In this document: positions 1 to 64,000 of the stretch, piece by piece
Layout of the letters: the number at the start of each line of letters is the position of its first letter
Numbering within the stretch: the first letter of the stretch is position 1
Origin: Zancudomyces culisetae HAW-14-8
Taxonomy: Eukaryota > Fungi > Kickxellomycota
Direction of reading: 5' to 3'
NCBI GenBank assembly: GCA_052426225.1
Contig: JBNJNM010000021.1
Coordinates: 3,348,001-3,412,000 of the forward strand
Length of the DNA: 64,000 nt
Notes under the pieces: generated by a model
Databases searched by the model: none
Told to the model about the DNA's origin: nothing
The model's input: the letters and a program-made list of their open reading frames with translations, nothing else
Position numbers and translations under genes: made by a program

Positions 1-2773
1 AAAGATGTTGGTAGATACTGTAGTAGTAGGGTATATGCGGGTAATGACCAAGTATGCACAAGGTCTATTATCAAAAGGTAACACATAGAATCAAAAATAA
101 TAGTTGTGATAATGGTAGAGTGGTGGTGGTGGTTGTAGTGGTAGTTGTGGAGTATAATAAAAAAAGGAAAATATGAGCAAGGTGTTAATTGACATGATTT
201 TATATTTACTAATAAATAGAGGAGTTGGAAGTACGGATGAAGGGGGATAGAAAGCTGGAGCGGCTGACACAGCTTCAATTTGAAGAGTTGTCAAAAGATG
301 TGTTTGATGAGCTTGACAGAAGGATGCATAAAGCACAAATATGTAAGTGAATGAATAGTTTGAGTAAAAACTTGATGATTTGTTAAATGTTATGGTTATG
401 GGTAAGAGGAAGAAGTAGAGGTAGAGGAACTGAGTTAATTATGAAAATGTGAATAAATAGTACCGTTTTTACCAGTGAAAGAGGCATATCATCCAAAAAG
501 GAACCAAGCAAGACAGAAACTAGCGACACTGCCTACCAAAAAGTTTATAGAACTGGTAGTAGATGTTAATAGCGAGTTGAGGTTGAGATACCCACGAGCA
601 GCTTCTAATGTAAGTGTTCAAAAAATTTGTGAAAAGTAGGATGAGGGGGGTGATGTAAGGGATAAACTACAGATGGTTTTTAAAAATTTTGTGTGTGGGT
701 ATGTTTTTTTTTGTTGTTTGAAAATAGCTGCAATATATGCAAAAATATGAGGAAAGACAGCAGAATTCAGGGTTTGGAGATGGAGATGGGAGTGGAGCAG
801 GTGTACTGAATTTCCAGGAAGGCAATGTTGTAGATGCAGGACAGCGGTATGATGAGGGAGATAGAGATAGGGGAGTTGGATTTAAGGCAAATACGAATTC
901 GGGCACAAGTACACCGATAAGGAGTCTAAATGGAAGAACAGGGGTCGGATTTGCGCAAGGGGGTACATACAATGATATCGAGAGAAGCGGTAATAGAAAT
1001 GTGATACAGAGTGGGGAGAGCGTGGCGTTGAGTAAAGCACCAAGTAATAGTAACAGCAGTGTCTCCAGCGAAGGGTACTCGAGAGCAATGGCAGGGTTAG
1101 ACTACCGAATGCCTGAACTGAAGCCGTCAGCGAGTGGGAGTGGGTATAGCAGTGCAGGTGATGTGGGGAGAGATTTTATGCAAATGACTCCACAAACACT
1201 AAGAAAAGATATGCTAAATAACAGCGTAGAAAACTATAAGAAAGAGGTAGATCAGTTGAAGCAGACGTTGTTGGAGTATGTAGAAAAAGAAAAAGAATAC
1301 AAAAAAATACAAGAGGAAGCTGAGCGACTAAAAATAGAAAACGAAGGTTACAAAAAGGCACTTGAGGAGAACGAAAAATTAATAAGTGAGCTTAAAGTAT
1401 ATGGCGAGTCTAGAGATAAAGAGATAGAAACCTTAAAGGCCAAAAATACAGAGCTTGCCAAAGAAATTACAGCGCTGGGGGCTGTAGAAAAGCCGTATGA
1501 TCGAAGGATTGATAGTGTAGAGACAGAGATGGACAAGGCGAATTCCAGGCTGGGAAAGATGATGGGAGAAAGAGGAGGAAATTCTGTACCCAACAAGAGA
1601 CAGCCTGCTGATTTTGTGGTAGATAATAAGTCGACCAATTCGCAGGTGCACGACAAAAACGACGTACAGAAAAGCGTAGCGACGAGAGGCAGCCTGTATA
1701 AACAGGATATCGAGGCATTATGGTATAGCGTAGATACGCTAGTGTTTTCGGTGCAGGCGAGACGCGCTAGTTTCCAAATAAACGAAGACATAGCCAAACA
1801 TACAGAAGCAGTAGAACATCTCATCAACAACATAAAGGCACTGAGCAAATCATTGCCCAGCAACTCTGCTGGCACTGAACGCGGTCGAAGTATTTCAACT
1901 GCAGACCAGCTGCAGGGAATGTCCAAAGAACTGGTATCGCGCAGCAATTTGCTTTGCGAGTGTGCCAGAAAATATATTGAGAACAAGAGCACAGGGCCAT
2001 CCGTCACATCACTGGTTGAAACTGCAGCTACTCGGCTAAATGCTCTCGCCTCGGAGCTAAACAAGTTCTTGGACTCGCTTGGGCCGATTGACATTCAGCA
2101 AGTTCCGACAACCGATGGAGGCTCTAGCTTGGAGTCGGAGTTTGAGCTGCTTAAGGGCAATCTATTCGGCCTCTCAGACGAAATCATAGACGCCATTTTA
2201 CTAACCCTCAAAATCATTAAAGTCAACGACCCATCCAACAGCACTGGTGTTGCTGGTCTCAAAGACCTTCCTAACGACACCTCACTTTCTCCTGCCCCTG
2301 TCTACCGCAACATCTCTTCTGTCTGTCGTCTGGTTTCCCATATCATCAGCATGTGCAAAACTCCATTTGCCAACGCTTTATCCAATCCTCGTGCTGCCCT
2401 GCTTCATCACCCACACTTTGATTCGTCCGAAGCTACTACAATACTCAAAGGTCTGGAAGGCAGCTACGCAAGGCTGGATGATTTGTTGAGTGATATTGAT
2501 GATGCTATGGATATAGTAGATGATCCTGATCCATCTCAACTTCCCCCACCACTTTCTTCCTCTTCTGGTGGTGCTGGTACCAATCCAAAACCTGGTGCCA
2601 ATCCGAATATAAACGCATCCAACTATAACTATTTAGAGGCAGTCAAAGACTATAAATTGATGGACCCTATTGTCTCTGAGCTTGTTCAGGACAGTGCATT
2701 TAGACATGGTTTGGCTATTTGCATGTTTGATGTAGCCAAATACATCAAGTCACTGGTAAAGTTGTTGGAATGA
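1..2773 (+). CDS. SPA2: Spa2/GIT-family polarisome scaffold, spliced (exons <=1-77, 220-342, 461-609, 728-2773); 5' end may lie outside the window or at ATG 5
   Basis: Exons upstream of the listed ORF encode both Spa2-homology repeats: KLERLTQLQFEELSKDVFDELDRR and LPFLPVKEAYHPKRNQARQKLATLPTKKFIELVVDVNSEL. GT-AG introns 78-219, 343-460 and 610-727 keep phase. A coiled coil and a helical C-terminus follow. Confidence 0.88.
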
Positions 2774-4576
2774 TCTGTTTTGACTATCTTTTTTTTTTGA
2801 TTTTATCTTTTGTTCTGTTTTGTTTTATTTTTAAAAGCATCATTCACACTATTTCAAATTCTTGTTAATATCAATTGAGAATAAAATATACATATCCGAA
2901 AAGTGCTTGATGACTACTACTTTTAAACGAGAACTTTTATAAGCCAGATAAGAATAAAATGAAGAAAAAAAAACTTGAATCAGAATAAATCAGGGTATAT
3001 CCGGCCATTAACATCCTTGACTACTACATAAAAAATGGACACCTTGAACTATCTAAACAACCGTTACTCAGTGTTTCCCGGGTATTTCTATAACTGGACG
3101 CTTTGAGTAACAAAAAAAAAAAGCAAAGCAAAAGGTAATATACCACAATCCATTTTTTTTTGTTAATTTCTAACATGACTGCTTTTGCAAAGAAAACTGA
3201 GTAGAGAAAAGATGGAATGGTGATGGTTAATAAGGTATCACACATTCAATTTGGTTCTTTACTTGAGATTATTAATGATGTAGTGTTCTAATTCCCGCTA
3301 GATGTATTAAATAGTTGAATTATAAAAGGTAACCATAGCGACCATTTCTAATATAAAAAACTATTCATTGTTCAGATGCTCTTACAAAATGTAAACAAAT
3401 ATAACGTTATACAAATATTAATCTAAATGGAAGACCACTTGGTTGAGCGAATTGTCATGAAAATTTGGTGATAAAAGTGCGCCAATATGTGGTGTAATCA
3501 ATGTACATTTTGAAATGTGAAAATAAAATGTATTGGAAATTATCGGATCGCAAATAGCTCTCCATGCTTTTTCCTAGCCCATATTTCAAAATCTATATTT
3601 AAAACCTCGTTTAAATTAAAGTGTAAAACCAAGCAAATATAATCTAAATATAAATCCCAGCCCTATCAACCTAAAACCGAAATGTCGTCATTCAGATGGC
3701 ATTTGGACATCATGTGTAGAGCTCGGGATTACAAAAATATATGCCATAACATTTGCAACAAGGTAACAAGGTTCAACAAGTTTGTGTAAGATGAAGTGAT
3801 AAACAATACAACAAGTAATGGTAAAAACTGGGTTATCGCAATATAACTACATTTACAACCGATTTTGAAGATATTATTGGAACTATTGATAAATGATGGG
3901 CTTTTAATCACATTATTATTTTCTTTGACTTTTTATTGTTTTTATTGTTACAAAATATCAAGTAGTTTTTAACTGCTTATTACCTAAAAGGCTACTACCA
4001 AATATGTACAAAAACAAGTGTTTTCAGGGAGCAAAGGAACCGCTGAGCTTTATGGAGTTTGTTGATGGACGACCAGAAATTGGGGAAAGAAGATGTGAGT
4101 AACAAGAGACTGTGTGAAAGCAAAGCAGGGAGCGGAAGGGATGCTGTTTTTTTTTTGTTTTTTTGTTTTTTGGTAAAGGGAGGAAAGTCGTTCTACTGAA
4201 ATTGTAGATGTTTCCGAAATTGCTATTTAGCTAAAAGAAATGAAGTTCCATATTTTTAGATTTAGATTTTTTTTTCTTTGCAATAGCTACAGAGGTTGTA
4301 CATTATATAATATATTAAATGAAAGGGTGGGAAGGGCAGTTATTAAGGCATAGAAGTGCAAAGAAACAATATCTAGCCCCTTTTTTTTTCCATTATTTTT
4401 GTTCATTCTTTGATAAAAAAAAATAGATAGAAGGGCTATATAAACCCTCCGCAAAAAATAAAATAAAAATAAAAAACCAGCGAAGCAGTAGATACTAGGC
4501 GATAAAGTACAAAAGTTCCATTATAGTTTTGGAAGATAAACTGTGCGAAAAGTAGAAATAACTGTCATACAAAAAA

Positions 4577-4600
4577 ACACACACACACACACACACACAC
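4577..4600. repeat. (AC)n microsatellite
   Basis: Uninterrupted acacac run seen directly. Confidence 0.9.
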
Positions 4601-5112
4601 AATAAGAATACTTTTAGAGGTCAAAAGATACGCTATTGATCAAGTATTCTTTTATCGCAATATATGTACATACAAATCACGACGTTTGACAATAAAGTCT
4701 GCTAGCACCTTTTTTCGTTTTTATTTCTTTCTCGTTTGCTTTTAGTTTTTTATTCTGATATATTAGAATAGGATAAACCAAAAGAGAAAAGAAAGAAAAC
4801 AAACAAGCATAGAATAGAGTAGAGTAGAGTAGAATAGTGCGAAAACAAGGCATAAACTTCTCATAGACTGCATTTATAATCAACAGCATATACATACCAG
4901 CTGTGTACTATAAAGCTAGTAAAATAGTAAATAAATAAACAAACAAACAAACAGACAGACAAACGGGAACTTGGAGAAATACAATTGCTAATATACCCAG
5001 TAGCTTGTTGAAACGAATAAAGAATACTTTTTTGAGGAGGATAAAGAAAAAGAGAAAGCAAAAGCAAAAGCAAAAGCAAAAGTGAATTAGAGTCGGGAAT
5101 AAATAAAAAAAG

Positions 5113-5523
5113 ATGTCACATTACAAAAAGGTTTCAAGGGCCGAAAAGACACTAATAAGGCTCCAACGGCAGATCATAAGGTTACAAAGCGAGCTCAAGC
5201 TTAAGCGAATACCGGTTTCGGTGGCCAGTATGTCGTAAGTACCTTTGGTTTTTATATTGGTATCTAAGAAAAAAAAAACACTTGATATATGGACCTGTAT
5301 TTATCAACAAATAAAGTTGAACCACGAATAAAGAGGCAGATTGCCAGAGAAATATCTAGATGTCTAAATATGATATTTATTAATAACTCACCGTTTAATG
5401 TAAAATAGGTTGATAGAGTTTTGTGAAAACACACCAGACTATCTAGTTCCTTCGAAATGGGGTCGGCCCATAAATGACCCATTTGACGAAGACGAGCGTC
5501 AGACTTGCTGCTCCATAATGTAG
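5113..5523 (+). CDS. Heterotrimeric G-protein gamma subunit, 78 aa (exons 5113-5234, 5409-5523)
   Basis: Spliced product MSHYKK...LQSELKLKRIPVSVASMSLIEFCENTPDYLVPSKWGRPINDPFDEDERQTCCSIM. It has the fungal G-gamma motifs (RIPVS.AS, DYLVPS.WG) and a terminal CCaaX box. The GTAAGT...TAG intron keeps frame. Not in the ORF track. Confidence 0.92.
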
Positions 5524-6242
5524 AATTGTTGATGTTGATGTTTATATATATATTATATACATATATATATTTTTGAATGTGAGGTAAAGTTAAAGTAGGT
5601 AGAAGGGGTGGGGATGTGGAGAGTAGGGGTATGAAGGAGAAGGTGTATGTTTTTTATACGTCATCATTCATAGTAGATCAATTATAGAACTTGCTAATGA
5701 TGGGTGTTTTTCATTTTCATTATCATTTTCTTTTCAATTATGAAAAAATAATAAAAACATTATAAAGAAATTGGGTTTAAAAAAAGAGTACATTAGTGAC
5801 ATGAAGATAATCAGCTAATAAAGAGAGTGTACAATTTTTTTATCTTAAGCCAGCAGTAGCATAAATACTGGGTACAAGAAAAGTTAAAGTGTAGATTCGG
5901 TTAGTGTTCGTATTTACAGCATCAAAGTTTGCAAATCGAGCTGTAAGAATAACAGTTAAATGTGCAACTAATTTAGTTGTTGTTGAATGTCATTTGATTG
6001 GGTATCGCATTTAAGCACCAGATCGACTAATTCAAGAGAAAAAATTTTTTTTTTTTTTTTTACGTCGAATTGTTGGTAAATTATAATGGTTAATATATAC
6101 GTGATTAAATTACAAAAAAAAACTGAGGATAAATCCAAAGGAAAAGAAAGCAATTGTACAAGAGAAGAGAAATATCACGGTCAATTTGAAAATATAACAT
6201 AGCAAAATAGAATAGAATATAAAGTAATACAAAAATAAAACA

Positions 6243-7949
6243 ATGAGTACAGAGAGCGAGAGTGTAATGCCCAAGTTTGCAGAGCTGGTAAGAATATTAT
6301 ACAGTTTATTATATATTTTTCTTGTTAAAGCGGATTTAGACAGAAAAGGTAAAAGGGATAGGATTAATTGATTTGTTGAAATGTATTGCGAATTCTAGGG
6401 AGTGATGGAGGAAATATGCGAAGCATGTGCCAATGTAGGATATAAAGCACCTACGGAAATCCAAAAGGAAACAATACCATGGGCTTTACAAGGTAAATAG
6501 TGGCGAGTATTGATATCTAAGCAAAAAGAAACCAAATTAGAAATTGAATATCGAGAAATATCTAAAAAAAAAAAAACAAAACAAAACAATAAATAAAACT
6601 AGGTCGAGATATAATTGGACTTGCGCAGACAGGTTCAGGAAAGACGGCTGCTTTTGCGATACCTATACTACAAGCATTATGGAATGAACCTTCTGGTCTA
6701 TTTGCATGTGTGATGGCACCTACAAGGTAAGAATATCAACTTTTTTTAAAAACAAAGAGAAAAAGGAGACCATTAATAATTGAGAGGGAGAATAATGGGT
6801 TTTGTAGCTATTGTCAAAGAGGTGAGATTTATAAAAGAAAAAAAAATTTTTTTTTGTCGTCGAAATAGAGAGTTGGCATATCAGATAGCCGAGACATTTG
6901 AAGCGTTGGGGTCAACCATAGGAGCACGATGTGCGGTGATAGTGGGAGGAATGGATATGGTAACGCAGGCTATAGCACTTTCAAAGAAGCCACATATAGT
7001 AGTATGTACACCGGGCAGATTGCAGGACCATTTGGAAAACACCAAAGGATTTTCGCTGAAAACACTCAAGTATTTGGTGATGGATGAGGCAGATCGGCTG
7101 CTGGATATGGATTTCGGACCAAAGATCGAAAAGATTCTGCGGGAGATTCCGATTGAGCGCAAGACGTATTTGTTTTCAGCAACGATGACGACAAAAGTAG
7201 CGAAGCTCCAGCGGGCATCACTGAAAAACCCGGTAAAGATCGAGGTGTCATCAAAGTATTCGACAGTCGACAAGCTGTTGCAATACTATTTGTTTTTCCC
7301 GTACAAGTATAAGGACAGTTATTTGGTGTGGTTGATGAATGAGAATGTGGGAAAGAGTGCGATTGTATTTGCTCGAACTTGCAATGAAGTAAATCGACTT
7401 GGGTACTTGCTAAAGAGTCTTGGGATGGAGGCACTTCCATTGAACGGACAAATGTCGATGGACAAGCGGATGGGGGCGCTGAACAAGTTTAAGGCGGGGA
7501 GTCGGAGGATATTGATAGCAACGGATGTGGCATCGCGTGGGTTGGATATTCCAATGGTTGACCTGGTGGTGAATTTCGACATGCCAACAAATTCAAAGGA
7601 TTATATTCACCGAGTTGGACGAACAGCGAGAGCAGGGCGAGCAGGAAAATCGTTGACGTTTGTGACGCAGTATGATATCGAGTTGTTGCAGCGGATCGAG
7701 GCAGTGGTGGGCAAGAAGATGGATGAGTATGAGCACGATAAGGAGGCGGTGATGTTGCTTCACGAACGTGTGTTGGAAGCGCAGCGAATGGCAATTCAAG
7801 AGTTGAAGGAGGCTGAGACCCGCAAGAGCAATGGTAAAAAGAGGAAGGGAGGTAGTAGAGGAGATGTAGAGGGAGATAATGACGATATTGATGGAGAAAG
7901 GATTTCATTGAAGTTGCAAAAGAATGGAAAGAAGAAATCTAGGAGGTGA
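6243..7949 (+). CDS. RRP3: DEAD-box rRNA helicase Rrp3/DDX47, 4 exons
   Basis: Upstream exons supply the Q motif ([14 protein letters not shown]) and motif I (AQTGSGKT). The main exon has TPGRL, DEAD, SAT, ARG/SRGLD and HRVGRTAR, plus a basic C-terminal tail. Confidence 0.92.
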
Positions 7950-8490
7950 ATAAATCTTGGGAATTGATGTTTATTTTTCAAATTATTAGTGTTATTATTA
8001 TTATTGAAGATGGATGATTTGTGAATATATATAAATTTATTGGAATTTAAACACGAAAAAATAAAATGTTTGGCATAAAGAGAAATAAAGGGAGGGGGAG
8101 AGAAAAAATAATAAAATGATTATAATTAAAGTGCAGAAATCGAAAAAAATGGATATAAATTTTTTTTTTTGTGTTTGCATAAAGGGTAAAAATAAAAAAG
8201 AGAGAGAATTCTAAAATCAGAATAAATCGAGAAACGAAAATAAGAGTAATAGTATTGTAAAATGCAATAGAGGAAACAGGAAGTAGGAAAAAGGAAAAAG
8301 GAAAAAGGAAATAGAAAATAGGAAAAAAAATAAAGGGAAATAGAGAGGTATTGGATGAAAAGCTTGTAGAAAACACACTACTAATTTATTAGCGAGATTG
8401 TAAAAGTAATTAATTGAAAAACTAGATCACAGGACAAACAAAAGCAAAAACAAAAACAAAAAGAGAATAAGGGAAAAGATATAAAAAAAA

Positions 8491-11400
8491 ATGAGTTCGA
8501 GTAGAGAGGAGGATAACGACTTTGAACAAGAGTTGAGGAAATTGAAAAAAGATTACAAAAAAAGAGTGGATACACAATACAGTGATGAAGTAGAAGAAGA
8601 TGAAGAAAGCGAGGGTGAACATGGAAGAAAACCAGAGAGAAGAGGGAGTGATAGAAGGAACAAGAGAAAGCATGACAGGGATGAGGATGATGACGAAGAA
8701 AGAAGTGAAGGGATAGAGGAGGAGGAAGAAGAAGAGGAAGAGGAAGAGGAAGAGGAAGAGGAAGAACAAGAACAAGAGTCGGAGGAGGAAGAGAGGTATA
8801 AGAGTAGAGAAAAGAAAAAGAGACGTAGAGCAGGAGGAAATATATTTTTGGATGTGGAAGCGGCAGTAGATACAGAGGACGAGGAGGACGAAGAGGGGGA
8901 ATTGGATGATGGGTTTATAGAGCATGACGAATCAGCACTTGCAGAGGCGGAAAGAGTGTCGTTGAGCCAGCACCGAAGGTATGTGGGGAGAATGGAGGAG
9001 CCAGAGCTGGATGTAGATGAGTTGGCGGCACGATTGAAGGACAGATATGAGGGGTATGGAACACGCAAGCGGGTGGTTTCGGGAGGGGAGCATGTGCCAA
9101 AGCGGTTTTTGCTTCCGGGAATAAATGATCCGAGTTTGTGGGTGATTAGATGTGCGTTGGGAAAGGAAAGAGATGTAGTATTCCAATTGATGCGACGATA
9201 TGCAGATCGACGACAGGAAAGGGCGCGGCGGGGTGAGCCAGAAGAAGATGGTAGCGGGGTGTTTTCGGTTTACTGTCGAAGTGGACTTCCGGGATATGTA
9301 TATATAGAGTCAACGACGCAGGGCGAGGCGTTGAAGGCGATAGAGCGGGCGGCGGGGATTATAGGCAGCAAACTGACGCTAGTGCCGATTGAGCAGATGG
9401 TGGATGTGGTGCGAATTAAAAAGAAGGAGCGACAGCTGCAGCCGGGAGCATGGGTGCGAATCAAGCGGGGTAAATATGCGGGGGATTTGGCGCAGGTGTT
9501 GGGGATTTACGATACGACAGATACGGTGGAACTGAAGCTGGTGCCGCGACTGGACTACGAGGGCGACTTTGAAGGCGGGCGGCGTAGTGGGCGGATGGCG
9601 CAGCGGATGTTTGATCCGCGGGAGGCAGAGCGAATTGATGTAGGCAAGCCAGTGATTGGGCGAGGCGGGGATGTGTACCAATGGGGAGGAGATGTGTACC
9701 ACAAGGGGTATTTGGAGAAGGAATTCAAGCTGGCGAGTGTGCAGACAGAAAGCGTCAATCCGACACTAGAAGAGATTACACAGTTTTCGGCGGGCGACGG
9801 AGACGTGTTGGCAGAGGCGGCGGCAGCAGCGTCGGTACAGGAGAGCAATGGACAGGAGCAGGAAGGATGGATGACGATTGGAGACCGAGTAGAGGTGGTA
9901 GAGGGAGACTTGGTGGGGATGACAGGGTCGGTGTTGGCGATTGACAGCGACGGCATTCTGAAAGTGCGGATGGATAAAAAGTCGTTGGTAGTGAGTTTCC
10001 GTACACGCCAACTGCGCAAGCTGTTCCGAGCTGGAGACCACGTCAAGGTGTTGCGAGGCAAACATAGCGGGGCCACAGGAATGGTTGTGTCTGTCGGCAA
10101 CCAGATAGTCACGCTGCTGTCGGATCTTTCGCTATCTGAAATCCGCGTGTTTGCGCGCGATGTGTGCCAGTCGGCCGACATTTCTGCATCGGTAGAAAAT
10201 AACGCATTTGACAAGCACGACATGGTGTCCCTGGATGGCGGCCGCTCTGTTGCTGTGGTTCTGGCGGCCGAGCGCGGCACGTATCGTGTGCTGGACCAGA
10301 ACGGCGATGTCCAGACCATCAAGGCATACGAGGCAGCACCTGTGCGGGCCGGCGGCGGCAATGTGGTGGCGATTGATTCGGCCGGCAACGAGGTCCGGGT
10401 TGGCGATGTTGTGCGCGAGACGTATGGCGGCCGGTCGGGCACAGTAGTGCAGCTTAGTCGGTTTGTGGCGTTTGTGCGGTCGCCTAACCAGCTCGACAAT
10501 GGCGGTGTGTTTGTTTGCAAAGTTCGAAACTTGGTTTCAACTGCTCCAAAGAGTAATTCCATGTCTCCTTTTTCGTTTGGTGTTCGCAAACCACCTGTCC
10601 GTAATAATTATAACAATAATAACAATAATAACAATAATGGTGGTTATGGTGATCGAGGTGGTGGTCGAGGTGGTAGTCGTGGAGGCGGTCGTGGGGGTGG
10701 TCGTGGAGGTGGAGGTGGAGGTAGTCGTCCTCCTCCAAGACTTTCCCGTAGAGATCGTGATGCTGCCTTGGGAAAATCTGTTATTATTATTCGTGGCTCG
10801 TTTAAAGGTTATATGGGAATCATCAAGGATATTACAGCTTCAATGGTGCGTGTTGAACTGCATACTTCTGCTCGTATTGTAAATGTTGATCGCGATAAAC
10901 TCCAAGTTAAAACCGATCGAGGAATGGTTCTTCTCAACGAATTTCTTGATCCTCTATCCGCCTCCTCCTCCTCTTCTTCCTCATCATCTTATTCTTCTTC
11001 TTCTACTCCTATTAATATTCCTGATACTCCAAACTCTTCCGCCACTCCTGCCGCTTCTGGTTGGGGCGCTCCAAGCAATATAAATACCCCTGGCGCTCTT
11101 CCGGCCGCCACCCCGACCTCCTCATGGAACTACTCTTCTGCTCCTACTTCTACTTTTGGTTTTCCTGCAACTCCTGGTGTAAACACTCCCAGAGTTTCTT
11201 CTTCTTGGGGTGGTGGCGATTCGTCCAACTTACCTGTTCCTGGAACTCCTGGATATGCCCAACCTCAATCTCAATCTCAATCTCAATCTCAATCTCAATC
11301 TCAGTATCAACCTGATTCTTCTAATTCTAATTCTAATTCTAATTCGGGTTGGGGCGATCCATATCCTGCTGGAAATAACACTTCTGATTCTGGCTGGTAG
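8491..11400 (+). CDS. SPT5: Transcription elongation factor Spt5
   Basis: Acidic N-terminus, LLPGINDPSLW start of the NGN domain, multiple KOW motifs (WVRIKRGKYAGDLAQV, GDRVEVVEG, GDHVKVLRG, IIRGSFKGYMG) and a TP/W-rich C-terminal repeat region. Confidence 0.95.
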   Translation: MSSSREEDNDFEQELRKLKKDYKKRVDTQYSDEVEEDEESEGEHGRKPERRGSDRRNKRKHDRDEDDDEERSEGIEEEEEEEEEEEEEEEEEQEQESEEEERYKSREKKKRRRAGGNIFLDVEAAVDTEDEEDEEGELDDGFIEHDESALAEAERVSLSQHRRYVGRMEEPELDVDELAARLKDRYEGYGTRKRVVSGGEHVPKRFLLPGINDPSLWVIRCALGKERDVVFQLMRRYADRRQERARRGEPEEDGSGVFSVYCRSGLPGYVYIESTTQGEALKAIERAAGIIGSKLTLVPIEQMVDVVRIKKKERQLQPGAWVRIKRGKYAGDLAQVLGIYDTTDTVELKLVPRLDYEGDFEGGRRSGRMAQRMFDPREAERIDVGKPVIGRGGDVYQWGGDVYHKGYLEKEFKLASVQTESVNPTLEEITQFSAGDGDVLAEAAAAASVQESNGQEQEGWMTIGDRVEVVEGDLVGMTGSVLAIDSDGILKVRMDKKSLVVSFRTRQLRKLFRAGDHVKVLRGKHSGATGMVVSVGNQIVTLLSDLSLSEIRVFARDVCQSADISASVENNAFDKHDMVSLDGGRSVAVVLAAERGTYRVLDQNGDVQTIKAYEAAPVRAGGGNVVAIDSAGNEVRVGDVVRETYGGRSGTVVQLSRFVAFVRSPNQLDNGGVFVCKVRNLVSTAPKSNSMSPFSFGVRKPPVRNNYNNNNNNNNNGGYGDRGGGRGGSRGGGRGGGRGGGGGGSRPPPRLSRRDRDAALGKSVIIIRGSFKGYMGIIKDITASMVRVELHTSARIVNVDRDKLQVKTDRGMVLLNEFLDPLSASSSSSSSSSYSSSSTPINIPDTPNSSATPAASGWGAPSNINTPGALPAATPTSSWNYSSAPTSTFGFPATPGVNTPRVSSSWGGGDSSNLPVPGTPGYAQPQSQSQSQSQSQSQYQPDSSNSNSNSNSGWGDPYPAGNNTSDSGW

Positions 11401-11494
11401 TATTACTTTTTTTATTATTATTTCATTGTTGCTATTATTATTTATTATTTAATATTTCTCGAATATATTAAAATAAAATATATTAAAATAAATA

Positions 11495-13375
11495 TTAAAA
11501 AAATTTGAATATCGATTTAATCATTCCAACAACTCCCGAACTAAACCCAACTCCATTAATACCCTCGGTAAATGCAAACGCCTTGCGTGCGTCCTTTATA
11601 GGGTAATCCACAGCTGGTGGAATAGATGTTTGTACAATTCCAAATAGCACATCCTCTGTATACGATTTAGTAACACACATTTCGCGTAGTCCTTCCTCAC
11701 CACCAAACCGGCCAAACCCACTCTCATTAATTCCCCCAAACGGCAACGACTGGCACAGATAATTCACTGCAAAGTCATTAAGATTGCCCATACCACAATT
11801 CAGTCGCTGTAGTATATCTTGTCCCACCCGCTTGTTGCCCGTAAACACCGACGATCCCAATCCAAAATGTGCCGAGTTGACTTGTTCCACCGCATCATCC
11901 GCAGACTTGATCTTCATCACCGTCATTACCGGTCCAAACACCTCGCACCGCTTGGCAATATCCATTTCTGGCGTCACATCTACCAAAAGTGTCGGTGTAA
12001 AGTATTGTCCGTGTGGATGGTCTGGATGCTTGTACTCCTTGCCCCCTAAAACCAACCGTGCGCCTTGTTCCACCGCCTGTGCAATCAGCTCCTCCAATCT
12101 TTTAAAATTGCCTCCCAAAACCATAGCTCCACAATCAATCACTCCTCCACTACCATTTTTCTTACCCATGCTTTCTAAACTCGACCCAATCCGAAGCTCT
12201 TGGATACGTCTACTCATTTCTGTCACAAACTTGTCATAAATTCGCTCATGTACCAACACCCGCTCAATTCCAATACAGTTCTGTCCCATGTTTTGGAACG
12301 TACCCCGCATAATCACTGAACACACTGCATTGAAATCGGCCACATCATTCATAATAATCGCACAGTCCTTCCCTCCCAACTCCAGCGTCACTGGTGTCAA
12401 GTTCTCTGCCGCATGCTTCATGATCTGCGCTCCAACCCCTGCCGATCCAATAAATGTAACATGTTTGATATCTGGATGTCCCACCAGTGCCTGCCCTGTC
12501 TCCGCAAATCCAGTCACAAACTGCACTAGGTCGCCCGGATGCCCATGTACCTCTAGTGCTGCCCGAACAATCCGTTCAAAGTACTTGTGGCTCCACGCAA
12601 CGTGTTCACTTGTCTTGACCACAATTCCGTTGCCCGCAAAAATCGCCGAAATCACTGGCCCAATACTGTTGTGGAATGGGTAGTTCCAACTCACAATTGC
12701 CCCAACCACCCCGCGTGGCTGGTATATCACCCGCGCACGTTTATACATCATCAGCAGCCCCGGATCGCGCTCAGATACTCCAAGTACCCGTTCACCATGC
12801 TGGATCGTCCACCGTAGCTTTGCAAGTGTTGTAAGCACCTCCCCCAACATTGCGTCCACCATCGTCTTGCCCGAGTCGCGGCACGCCACCTGGCAGATTT
12901 GTTCCTGGTTGGCCAGAACGTACTCACACAGCGTCCGAAGTACCTGTCTCCGCTCTGCAAACGATGTTTTTGCCCACACTCGCTGTGCTGCATACGCACG
13001 TGCTACTGCCGCATCTACTTCCTTGGCACTGGTCGCTTTTACGGCACCCAGATCCTTTCCTGTAGCGGGATCAAAACATCGAATTGATCCGTCCTCATCG
13101 ATATTGTGCGATTTTACAAACCCCTTTGCTTGCCAGTCTGGCGAGCTCTCTGGTGGTGGGTTTACAGTTTCAGAGTCGAGTTTTGCGGGTCCGTATGGGC
13201 CAAAGAAATCCTCAAGTTTGATCAAGAATCCACATTTTGAACTATTACCTCGTTTTAGAAGCAGGTAGTACCCGCTATACAGCGCGACGCCGACAGTTAG
13301 GATTGCGGGTAGGGATTTGCACGCCAGTTGGAGTAGGAGTTTGAGATTTTCAAAGCTTGCGCATAAAGATTCCAT
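11495..13375 (-). CDS. Aldehyde dehydrogenase, Msc7/ALDH15-22-like, with an N-terminal membrane anchor
   Basis: SWNYP, FIGSAGVG, LELGGKD, catalytic GQNCIG, EVFGPV, QSLPFGG and SGFGRFGGEEGL motifs. Confidence 0.92.
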   Translation of the reverse strand: MESLCASFENLKLLLQLACKSLPAILTVGVALYSGYYLLLKRGNSSKCGFLIKLEDFFGPYGPAKLDSETVNPPPESSPDWQAKGFVKSHNIDEDGSIRCFDPATGKDLGAVKATSAKEVDAAVARAYAAQRVWAKTSFAERRQVLRTLCEYVLANQEQICQVACRDSGKTMVDAMLGEVLTTLAKLRWTIQHGERVLGVSERDPGLLMMYKRARVIYQPRGVVGAIVSWNYPFHNSIGPVISAIFAGNGIVVKTSEHVAWSHKYFERIVRAALEVHGHPGDLVQFVTGFAETGQALVGHPDIKHVTFIGSAGVGAQIMKHAAENLTPVTLELGGKDCAIIMNDVADFNAVCSVIMRGTFQNMGQNCIGIERVLVHERIYDKFVTEMSRRIQELRIGSSLESMGKKNGSGGVIDCGAMVLGGNFKRLEELIAQAVEQGARLVLGGKEYKHPDHPHGQYFTPTLLVDVTPEMDIAKRCEVFGPVMTVMKIKSADDAVEQVNSAHFGLGSSVFTGNKRVGQDILQRLNCGMGNLNDFAVNYLCQSLPFGGINESGFGRFGGEEGLREMCVTKSYTEDVLFGIVQTSIPPAVDYPIKDARKAFAFTEGINGVGFSSGVVGMIKSIFKFF

Positions 13376-13987
13376 GTGTGTGTTTTTACTTTATTTATTT
13401 ATTTTTATCTTATCTTAATTTTATTTTGGCTTGATTTTAAATGGTCTGGTGCTAGAAACGTGATATAGATTGTAAAAAGCTGACAAGACCAAAGTTATTT
13501 GTTTGTTTCTTTTTTTGTGCAAAAAGTATCATGTAGATTTTTCTTTATTATTTATTTACTATACAATTGCAAGACTATTATTTTTTCAATCAAATAATCA
13601 ATCAAGATTTGTAGAACATAAAGGTAAAAAGGGGGGGGTGTGGGTTTTCGATGGTTTTCATTATTTCATTATTTGTATTTCATATTTTTGATTGGCTTTA
13701 TATTCGGAAAATTGGAGCGAATACTAGAGTCGATTGATTGATTGGGATACGTTCAAAGTTTTTCTACAACGTTTAATTTCAAAGTCATCCCCCCCCACCC
13801 AATTTAAATATGTCTGTTTTATTTTTGGTATATATGAATATCGTGGATAAAAGCAATTAGAAGCGAAAATAATCGATTTAAAATAACAAAGGAGGAGGAT
13901 ACAAAAACCTCCCAAATCGACGCTTTATACTTCTTCAATTTATACTCGAAGGTGGCAGGCGGAAAAGAAAATTTGAAGCAACACAGC

Positions 13988-15598
13988 ATGTTGGGAATCG
14001 AAGCCAAGTGTAAAAAACTAATCCCTACTCTCCACAGACAAATGCACAAGGGCGATTGTGGCAAGTCTTTTTCTCTCTACTCTCTACTCTCTACTTTTAT
14101 AATAGTAATACTAATAATTTTTATTCTTATTTTATTCTTTTGGCGAGTGGTAATTGAAACACCTTGATAATGTTTATTAGGAAGAATTGGGATTTTTGGA
14201 GGTTGTGAAGAGTAAGTTTTATAAATGTTTCGGTACTCGAGCTTTATATCTAAAACCTTTATTTTCACTCTATAAATTTCATCAAGCAACTTAACAAATT
14301 TACTATTTTTGCATGTTAGATATACTGGTGCACCTTATTATGTGGCAATGACTGCTCTCAAAATGGTATTTATTACTTTTTCATTTATTTATTTTAAACT
14401 ACTTTTTCTGTTATTTATGAAATAAAGCAATTGAGTATAGGGTGCCGATCTATCTCATGTGTTTTGCGAAAAAGACGCTGCAGTTGTGATAAAAAGTTAT
14501 TCCCCAGACCTTATAGTCCACCCATACCTTCGCAACCAAGAAAATCTATTCGCTGATATTTACGATGCCAACAAGTTTAGCAAAATTAAACAAGATATCG
14601 ACCTGGTATCTGGGATTGAAAGCCAAGACGCACAAATTCTTGCGCGAATAAATGGTGCTATTACTAAATTGCATGCCCTATCAATTGGATCCGGCCTGGG
14701 CCACGACGTTCATCTTCATCGGATTATTGGAAAAGTTATCAAACACGCTAAAAATAAACAGATCCCGGTCGTTTTGGATGCAGTTGAGTAACCTCATATA
14801 CCAATATATTTATTTCAGCATTGGTGTTGATGGGATTATTTCTATGTATACTGTTGTATAGGAAGGGTTGGTAGTCATATCAAATGATTTTAGTATGATT
14901 CATGGTCACAAGGAGGCAATTTTGACCCCAAACGTAAACGAGCTTAAACGATTGTGCGATAGTCTGGTAATACCTTCGAACCCTCTACTAATATATCACA
15001 CTTGTCGTAACATTCTACGTTTGTTTACTGACGTATATCCACTTATGAACTAATTACGACTTGTTAGGAAATAATCTATTCGGCTGGCCAGATGGAAAAG
15101 TGTGCAGTCGAGTGCGCCAAAAAATTGGGTGGTGTAACAGTGGTCGTGAAGGGCGAGCATGACATAATAACTAATGGAGAAACAGTTGTATATTGTAGCG
15201 AACAAGGTGGGCTGAAGAGATGTGGGGGCCAAGGCGATGTCACGAGTGGAGCCATTGCCACGTTTTTGGGGTGGAGCGTATGTTATCGCCAGAATAGATG
15301 GAGGTAAAGGATGAGAAATAATGTATTTTGAATTAACTCCTATTCTTTTTCTTTTTTTTTTGGTGTCAAGGTGATGTTTTGTCATTTTTGTTTTTGACGG
15401 TTGTATGGTAATATAATTGGAAATAGGCATGAAAATGAAATTTCACAAGAGGAAATACCTATTCTTGCCGCATATGCAGGGTGTTTAGTAACAAGAAGAG
15501 CATCACACTTGGCCTACAATGAACACGGGTTTTCTACTCAAACCTCAGAAATTCTAAAACATCTAAATAATGCAAGATCTTTCTTGGCCAAATATTAG
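13988..15598 (+). CDS. ATP-dependent NAD(P)HX dehydratase (CARKD/Nnr2/YjeF-C family), 7 exons
   Basis: Spliced motifs [80 protein letters not shown]. Confidence 0.9.
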
Positions 15599-15816
15599 GT
15601 TTTTTTCTTTTTACTCTTTATGTTTTATTACCATCAATAAATAAATGAAAAAACTAATCTAGATTTTCTATAGTTAGCTTGTTTGTATCAGCTAAAAGTA
15701 ACATTGTTGAATTACACTTCTCTCACAAAACCAAAAAGACAAGGCAAGTCCCCCCCCCCCTCCCTCCCTCCACTATCTCTCCACTATCTCTCCAACCAAT
15801 TATGATCCAACTGAGA

Positions 15817-17373
15817 TCATTGTTTTTGCAATAGCAGGTGAATATTGTCTAATGCTGCGTTGGCATCGTATTTAAAGGTCACAAAGTGACCCTGTAGCTG
15901 TGCAGTACTTACCTGCTGGTTCTCTAATTTAGAAGCAAATTTTTCAGCCAGCTCAAGTGACGTTTCCTTGGGTTCAGGGTAGAACCTCATAAACATCTTT
16001 TTGACCTGCGATTGAGTGGCATTTCCTAAATACACCTTGACATCTACTCTGCCTGGTCTAATTAGTGCCTTGTCCAATCGATCAATATGGTTGGTTGTCA
16101 TAAACACTATTCGTTCCTCGCTTGATGAAACTCCATCCAGCGCATTCAATAACCCACTGAGTGTAATCATCGAGTGTATTTGGTATAGACCGCCCTGTTG
16201 CTGTTGTTGCTGTTGATCTCGCTGCATCAACACATGTCCCTCTGTCCCACCAGCTGCTGATGCAGATGGTGCTTTTGGAAATGCTGCGTCAATGTCTTCG
16301 AGCAGGATTATGCTACGTTCTGGTGCTACCGTAAGCAAGTGGTTGAGTCGGTCATCTGTGTGTCCTCGCTCGTTTAGATTCAAAACACATATATTGTACC
16401 CAAGTTCACCAGCCAGTGCCTGAATAAAACTCGTTTTTCCTGTTCCTGGAGGTCCGTACAGCAAATATCCTCGTCGATACGGAATTCCACGCATATCGTA
16501 CCATTTCCCGTTGCCAATAAACTCTCTGACATCTTGCACAATTGAATCGGCAATTCCATCATCCAATACTACGCTTTTGAGCATTCGCTTTTTCCTGGGA
16601 GGACCAAATGGACGCCATTCCGGCCCAACGCTGGTAAAAATCACGGTTTTTCCTTCTTGTTTTTCCAGAGCATGTTGTTGAGAAAGCGCCAATATCTTGC
16701 TAAATACGTTGCGGTCTCTGTTTAGTGTTGTCAATGTAATCGTTTCCCAAGGCGCAGCATTGGTGAAATCTACCATTTTCGATTCACGCTCCCTGGTCAC
16801 TTGGATCCATGCATCTTCAAATTTGAAAATGTATTTGCCGGGTCCTGGAACAAAACTAAAATCGGCACTGACACTCCCGTTATCGTGTAGTTTATATACT
16901 GTTTGCACAGCCAGCTGACGGGGTCTGGTTGCCTGGCTGAGCCGTCGTGCGAAATATCCGATTTTCCCACCAGAAACTGAACTATTTTCTATTGAGGCCG
17001 TTTCATTCTTGATTTCATTGATCTCATGAACCTTGTTGTCATTTATCGTAGCGCTACTCGATTTTGCGGAAGTTCCAAAACTCGTTGCCTGTTGTAGAGC
17101 AGATTGGTTCTTTGCCAGTTTATGTTGTTGGAGTACTTTTTGCTGGGAATTTTCACTCAGCCACTGCAGTACCCATTGGTAACTTTTGTCTTTGCTGGGG
17201 ATTTCCAACGTAACTAACATTTGTCTACGTATCAGGGCAGCTAATTTGCGGCTTGATTGCCTTAATACAGCCAATCCAGCACCAACGCCAAGCAATCCAA
17301 AACCGGCAGAGAAGTACGGGTTGTTAGCCAAGAATCCTGAAGCTGCATTTGAAACTATGGCGTTTTGATCCAT
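15817..17373 (-). CDS. BCS1: Mitochondrial AAA chaperone Bcs1
   Basis: NPYFSAGFGLLGVGAG N-terminal TM, FVPGPG, RGIPYRRGYLLYGPPGTGKTS, LLEDIDAAF, TLSGLLNALDG, FMTTNH, ALIRPGRVD. Confidence 0.95.
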   Translation of the reverse strand: MDQNAIVSNAASGFLANNPYFSAGFGLLGVGAGLAVLRQSSRKLAALIRRQMLVTLEIPSKDKSYQWVLQWLSENSQQKVLQQHKLAKNQSALQQATSFGTSAKSSSATINDNKVHEINEIKNETASIENSSVSGGKIGYFARRLSQATRPRQLAVQTVYKLHDNGSVSADFSFVPGPGKYIFKFEDAWIQVTRERESKMVDFTNAAPWETITLTTLNRDRNVFSKILALSQQHALEKQEGKTVIFTSVGPEWRPFGPPRKKRMLKSVVLDDGIADSIVQDVREFIGNGKWYDMRGIPYRRGYLLYGPPGTGKTSFIQALAGELGYNICVLNLNERGHTDDRLNHLLTVAPERSIILLEDIDAAFPKAPSASAAGGTEGHVLMQRDQQQQQQQGGLYQIHSMITLSGLLNALDGVSSSEERIVFMTTNHIDRLDKALIRPGRVDVKVYLGNATQSQVKKMFMRFYPEPKETSLELAEKFASKLENQQVSTAQLQGHFVTFKYDANAALDNIHLLLQKQ

Positions 17374-17942
17374 TTGCTAGTAATGGGTGTTGTTTTTTTT
17401 TTCGGTTGAATTATTTATATTTGGAATGAGAATCAAATATAAATGTAAATATCTATTATCATTATTTAATATTTTGGAATTTTAAAATATTATCGTTTGC
17501 CTGTTCTTGAATAATACAAAACTTTGATCTGGCAGAAAAAAAAAAGATAATGAAAAGCTGAATGGATTAATCATTCACGAAGGACTAGCAAAATTGGCCG
17601 GAGGGGGCGGGAAGGAGAAAATTGAGAACTGATTTTTTACCCAATAATATCTTGGAGGCAATACCAAATGCTGTTGTGGAACATCATGCTTTATAAAGTG
17701 CTGCAATTACGTATTTAACATTTTGTATTTTTCTTTTTCTTTTCAAGTTTAATTAGCGCCATTGGGAGGTTATTATTTTTTTATGGGTAAAAGAGTATTT
17801 CAAAATTAAAGACAATTTTAGTTGGAGAAACTTGAATTCGTTACTAAAAGATTAGAGCCTGGAAAGACTACTAGATATACAGCCGAGTAAAGGTTATAAT
17901 TCAAGTATTGCGGGTAAGAGCATCACAAGAAAGTTTGTAGAT

Positions 17943-20381
17943 ATGGTAAGTTTGGAATGTCTTAAGTAATTTCAACTTTTTCTTCTTTTTTTTAACTTTA
18001 CTTTTAGGTAGTTCGTATTGATGTTTATTCGAAAATTCAAACTTTTAAAGGACCCAAAGTTATCTTTTAGACCAATATTTTGTTACGACAGGCCATATTT
18101 TATTATTTAATAAATAGGGAATTATAATTCGGGTGCGCTCTGCAAAGGGGATTGATCGAGTTGAATTTAAAGATGCAGATGAAAATGTCGCAGAACTTTA
18201 CGAAAAGGTAGATAAAAGTTTTATAGCACAATCGTTCGAGAGGTTAAGGCTAATTAGCATGACTTCTGAATATTAATTAGACTAGAGTCAAACTCAGTTT
18301 GGAGAAAGCATCGGATTTGGAGCTATACTATGATGCTGGGTTGAAAAAAGTAATAGAAAACAGTGAAGGTTTAAGACTTTCTTCGTTGGGACTAAAGTAA
18401 GATATCTTCATTTATACTTAATCTTGCGGTTTAAAGTGTATATAATGTTTTGTTTTGAAAATATATAGACATGGCGATATGATTTTTGGGAAAATACTAA
18501 AAGAGGCAGAGGACACGACGGTAAAAGATGATACTGACAAGAGGACATTAATAACAGCGAGTACAGGAAATAGAGAGCCAAAACTAGAGAAAATCAAGAT
18601 GGCAGACATAGATTTGCAGCTAGAAAAGGAAAAGGGATTAATTGAAAGGGATAGGGACGAGAACTTTTGTAAACATGGGGAGAATGCAATGTGTGAGTAC
18701 TGCATGCCATTGGAGCCGTATGATAGCGGGTATCTGGCTGAGAATAAGATAAAACACATGTCATTTCATAGTTATTTGCGAAAATCGCTTGGAGAGAGCC
18801 GAATGGACGAGCTGAGGTCGGGGAAACCAAAATCTGGAAAGTTGTTGCCATTAGAAGAACCGGATTTCCAGGCCAAAAAGGTGTGTGGGGGTGGTGGGCA
18901 TGCACCATGGCCAGAGGGTATCTGTACAAAGTGTCAACCCAATGCTATTGCACTTCAACCACAGGTAACAATTAATATATATATACTAATATTTATTGAA
19001 AAACGAAAATAAAAAAGTGGTAAACCTCTTGTTAATGAAAAGAAAGGTTAATTGTAAGATACATATGTGGAAATAGGAATTTCGAATGACAGATCATTTG
19101 GAGTTTGCAGAGGCATCAATAATTGATCAGTTTTTGAGTTGGTGGAGAGAAACAGGAACACAACGATTTGGATTCATGTTGGGACGATATGAAAAATATC
19201 CTATAGTTCCAATGGGAATCAAGGCGGTGGTCGAAGCAATATACGAACCAGTACAAGTGGACTGTACAGACGGACTCAAGGTGGATTTGCAGGGCGAAGA
19301 GTTTATGTCAGAGGTAAAGAAAGTGGAAAAAGTGGCAAAGGCATGCGGCTTAGAAATAGTGGGGATGATATTCAGCGATCTGACAGACGACGGGACAGGG
19401 AAAGGCAAGGTTTTATATAGCCGACACAAGGATGCATATTTTTTGTCGAATTTAGAGGCCCGGCTGGCAGCGCGGTTCCAGCTTTTGTATCCAACAGCTA
19501 CTAAATGGTCTCAGTCAGAACAGCGATTTGGGAGTCGGTTTATTACAGCTGTGGTTTCCGGAAATGAAAATGGAGATGTTGATATTAGTGCTTGGCAGGT
19601 AAGCAATATTGCAATGGCTTTGGAGCGAGCAGAGTTGGTTGTAGGCTCGACGAATCCTAGCTTGATGATGGTGCGCAAACCCGCTAATCCTAAGCTGTCC
19701 AAGTACGTTCCGGAAATCTTGTACAACTACAAGGACGAATATGGCAACAATGTCTCCAACTCTGCCAACCCCTTTTTCCCTGTCGAATATCTTTTGGTCA
19801 GCGTAACACACGGCTTTCCGCTGAATCCCACACCTCTATTCAAGTCTTCTTCTAAATTCCAAATCGAAAACAGACTCTACAAACCCTCTCTTTCTGATCT
19901 GCATACTCATTTATCTCGCTCTGGTCTGCTTGCTGATCTAACTACTGCCTTTGAAAACCTGCATCTAGATTTTACCTCCAAACCCACCAATCCTTGTTTG
20001 ATTCTCTCTGACTTTCACCTGCTTTTCTACATCTCCACTCTGGATATTATCGATTTCAACTCTGGCTTTACTTTGCTAGCAAAGGTTGCTGTTGATTGCT
20101 TGGATGCAACTTCTTTGGCTTTGCTACTAAAAGTTCCCAGCTTTATGACCTTTGTCACTGTTCTTAATCAGCTTGATATGCCAACTACATCCTCCGCAAA
20201 CACCAGCAATCAAAGGAATGTTGGGGCTTCGGGTCGTTACTCTCCTATGAATGTCGACTCTAATTCTCCATCCGCTGCAAACATTGGTTCCAGCAGTTCC
20301 TGGTCTTGCCGTCATTGCACTTTTGAAAACGACTCTACTACTGAATGGTGTTCGATGTGTGGTCTACCACAATCTGGATAG
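17943..20381 (+). CDS. NPL4: Cdc48 cofactor Npl4, 5 exons; exon 1 contributes only the ATG
   Basis: MGIIIRVRSAKG UBX-like start, CKHGENAMCEYCMPLEPYD and HAPWPEGICTKCQP zinc fingers, QRFGFMLGRY, FFPVEYLLVSVTHGFP, C-terminal NZF WSCRHCTFEN...CSMCGLP. Confidence 0.93.
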
Positions 20382-20834
20382 ATCTTTTATTTGTATTTAT
20401 CATTATTTTGCTTTAATTGCTTACTCTAACACACTTTTTTTATTATTATCATCCAGCTTTTTTCCAAAATGGATTTGATCTTGTGAGCTTTGCCGAATCC
20501 CCCATATTTCTTTATGGAAAAAAACGATGTAAAAAAAAGTTTAATCGAGCCGTGATTAGTGATTTGTGGATGAAAACTACGTAATCCAGAGATGGAGCTG
20601 CATTAACATTTAATTGGCAAATGGGTGGGGTTTTTCCTATTCTAGACATTGAACAAAACATTGAAATACAAGCTGCGGAATGGTTGTTTCAGTACAACTT
20701 TGCTTTTTTTCTTTCTATGTCCTATAAGTAGCCAAATTATGGAAAGGAGGAAATAAAAGAATATAAACCTTGCTATTGTAACTATTAGCTTTATAGACAC
20801 ACTCTAGTTAGGCAGACTTTGGTATTTGAGGAAC

Positions 20835-23800
20835 ATGGGGACTGAAAAAGGTAATGAAAAGCCGAGCAGTGTAGGAGCTGGAGCTAGTTTTAGACTTGGG
20901 ATTAATTCGCTTACTGATAACGAGCTGATTGGTATTTTCAGTAATTTGGAGCCCGAGCATTTGGTAAGTGTCAGGTCATCATAATATTGAAAACTTTGTC
21001 ATTTCTTTATCATGGCTAAGAGCTGGTATTTTCAATTTCTAACCAAATTCTTCTTTTTTCTTTCAATGGGGGCGGAAAATATTTAAATTAATAGAAAGTG
21101 GCGTGCACTGTTTGTACTAGATGGTATAAAATCATTTTAAACGAAAGTTGTTGGAAAAACGCACTTGTGTCTTACTTTGATGGCACTTTACCCTTTGAGC
21201 TTTTGGATTTGACCAAACTCAATTGGGTTTATATTCACCGGTCAAAAACTAAACAAAAAACAAGTTTTATTAGCACGAAGGATGACGAAAATGACTCGAC
21301 CTCTAAAGTGGTAAACAAAAGTAAATCTAAATCAGGATCGCATATACTTTCCTATGGTGATTTAGTGGCAACTCCAAAAAAGAAGTTGCTTTTCAAAAAC
21401 ACCAACAGTACTGCTAATAGTAATACTGGCGGTACAGGAGGCAAAGTAGAAGATATATTTACACAGCAAACTGCGGCCAGAAACACATTTTGGAAGGCTG
21501 AATATATATGTAGAAGCGAGTTGTTAAATCAATGGCGATATTCATACTCGCCAACTGTACGTGGTGAAACAAATCGGATTGTTCGAAGGCAGTGCGAAAT
21601 GGGAATTACTACTGTTCACAAAATATATTGTAGTACTGAGAACAATTGGATGCTTTCAGTATCTTTGACCCAGGGTGTTTGTGTTCGTTCGGATATGAAT
21701 ATTAGTACTTTTGGTAAAATCGAAAACCTTAAAAATGATCTTTTATATTGCAACGGGAGTTTAAATGGAGTGGTAGATGGTGTTAATGGGATTGAAAATA
21801 TTAATATTAACAATAATAACAATAACAATAACGTCGACAATGATACAGAGGTCAACCGACAAGATCTTCGGCTACAACAGCGACACCAAACAAGCACACG
21901 GATGCAAACCGTGGTTTTTTCAACTTCGAACCGTGTGCTGAAAAGGGAAAAACAAAAAGCAAAATCTAATACTACACACTCTCGGGATAATAGCCAAAAG
22001 GAATACCACGATGAACCCAAATTCGAGATGGAGCGATTGGTTCTTGTTCTGTGGGGAGGATACCATGTTGGTTGTGTTTATATTCATCATTTATACGCAA
22101 AGAGTGGCAAATTCAAAAAACACGTAACCACGGAGTCTAGATACTGGCACATTGGTAGTGTAACCAGCTTGGCACATGCTAGACTCTCACCAATTGTTGG
22201 TGATTTAAAGGGGAAAGAAACAGCTTGTTGTTCAAAGCTTTTCGATTTGAATAATACTAAAAAAAGCCACGACAGCCATTCTTGTGGTGATGGTGATGGT
22301 GATGGTGATGTTTGTGATGAACCAAATGATACCAAGACATTTGAATTGCACGACTATGTGGTTTCAGGCGGGATAGATGGGACGATAAAAATCTGGTGTA
22401 TGGAAACTGGGAAATTTATTACACAGTACAGTTGCAAAACCAAGTGTATAATTGCTTGTATCAAAATAGTTGCAAATCGATGGATAGTTGCAGGAACGAA
22501 TGTTGGACAAGTTGTAATCTGTGATACCTCTTTGTTGTCCAACAAGGCTAATTCGCCACCATTAAAAATCGGGTTAGATGCGGTGGTGTATATAGACAAT
22601 GGGATTGGAGTTGGATATGGTGCGCATGGATGGACAGTGACTGATATCTTGACTAATCCTCGTCGCCCACATCTGTTTATTGTTAATTATGTGTGTATTG
22701 AGACAGTTGGTGTTCCTCAAGGGAAGCTATGCATGTATAAATTAGGTGCAGTTGGAAATCCAGTCACATCAAAAAGCAGCACTACGAACGAGGTAACTGA
22801 AATTATCAAAACTCTCGAGTTTTGTTGGGAAGGTATGAATGCATTGACAAGTTTGACTTGGGAGTCTTCAAGTCAGAGACATGAAAACTATTCACCTCTT
22901 GGTTCTACAAACAAGCCAAAAAATGACGTTGGCGTAAACACACATAAAAGCACAGACAACTATGAGAGCCTTAGTGATACTACTCCTGCAATCCTAGCTG
23001 CTGGAGATATCCTTGGTAATGTGTATTTATGGGATACATTTAAGGATTTCCGAAGCCAACCCACACGTTTGCATAGTCTCGGCCCCCCACCTATTTCTAG
23101 TGCTAGAAACGATGTCACAAAGACTGCTACCCCAATGAGGTCACTATGTACAGGACACTCCTCTATGGTTGTCAAGATATGTTATGATTCTCTAAAGTTG
23201 GTTTCAACAAGTAACGATGGTGTTATCATTGTTTGGGAACCTCTAGTCGGTTCAATCTTGCGAAAAATTCGAGTGCGTGGAACTAAATATAAAAGGCAAA
23301 AGTATGCTACAGGCGGACCCACATACTCTGTTCAGGAGCTACATCAACGTAGCTCCCCTAATCAAGTGCCTGTTTTGTCTCAACTAGAAAATGATCTCTT
23401 TGTCGTAGAATCCCTTGCAATATCCACGCTTTCTAAAAAACCAAAAGAACATTTTGCGGATTCTTCGAATTTCTGTTATCCTCCTGGGTTTATTTCTGCT
23501 GCAGATGCTAGGGGTGAAGGGGGGGATCGACTACATGATTCTTTATATCCATTCATTTCAGAATCTCACCCTAACTATGGCTCCTTGATCAGTGATGTTG
23601 TATCCACTTCGTATGACAGCTTTGTTGTGGCTACTTGCTCTCATTTGGTTAAATTCAATTGTTCACCTAGCCTATTCACATTTATCAATCCAAATCTCTC
23701 GGAAGATTTGTCCTCTGTTGTCTTTGAACTTCCCAACTCTCCCAATCTCCCAGCCCAATCCCGATCACATTTCCAACCCAAACCATCCTCCAAACTGTCC

Positions 23801-24580
23801 TCATCTATTTTTACCAGCCATTTAAATGATACTTCGCATCACCGCTCTGGACTTGTTGGAAAGATTAATCATAACCAGATTCCATATTCTCTATCGCTAT
23901 TACTATACAACATCAACTATGGAAACACCATCAATTTGTCCCGTTTGGCTGCAATGTCCAACACTGGTACCAGTACTCGGACTTCTCTACTTAACAATGC
24001 TCCAAACGGTACCAACAGCGCTAATCCCAGTAGTGGTTTGTCATCGACTGATAAAAAGGTTGTAAATTCTGAAATAAAAACACAACTAGCACTTCATAGG
24101 ACCAATTATGAGCTGGAAAGACAACAAAATATTGATGCTGCTGAAACGCGTGAATATTTAGCGAGGCAATATTTCGAGCCGCAGGAAAGCCTTGGGTTGG
24201 GATCAGGTGATGGCAATGACTATGAAACTCTAATTTCGTACGCCAAAATGCTTAGTTTGGAAGATGATAATAGTTATATTGTAGAAACAGACACGGGTTA
24301 TTTACCTGTTTCAGATTCCAATACGTGCGCAGGCACGAGTGCCAATGCCAGTTCAAGTGTCAATACTGGGACACTTGACTATCAAAGCAACTCGCTCAGT
24401 CTTCCTCTGGACAAGGACCACTTTGGTGCAGGTGAAAATCCTGGTTCATCTACAAATGCAAATGCAAATGCAAATGCAAATGCAAATGCAAATGCAAATG
24501 TAGACAAAGATTTTGTTTTGCAAGGACTGACGGAAGAAGAAATGTTAGAATATGCGTTGTTTCTTTCAAAAAACGCTTAA
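20835..24580 (+). CDS. F-box/WD40-repeat protein with C-terminal UIM-like motif (exons 20835-20963, 21095-24580)
   Basis: Splicing restores an F-box (INSLTDNELIGIFSNLEPEHL|KVACTVCTRWYKIILNESCWK). WD motifs VVSGGIDGTIKIW, AAGDILGNVYLWD and GHSS...VSTSNDGVIIVWE. Terminal LTEEEMLEYALFLS. Confidence 0.8.
24454..24500 (+). repeat. (AATGCA)n coding hexamer repeat encoding poly-(Asn-Ala)
   Basis: Tandem aatgca units seen directly within the F-box gene. Confidence 0.85.
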
Positions 24581-26727
24581 AGTAATTCTATTTTCTTGTG
24601 AATTGTTGATTTAATTTAATTCGGTTTGTTTTTATTTATTGCAGTGTAGCTGGTTGTAGGAAAAGTTTGGAGATTTGATTTTGAAACATTTTCGTGTTCC
24701 GCTGTCTGCCCTGTAACCTCTTCATTTTCGCATATAGTTTTAGTACCCCACCCCCCCACCCTTGGTAAGTGATCTATGGCAGCAGCCATTGCTAAATAGA
24801 GCCAATAGATCGGATGTACTGAACTGCCTAGTTCATCCTGTAAGTCATCCAGGGTTACTATGTTTTCTTTTTAGTCAACAATCATTCTTGATAATGCTAA
24901 CATCAATCCTTCTTTTTTATTTACAAGCATTTCCCTATGTTTTAGTGTGATTGTTGTGCAAGAAAAATAAATGCATTACGGGAACTCCTTCCAACACAGG
25001 TGTGGTTTGGAGATTCTGTTTAATAGTATTGGTTTCTAAGGCCTCAAGGATTTTGCGGGTTATTATTGGGGGTTCATCATGCAATAATCCAAGTTCAACC
25101 CTGAGTCTACAATTACATATATTTTGCGATGTTAAATTGATACATGAGCAAGTTTCTTGGTATAGCAGAAAAACAAGCCAAAACATTAAAAAATACATAT
25201 AAAAATACAATCTTTTACATGATTGATGCTTCAATCCACAATGCATGAAGTGCTTTCATAATAAGCTGTGCTCATAAAAGAAAGATCTCTTAACAAAGAT
25301 CTCCATTCTAAAGATGGCGGCGTTCTATACCGTATAGTAATTTGTTCAAGTGGAATTGACAGAGCCCAAGGCACCCAATTGCCTGAAGGCGTATACATTC
25401 TCAAAAATCGATACTGTTTTTATTTAGTTAATCCACCCAAGAGTGCCTGATTGCTATCATTCACCTCCTTCCACTTTCCCTCTATTTCTGCTTGGTATAC
25501 ACATGAGAATCCTCGCTTCAATTTTTGGCATGTGATCACTTTCAAGTTATTTTTTGGCCACTAGAAAATTATTATTGGGATTCCAACCAATTGGAGCAGC
25601 TAATAGCATCATTTTTAAAATCGCTAGCATGTTTTTTGCTCTGCTTGTGTGGTTTCAATTAACAGCTCAAGAATAACAACGTATCTACGAGAAACAATTC
25701 TGGTTTTCATATACAAGTAACATGACGTTTAGGTACACCATACTGTACCTACTATATCTATTACGCCTATCACACCAAGTTTTACAGTTTGAGCTCCTAG
25801 GACGGTTGAGGTATGGGTGATATAAGATGGTTGTTTGAATCTTTAAATACACGCTAGTGCTAATAGTATCACGATATCCATAAGAATGAAAATGATTTAA
25901 TAATTGTCTTTCTATAATTCATTCAAAAAAACTTGGCTTTGGCAATGTTTCTATGATGTAAGATGAACATGCAATGGAAGATCAAATATATCATAGAATA
26001 ATAGCTATTCTCTCACGGTTACAGAAAGCTAGCACTCTCAAATGATCATTCAACTGGTCTCTTGTCGCTCCAGGTAGATTTGTGATTTTTTATTGAACAA
26101 CACCTTTTACTTCTCTGTGCTATACAACCTAAGAAAAAAAAAACAATATCCGTTTAGAGAAAAAAATCAATGCAGAGCAAAATTGACTTTTCCTCGATTT
26201 TATTCGCAGGTATTCATCAATTTGAGGATTCTTTTTCTTATGAGATTATTGATCCACTAGCTAGTAATAAAGTGCAAAATATGTAAAACTATTCATACGA
26301 GTTAATAGGGTCAAGATACTACAAATTGTTGTTTTTCCAGCGATGAGCGCCAATGATAAGACATAGTTTACCATAAATGCTTTGTCCAAGTGAATACTTT
26401 ATGTTTTTAAACCATTTTTATTATACTGTTTTATGGTTGTTATACTATTTTCCTAGTTTTGTCAAGCGTTGTTTTCGGTCATATAAATAGCTTGATCAGC
26501 AATCTGAAGTAGATGAAAGCTAAATTTATTTTAATCAGTATAATTATATAAATAATCCTGATATAGACGTTTAAAGTAATAATAGTTGTTAAATACAACG
26601 TGATAATTTGACAAAGAGAATAGGGTATTTTCTGCTAGCCCTAAGATTACAATTAATTGATTTATTTTTAGTAGTATGAAAGAACAGTGAAACAATTAGA
26701 TAAGAACATATACTAGTACAACAAAAA

Positions 26728-28683
26728 ATGAAACTGAATGTAAACGTGTTACTAAACACGATCTTAAATATAAGCATTGCAAGCTCGTCGATACTGAGAG
26801 CACCGGAAGGGTCGGAAGTAGGTAATTTTGCGCAGTTCGCACGTAGAAAATATGAAAACCTAAAACCAGTAAATAAAAGATGGAATCCAGTATCTTGTTC
26901 ATTAAATAAGAGAAGCAACTACACAAAAAGAGAAGATGCTGATACTGGAGTTGGTAATGCTGATACTGGGGTTGGTAATGCTAGAGTTTCAAGCCAGGAA
27001 ATGTTTGACAACTATCTTAAGTATTACGGATTATACGGTCTAGATATTGATATGACTCCATACAAAGAGGTATACGATGCGGTTAGGCTACCAAAACAAA
27101 TCTTTTGGATGGTATTTGGCTTGCTTTGGGCAGTTTATGTAGTGGTCACAACAGTAATGTATATGAGGCTTCCAAAAAGCACAAATGAGTTTAAATTTAA
27201 AAAGAAGAGTATGACACTCGTGGTAGTTGTGACAGGGTTTATATACACATCGAACTTGATTGCTCAGGAAGCACTTATTCCAAGGTATCCATGTTTCATC
27301 AAGCTGTTCATTGCATACACTATGCTGGCCATCTTTTTGATAACAATGCTGTTTAGAATTTTCCATTACTATTGTCAGCTCAGGATTAACAGTTCCAAAA
27401 CAAAGATTTCAAGTTTGATAAACGAGGAAATGGAAATTGCAAAGGCTAGAGGTGAAAAACACGATTCAAAAGGAGAAGAACTGCCGGGGGCATATGGCCA
27501 GAAAAACATACTGGATGAAGCAAAGAAAAATATAAGATTTACAAAAAAACTAATGAAACTCACAAGCCAAAGAAACTTTTTGATCACCATTGGTGTGTTT
27601 GCAGCAATAGGAATTGCACTATCTCTATTTTTTACGCAAACAGAGGAGTACAGTATATCACCAATCAACTATTATTGCTCAACTTCTGAACATGGCTCTT
27701 CCTATTACATATATCTTATAATTATAACAACATTGGTATTATTTGTACCACTTATCATGCTGTGTACTGGATTCAAAGATGCTTTTGGACTGCAACTGGA
27801 ACTAATATCCTCCATGATTGTTATGTTGTTGATGTATATTTCAGCGAGTATCTACAGTATTTATGCGGATTTAAAAATATTTATAGTTGCTACCGGCTCG
27901 GTGTTTGTTATAATTGTATTTATTGTACAGTACAACCTTTGTATAACTGTTCCACTGATTAGGTACAAGAGAAAATGTGCTAAAATATACTTTGGCAACA
28001 AGACTGAAGATAAAAAGAATGAGATGACACGAAAGGCGCAGTTTGAAGGACTGCTATCATACTATAGCGGATTTGTACGACTTATGTATTCGGCCTCTAT
28101 TTCATTTTGCCCAGAAAATGCAGAGTTTCTTAAGGATTATCAGGCTCTAAAATACGTAGTTTGTTCCTATTTGTCTTCTGAATTGGAAATGAGCAAAGCA
28201 AGTAAAAAGGGTGGTAACTATAGTAGTTCAAAGGAGTATAGCAATGTCAACTTGTCTGGTGACCCAGCTAAGGATGAGAATGGTGATTCTCTGGATCTAT
28301 TTGAGCTCATTGATCTAAATATGCTTATTTCAGGAGACGTTGTCCCTCCACTACCTGGAACAATTGCTGAAGCTGTATACAAAATGCAACTAATGCCAAT
28401 TCTGAATAAAATCAATGAAGGCGAAGGTGTTGTTGGCAGAACCACCTCTAAACAGACCAAGGTGCCTAAAAAGCTTGTTTACAGGTTTAGAGGTATTTAC
28501 CTAAAGTATCTTGAGAAGGACGCCTTACTCGACATTGAATTATCCGAAAAATCGATTTTAACCAGCATTACCGAACAAGCAAAGAAAGAAAACTACACAC
28601 TCAGCATCTTTGACAAGGTGCTTGAGGATGTGCTTAAGAGCTTATATGAAAATACCTACCCTGTTATGTTGGAAAAACTATAG
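26728..28683 (+). CDS. Multi-pass (about 7TM) receptor-like protein fused to a C-terminal RGS domain (GprK/AtRGS1-type architecture)
   Basis: About 7 hydrophobic helices, then RGS signatures FCPENAEFLKDYQALK, IYLKYLEKDALLDIEL and SIFDKVLEDVLKSLYENTYP. Intronless. Confidence 0.78.
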   Translation: MKLNVNVLLNTILNISIASSSILRAPEGSEVGNFAQFARRKYENLKPVNKRWNPVSCSLNKRSNYTKREDADTGVGNADTGVGNARVSSQEMFDNYLKYYGLYGLDIDMTPYKEVYDAVRLPKQIFWMVFGLLWAVYVVVTTVMYMRLPKSTNEFKFKKKSMTLVVVVTGFIYTSNLIAQEALIPRYPCFIKLFIAYTMLAIFLITMLFRIFHYYCQLRINSSKTKISSLINEEMEIAKARGEKHDSKGEELPGAYGQKNILDEAKKNIRFTKKLMKLTSQRNFLITIGVFAAIGIALSLFFTQTEEYSISPINYYCSTSEHGSSYYIYLIIITTLVLFVPLIMLCTGFKDAFGLQLELISSMIVMLLMYISASIYSIYADLKIFIVATGSVFVIIVFIVQYNLCITVPLIRYKRKCAKIYFGNKTEDKKNEMTRKAQFEGLLSYYSGFVRLMYSASISFCPENAEFLKDYQALKYVVCSYLSSELEMSKASKKGGNYSSSKEYSNVNLSGDPAKDENGDSLDLFELIDLNMLISGDVVPPLPGTIAEAVYKMQLMPILNKINEGEGVVGRTTSKQTKVPKKLVYRFRGIYLKYLEKDALLDIELSEKSILTSITEQAKKENYTLSIFDKVLEDVLKSLYENTYPVMLEKL

Positions 28684-30166
28684 CACCTTTATACCCTTTT
28701 TTCTTTTTTCTTTTTTCTTTTTTCTTTTTTCTTTTTTCCATTGTATATATATGTGTAAGTGTAAGTGTAATTTATTTCAATTTTTTGTATATAAGTCTAA
28801 TAAAGTAATGATTTTGCAGTAAATAAATAATTAATAAGTTTGTTTTCGGTATGAAGCCTCTGGAGGGTTGAAGAAATCAGTTAAAATTGAAATACATAGA
28901 GTTTGTTTACAGGGTATTATTGTGATATTTATTTAAAAAGTTACCAAGTCATAAAGGTACATAAAAATACACAATATAAGTTTAGGATTGATGGCTTTGG
29001 CAACCCACTACTACTAGGATATGAAGTTCCTTACATTAAAATGTTGTTTTTCTATCTAGATAGCCTTTCAGTAATATAGGTGATAAACCCTAACTCAAAT
29101 CCACTAAAAAAATGCAATACAAAAAAGTGAACTTTTACTTCGAATCCATAAATAATTATGTGTACCACTAATTTAATAGAGAAGATTTACGGTAAAGCTA
29201 TTGGAAGTCAAGTGGTTAGAGTTTTCCCAAAAATAACCAATTAATATAATTATTTTCGCATTAACACTGGTTTTTCTGTGCTGATAACAGAATTAACACC
29301 AGAAATAGCCAAGTTTAATACTGGAATAGTAGTATAGAAAAGGACATGTAACAAACTCGGTTTTTTGAGTATCAACTCTTGTAATCCTATAGCCATTGAT
29401 TATTGAAACTGTATTACTATTGAGCTAGAAAATTGTGGATAGGGTGGAACGCACCTATAGTTGAGTTTGCATAGTAGTCTCGAGTTTTTGATAATTTAAA
29501 AAACTTTTTTGAACTAGTCTAGATGAATGTATTTAAAATTAAATAAAAGGATAAGGGGTTTGTAGTGATATTCCCAATTAAGTACAAAATAACCGAGAAT
29601 CAGAAAAAGAAGTGATCTTTGCTAAATACACAGTAAATTCTAGGCATTTGAAGATAAACGAAAAATTATAATCCTTGCGAATAAGAGAAGCCTTTGCAAG
29701 CAGAGGTCTAAATTCGTGTACATTTTTTTCTAGAACAGAGTGCACTCATAAAATGAAATAGGTGAGGTAAAATAATACGCTTACTATGCGTACAATTGGG
29801 TTGTAAGCTCAAAAATAAGTTCAAGAGAATCGTTTTTTATTATATTATAGAAGAAGAGTTAGTAATTCCTGCAAAGCTAATAATTTTTTTCCAAAACTTG
29901 GTCTAGATTATTGTCAATATTTAGGTTTGAATTTTATGTTGCCGATCACTGCGCATATTTAAAGAAAAAAGTAGCGTTTTAGCATAATATTGAAATACAT
30001 GGAGCCTGGACAGCTTGTAATATGAATATCGAGAGTCACAACAGGTAATTCTGCCCTAAGTATAATAGAAAATAACTATATTGCCAAGTTCATAAACTTA
30101 ATGCTTCCGGTGAATTTATTTTCATAGTACAATGCTTTTGGATACATCACGTAGCTCGTGAAAATG

Positions 30167-30174
30167 TATATAAA
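30167..30174 (+). promoter_or_regulatory. TATA box of secreted gene 30270
   Basis: AAAATG-TATATAAA about 100 bp upstream of the ATG; similar boxes precede the other secreted genes. Confidence 0.5.
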
Positions 30175-30269
30175 CTGCTGCTTTTTTCTTACAAAAAAAT
30201 CTATACCTGCTTTCTGTTAAAGCCTAACAATTCAAAATAGAATAGAATAAAGAAAAGAAAAACTAAAAA

Positions 30270-30716
30270 ATGATCAAATCAGTAATCCTCAGCGCCTTGG
30301 TAGTTAGCTCAACCTTTGCTTACAATGCGCAGAATGCACAGAACCAAGATGTACAAGCATCAGGTGAAAACGATATCTTGGAATCCAACTTCAATGAAAT
30401 GGACGACGAGTGCAGACCCAGACGCAGAAGAGTCAGAAAATTGACAGTTGAATTATCTGACTATACTAACTTTAACCGCATTATAGGTACTTTCAAAGCC
30501 AAGCCAAACAAGTGCTATGCAGCTCCCGGATTTGCATCTGCAAGAATGAGTGGAGTGAGTGGAACTAGAGGTGCCATGTTGTTCTGCAATCAGGTTAATT
30601 GTACAGGTAGATGCTTTGTCGCACTTAGAAGCGCAGGAAGCCAAGTTAATAATATTTATGGACAACTTGGTTGTAACCGTGCAACATCTTATTCATGGAT
30701 TTCTCCATACTTTTAA
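30270..30716 (+). CDS. Small secreted Cys-rich protein, crystallin-like family member A
   Basis: Signal peptide MIKSVILSALVVSSTFA; family motif KC-x7-S...G-x4-C-x4-C-x-G-x-C...S-x2-W; A-rich Kozak context. Confidence 0.85.
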   Translation: MIKSVILSALVVSSTFAYNAQNAQNQDVQASGENDILESNFNEMDDECRPRRRRVRKLTVELSDYTNFNRIIGTFKAKPNKCYAAPGFASARMSGVSGTRGAMLFCNQVNCTGRCFVALRSAGSQVNNIYGQLGCNRATSYSWISPYF

Positions 30717-32332
30717 ATTTTGAAGCAATAGCTGCTACCGCTTTTGAATTATGTAGTTTATTAGAATAAGTAGATAAATAAATTACATATATTAATCAAC
30801 TTTTCAATTTAAGTGTGGTTTCCAATATTAACTTGAGATTGGAGTTAGTATGATGTTTTTGAATCAATCGTTTAATTCAAAGTCATTTCAATCAGGAATG
30901 TCTCAATTATCAGACACAATATTGTGTGTATTACTCTATTTATTAATCAAATAGTTTTCTAGATACTCATTTTTTTCGATTAATTTCTAACCATAATAAT
31001 AGGTGGTAACACATAATGTAATAATGAAGTTGTGTTCAAAATCTAATACATAATGACGTGCGAATTAAAAATATCAAATATAGTTTGCTTTAAAATGAAA
31101 AAAGTATATTTAAAATATGATTTAAACTGATAATCTTGTTCTTCAAACTCAATTTCAATTATCTGAGTTAATCGGGCAGAAAATAAGTGTGGATAATTGT
31201 GTTTGCTCATCTATAATAATAAGCATAGTTTCAACCAACCAAATCAATGCTTTTAAGTTCAATATCACAGGATGAAAACGGAAATGATTTACTTGCTGAA
31301 TATGTAGATTTTTGGCTTTTTTCTTAACTAACACGTTTTTCGAGTATAGTGAGTTTTGCAGGAAAATCATAGATAAGCTTCTGGAGGAAAGAGTTAAACC
31401 TTAAGCTTTCTGGAATTATTCGGGATACTAAGACCTCTTGAGCTAAAGAAGTGGCTTCCACATGCAGGTTTCTGAACAAAGTCCTTTTCACCTTGTTACC
31501 TAGCTATGAAAAGCATTAATTGTAGTCCCACTCCCCTTGAACCAATATCCCTCAGGTACCGGGTATTCTAGAGAGTTGGAATGATGATGCGATGAACTTA
31601 GTTTAGTTAATTGTTTTTTTTATGAACTTTTTGATATCTAGATAAATATTACTCAGTCAGAAAAATAAAATTTGACAATATACAATAAAAAAATTTAATT
31701 GTATTGTTATCTATACGTTCCTATTGTTCGTTTGAAGCAAATTTACAATAACTGTATTGTACTTACAGTGCTAGAACGCTTTTCTTTTGTAAAACCTGTA
31801 ATAATATTTGTCCTCAATTCTTTTCTTTTTTTCGGAATGCTTGTTATCATTTTATTTTACTTATTATTTTACTTTTATCATCTGCTCACCTTCTACATAT
31901 TTATACCTCAATTGAAATTTGTCAAATATGTTGGTGTTCGACTGTTTGTACGAGCATGTATTTTACAATTATGTTTAGAACTATTTAGAATTATGACTAG
32001 CTGTTAAACAAAAAAGATCAAAACGTTCTTCATTTCCGTGGCTGTACTATAACCATAATAGTGTTTGTACTAAAAATAACACTTTCACGGTTTGTTATTA
32101 GCGCAATAAACCATCAAGGTGATGTTGTGGTTTATAAAAAATTTCAACTTAGAAGCACTCAAACCCAACTCCTTTACAACAAAAGCATAGTCTAAATTAG
32201 CAATAGTTGTAGTATGTTTAGGATCTTGATACTCTAAAATACAAAAAAAAACTATATAAGAGGAATTAGTTTCTTTACCATTTTATCAGACAAACCTAAC
32301 CCTCAAATTATCAACCACTCAAAAAAAGTAAA

Positions 32333-32938
32333 ATGAAATCATTAACCCTTTCCCTAACCGTATTAGCACTTTCAGCCGGAACCGCTATTGCAGGACGTAG
32401 CGGTGGTCACGGAGGACATCATGGAGGCCGCCACGGTCACGGCCACCGAGGATACAGACACAGACACAGATACTGGAGAAATGGAATCTGGTACGATTAC
32501 CCAGTTGCATACGCAGTAGCAGTACCAGTTACAGTTGGAGCCGTTGGAGCCGTCGGGGCCGTCGGAGCTGTTGGTACTACCTATGGAACTGGTGCAGCCG
32601 TCGCAACAGGATATGATAGTGGAGCTGTTGGTGCAGTTGGTGCTGTTGGCACTGTTGGCACTACATATGATGCTGGTGCCGTTGGAGCAGTTGGAGCTGT
32701 TGGCACTGCTGGCACTGTTGGCACTACATATGATGCTGGTGCCGTTGGAGCAGTTGGAGCTGTCAACACTGCATACGGAGCTGGTGCCGTTGGTGGAGTA
32801 GGAGTTGTTGGTGTAGAAACATACCCATCATACTACCCATTCTATGATGGCTTTTACTTTGATAGATTTGGTAGAAGACACAGATACAGACACGGCCACA
32901 GATGGCGTCACAGACATGGACACGGACACAGACATTAA
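32333..32938 (+). CDS. Secreted low-complexity protein: His/Arg/Gly-rich ends flanking a GAVGAV repeat core
   Basis: Signal peptide MKSLTLSLTVLALSAGTAIA. TATATAA at 32253-32259. Identical 54-bp internal repeats at 32647-32700 and 32710-32763. Confidence 0.85.
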   Translation: MKSLTLSLTVLALSAGTAIAGRSGGHGGHHGGRHGHGHRGYRHRHRYWRNGIWYDYPVAYAVAVPVTVGAVGAVGAVGAVGTTYGTGAAVATGYDSGAVGAVGAVGTVGTTYDAGAVGAVGAVGTAGTVGTTYDAGAVGAVGAVNTAYGAGAVGGVGVVGVETYPSYYPFYDGFYFDRFGRRHRYRHGHRWRHRHGHGHRH

Positions 32939-35300
32939 TACAGACATTGTCACAGAATAGTTCACAGACAAGGTCGTCACTAACCGGAGAAAGTGGTTAT
33001 GATGGTGGTAGCATCCAAGTAATCGACACTGTTTAAATTAGAATTAATGAGTTTTGCTTTTTTTCAATCATATGCTTCCTTCTTTTAGAATGTATGTATA
33101 TATTCGCACAAATAGCAAATAAACGCATTACGAGTTAATAATTTTGTGTACAGGTATTTCATTTACTCGATTTTCCTACAGGGTTTTTTCAATTGCTATA
33201 TTGTTGTGTCGTTTGGAGAAAAGCAGTATTTCTTTTGCTCAGAATGATTTAAATATTACTTTAAACTTTCTGGTACTAAGCGAAGTGTAAATCTTTATCA
33301 CACAAAACCTTCAAGCCTTATCTTTATTAAATCAATATTCAACACTATCAAATTTAGTACAGTAAGATATGGAAATGTTGATTTGTGAACATATCTAATA
33401 TTATTTGATACTAGCTTTATATTCTTCTTTTTCAACCTGCTTCTAAAATAGTTCAATGAATCCACTATTTCAGGTATTCATATATATGAGTTGGTTCGTA
33501 ATAAATATAAATTTAGATAAGGCGAATACTACAATTTTCGTGTAGTTGTCATATCTTTAGAAAAACGAGTGAGATGCAGGGTGTTGTAAAACATTTCCCT
33601 TGGAGTAGTAATTCTTGTGAAGCTTAATTTTATGAGACTAAAAAATACGTTTAGATTGATGTTTTCACAAGCCGAGGTATATAGTTGAATGTTTTGTTTG
33701 AGCAGGTACAATTGACCTTGAAAAGAGTAGATTGATTAACTAGATTAAGAATCTGGAAAAACTAGTAGCAGAAAAACTAGATTGTTCAGTCCGAACAACT
33801 ATGCGTCAAGCTCAAAGTAACAATATTGGCATCGAACCAAGAATATACTGGTATGGGTTCGATTAAAATTACTAGTACTGTTTTTATTTGGTCAAGCTAT
33901 ACTATTTATAGGCGAATATTACCCAAGTAAATATTTTTGAAATTGAAATATATTTAGTCGAATAAAGTTAAAATCTGGTATTGTTATGCAAACACACAGA
34001 TACAATTATGCCCAGCCTAGTTCAAATATTGGGAAAAAAATAGAAAAAATGAATATCGGTTTGTATACAGTTTTTAAACCTGTTTATCCAGTTTTAACAA
34101 CCTAGTATTGCTATGGTAAGATCGTCAAAAAAACGAGTAATTAGTTAAACATTCTATTAGAGACATAAAATGGTACTCACATAGTTGCATTCTGGTAGGT
34201 GAAATTATTCTTAATACTCAAATAAAGATAAAATTTTCATTCATACTTAATTCTGGTTGATCCTAGCAACAGTGTCATCCAGTGTTCTTTTATACAGGGT
34301 ATTCACATCAATACTTCTAACGTTGTAAAACGAGGTCGTGTGATTGTAATCATTCTATGTATTTTTGATCTGATTGCAACTTTTTGCCCAACTTTCTGTA
34401 TTTATACGGTTTCTTACAATGATCAAGTCAGATCAAAAAACCTTGCCTTTTTATTGCCCATAATAATCTGAAAATTGGATCTTGAACATCGAATAATTGG
34501 TGTGAATACATTTTATTGTATTAAATAATATAGAACTATAAGTAGCTAGTGGCGTGTGTATATAGATTTTAGCTACCTCTGCAGACTTTTATCTTTAATT
34601 GAGTGTACCAACGAAATAAACAGATTCGTTTAAACCGGTAATTTTATTAATGTCAACACAGTAGCATATCCAGAATCTGCCCTCTGACTCAAATAAAAAG
34701 CACTTTCTTTTGCAATTAATTTGTCGTAATCTATTGCCTCTTCTCAAGAAGCAGGCCTCAAAAACTAGATATCTATTATCAACAGCTCAATAGTGATAAT
34801 CTAAATATCTGTGTATTCAAAACTGAATACTCATTCTCAGCGGATTCAAAACACAGAGATAACCCATCTGATTTTGACCTGTTTATTAGAAATGCGATCA
34901 TAAGTAGTGGTGCTGGATTTGTTTATCTTTTGTACAAAGATATTCAAAACATGCTAGTGCTACCCACCAAATCCTACTTCAATAGTATTGTCATTGGCTC
35001 TGTAACAAGATCCATCACATGTATATTTTAAATACTATCCAAAGAACATTAACTTAATTATCTCTTTCTCTGGCTAGTACTCATACCTATATTACAAAAA
35101 ATCTACCCAATCACTATAAAAATATTATCATATCCGTTTTTGTATACCATGATCTCCATTTTAACGCAAGTTGAGTTAATTATAAAACGATTTTATTTAA
35201 AACCCATTTCTCAGTTAACGTTTTTTTAAGTTTGTAGCAAAAATTAAAGTACTATGCATTTAATGGCCTATTTGGATGAATGAAATCTATAACCTATAAA

Positions 35301-35761
35301 TTAGGTTCTCCTAACCCTGAGCCAAGCGAATGAAATAGCTCTTCTTCCTACAACTTTGGATATATTGGAAATAGTCTTGGCTGATGATCTACGGACTATC
35401 TGACATTTACCGGTACAATCCTTATCCCCGCAAACCAAGATTACTCCCTTTCCTGGTTTATCCAATCCACTCTTTCTTCCGACCTTGATTGATCCGAATT
35501 TTCTTGTGTTGTAGCACTTTCCACGTCTGATACTGCGCTTTTCGTATCTGTTAACAAAACCGGCAGCCTTGTACAATCTAACAGTTGTTCTCTTGGCCTT
35601 GCAGCGACGATGCATATCGTTGAATTCACAGCCAGAGAGATTGTTGTTGTGTTCGGAATTAGCAAGATCATTGTTCTGATTCTGTTGGTTACCGCTCATG
35701 TTTACTGCACTGGCTAAGGTTGAACCGAGGAGCAAAGACTGACTAATACTGACTTGAACAT
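35301..35761 (-). pseudogene. Crystallin-like family member B with a 1-nt frameshift in the signal peptide (or an assembly error)
   Basis: ATG at 35761 gives MFKSVLVS, matching paralogue A (MIKSVILS). It lies 26 nt from the frame that continues LLLGSTLASA and carries the full family motif. TATA on the minus strand at 35873-35879. Confidence 0.75.
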
Positions 35762-37960
35762 TTTAATTTTGTTTGATTTTCTTTGATTTGATTTGGGTTG
35801 CTCTGATGTATTTGCTTTTTTCCTGGTGGAATGTTTTTGTGTATTTTAAATTATGTGGAGAAAACCATACCCTTATATACTTTTGAGCGAGGTGATATTC
35901 TGATAGTTTACATTGTTTTCACACTAATGTATGGTATAACGAACTCAAATTCTAATAATTTGTATAAACTGTAATATAAAAGTAAAACTCTATTGAAAGA
36001 AGTCCAGTTTATTAAAATTGCAGTCTAGAGTAGTAGCAATATCACAAAGATACCTTTGAACACTTCTATTTTTTGCAATAATACTGCATTCTCGGTCACT
36101 TTTTACTTCTAGTTTATTTGAATAAACCCATCCATAAGTTCAAAAAGTATTTTTTGTTGTTGTTATATGCTATCTTTAGCTGAGCTACACTACTCTAGAC
36201 ATTATGCTAAATTAAAACCATGATGACTGAATGAAAAATCATCAATCGATTTTTTGTACTGGCTAAACACTATCTGGACTTCAAAAAAACCACAAAGTAA
36301 GGAAAACTCCGGTTATAGAATGAGAGTAGTAGTTAATACTCTGGCTCTTTTCCGTTTGGTGGAATCTACTCTTTATAATATAATTTTCAATGTTTTATTC
36401 ATTTTATTATAGCTAGTCTAGAAAGGTGAATTTGTAGATCATTTTTTGTATTAACTTTAAAAAATAAGATAACCTAGCCAGTTTATTTATTAAAAGTCCA
36501 GAGTTACCCTATAAGCAACAGAATGAAATAAGAAGATTTTCGAGAAAATGGAACTAGTACTTCGGTATTCATTTTGGTGGGGTTTCATTTCTACCGCAAT
36601 ATCATTTACTTTGCTATTGTTGGAGACTATAATTCTACTAAAAAAAGAAAGAAAAATAAAAAAAATTAGAAGAGCCGAGATTCGGTTACGTTTAAATGAG
36701 TGCTTTTGAATACTTTGGAGGGGGCAGGGTGCGTGAGAGAGCCTTGGCACTAAGTTGGTTTTTTGTTTAATTAACACTCTTTCATTACGATTATAAACTT
36801 TATTATACTTGATAAATTACATGATGAAGTAGTACTGTTTCTATACCCACTTTTATTTATCCTTGTTTAGTGCTAGTACCAAAAGTATAATTTTTTGTGT
36901 CTATGCATTGTGGTTAAAACAAGTAGAAATAAACACAGAAAACCTAGAAGTTAGAATAGTGCCAAAGAAAGATAGGAAAACAGTCATTGCTCAGATCTAA
37001 CTAGCCAATTCAGTAAATATATTCTTGCCAAGTTTATACTGGATGAGTGTAAAAATAACCTGCTTTCAATGGTAATGAAACGTTGATGAACTCAACCAAC
37101 TACAAAAAACTAAAAAACATACGCCAAAAATTCAGATACATTGAACAAGAAGGATTAGTTACCTAAAATCCAGTAAAAGAAGCGGTCATATATAGATATT
37201 ATACAAAAAGAAATAAGAAATACGTGGATGTGGTTTACAAAATAATTTGAATATTCGTTTTAATAGTAGATGGAGATGATAAGATTGAGAATATACCTCT
37301 GAGTAATATCAATAGTATGTGTGTAATTTTATTAGTTATTAATCGAACCTTCAAAGCTAAAAGTTTTATTTTTATTTAAAACGCTGTCGAATTTCACTTT
37401 TATTAATATCGTTTTTTTTCTTGGCACTTGGTACACTTGAACTTCTGCAAAAGAGATATTTTGCCAAGTACTGAACTTAAAATGTTTATTTAATCTAATT
37501 GATAATGTTCATAAGTAAAACTAGAAAACTAGGCTAAACTAAACATTTTTGTAAAGTCTGTCGTTCTATGTTGGTTTAATCTGTTTTTTATATAGTTTTT
37601 GGATGAAACGGCCATTTTATAACCAAATTATAAATGTAGGAAAAGAATGTATATTTTATGGATGTATTTGTTTATTATCGAAAAATATGAGTCATGTGGA
37701 GACCCAAGGTTTCATTTAATAAATATCCATAACAGATATTATAAATAAGTTCACAATAAATAAGATGAATAAAAACAAAATATGGAGTCTTGAATGAGAC
37801 ATATCATTGATAGACTCAATAAAATAATTGTAAAAAACCAACTGTCAACTTCAAGATTGCCATTGGGATCACATGTCACGACCAGAAAAAAGCCATAGGA
37901 GCCCGAAGTGTAACATGGTTTGGTCACTTTAATCCTGACAGTAAAAGAATATTTATACAG

Positions 37961-38507
37961 ATCTGGGTACACGGAGCAGGAGAGAAACAAGGTTTACAAA
38001 GGGTACTAAAAACAAGACCATGAAGTGTAAACCGGCAAATATCAATGAGATGGTCGGTCAGGCAAAAGAGATTGGAAGCCAACCTATACAAGATCCAGGC
38101 AGTGTTGGCACAGCTCATCAATTCAGTCGATGCCATGGTATATGGAATTAGCCAGTAGGATTTATTTACATTTTATTTGCGATTATTTTAGCGTGCAACA
38201 AATTAATGTCAACATCATATCTTTTAATCTAGTTTACCTAGCACGAATACCTATTAGGTAAATTCTATCATAACAGAATAAAGATTCCGACACACCAATT
38301 TATTATGAAAATTTTCACAATTGAAAATTGTGTTGTTGTGGTTTATTTAGTTCCGACTTTGTCAGCGACTTACCATGCAAACATGCATTCCATCAAAGTT
38401 GTGTGGATTGGTATCTAAATAATGTATCCAAAATGTGTCCAGTTTGCAAGATAGATTTAAAATATGAGGCAAACATGGTAGTAAACCTACAGCATCCAAA
38501 GGTTTAG
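37961..38507 (+). pseudogene. Degenerate RING-H2 E3 ligase gene; 3' exons only, 5' structure uncertain
   Basis: Introns 38138-38232 and 38258-38350 join RCHVYLARIPISSDFVSDLPCKHAFHQSCVDWYLNNVSKMCPVCK. The second zinc-ligand Cys is Tyr (TAC, 38235). No clean upstream frame found. Confidence 0.6.
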
Positions 38508-38868
38508 AAAGTATGTGCTGTCTTTTCTTTTATTTAACTTTGCACGTTTAATACTCCAGAAAACCAGAATCTGAAACCGTTTGATTTTTTTGACTTTTGA
38601 ATCTTTTAGGAATGTAGTTGATTGTTTATATATATTTATATATATGTAGGTTAGATAAATAGGGTTCATGTGTTATTTAGAATTAGAAATACACTACAAT
38701 AGTAGTAAAAATTATGTGATGTAACAAAAAGGTTTTTCCGAAAAAAATATATATAATGTTACACATCTAAAAAGGGAGATAAAAAGATGCAACTCTGGTA
38801 CAATATACATTGAGTCGTCTTTTACTGCCAGTATCGAAATAAGACAATGCTAGATTGTGAATTCTGAG

Positions 38869-39992
38869 CTAGTGTGCTTTTTTTAAAAAAATCAAGCCAA
38901 ACCACGAACTATCTTTGTCCAGCAAGTTACTTAACCGTTCTAATGTCGCCTAAGTATCACAATAAACGGTGCACACCAAAAATTTATTTAAGATACTATA
39001 GGAAATGAATTGAGGAGAACAAAGTATATATGCTTACCTCCCCGCCTCTGTTAATTTATCGATATCACAAGAATCGGTAAAGTAAGAGGCTTCAGTTTCA
39101 TTGAGTACTTCTAAAGGTGAAATTTTTAAAACAGACGAATCACCACTATCTGTGTTCAAGTCGCCTTCTCCTATTGAAGAATCGTTTGTTTTATGAACTA
39201 AGGATTCCATCCCATACTCATAATTATACTCAATACCTGAATCTTTTTGGACTTGACAAAAATCATCATTTGGAGCACAAGTATCTGAAAATGCTTGGTT
39301 ATTCTGGTAATCCAAAAGGTCTTGGGGATCGGAAAAAAATGGTGGAAGAAGGGATATTGCTTTGCATAAAGAAGTGTAGAGCTCATCAACTATTATCGGT
39401 ATTCATTATTTTAGCAATCGAAAGCTCAAACTGTACTTTTCTGCTACTCTGTAAAAAAAAATTAAAATCGACTGACATAAAAAGTGGACTTACGCTTGTT
39501 CAAATCCTGGTGAAAAATAAACAATTCAGAAAATTGAATTTCCTCCTCGAGATTTTGTTCCCAGGAATCATCCGCACTCTCGTTCTCATTTTATGAGCCA
39601 TTTAGACTTTCGACATTTATGTTTTATCTGCTGCCTGAAAGGTGGGAATCCTCTTGAGAAGCATTGTTAACAACAGAGGATGGGAATGAGAGCTCTAGTT
39701 GTAAACAGATGCAATCACCTAAATTATTTTCGTTCTCGAAATCTACTTTATCCTGTTTTAATGATTTTGCGTACAAAGCAATAGAGTCGTAGGCAATGTT
39801 AAATTCAGAGTTTTGAGCATCTGATAAAATAACTAGGTGTGTTGCTGTTATATATACAGAAAGCGGTTCCTTGGCAATTGTAAACGCTGGTCTTATTCGT
39901 ACATCACTTAATGAATGCCTGGGCATGTCGCTTTCATTACTTAGGCTACCTGCTATGAATTCCGGACTATTGTTTAGAATCGTGAATGACAT
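38869..39992 (-). pseudogene. pICln/Lot5-like (methylosome subunit) gene with disrupted frame
   Basis: PH-like N-terminus (VYITATHLVIL...IAYDSIALYA...CICLQLE), LDELYTSLCKAISLLP and LTEAG/ATLERLSNLL. In-frame TAA at 39626-39624 and 39593-39591. The last junction (intron 39037-38950) is 1 nt out of phase. Confidence 0.65.
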
Positions 39993-42267
39993 TTTTCCTT
40001 TCAGTTTTTCACGTTTTGCAGTATTTCTTGCACCAAACTTGAATATTTGACAAGTTGATAATTCGGGGATAAAATAGTTGAACTGAGTGAGTATTTGATG
40101 AGGAAAGCGCTAAGCACAATTAAAAATGGTTGATGGAACCTTTCTAGCTTTGATAGCTCACTTTTAAATTAAACAAAATTAAGCAAGGAATCCCACTAGC
40201 TTTGCCAAATCTCGATAAAATAACGAATCAAAGTTTATTTAAATTAGTTAGACTGCTTTTCATTTTTCCAAGAAAAAATAATTAAGGCTAACAACTCTGA
40301 GAAACGGCGAGTATAGGTTAGTGCTCTTAATCTCGACAGCTTTTACTAGATTTTAAATATGCACTTTAGGTAATACGAGCAACTTTTTGTCTGCTTGGTT
40401 GACAGCTTTAGCATTTATTGAAAGAAGCACCAAAGATATATACCACGTTGTTAACATTTGGTTTTTATAATAAACTCCAATCTAATTAGTGATAGCAAAT
40501 AGGGTAAAATGGTTTGATAAATTAATTCTTAATATTTTGTTTATATGCTTTAGCTTTGATAATAGGAATCTAGAACTAAATAAAAACTATGAAATTAGAA
40601 AAGATTAGTTAATGAAATATTATTTAGCATGTTTGAAACTGAGCTACAAACGAATCAGTTGTGTTATTCATATTCGACCTGTGATGATTTTTGAGACTAG
40701 CCCTTTTTCTTTGTAGTTTATTTTTTACAATCGATTATTGCATATTTTGGAAAGGCGTTTTGCCAATCTGTGTATCGTTCACTTCTCAGTTTCGACTTAG
40801 GTTATGAAAATTTTGACATTCTCTCAACCCTTTGTGACGCCTTTTTTATTATTTCTTGCAAAAAAATAACTTGTAGATGATTCTAACAAATCACAAAACC
40901 ATTTTTGGTCTCATTAAATCCGGCTCTAAATCCTTTTAATTTTACAATCTATCTAATAAATGTTTTTTGATAATTACTAGACTTTATATCACACCATTCT
41001 TTTATAAAAAAAAGCTAAAGATATTAAAACCTGATAATAATAACTATTTTTTCAATAGTAGAGACCTCGTCGGTCTCAGCAGCCTTTAAACGACATGAAT
41101 TATCAGCTAGAATGAAAATTCTGAAACATGAGCTGTCAAGCTTCAGCTGTGCCACAAGGGTAATGGAACCTGTCCAAAACGATTGATGAACTGATAAATT
41201 ATAATTAAATTCACAATGTAGCTTTTTCAGAACTACTGTTTCAATTATCCTAATTTAGGTGGTAAGCAGCAAGTTGAAAAACCAAGAGTACAAAAGTTTT
41301 TAGATTGTTCTTTTTTAAACTTTATTAGCCAATTTTGATTTGTAGGTTATTTACAGGGGGGAGAGCAAGAAAAATTATGGAAGCTATATTGCTTAGTCTT
41401 TATTTGGTAAATTAACTGTAATCATTTACCTCCTACTTTACTTGCCCTTTTTCTTGGAGGAAAAATGATAATAATTTATACAATTATCCTAAACAGGAAT
41501 AAAATTATCTAATTTAAAAAATTCAAGTAATTTTTGGATTTCGAACACCATAAATAATTACTATCTTTTAACATCACATTACATGCCAGTTTATATGAAT
41601 TAATTTTTCACATTTTCACATATTTTTCTCGTAAATATGATTAAATCATGGGATTTACTACTTGATATCACCTTTACATTCGGATCTGTAGAAATTGGTA
41701 TAACAAAAAATTAGTAGTAGGTAACTTTACAATAACGACAATTATATAATGTAGTAATGTTAAATATATATTACTTGATAAAATATTACTAGATTTAATT
41801 AAATACAGGGAATTTTGGAAATGAAATTTTTTTTCATATGTTCTTAATTTTACTTTTCTTGATTAGTGGTGATAATTAACTAAAAACATAATTTAATGAG
41901 GTATTAGCTAATGTATAAAAAAAATAAAGCAAGTTAGAATCTAAACAGATTAAAGATTATATACTATAACCCCCCTTAAGCTGCCATTTGAAGGAATGGG
42001 GAAAGGGAATACATCAGCAAATTCCATTTGAGTAGCTGATTTAAACGAACCGCTGATGATACTAGTAAATAGAAAAAATCAAATTTAAGTAAAGTAAAAA
42101 ATAGTATAAAAGCAATATAATAAGGAAATTATCAAGTTTACATTTCCAATAAAAGGTATCCTACTATCTCTAGGCTTCAAACAAGGGACATTCTTTTAAA
42201 TTTAATAAATTATTTTTTTTTTAAAAAACTTTCTAGTAGGTATATAGACAACAGCAATCAAAGAGGA

Positions 42268-43947
42268 ATGGAAATATCAGTTCTGGGGTTGAGTTTCTAC
42301 GTACACGACTATATTCTGAGTGTATTATTTTCAATACAGTTTGTTGACGACCTTGTGTTGTTTGTAACTGAGAGCGAATACAGACACATACTGGCAAATC
42401 TTATTTACATACCATTATTGGCATCCAATATAAAATGGCTATTAAAATACATCGTCTCGGATCAATGGCTACAAGAAATACTGGTTTTTATTAAGAACGT
42501 GGTTTTACTTTATTTATGTTGTTACCAAATATCGGGAAAAATTCGGAAAACAGTAAAGGAACTAGCTGTGCCCTATGGTTTAAAAAAGGTAAAATGCATG
42601 GAGGCTGGTATTAGCCGTAATTCTTCTAAGGAATACAAAGGCGAACGTAAGGTTTATGGGAAGCACATGAACCAAAGTCTGTGTATAGTTAATTCGGAGC
42701 AAGGAAGAAGTATTTTGATTGGTGGAAGGTTTTCGTCAGAATATGTAAAGCATCCAGAGACGATATTCAATAAAAATCGGGCTTTCCTAAAAAATCACCA
42801 CAAATAAACAATATTAGCCAGAGGAATGCACGTTAATGACATTCTATACAGCAGATACTTGTTACATTTTCTGTCATATGTTGATTTGAAGGAATCGATG
42901 GAAGCAATCCAACCGACCCTGGAACAAGTAATCAGGAGAGAGATTATATCCTCTGGAAGCATGTATAATGGAAATGAGGTAGTGGTTAACAACTTGTATG
43001 AGACAGTAAAAAGTATGGTTAGATTTGCTATAATATTTAGATTTTTAGGCCCATATGCAATAAGAGACAGAAATTTGGTTGAAAGTTTGAAAAAAGTGAC
43101 GAAGCCGACCAGGCTTGGAAACGTAAATAATCAAGAGTTTTTTTCAACACTATTTACTGCGGGGTATTTGGGCAATAACTACTTTTATGAGTATTTTGAA
43201 CTTGAGTCGAGCCGCAGAAAATACCTTCCCGAATATAGTAAACCAACTGATATAATACAATTTTTTACAGACAATTTTAGCATTTTCCAAGCGGAGCTAA
43301 CGAGTGTAGCGTATTGTATACAGACAATTGTAGCGGTTGGTGTGGAGGTGGCATCAAGGCGGATATTCAACCTATTAGTAGAACTTAGTTTAAGGCCTGA
43401 CGTCTACAAAGAGTTGCTGCAGGAACAAAATGAGCTTATTGAAAAGAATGGTGATAAAAACCATATTCCATTTGAAATGTTGGACGAAATGGTGTACTTG
43501 GATGCGTTCATTAAAGAAACGATCAGGCTTTCGGGATCGGATCCATTCATGCCCCGTTGTACGACTCAGGAAGTAGTGATGTCTAATGGCGTGAGTATTT
43601 CTAAACATCAATATGTGAGTTTTAACATTCAGGGACATAATAGGGATCCCGAAATATTTGGACCAAATGCGAATGAATTCGACTACAAGCGACACATTCG
43701 TCTTGGGCTGAAACTAACAGATGCTTCGTTGGCTAATTTAATGTGGGGTGCTGGAAATCGGGTCTGTCTAGCAAGAATATATGCAGCTGCGCTTATGAAG
43801 CTGATGTTGGCGATGATAATTAGAAAATACGAGGTGCATGCCAATTACTCTATTAAAAGAAATGAACACGGACAACCCGCATTCTCTCACTATACATCCC
43901 TTAGCGATTTTTGCATAAACAAGGGGTTGTACTTTAAGATTTGTTAA
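42268..43947 (+). pseudogene. Cytochrome P450 interrupted by one in-frame TAA (42805-42807)
   Basis: The two listed ORFs share a frame. N-terminal TM segments, ExxR (KETIR) and heme motif WGAGNRVCLA. The nearest GT..AG pair (42745-42817) does not restore the frame. Confidence 0.8.
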
Positions 43948-46280
43948 TAATTTAGAGTATTACATATTGTTTTGTTGCTTTGGTCAATAGTTAATTAAAT
44001 AAAGTGAAGATAATAATGTTTATAAACGTTCCAAAAAATAAAAGCAATACATAAAAGAGAAAAGTTGAAACATAACATTAGCATTATACCCTTGATTAGG
44101 TTTTGATAATACACAGTATTGCTATAGTATTTGACAAAAAACACTCTTGATGTGCCTGAGGGTTTACTTTAGCTAAACACTAATGTATATAGTCGAGTCA
44201 AATGAAAACCTATTATTTTTTATGCGAACATCCAAATATCAATATTCTCATAAATACTCATTATAGCTTAATCAAATTATTATCAGTAACTCAGGAATCA
44301 AAAATCAATATATATACGGCTTAAGATTATTTTATTTAGTTAGGCTAATTTTTTATAAAACTGTATTTTTTTGTCTGTCATTTCATACATCATATGAATA
44401 AAGATTCTAAAGTTTAATTCGTTTATTATCGATTTGTTGTTCTATCTATTTAAACGAGTATCTAGATAGAAATATTCTATATATAATAAGGAATGTAGAC
44501 GTATAATTGTACTGGTTGTTTGTATAAATATCAAAGATATTTCTATTTAGAGCATTAAAACTCACTAATCTAGTATTAATAGTTAAATTTTATAAATGAA
44601 AATAACATCAATGCACACTTACAGATCTAAAAGTTTAAAATTAAAGTTCTAATCATATGTTGGTTGTAAACTTAGTAATGAGTAAAATATAGTTTGCAAA
44701 TAGTTATTTTCCAAATACATAAAATGCATTTCTCAAATCTTACTAATTTCTTTTGTGGTTTGACATACAAACACTCGTTTAATCTACTCTGATTACTTTT
44801 ATGATTAATTAAAGATGTTTTTTGAAATAAACTGGTATAAATATAAATATTCAATTGTTTACTGTTTATTCCTTATGAGATATAAAACAGAAAAATATAG
44901 TAGATAGATTACTGAATTCAAATTTAGCTATCACTCAACAAGAAATAATTATTTTTCACTTACTTGGCGGTATGAGAGTGTGAGAAATAAATCTAGTATA
45001 ATATGAAAAAGCTATAGAATAGAACATTTCATTAATTATTTTTTAACTATAATCATAAAATTAGTAAACTATCCTTTCAGTGTTAACACGACATAAACGA
45101 TAGGTGGATTGAGTAAACATTTAACTTTGGCTATTCCGAACAGTTTTTGATAGTCACACCAATCATCTTAATAATCGGATGTACCAATCAAGTATAAACT
45201 TTAGTTTCTATAAAACATGAAAAACCATATTATGAAAACAAATTAAAATATAGAATCATTTTGAAATGCACCAGCGTATTCGTATCTCCAACTTTTAATT
45301 TTTCTTACTAACCATAGTTACAAACTTTTATAAGTTCTTTTTTGAAAAACTGTGCACAACTATAGGTTTTATAGACAAATCACATACAAAAAGCAGTAAA
45401 TTATAAAAGTTGCTATTGTGACTAGATCATGTTCCGTTGATCCTCTTTACTTTAGAACTCAAAAGAATAAAAATTGAATATTTTCCTGCAAACTCAGCAA
45501 TTGCGATAGCCAAAAATTATACAAAGCAGATAATATTAACACATAGGTTTAATTAAACTTTCCTGTTAAGACATGTACACTGTTTGGCTGCCACACAGTC
45601 TAGGACGGTGATCTACTATTTAAAATTGATCTACATTTTCATACCACTAGGAACAATGAAATCCTAGTTATACCATTTATATTCCTCAGCGTATAAATTT
45701 TTAATGCCAAACCAATAGAATTTTAGCCTATTTTTGAGCTACTATTACTACAAGTTCAGAAATGTAACTCCTCATTAAAATATCCTAATATCTCTCATTC
45801 TCGACTTGGCCAAGAAATTTCAAATTGGATTAACGAAATTGTTCACCTTGAGATGTTAGTATTTAGTGGAATTTTATAGCACTGGTTCAGGGGCTATTTC
45901 AACTATTTTACTGGACTTTTTATTAATACTGTACTTTTATTATTGATTTTTCAGTCTCATCTTTAGATCTAGTATTTTTTGCTTATTCATAATTAAATTA
46001 ATTATTAGAGTAAACAAACGTATTTCTTAAATATTGAAATATGAATACTAGATTCTCAGGCTCGCTCAGATTTATGTCCTTACTTTAGCTATTTTTCATG
46101 TAAAACAGTATGTTTTTAATCAAGTAATTTAAATAAGATTTTTACGACGACCGGTTTGTGTATAGTTTCAAAAAAGTATAAATAGCGATAATACTGCTTA
46201 AAGTTTAAATCCATAATAAATAAACAAGACAAGACCAAAATAACCGCAAAGTTCATTCCTGAAAAAGAAAACCTCTAAAA

Positions 46281-46685
46281 ATGCGCGTTTCAAGTTATAC
46301 ATTGGCCATCCAGCTTCTGTCAGCTACTCAAACCCTGCTAGTATCAGGTCATTGCCATCATCACCATCATCACCATCATGGGTCCTCTCGACCAACCTTA
46401 TACGTTAAAGTATTCTCAGGCTACCGCTTTTCAGGAGATGTAATAAACGACTTCCAGATGAGAAAACACAAGTGTTATAACATTGAGCAGGACACCTCAG
46501 CGCAATTTCTTAATCCCACGGATAGGTCAGGAGGAATGTTAGTATGCAGAGAAAACGACTGTAGAGGTGTGTGTACAGTAAATACCAGGTTTTTACAAAC
46601 TGGTATGTGGAATTTCCCAGAAGATCTCAAGTCTGGTCCACTTTCAATTAAATGGGTGTCAATGGGTACTGCCCCCAACGAGTGA
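46281..46685 (+). CDS. Small secreted Cys-rich protein, crystallin-like family member C, with a His8 tract
   Basis: Signal peptide, HCHHHHHHHH, full family motif. AAAAAG-TATAAATA at 46171-46184. Confidence 0.85.
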   Translation: MRVSSYTLAIQLLSATQTLLVSGHCHHHHHHHHGSSRPTLYVKVFSGYRFSGDVINDFQMRKHKCYNIEQDTSAQFLNPTDRSGGMLVCRENDCRGVCTVNTRFLQTGMWNFPEDLKSGPLSIKWVSMGTAPNE

Positions 46686-47288
46686 TCTTTAATACACCTT
46701 TTAACTAATAATAAATCACCTTAGAGTCAAGTTTAGTAGACGGTAATATCATTTTTCTAGCCTTAAAAAGCTGAGATTAATTAAAGTATCCAATCTTTGC
46801 ATAAATAAATTACAATATTCTACTTTAAAGCGAAACCAAAATGATCCATAACTTTTAGTATTTACGTATATTTTAGTTGATAGTATAATTTAATGTCACA
46901 ACAAGTACACAAATATTAAAAAGATAGTAGGTAAAAAATTTCTTAAAACATAATATGAAAAGTCTGTTTCCACAAGTCTAGAGACAGCATACTCACTGGT
47001 AATTGATCAGATGATGTATTTTCTGCCTTAGGTAGATCAAAGGCAATTACCTTAATAAACTATGTGTACTTTACCAATGGTAATATTACTAATTTAATAA
47101 ACGGAATAAATTGAATACTGGTAATTTAATTGCTATCTAGTAGTTAATTCTGAATTTATAATCGATTCATGCAGCTATATATGTATCTTCATGTATGTTG
47201 TATTATACAATTTATTTAAATAATATATAAAGACCGTTAGAATTAGTTAAAGTAAATACAAATACTAATAAAGTTTTAGACTGGCAAT

Positions 47289-47705
47289 TTAGTAGTAGTA
47301 TCCACCGTAGTATGGGTAGTTGTAACCGTAACCGTAACCGTAACCATACGATGGATATCCGTAGTATCCGCCGTAGTATGGGTATCCATAGTATCCGTAC
47401 CACCAACGGTCATCGGTTCCATTTCCTGCATCACCACCTTCTACTGAAGGATCAACAATTTGAGCAGAATCATCGTCAGCTGGTGCAACTTCCTCCTCCT
47501 CGTCAGCACGCTTGCGGTAGGCTGGAGCGGCAAAGCGGTTGTTAAATGCAGGGCGAGATGGTGGAGCATATCTTCCAAAGTCCTGGACCTGTCCCATTGG
47601 TGGTTGCATAGGTCCGACATTTGCTCTTGGTCTTGGAGCGGATGCAGCATTTACTGATACTGTGGCAACTGCGGCTGTGAGGAGTGCGAGTGTTGACTTT
47701 ACCAT
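47289..47705 (-). CDS. Secreted precursor with a KR site, acidic spacer and Tyr/Gly-rich C-terminus
   Basis: Signal peptide MVKSTLALLTAAVATVSVNA, then YRKR|ADEEEE. The last 38 aa contain 20 Tyr and 11 Gly. TATA on the minus strand at 47856-47862. Confidence 0.85.
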   Translation of the reverse strand: MVKSTLALLTAAVATVSVNAASAPRPRANVGPMQPPMGQVQDFGRYAPPSRPAFNNRFAAPAYRKRADEEEEVAPADDDSAQIVDPSVEGGDAGNGTDDRWWYGYYGYPYYGGYYGYPSYGYGYGYGYNYPYYGGYYY

Positions 47706-48988
47706 TTTTGATATTTAGTTTAAAATGAGCGTTATGTGTAGCTGATTGCTAATGCAATATTTTAATACAAATGATTATGATTATGCTTAAAATTGTCACT
47801 TGAAGAATATTCAATTGTTGATGATTTTTTATTTTGGCAGTGATATCTTGACCCATTTTATACTTTTTCTATTCTCATTTTTAATCTACTTTACTCTTTA
47901 ATCGCAATTCACGGATTTCCTATATTATCTTTAAAGAATTCCAGAATAGTCTAATTTTAGAACCGTAAAGAGTATTGGTAATGAATATAGGGCTAAATTT
48001 GAATGTATGTGTAATTTTAAAGAATCAGGTTAGTAATTTACCATAACCGTAACTCTAATATTTTAAAAAATTGTTATTTTATAGTAAGTGTTAAAGCACA
48101 AAGAGCAAACAATATTAATTTGTGTTCGATAATTGTGTTTACTTGATTTATGGTAAAGTAAAACGCGAGCTTAACAAATACGCTAGAGGTATTTTGTAAT
48201 TCTTACATAACACAAAACAAAGTCTTTATTTTATTTGAATTTGACTTTTGAATAACAAATACCAAAGTATAACCATACCCGTGCTACAACCAGTTATGGA
48301 TTATTGGTAATTTAATTCATCCTAATGATATTTAACCAGAGCAAATAATTATCGATTTAATGGTGATTTAGTGAAAAAAATAAATTGAACTAAAAATAGT
48401 ATTTATAGTCAATCTATTCTTAGAAATTGTTTAAAATTATCTAAACCAAATAGAGTAGACCCGATCCTATTATATCGATAATTTTAATATGTCTTTACTT
48501 TCACCCTTCTTTTTAATAGTGAGAAATAATTGTTGTAGACGGAAAATAATAAAAATACTATTATTAACATAATGTAAATGACCATAAGATCGCCCCTTCC
48601 CAATGATTACAAATTGTCTAAAATAAGTAAAATAGTGAGAATGAAGCAGCGTTTCAAATTTTATCATACTAGGTAAGCATATTTACTTTTTTAGATTGCA
48701 CTAGTGAATCTTGGTGTTCTAATGGCACAAATAAACATTATTATACAGCTAAACAAAATGTATCAAAGTTTGTGTATGGTTTTATTGTTTGGTAGTTTAA
48801 CTTAGATGGAAAATAGAATCTAATTAACATCACATGTTTTCAACATGTTGATTAAAAAATCGAACCAAAAAGACAGCAATAGATAAAAAGAATTTAGTAT
48901 ATTTATCAAGATAAAGAAAAATAAAACATAGCTACAGCACGTTTTTAGAGGGTACAATTTATAAATATTGTATAAATAATGTAAAAAA

Positions 48989-49700
48989 CTATAAGACCTG
49001 TTGAGCGAGAACGGTCTGATACCCGCATGTTGTCAGGCTTCTCATACGCAAAAAGGCTTGATCAGCAAGCTCTTTAAATGGGCCGTGTGACTCTCTGGAA
49101 TCCACCTTCATATTGATGGTTCCAGAGCGATCACTGTCTGATGAATAACGGCCTTCATCCTTGGCCTGCTGGATCCATGCTGTTTTCAGTTTATGCATAA
49201 GACCTGACATTTTGATTGAGATTTTAATATTTAAAGTTTTATAAGTTTAACTAGCCGTAGCACTATTATCTTTTTTTTTTATAACTAAAACCAATACATT
49301 TTACTTTTAAAGTATTCTTTATTTCTTTTCCCTTACTCTTATAAAATTTTGAACTATTAAAAGAGCTAAGAAATCCTCATTGAGGCTTACTTTGTTTATA
49401 TATAACTATTTAAATAAAACTACTATAGCTATATTTATTTAACGTATGTTTCAATATTGATTTACTGTGTTTTTGCCTGTGGTTATGGTGTTTGATTCTT
49501 TTTATGTTCTGTTTGTTTTTATATCAAACAATCGATATACTATTTAATAAAAAATATTTTTATTTGTATTTCAATTTTATTATTTTTCTGTGACTATTCG
49601 ATCTGTATTTCATTGATAACTGTTATCATAATTTTTAAAATTTTTTTTGTTGAATATTAGTTTATTGAAATACTGTTAATTAAAATATTTATTTGTTTTA
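48989..49700 (-). repeat. Copy 1 of a dispersed element end (AT-rich leader plus truncated ORF MSGLM...KDEGRYSSDSDRSG)
   Basis: Homologous to 58300-59010 at the peptide level and in the leader (gaactattaaaagagctaag versus aaactactaaaagagctaaag). Confidence 0.7.
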
Positions 49701-49949
49701 ATTGTGCCCAGCACGATCCGGGTACACTCATAAAGTACTTTCAAGCTCTTAAGTCTACAAAAATAATAAAAAAATAAGCTAATGAACTCTACCTTTGATA
49801 ATTAGCCGAGATGCAACACAATAGTCCAGTCAAAGGGAAAACCAACAGCGCAACAGTATGACATTTATATATTATTTGCTCAAGAGGTAGTTGCCATTAT
49901 ATCATAGTAATATACTAATACCCGTAATATAAATAACTTTTAATAATAG

Positions 49950-50409
49950 CTACCAACACTACAAACAAACGCTAATACGAATCGATCTGGGAACCGTCAT
50001 ACAAATGCATTTGATTTATCAGGATTTGGAAACCTAAATTCCCGAAATACAAACAACAATAGTAGTTCTACCAGCAACAACAACGCTGGAGCAAGTACCT
50101 CGGTATCAAAATTGAACTCTGATACGCTGTTTCATCGACTAAAGCTTGATTCTAGTTTAATAGACAAATCACCTCTTCCTCAAGAACCAGAAAACTCTTG
50201 GGATACTAACCCATCAAAACTTGCAGATTTATTTACTAAACGCAAAGAGTTTATGGTTTTGCAGGCACGAAAGTAAGAAACTACATTCTAGTGGTGTTTT
50301 CTATTCAATACGAGTGTTTTTCAATGTTTTTTTACACACTATTTTTACAAATAGAAAATTCCTGAAAGACAAAGGCAGCTTACTGAAAAGGCACAATAGA
50401 CTAGGATAA
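49950..50409 (+). pseudogene. 3' fragment resembling the C-terminus of a Cue1/Cue4/AUP1-type protein (Ubc7-binding region)
   Basis: An open exon of about 108 codons after an AG acceptor reads ...SDTLFHRLKLD...ENSWDTNPSKLADLFTKRKEFMVLQARK, then intron 50273-50354 and KFL... No TM or CUE exon was recognised upstream. Confidence 0.4.
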
Positions 50410-51842
50410 TTTTTTTGGCGCCATTATGGTATTATGAATAGCTTACCCTGATATTAATATATAACTTTTTAATAATATCCCACAGAAAACAGACAGAAAA
50501 CAGACAGAAAAGCGCAGATTATTAGAAAAATTTATTAAAAACCTGTGGTGCTACTTTACTACCTATAATTCAGTTATAAAAAATGAATAATGTGTCTAAA
50601 TGCTTATCTATTCTTCACCATTCGCTCATATGTATCCTCAAAAGGTGATAAAATTTATATTTTCCGCTAAGCCTCGTACTTATAAAGAAAAGTAGCACAT
50701 CTTCATAATGCTTGCTTGTAATTTTTTAAACAAATTTATTTACTTTATGTACTGATAATATTATCAAGTGTTATGGCTAGGTTTATTATAGTTCTATCTA
50801 GTCTAAAATGTATTTACTAAAAGTGTCCTTGTTGAATGTAGTTCACTTTACAAATAATCACCTGGTAACTCTCACCGTCGTAACTAGGCGCAGTACTGGA
50901 TAACGTTCAAGAGTTATTCTTCAAGTTACGATTAGTTTTCTTTATTTTTTAATGCTCAAACCTTAATCTATTCAAAATATTAAGATTATTATTATTATAT
51001 GATAATATTGTAAAGTGTCTTTCTTATTTTTATTTTTTTTCTCGGTCTGTTTGAAAACGAAGGGTAATTTAACCCTTGTAAAAGTTGGGGTCCGGTTTCA
51101 TATAAATTAAATGACTTAATCGACTCGATTCTGAAAAAGCCTGACGCCCGTTTCAAACTCACCCCGGCAGGTTTACATTTGAATTTGAGATAACCCCTAA
51201 TCACATTACGCGACTACAAAATCTAGATTCCTGAATTAATTAACGATAACCATATTTGTACTTGTATAAAATGAAGATATTAAATTCGCTAGAAATTAGT
51301 GAGCTGACATATTATCTCATAGGTTACCTCACATGATTGATAAAAATGTACAAAAGCCTTATATTTATATTCTGGGCAGACCTCTGGAAGTGCAAATAAG
51401 CATAAGTCGGATCTGCTTTAATTTAAAAGACAAATGCTTTATTTAAACGTTTTTGTTTTGCAAACTAATTAAACTGTAACCTAGAGTTTAAGTCCACTGT
51501 AATTAATTAATTAATTTTTAGTATATTAAACACCGAAAATTGTAAGTCGAGGCTAGCGTTCAAAATTAAATTTAGCGTATTGGTTATCATTTTTGAATTT
51601 AGAAAAGTATATTAACTTGTAGCTCAAAGTTTACATTCTAGAAACGTGTAGGTATAATGCAACAATAAGCCCATTACAATATTATACAAAGTGAAGTGGC
51701 GTTTTGTATAAGTAAGATATTTCATGAGAAATAAAAGTATAAAAGGGGTTACAATTCCCTTCAAGTTGTAGAATACATATCACGAGTAGAATAAACAATT
51801 CACTTATTAGACGAAAAAATCTTTCAAAAGTTAATCAAAAAA

Positions 51843-52253
51843 ATGAAGTTCTCCGTATTCAGCATGATGTGCTTGAGCCTGGGTATGACCAGTGCATACA
51901 GCATCGCAGATTCAAATCAAGCTGCCAAAAACAAACAAGCAGACAACAGTCCCAACCGCCTTTGCGGTTGTCATCATCAAAAAAAAATGAAGCTTGAGAT
52001 TTTCAGTAAAACCCATTATCAAGGGAAAAGTCAAATCAAACATTTGAAACCAGGTCGCTGCTATAACATTCCAAGTACCGGAAGTGCAAAAATGGACGAT
52101 GGTAAACCAGGAAGTGGAGATATTACGTTTTGTGTAGAGGCAGACTGTCAAGGGCACTGCTTTACCGCATCTAGAAGCATTCTACTTTATCCAGATAATA
52201 TCCCAGGAATTGATCTTGGTGCTTATGCAAAATCAGTAGGATGGACTCTCTAG
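51843..52253 (+). CDS. Small secreted Cys-rich protein, crystallin-like family member D
   Basis: Signal peptide, PNRLCGC, LEIFSKTHYQG and the full family motif. AAAAG-TATAAAA at 51733-51744. Confidence 0.87.
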   Translation: MKFSVFSMMCLSLGMTSAYSIADSNQAAKNKQADNSPNRLCGCHHQKKMKLEIFSKTHYQGKSQIKHLKPGRCYNIPSTGSAKMDDGKPGSGDITFCVEADCQGHCFTASRSILLYPDNIPGIDLGAYAKSVGWTL

Positions 52254-52585
52254 TGGGTATTTTAGAACTATTTGAAAAGGTTTTACTAGTTAGTATATAG
52301 AAGTTTCAATACCTAAACTGGATTTGACACTTGCTCTATAGATATTTATTAATTTAAATATTGCAAGTGGAAATAAACTATTTTACTGCTATAAGTTCAA
52401 ATGTACAAGCTGGTGCTTTAAATAATCTATATATATCAAAGTTTTTTTAATTCTGACTTTTCTAGTATGCCGATCTTATTAAAGATAATCTACATATATG
52501 GGGAATAAAAGTTTGCATTTTAACCAAATAATTAATCAAGAGATTGAACTTGAAAGCATTAATTGGATTAAATCATGTTATTAGT

Positions 52586-53705
52586 TGTTATGAATACACT
52601 TGTATCACAACAGTATTGTATATTAAAAACATAAAAATTAATGTTTATTAATGATAATCTTGTATATCATTAATATTATTTAATTATAAGTTTATATATT
52701 TAATTATTATTATATTTTTAGTTTTAAACATTTTATAGTGCATATTAATGATGTTCGCTTAATAGTATATTATAATTGGTTTTATTACTAGTTTAAGTTT
52801 TATATTAATATTTATAACAAACTTAATTGTATAAAAGGTGATTCATTTCCTTTCATGAACAATTAAGTTTGTCAATCTCGTTTAACAATAATAAAGATAT
52901 TATTAACAAATATTATATTATTACTGTGTGTTTTAAACTAGTATAATTAATAATAACTTTTATAAATTAACTGTGTGTTAATTTGTTAATACCATCATTA
53001 TTGTGTATAATATTGGTATCTAACACTGCTTGACCGTGCGAGAATGCGCATTAAAGGGTATTCAGAACCCTTCCTTGATCACCTGGAGTACTCATTGGTG
53101 ATCGGTAAGCTTCTTCCATGCCTCCTGGAAGAGCTTCAGTCAACCCCTTACTTTCGGGGTCTGATGCTGCAACCACCCCGAAAATTATTCTTAGGAGTAT
53201 TAAAATGGGGCTGCCACTGCCCATGAACCAGGTGTGGCTCTTGGAGCTGTGACTGCTGTGTTAGATACCGAAATTATACTAAGTAAAGATATTATTAACA
53301 AATTAACACACAGTTAATTTATAAAAGCTATTATTAATAATTAGTATAAAACTCGCAGTAATACATGCAATAATATTTTTATTAACTTTATTGTCGTTAA
53401 ACGTGATATACAAACAAATTTTACATGTAAAGGTATATTATCTCATTTTATTCAATTAAGTTTGAAATAATTATTAATATATAATTTAAACTAAAAAACA
53501 TATTTAATTTAAAAAATATTAATGTTGATTCGTTCATTATTGATTTTGAGTATCAATCTAATGTTTTAAACTGATACTTATTATTAAATAAATAATATAA
53601 TCTTGTAATATAAAAATATTTGAAACACAAGTATATCATTAATATAAATTAATTTTATTGTATTTAATATACAATATTGTTAAGATACATGTATATTCTA
53701 AAACA
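52586..53705. mobile_element. Inverted pair of about 440-bp LTR-like arms (52586-53025, 53259-53705) enclosing a DIRS-like fragment
   Basis: The arms are reverse complements along their length, including a 45-bp block with one mismatch. Each starts TGTTA and ends AACA. The minus-strand spacer reads VRG*LKLFQEAWKKLTDHQ*VLQVIKEGF*IPF, like the start of DIRS pol. Confidence 0.75.
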
Positions 53706-56326
53706 ATGGTGGTGGTGGTGGTCATGGCCTACATTTTTGGCGGGGCCAAAATATTCGCCTATACTTTTGCCTATCTAGTGCCTACACTTTCGATCGCGAT
53801 GACGGTGGCAGTAAGGTCTGCATACTTTACGACGACGACATTGAGATCTACAAATCCTGCATTATTGTTTGAAAGGTAGACGTTCTTTGGGGCTAGTTCA
53901 CCTTTTTTTTTACATACCTTGTATTTGGCTAAGTTGGCCGTGTGGAGGTTAGTTTAACCTTTCATTTTTAATTATTTTAATTATTATTTTTAGTACACTA
54001 CCATTATGTGAAAAAAGTTTTTTAAAGATTTCTATTTGGCTGGCTCCGCTATCTTGAGATTGAGCGGAAACTGAAAAGAGTGCAATAAGGCACAACTATT
54101 TGATTATAACCATCCTGTACTATTCTCTGGCTCTTTATTCCGTGTTAATTTTGTTTGTATAACCGAGCTCCTACAACTGCGTGACTAGCTAACTAGAAAA
54201 AACACAACGAATTGCTGTTAGATCTTGGCTGCCAGTACCTCTAAGTTTTTTAATTTGTATTCCTGTGCCTGAAGTTTTATTATGACATATAACACTACCA
54301 TATTTTATTACTGCTTCTTGCTTGTTAGCTATCTGAGAGTGCAAAAAAATGATACTAAACTAAATCACGGTATTTTTGACATTTTTATATTTTTGTTAGA
54401 TGGAATTTTAAATACATATTTTCTACAATATACAGCTCGCTTGTGGATAGTTGAGTTTAGTTGACCTTCTCTCTGATATTTACTTTTAACGTGAGTATTC
54501 CAGTTTTATTTTACTAATAAATAATTATTAAACTATGTACACTTTCTTTTATTTAACATTCTAGATCTTTTATAAACGTCATTTATGTTTATTAAAAGTT
54601 ACAATCAAATATACATATTAAGAACTAGATCAAAAAAAAGTTAATTTATCGCACTGACAGGGATTTTATTTTAGTTCTAGCTAAAGTCATTAATATATTA
54701 AAATTGAGCCCGATAAACTTAGCAAACCTGAACTTGATAATTTACTAGAGCCTAAAGAATATATTTGAATGTTAACTTTTATTAGAGGTAATGTGAGGTA
54801 GTAATCATCTAGATCAATCACAATATTTACGATACTACAGCTATTGGTTTGGTGGTTATTTATTGAAATGTATGATCTCACACTCTCGCACTATTTGTTC
54901 ATAAAAAGGTCACCTTTAATTTTTTTTGATAGAAATGTATAGTAAAAGCGTATAGGTGTTGAGATTTTAGAGTTTCGGAGATCATGAAGTTGGGCTGAAA
55001 AGATTTGTAAATATAACATGCCCGAGACTTGCCCTAAAAATTCTCACATTTTTTATGGCTTCATGAACGGAAGTTGACATATTTTTCCATATTTTTAAAC
55101 AAGATTCTCGCTATCTTTATTGGGTAATATTCTTTTTGTTTTATTTAATGCTTTACAAGTCAAGGACAACTATAATTTGATATTTTGTTTAGCTTTTAAA
55201 TTCATAATAATATACTTTGATAAGTTGATAATAGTCCAGATTGTGCTAATAACTTTTTAACAAGTCAAGAATAACATTAATAAATAGTTGAAAATATATT
55301 TTTATTCTCATACACCCAAGCTACAAAGTTGATGTAATAAGCCTTTAGCGTTTTTCAAAACTTTCAAGCATACAACACTTTTTCTAAACATTTTTTATAA
55401 ACAGGTATTTATTTTTATCCTTGTAACATTTTGAATTAAAGCTAATATGTTACATCCATAATTTAAAACCATATTTTAGAATAATTACACTTTAAACATT
55501 ACCAATTATACAAAAAAACTGTATCATTTATGAATGTATCGAAGGATATGACTATTTTTAAAATCAATAAAAAGAGAATAAAGTAAGTGACTCTACATTT
55601 GGTAAACAAAAAACACTTTATAAATAGATAATTAAAATATGCCAAATAAAATAGTAGTTTAAAAAGTCATGAATAGATGCCATCAGAATATGTATCATTC
55701 TTATCATTGTAAAACTAAGTATCGCAGAAATATGATACTATAATTGTTTCTGATTATTTACGCAGTGATAATTGTTTAAACTTCATCAAATTAAACATAT
55801 TAAACTTGATATATTAAATAGCTTTACAAAAATTGCACGGAAAATCACATGTTAGTGAAAGAGATACATGTATTCTCGCACCGTTAGACAATTCTTTTAA
55901 TTCTCAAATTATTCATATTACGGGTATTTACTTATATGACATAATTATGTGTCACATCTTTACCTCTTTAATTAGCACTGAAAACTATATTATAAGCTTG
56001 AGAAGATAAATGCTGAACATATTTATCAATCTATATTAAAAAATTCAGTGTGATAATATATGTCAGACGGAATCCTTACACCTTTTATGAATATACATTC
56101 TTTTAAACTGTAAAATCTACTGGCTGTTAAATAATGCCTGGTCATACCCGATTTGAAATTTATTCATAGTAAAACCACTTTTCAACTCTGCTCCAAACAT
56201 TATCATTTAATGTTGACGAACTTCACTGCACATTTTTATTCATGGATTTTGGCTCTAATATTTAAAAGATTTTCTATCTCTAAATCAAATATCCATACAT
56301 TAAAAATAGTCGAATATTGACTCTAA

Positions 56327-56734
56327 CTATGCTAGGAACCAAATCATAGAGTTTGCAGGTCCTCCAACATTGTCAGCTTCCACATCATATGGGTAAAGCC
56401 AGGCTTTTCTACTTATAGTTGTACACTTTCCACTACAGTCATTACTGTGGCATAGTGCAGCCCATCCGCGCCCTGGTTGTCCATCGTCAAATCGAAGTGA
56501 TAGGGCACTTGGTAATGAGACACATCTGTTTGGTCTTATATTTAGGGTTTCACCTGGACTTTGGAGATTTTTCTCTTTGAACACTTCGACCTTCATTCTA
56601 GCACTGCGATTTCGACAAGAACAAAGTCTGTTTGGTCCAATTGGGTATCTATTGTGTTGGCGTAAAGACAAGTCACCCATGCTGTTTGCAAAGGTTAGTC
56701 CCAAAGCTGCAGTTCCGATTATAATGGTCTTCAT
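56327..56734 (-). CDS. Small secreted Cys-rich protein, crystallin-like family member E
   Basis: Signal peptide, PNRLCSC and the full family motif. AAAAAAG-TATATAAA on the minus strand at 56818-56832. Confidence 0.87.
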   Translation of the reverse strand: MKTIIIGTAALGLTFANSMGDLSLRQHNRYPIGPNRLCSCRNRSARMKVEVFKEKNLQSPGETLNIRPNRCVSLPSALSLRFDDGQPGRGWAALCHSNDCSGKCTTISRKAWLYPYDVEADNVGGPANSMIWFLA

Positions 56735-58299
56735 TTTGTCAGTTAATAAGTTTAATCTGGTAGATATTTGAATTGTTATTCTTCTTAATTTTTAAAATAT
56801 TCTCCAAACCAGATGGATTTATATACTTTTTTGTTTTGAACAAGTCTAGAGTATAAATCAAAGTATAATGTGTAGAGACGAGTGTTGTAAAAGTAAAGGT
56901 AAAAGCTATTTTGTTAATTTAGTCAAAATAAAAAATTACGATCTACTGCGTTTTAAAACAGTCATGCGTCTTTTGGCGAATGTTGAGAAATTACTAGTTG
57001 AAAAGGATGTAGTGCATATGATGCATAACTCCAAGTGTGTAAGTCGCTATACGAATATCATATGACTAGATTATCAATTCTAATATATTTATTGTACTTT
57101 ATGATATGCTAACCTGTTAGGTTTTAAGAGCTATCATATTGAAAAAATAGTAACAAATCGTTTATGACATGTAGTTAGTTAGCACTTAGTGGAGATCAAA
57201 CTTTGAGAATTGATTAACAGATTGCTGTGCAGCTCAATTTATGTAAAAAACATTGCCGTACATATTTGAACTATTTGAGGGGGTTTCGAAAAAAATAGTA
57301 ATAAACATCCTCTTTAGCTAAAGTAGCACACACTCCAGAACAAAAAATTCAATACAAAAAACACTAGCACAATAGTTGTGTAAAGTTGCATTATAAGCTA
57401 CCATTCATTCATTTTTAGTTTTTTTGATCAACCAAATTTATAAGCTTATTGTAGCTAAGTGAAGTAGGCTAGACGTAAATTATACAAATTCATGATATCC
57501 ATTCAAAATAAATATAGTCAGGCTATAGTTGTAGCATAAAATAGAATAGCTGTGATAATGATAGAATGAGGAAAATTAAAGTAATGCTATGAAAAATAGT
57601 GAAAATGATGTCATGGAACTAATGTACATTCAATCATCAATCATCAATTCTTTTTTTTTGGTTTGAATATTTGAATATTTATTTACACTCAATAACACAC
57701 TTATAACTTTAATACAAATTAAAGATGTGTTTTTATGCCAAGTCAATAATTCTCAGTTATGCTTATTGTAGTATATAGCAACAAAGCTTTTTGTAAATAT
57801 TTGTATTAGACTATACTAGAATTGTAAACTGCTATACTTCTTTTGGCAAGTAAATCGTAATTAAAAACCTAAACTAAATATACTAAAGTACACGCATATC
57901 AGTAATATTCAATAAACCTGTTAAGAAAAGTACACTCTAAATTGATGAATATTTTAAGCAGGAATTTGGCATTTCACAAAGCCTGAATCAAATATGCTTC
58001 AACTATAGTTCAAAAGTATGTACAGAATATTCCACAAAAGTTGGCTGTTGAACAATAACATAAAATTAGAACACCAACAGAATATGATATAGATATTTCA
58101 CGCATTAATTGGGGGAAGGAATAGATATCTTGATAACCAAAATCATATCACAAAATTTCAAGAATTATAGCTTTTAGGATTTCATTCCTTTTAGGCAGTT
58201 AAATTGGACTAAGATATATTTTTTTAGGGCAAGGAATAAAGGTGAGTGTATATTTTACTATGCGGATAGTTATTTCGTAACGTAGCCTTTGTCGTGTGT

Positions 58300-59010
58300 A
58301 TTCTGTCAGACAAAACCGGGCGGGTCACGTTCCTTGGTCGGGTTTCTCATGCTACGGAACTGTTGTTGCGCATGCTCTTGAACAAAAGCAAATGGATCAT
58401 GTGACTCGGTATGATCCAACTCCATAGAGGTGGCTCCGGAACGGTCGCTGTCCGGAGAGTAACGACCCTCATCCTTGAACTGTTAGATGATGGCTGCACG
58501 TAGTTGCTGCATGAGACCTGACTTGAGATTTTTGTAATTTAAACTTTTACCATTTACTATTTACTATTTTAAACTTTTAGACGAAGCACAATTATTATTA
58601 TTTTGACTTTTAAATAAAGTTGTACTAAACAAAATTCTTCTTGTTCATTGCCTTTATTACCACATAAACTATTGCGTTTTAAACTACTAAAAGAGCTAAA
58701 GAAACACAACATGAGTTATTTTAACATTATATATAATATTTATTAAATTATAATAAATGCCTATTTCGGATACGCTTAATTTGGTTAATCGCTAACTTAT
58801 TTCTTCATCCATAATTGGTTGCATTTTTTATACTCGTGTTGTTACACTTATGATGATTGATACATACTAATATTAATAAATTCTTTATATGGTATTATTT
58901 CAATTATGATTTTTCTCTTGAAATTTTGATCATAATATTCCGACATTTTGTGATCATAAATTAATTCATATTTTTGCATGTTAAAATAATTTATAAATAA
59001 ATTCTTTATT
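58300..59010 (-). repeat. Copy 2 of the dispersed element end (decayed ORF KSGLMQQLRAAII*QFKDEGRYSPDSDRSG)
   Basis: Peptide match to 48989-49210. The start ATG is AAG here and a Gln codon is TAA (58485-58483). Confidence 0.7.
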
Positions 59011-59023
59011 TGCCGGTTTTATA

Positions 59024-60877
59024 CAGCGAGTCTCAAACTGTTTCAATGTTTGGTAAAAAAGATTCTATTGTAAATTTTCCACCAATATTATACATAGATT
59101 CTTAGTTTTTACATAAATAATTATATAATAGTAGCACATTTACAACAATTAATTTTATTTTGATTTGCTAAAAAACTAGCGAGAAAATTAAATTATATAA
59201 ATTAAACATTGAAACGGTTGAAAGACTTTTAAAATTACAATTTAAATATTTTTTAAATTTAAAATTAATTTTAAATCTTATAAAACTTGATACACTTATA
59301 TTATTAAATTATATAAATACAATCCTAAAATAATATTATGAAAAAGTTATCTAGCCGTAAAATAGCGATATCTAAAATGCTCAACTTGAAGGCAAAAGTT
59401 ATAGCAATATCTCAATATCATGTGGATCAGCAAGTCAACAATTTCAAGAATTATAGCTAATATGAGGAATGTTAGGAATTGTTTAAAAATAAATTAAATA
59501 AATTCATGTTTATTATAATTCTCCATGACCAAATCAAGAAGGTTACAAAATGAAATTGTAACCATATACAAATTACTATAATGTAACTAAGTACAAATTA
59601 ATTAAATGTAATTAAGTACAAATTAATTAAATGTAAATAAGTACAAATTATTAAATTAATCTAACCAAGTCAAGTAAAAAATGAATTTCGCGATGAAATT
59701 TGTTATAATAATATTCACAGACCATTTTAGGAAATAAGAAACCTAGAAAGAATTCCGAAACTAATAATTCAAAGAATCGTCAGAATAACATGAATGACGC
59801 AATCATTGACACACTAAACTCACGGTAGTTAATCACAACAGTTACTCATAAGTTTAATAGTCAAATTTATAGTTTGATAGCAACTTTACTTAAGAAAATT
59901 TTATATAAAAAAAAATCTCTGGAGTAAAAGTATAAAAACCCTTTAGAAATTCATCGAAAGAGAACTTCAGAGAAAAATATCTTAATCACTATTGAATATC
60001 ATATTTTTCTAAATAATATAATAGTAATAAATAATTTAATCTTAAAATATTCAAGTCTTAACACGAGGAATTTGGTCCGACAAAACTAAAATCAACTGAT
60101 TTGGATCTGATGGAAATGAATGGACTTGGGTTCGTGATGGTGTGAGTCTACAGCCGCACAATATTAACCTGACCGTAAAACACGGTGGAGGATCATTAAT
60201 GATTTGGGGATGCATCACAGCATTTGGAACTGGCTACATGTACCGAATAGAAGGAATGATAAACAAGGAAGGTTATTTAAACATTTTAAAAGACGAGCTT
60301 AGCAATACAATAAAGTACTACAATTTGGATCCCAAGTCAATAATATTTCAACATGACAATGATCCTAAACATACCTCAAAGTTAGTTACATGCTGGCTTG
60401 AAAACCAGGAATATAATACATTGAACTGGCCGCCACAATCTCCAGACTTAAACCCAATCGAAACTATATGGGCAATCATCAAAAGACGGCTAAATAGATA
60501 CAGTAAACCTCCGTCCGGGATGATCGAATTAAGGGAGCGAATAGAAACGGAATGGAATTTAATTTCAGTGGAAACAATACTTGGTCTTATATATAGTATG
60601 CCCAAAAGAGTTGAGGCAGTTATCAAGGCTAAAGGAAGGTGGACAGAATTTTAAAGTTTTTTTTTGAAAAATTCCCAAAATTGTCTCATTTTTAAAATTT
60701 TTTCAGTTTATAATTTTTAATGAATTTTTAACAAATAATAATACTAATTATAAAAATTAAATTATACCAATTGTGCATTATAAAATATAAAATTATCTAA
60801 TTTCTGGATTTTATTGAGCGAGATATTACAATTTGCAAATTATTTTCTATATTTTGAGACATTTTTGAAACTCACTG
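59024..60877 (+). mobile_element. Defective Tc1-family (DD34E) DNA transposon
   Basis: Imperfect TIRs CAGCGAGTCTCAAA / revcomp CAGTGAGTTTCAAA, each flanked by TA. Transposase motifs IWSDKTKIN*FGSDG, VKHGGGSLMIWGC, FQHDNDPKH and WPPQSPDLNPIE, with 34 residues between D and E. The N-terminal half is decayed or replaced. Confidence 0.9.
59590..59655. repeat. About 24-bp AT-rich tandem repeat, roughly 3 copies (aagtacaaattaattaaatgtaat)
   Basis: Seen directly, inside the non-coding block that interrupts the Tc1 transposase. Confidence 0.7.
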
Positions 60878-63315
60878 TACGTATTGAGACTGATTTTTAT
60901 TTCAGTATTAAAGTAAACACTATTATCAAGGAAGTCTACAGTATCTGCTGAATTGATAGCGAGGGTCATATTTATTCCAGGGATGCTGTTGTTGGCGGTG
61001 TGTATAAGTTTGGATAAATTGTCTTTGTGAGTTACTGTTAGAAATGGCCAATTCCCGTTAATAATTATAGTTACATTTTGGCTTATGAAAAATTTAACCT
61101 ATTATATTAATTCATTTCCGGCATTCGAAAATGTCTTCCGACATGAAATTATGTTAGCAGAATACACCATCAAATATCAGATTTTATTCATAGAAAAATT
61201 ACATAGAAAATTCAAGAAATTTTACATTATTATATTTATAATTAACCATGGTAAAACTGGATAGACATAATCCATAGAGAATTGGATATCTAAAATCCAT
61301 GATTAAATTGATAATATAATATATGCCAAAATCATTAAGTAAAATCTATGCTAAAATTGATATACAAAATCAATGTTAAAATTTATAAACAAAATCAATG
61401 TAAATTGATATACAAATATAATGTTATAATCGATAATCTAAATACAAGTTAAAATCAAAAAATGAAATGATAAGTTTACGATAAGTAGATACCTAATCTA
61501 ATTAGATTATACATTATCATATTTTTATAGCTAAAATATATTTTCTTTAAGTTTTTCTTCATAGTAAAATTCTCTAATAAAAAGTTATGTTTACCCTTCG
61601 AAATTCCGTTGGGATAAATCAGAGAAAAATATATATTTATTAACTCATCTAATAATATATTTTTCTAAATACCTACTTCATCTAATAAATACATAATAAG
61701 AATAACTAATCCACGGTTCAAAGTTATAAGCAGCTAATTGTTTATATCAGTTTTCTAGAATTTATCGTTAATATATCTGTATTAATGAAGGCAAAATATT
61801 TTAAAATATTATCAATATTTGAAGGTATAGTATAGTTCATTTATTCTGCATTGGTGCCCATTGTGATAACAATAATATATTTAAATACATTATTATGATA
61901 CATAAAATAGTTGATTCACAAATGTAAATTGTGGCATCAGTTAGTTATTGAGATTTGGTCAATTTAAGAATAGTACTGTCAAAGTTTTGATTCGAACAAT
62001 TGAATTAAAGTTACAAATCGAGTGATTCTATGATGTAGTTATTGGGAATAACTTTGTTTTCAAGTTGTTTGATCAATTCTAGGTAATTTCTTAGATTACT
62101 GGGTTTTCTTATTCGATTAATATATTCTATTGTTTTATATAGAATCTTTATTAGCCAATTGGTAGCAGATGTAATTGGACGAAATTAATTGGCGTTTTAT
62201 ATATTTTAATAAATATTAGTTATGCTGTAATTGGATAAAATAATCTATATGTAGTAGACTAGTTTGCATTTTAAATATTATAATGTAGAAAAGTAGTTAA
62301 TTAGTATTTATAGATGTAATATTAATTACTTGATCATTAATGTCATCTGAGTTATTACGAATTTGTACAATATTGTTAGTGTTGTTTAGTATTTTCAATA
62401 CTTGTTTGTGATAATCTTGTGTATCCATGATTATAGGGCCTATGTGTTTATTAAATATATTATGTTAATACTTCCGTTATGTTGATATTATTGATAACCC
62501 TAAGTATAAAGATTTAGTTATCTCTGTGAATTTAGGAGTGATAGCATATAATAATTTTTACTCAAGCATTTCAGAATAATTTCTTAATAATTTGTCATCA
62601 ACGTTGTTAAAATAATATAACTTTTGGTAAAAAGAAGAGTGGTATTATAAAAAGAAAGGTCAATGTAATGTACTTCATTGTTAAGTAATTGAGGTATGTG
62701 TTTAATTCTTTTTTTTAATATAAGCTGTTTACTTTCTTATTTGGAAGTCATACTGTGAAAAAAAGTAACTGTATCTAGATATTTTTTAGTTGACTTTGTT
62801 GTATTTTTGGTAAAGTTACTTAGTAATTGTTGATGATAATGATAATTGAAGTATAAACTGTGTTTTACTTTCTTTTTGAATATTATGTTGTGATTCCTTC
62901 TTTGGCGCCATGAGAACTTTTGTATAGATTTGTGTTGTTAAATACTCTTTATTTATTGTTAATTGAATGTCTTTTGTTGGATTTGTAGTTTTTTAGCTTT
63001 CTTTTGATGTTTTTTCTTTTGCAGTAATTTTTATTATTTTGGTTTTGTTGGTTGATGATTTCGACGCAATTTGTTGCCATAATACACATATCTCTGTTCA
63101 TCTAAACTTGCTTGTGTATCCACTATCATCGAGTTTTGTTCTAGTTTCTTTATAGCCTTCTGTCAGAATCGCATTATTTACCCATAAGTTTTAATATTTA
63201 TTTTTAATCATATTTAATTACGTTTGAATCCTAACTTGGGTACATTAAGTTTCCCAACTTAAATAAATTAGTTTCCTGACATTTTGGGAAACTTCTATTA
63301 TTGGTTGAAGAGTTA

Positions 63316-64000
63316 ATGATGGTCCACCAATTAGATGAGATCGCAAAATTAGCTATGCAACAAGCTTTGCAAGAAAGTCAAGCTCAAGCCCAGGCTCAAG
63401 CCCAGACACCCGCCCAAGTCCCCAGTCAGTTGCAGAATTTACCTGCACCAAATCCGCAGCCAAGGATTGATGGTATCAGAATACCAGAAATCCAGAAATA
63501 CTCAGGAGAATCAGGAAGGTTCCGAGCCTTCACCGCCGAGATCAAGCGCCAGTTCTGGGCCAGACCAGACGTGTTCCAGAGTGACCATAACAAGATATGG
63601 TTCATCAGTTCTCACCTTGCCGGTCATGCTGCCCTGTGGTTCGATAACCTTATCGATACCCAATCACCGTTGCTCTCAGATTTCAAAGGGTTTGAGAATG
63701 AATTTCAAAAGAGATTCTCAGATCCTGGCCACCAAGCCCGAGCTATCACCCAGCTTCATAGTTGCCGCCAGTCCCAGCGTTCCGTCCTGGAATTTGCAAC
63801 CGAGTTCAGAAACCTCGCCTCTCTCAGTGGATTCAACGAGCCAGCCAAAATTCACCTGTTTTACATCGGATTGGATACTAGCCTTGTCCAGCGCCTTGCC
63901 ACTGAACCGCTACCAAACACCTTGGATCAGCTCATTGATCAGGTGATTGAGCTTGAGAACAGAATCAATGCCCGCAGTGCCTACCTGCCCAAGAGAAGCG
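63316..64000 (+). mobile_element. Ty3/Gypsy-type retrotransposon gag, open to the window end
   Basis: A frame absent from the ORF track reads IPEIQKYSGESGRFRAF...FQSDHNKIWFISSHLAGHAALWF...FQKRFSDP...QSQRSVLEFATEFRNLA...LFYIGL. GC content rises abruptly here. Confidence 0.88.

Follow-up and report, generated by a model that had tools for sequence, protein, structure and literature searches.

Five genes in the window, by which we mean the whole 64,000-nucleotide stretch of Zancudomyces culisetae DNA analyzed here, raise the question of whether small secreted proteins with a common cysteine spacing form a family and, if so, what fold and function they share. A sequence-only reading had described them as a diversifying, five-member family with a beta/gamma-crystallin-like signature.

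Gene structures in the window

Member A (30270..30716, + strand) is an intact ORF of 148 aa that encodes a signal peptide, an N/Q-rich pro-region with FNEM, an RRRRVRK basic site, and then the predicted crystallin-fold domain (residues 58–148, ~30441–30713, + strand). Member C (46281..46685, +), an intact ORF of 134 aa, carries a run of eight His between its signal peptide and domain and is without a dibasic site. In the intact ORFs of members D (51843..52253, +, 136 aa) and E (56327..56734, −, 135 aa), the signal peptide is followed by PNRLCGC and a QKK site or by PNRLCSC and an RSAR site, respectively, and then by the domain, which in D spans residues 49–136 (51987–52250, +).

Member B (35301..35761, −), of a very basic type, is broken by the loss of one base. 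Its ATG at 35761 reaches a stop after 15 codons, and the family ORF carries on in another frame to 35301. When B is compared with four intact 153-aa paralogs (L004, L005, L011, and L012), the missing base falls in signal-peptide codon 9, between 35738 and 35737. The first in-frame ATG downstream lies at 35699, and the resulting product would have no signal peptide. The same loss is found in L003, a copy at the opposite end of the window's contig, C21. B is probably a pseudogene. The expectation of five intact genes thus holds for A, C, D, and E, all complete ORFs, but not for B, which is not an intact 153-aa gene.

A joint profile built from the five members scored each of them with E-values of 1e-47 to 1e-60. 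Judged from these values and from the at least 150 genome matches described below, the resemblance among the five genes is not due to chance. Their alignment contains 10 invariant columns, including K/R-C-x7-S, G-x4-C-x4-C-x-G-x-C, and S-x2-W, and the Cys/Gly/Ser/Trp spacing originally proposed was found in all five exactly as given. The further proposal of two subfamilies was upheld for D and E, which group in a clade/superclade with 99/99 support, but not for A and B, which form no exclusive clade; the signal peptide and FN-x-M motif common to the latter pair are widespread across the family. In the same tree, L015, L016, and L031 join A in a clade that is starred, and C pairs with L054 (support 100/100). 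Copies with profile scores equal to that of D occur at four other contig ends, and E has equal-scoring copies at four other loci.

Family size, subtelomeric location, and distribution

A search of the Z. culisetae HiFi assembly with the joint profile retrieved 207 candidates, a number corresponding to some 2% of the 8,484 genes annotated, with at least 150 loci at E ≤ 3e-16. The description of a five-member family is therefore true of the window only. These loci are concentrated beside telomeres: 80 of 150 (53%) lie within 50 kb of a contig end and 98 of 150 within 100 kb, and (TTAGGG)n repeats were present on all five contig ends that were read. The window's five genes sit 28–55 kb from one such (TTAGGG)n-bearing end. 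Duplicated blocks of 4–7.5 kb in this region recur at other contig ends with 90–96% identity, and it is very probably such duplication of subtelomeric segments that multiplies the family copies and reshuffles them. Amplification in subtelomeres speaks somewhat against a toxin role, being more familiar from adhesins and variant surface proteins.

Among 1.84 billion representatives, the confirmed relatives from species other than Z. culisetae came to just two proteins, both from Harpellales, and an exhaustive profile search returned no ascomycete proteins. As far as these sequence searches reach, the five genes are a local sample of a very large, lineage-restricted family of the mosquito-gut fungus Z. 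culisetae (Harpellales). Across 42 members, neither PF00030 nor the related models of the crystallin Pfam clan gave a match, even at E ≤ 10, in keeping with the earlier remark that this is not a named family. A PDB sequence search at E ≤ 10 likewise returned no crystallin, no 1WKT, and no killer toxin or antimicrobial protein. A language-model feature search placed clusters annotated as Crystall (PF00030) or Inhibitor_I36 (PF03995) nearby (0.84–0.89), which we treat as leads only.

Predicted fold and precursor layout

AlphaFold 2 models were obtained for two divergent members, D and A, which share 28% identity. Confidence was high (pLDDT > 90) for residues 49–136 of D and 58–146 of A, and the domain models contain 7–8 strands. 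The best 50 Foldseek matches were all beta/gamma-crystallin-domain proteins, with probability 1.00. For the D and A models, VIA-align ranks 1–20 were all members of the superfamily (Z 7.0–9.2) with the whole domain covered, compared with Z-scores of ~4 for unrelated rows; the best matches had rmsd values of 2.2–3.1 Å over 76–83 residues. Given that the models match superfamily structures almost exclusively, a two-Greek-key beta/gamma-crystallin fold, as first suggested from sequence motifs, is supported as the predicted structure of the 88–102-aa C-terminal domain. The killer toxin WmKT (Z 6.0/6.2 for the two models) and the Streptomyces protein SKLP (Z 4.2–4.6) were among the matches, as had been foreseen, although more weakly than true crystallins; the plant protein MiAMP1 scored 7.3/6.2 with 76 residues aligned. 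Since true crystallins match better (Z 8–9) than WmKT (~6) or SKLP (~4.5), the fold is not specific to toxins.

Column counts over 42 non-redundant, divergent members refine the signature. No variation occurs at four Cys, one Ser, and one Trp. In the first Greek key, position 54 is F/Y in 41 of 42 members and position 59 is Y/F in 28, whereas Gly at position 61 occurs in only 8; the Smittium and Furculomyces relatives (Harpellales) retain a canonical aromatic-x4-Y-x-G in this motif. The second Greek key has C-x4-C-x-G where the aromatic pair would stand, with C97 and C102 in every member and G104 in 41 of 42, bearing out the idea that this element echoes [FY]-x4-[FY]-x-G. A Ser follows each motif at the start of strand d (S81 in 34/42, S131 in 42/42), and S131 together with W134 (42/42) makes up the last strand's invariant S-x2-W. 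The domain contains 4–6 Cys in total, and the four invariant ones should form two disulfides. The loops are its most variable parts.

Family members are prepro-proteins in which a hydrophobic signal peptide leads into a variable pro-region or linker of low complexity, and a single domain forms the C-terminal part. N-terminal hydropathy peaks at a median of 2.4 among 39 non-redundant members. The pro-region is often N/Q-rich or His-rich and carries a small conserved FN-E/D-M or PNRLC-x-C motif. Most members have a basic or dibasic site immediately ahead of the domain: 23 of 39 carry a dibasic pair within the 7 residues that precede it, compared with 0.7% of windows in the remaining linker and 9% in the domain, and K/R occupies position −1 in 67% of members. 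A Kex2-type protease of the secretory pathway would free a compact, mostly basic mature domain; 16 of 39 members are without a dibasic site, so processing need not apply to all of them. The pI of the mature domain is mostly 8–11.8 (full range, 5.8–11.8). For B-type domains, it reaches 11.0–11.8 with a net charge of +19 to +23, which agrees with the characterization of B as extremely basic. A GPI-like hydrophobic tail is absent from all 39 sampled members and from the five window members, and a long Ser/Thr/Ala/Val/Pro-rich stalk precedes the domain only in P0033, a Z. culisetae relative; members therefore look soluble rather than wall-anchored. We consider this structural and genomic description of the family very likely to be correct.

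Candidate roles and relation to known proteins

The family shares its predicted fold and, in motif 1, the Ser and part of the aromatic hairpin signature with lens and Ciona crystallins, Protein S, spherulin 3a, the abundant perithecial protein (APP), and IPSE/alpha-1. It differs from canonical and microbial crystallins in having no PF00030 match, no Ca-binding motif, a Cys-Cys pair in place of the motif-2 aromatics, an invariant S-x2-W, and a single domain after a signal peptide and pro-region. Like HM-1/WmKT of Cyberlindnera (Williopsis) mrakii (1WKT), its members are fungal, putatively secreted, basic proteins with a single, probably disulfide-bonded, crystallin-like domain of ~88 aa. HM-1 has ten Cys in five disulfides, however, compared with the four invariant Cys here, and it is encoded by a single chromosomal gene, hmk, rather than by at least 150 subtelomeric copies. 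HM-1 stops beta-1,3-glucan synthesis in sensitive yeasts and thereby kills them; for the present family, killing is a candidate activity. Neither HM-1 nor SKLP (1F53), to which the likeness is structural, has sequence similarity to it. The prepro layout is also comparable: the 125-aa HM-1 precursor yields an 88-aa mature protein (PMC12715866), whereas we infer cleavage in this family from the basic sites. MiAMP1 (Macadamia, 1C01), a secreted antimicrobial plant protein of 76 aa, is another basic, disulfide-bonded protein with a single Greek-key beta-barrel/crystallin-like domain, but its Cys pattern differs and its sequence is not similar. Gamma-crystallin-like candidate effectors are known from the plant-pathogenic ascomycetes Magnaporthe oryzae ("cluster 14," 18 members) and Cladosporium fulvum (Ecp4, Ecp7, Ecp29, and Ecp30) (PMC9447291). 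These are likewise small, secreted proteins of predicted gamma-crystallin-like fold in lineage-specific, sequence-divergent families (PMC9447291). The Z. culisetae family belongs instead to an insect-gut commensal of another phylum (Zoopagomycota), is about ten times larger, is telomere-linked, and uses C-x4-C-x-G in its second Greek key.

We tentatively propose, jointly with the family description, that the members act as extracellular killer-toxin-like or antimicrobial proteins, a combined claim to which we assign somewhat less than an even chance. Their mature domains would bind components on the cell surface or in the cell wall of gut microbes that compete with the fungus. The mosquito microbiome loses bacterial diversity upon colonization by Z. 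culisetae (PMC7393158), which is circumstantially consistent with an antimicrobial role. A broader version, in which the family is the main interaction arsenal of the gut symbiont, a telomere-linked, recombining killer/antimicrobial repertoire of which perhaps a subset is expressed at once, seems unlikely. If true, such an arsenal would shape the microbiota of the mosquito larval gut and account for the fall in bacterial diversity after colonization, and no toxin or antimicrobial family organized in the manner of contingency or variant genes would have been seen in an early-diverging fungus before.

The same fold could serve other functions. Members might be host-interface proteins that serve attachment or host modulation and whose targets are the cuticle of the larval hindgut, the peritrophic matrix, or glycans and proteins of the host, on the model of the cell-adhesion protein DdCAD-1 (Z 6.2/5.6) and the host-protein-binding schistosome IPSE/alpha-1 (Z 8.3/7.1), both among the fold matches, as is the mucin-glycan-binding X409/StcE module (Z 5.7). 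Subtelomeric families of other fungi are often adhesins, P0033 has its stalk, and a subtelomeric repertoire would suit a wide host range. Z. culisetae lives attached in the guts of several dipteran groups (PMC12611240). The tailless and, save for P0033, stalkless architecture argues against this role, as does the occurrence of the DdCAD-1-type Ca-binding motif in none of 39 members, and we regard it as doubtful, if still appreciable. Protease inhibitors that shield the fungus from gut proteases of digestive or microbial origin, comparable to the crystallin-fold Streptomyces inhibitor SMPI (MEROPS I36), would fit a protease-rich habitat, for which a compact disulfide-bonded beta domain appears suited, and PF03995 and PF00030 clusters are among the nearest named neighbors (0.85–0.89; leads only). 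This is quite improbable: none of 42 members matched PF03995 at E ≤ 10, SMPI is not in the best 50 structural matches, and the variable loops present no evident conserved, exposed reactive site. A structural or stress-related role in spores or in the cell wall would have its models in Myxococcus Protein S (Z 7.8–8.0), Physarum spherulin 3a (8.5/7.5), and Neurospora APP (7.4–7.5), which are among the best fold matches. These three proteins bind Ca2+ through N/D-N/D-x-x-S/T-S motifs, which the domain lacks in all 39 non-redundant members, and a structural function would leave unexplained both the at least 150 divergent copies and their variable charge; we judge it to have a low likelihood.

The genes could also be silent subtelomeric passengers, ORFs amplified with their surrounding blocks of which few are expressed or needed. 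Copies do move within duplicated blocks, B and its twin L003 are broken, and stops interrupt the match in 8 of 150 loci. The other 142 are stop-free within the match, the invariant Cys, Ser, and Trp persist across 42 divergent members, and close pairs have dN/dS values of 0.1–0.75, which together indicate selection on the protein and leave this explanation very little credence. Of the 89 pairwise comparisons, 81 gave a dN/dS below 1 (median over all pairs, 0.56), so the genes are maintained. Values above 1 occurred in only 8 pairs, so the "diversifying" label finds no gene-level sign, and pairwise dN/dS gave no gene-wide indication of an arms race. As regards the proposed killer-toxin-like or antimicrobial role, faster evolution of the mature domain than of the prepro part is a pattern of toxin and antimicrobial-peptide families; in the A-type clade, dN of the mature domain is 2–5 times that of the prepro part.

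Predicted fold of the family domain

The five small, putatively secreted Cys-rich proteins encoded in the window (A–E) had been likened to beta/gamma-crystallins, and models of D and A match structures of that superfamily. AlphaFold2 was run on family alignments of 42 sequences for D and 60 sequences for A. Each model contains a confident C-terminal domain (residues 49–136 in D and 58–146 in A, with block-mean pLDDT of about 90–98) preceded by 45–55 disordered N-terminal residues. When the D model was compared to the PDB with Foldseek, all of the best 50 matches were proteins with beta/gamma-crystallin domains (E about 1e-3 to 1e-2, probability 1.00, TM 0.64–0.71 for single-domain targets). 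VIA-align, a structure search independent of Foldseek, placed superfamily members at every rank from 1 to 20 for D and at almost every rank from 1 to 22 for A, with Z of 7–9.2 and rmsd of 2.2–3.1 Å over 76–83 residues. These matches include beta-B2/B3, gamma-S, Ciona crystallin, spherulin 3a, geodin, IPSE/alpha-1, Protein S, and Neurospora APP. Z scores for the D and A models, respectively, were 7.3 and 6.2 against the Macadamia antimicrobial protein MiAMP1, 6.0 and 6.2 against the Williopsis killer toxin (HM-1), and 4.6 and 4.2 against the Streptomyces protein SKLP; unrelated structures scored near 4.

Greek-key signatures were then read across 42 members. The first key carries an aromatic residue at position 54 in 41 members and Tyr or Phe at position 59 in 28; its Ser is present in 34 and its Gly in only eight. 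In the second key, C-x4-C-x-G occupies the place where the aromatic pair is expected, as the sequence-only reading had proposed; both Cys are present in every member and the Gly in 41, and one Ser and one Trp are likewise invariant. The textbook aromatic-x4-Y-x-G motif occurs in relatives from Smittium and Furculomyces. As a prediction, the assignment of a crystallin-type fold is sound, and a shared origin with crystallins is plausible. Sequence statistics from Pfam and PDB sequence searches gave no link to crystallins: Pfam returned scattered chance matches and no family model for the five window proteins and 42 members, and PDB sequences queried with two family profiles and a three-domain Smittium protein gave no relevant match.

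Window genes, precursor layout, and constraint

Four of the five reported open reading frames are intact at their noted coordinates, namely A (30270–30716, + strand, 148 aa), C (46281–46685, +, 134 aa), D (51843–52253, +, 136 aa), and E (56327–56734, −, 135 aa). The frame of B (− strand) is broken: translation from the ATG at 35761 meets a stop after 15 codons, and the family frame resumes in a different register down to 35301. Relative to four intact copies of 153 aa at other genomic loci, codon 9 of the B signal peptide is one base short. The same loss occurs in a B-type copy close to the opposite end of the contig (C21), so the mutation is real and inherited; B is probably a pseudogene. The window proteins are 21–29% identical to A, and their alignment holds 10 invariant columns, in which the spacing previously described (K/R-C-x7-S, G-x4-C-x4-C-x-G-x-C, and S-x2-W) is matched exactly by all five. 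Other reading frames lie among these genes. Between A and B, a 201-aa frame (32333–32938, +) has a signal-peptide-like start and His/Arg/Gly-rich ends on either side of a long core in which Gly/Ala/Val units repeat; the product appears to be a further secreted low-complexity protein. Between C and D, a 138-aa frame (47289–47705, −) has a signal-peptide-like start and an acidic central part, and its C terminus is extremely rich in Gly and Tyr. Two neighboring frames of 179 and 373 aa occupy 42268–43947 (+).

The N terminus is hydrophobic in every full-length member sampled (median peak hydropathy 2.4) and is followed by a variable, N/Q-rich linker that in some members contains tandem acidic repeats and in some, including C, runs of His. 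Lys or Arg is frequent just before the first strand: 67% of members have one at position −1, and 56% at each of −2 and −4. A dibasic pair falls within the last seven residues before the domain in 23 of 39 members, against a background of 0.7% of windows in the linker remainder and 9% in the domain. We infer Kex2-type cleavage in most members, which would free a domain of 88–102 aa. This layout parallels the maturation of HM-1, in which a 125-aa precursor yields an 88-aa single-domain toxin (PMC12715866). Each domain has four invariant Cys, and two disulfides are therefore expected. The putative mature domains are mostly basic (pI 8–11.8), a few are near neutral, and B-type domains reach a charge of +19 to +23, in agreement with the wide charge differences first noted. 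Scans of 39 members found neither the Ca-binding motif of microbial crystallins nor a GPI-like hydrophobic tail in any; N-glycan sequons, present in 17, are not informative.

The family had also been called diversifying. Pairwise Nei–Gojobori estimates over the domain gave a median dN/dS of 0.56 across 89 pairs, with close pairs at 0.1–0.75, values that point to proteins under constraint. Ratios above 1 arose in eight pairs, all of them distant (dS above 0.6) and unreliable. Pairwise values are mostly below 1 and show no gene-wide positive selection. Patterns differ between clades: in the A-type clade, non-synonymous change in the mature domain is 2–5 times that in the signal and pro part, whereas the B-type clade shows the opposite pattern, with more change in the signal and pro part.

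Copy number and telomere-linked organization

The description of a five-member family did not survive a search of the 27.1-Mb Z. culisetae genome with a profile built from the window genes. At E ≤ 3e-16, we retrieved at least 150 family loci, the scored part of 207 candidates, and only 8 of the 150 contain a stop within the match. At all five contig ends inspected (both ends of C21, the starts of C11 and C8, and the end of C7), we found at least 400 bases of (TTAGGG)n or its complement, which identifies them as true telomeres; the assembly of C21 thus appears to run from one telomere to the other. By profile-match coordinates, the outermost 50 kb of the contigs, roughly 5–9% of the genome, hold 80 of the 150 loci, and the outermost 100 kb (roughly 10–18%) hold 98. 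The window genes themselves lie 28–55 kb from the right-hand C21 telomere. The B-C-D-E arrangement recurs, in both order and spacing, close to the ends of C7, C14, C11, and C13, and pieces of the region measuring 4–7.5 kb are found at 90–96% identity near the ends of C21, C11, C23, C8, C9, C6, and C10.

Maximum-likelihood analysis of 40 non-redundant members placed the five window genes in five separate, well-supported clades, one gene in each. The window therefore samples five old clades inside duplicated subtelomeric pieces. Of the two subfamilies originally proposed, D/E holds as a superclade (support 99/99), and A/B dissolves, as the two do not form an exclusive pair.

The family also forms chromosome-internal arrays, as seen from non-telomeric groups of B-like members at C6:1.04–1.24 Mb, C11:1.13–2.04 Mb, and C14:75–232 kb. 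These proteins are 175–193 aa long, with longer linkers built of tandem acidic repeats of the ADSEYNND type. Within the window cluster, parts of 38275–44528 are repeated at 86–96% identity both near contig ends and at internal sites (C21:2.43 Mb, C19:115 kb, C7:0.80 Mb, and C15:0.23 Mb); this segment may represent a mobile element or, alternatively, a block of genes duplicated to dispersed sites.

Possible role and taxonomic range

The features described, those of a putatively soluble, processed, basic, disulfide-bonded, crystallin-fold protein that is highly multiplied in an inhabitant of a crowded gut, would fit a secreted binder acting outside the cell. By analogy, the closest functional counterparts with the same layout, HM-1 and MiAMP1, are antimicrobial, and colonization by Z. 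culisetae is reported to lower bacterial diversity in mosquitoes (PMC7393158). On these two grounds, we tentatively place a killer-toxin-like or antimicrobial role ahead of the other readings. Binding to host surfaces or modulation of the host is a less probable reading of such a binder, and we regard it as rather unlikely. Protease inhibition and a structural or spore function are both improbable, and that the genes are silent passengers is the most improbable of all.

As obligate symbionts, Harpellales live in the guts of disease-vector larvae, and to our knowledge almost nothing is known of the molecules that they use there. The present family, telomere-linked and multiplied, is the first in this order that may represent a large repertoire of secreted proteins for interaction; should its products act on microbes, they would offer a way to study how a gut fungus changes the mosquito microbiome. 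The kind of protein is already known, given the precedent of the yeast toxin HM-1 and of a gamma-crystallin-like fold in secreted Cys-rich candidate effectors of Magnaporthe oryzae and Cladosporium fulvum (PMC9447291). New elements are the family at the sequence level, for which Pfam has no model and which is "hypothetical" in every record examined, its size and telomere-linked organization, the phylum (Zoopagomycota) and lifestyle of its carrier, and the second Greek key in its Cys-Cys form, a Cys-for-aromatic version of the hairpin. The predicted fold extends to Zoopagomycota a secreted crystallin-fold theme spanning yeast HM-1, plant MiAMP1, and ascomycete effectors. The term crystallin is absent from the genome papers that we found for Z. 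culisetae and Harpellales, and the 2025 Z. culisetae assembly paper (PMC12611240) is silent on secreted proteins, effectors, and gene families.

A profile search across 1.84 billion representative proteins returned 32 matches at E ≤ 0.001. Of the 20 identified, 17 are from Z. culisetae, and the others comprise a three-domain protein of Smittium mucronatum, a Furculomyces boomerangus/Harpellales protein, and a mollusc protein. The last (P0035, Nucella, E 3e-4) was rejected as unrelated, having a different repeated unit and only partial profile coverage. Judged by these 20 of 32 matches, the family is known only from Harpellales, with a strong expansion in Z. culisetae. The closest named proteins are Z. 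culisetae "hypothetical proteins," and ten paralogues from other loci had no exact match in the protein collection. Domain arrangement varies among the matches. The 296-aa S. mucronatum protein (P0009) carries three crystallin-fold domains in tandem, and one Z. culisetae protein (P0033) places a single domain after a Ser/Thr/Ala/Val/Pro-rich stalk of roughly 200 aa, with Ser or Leu at two of the four Cys positions.
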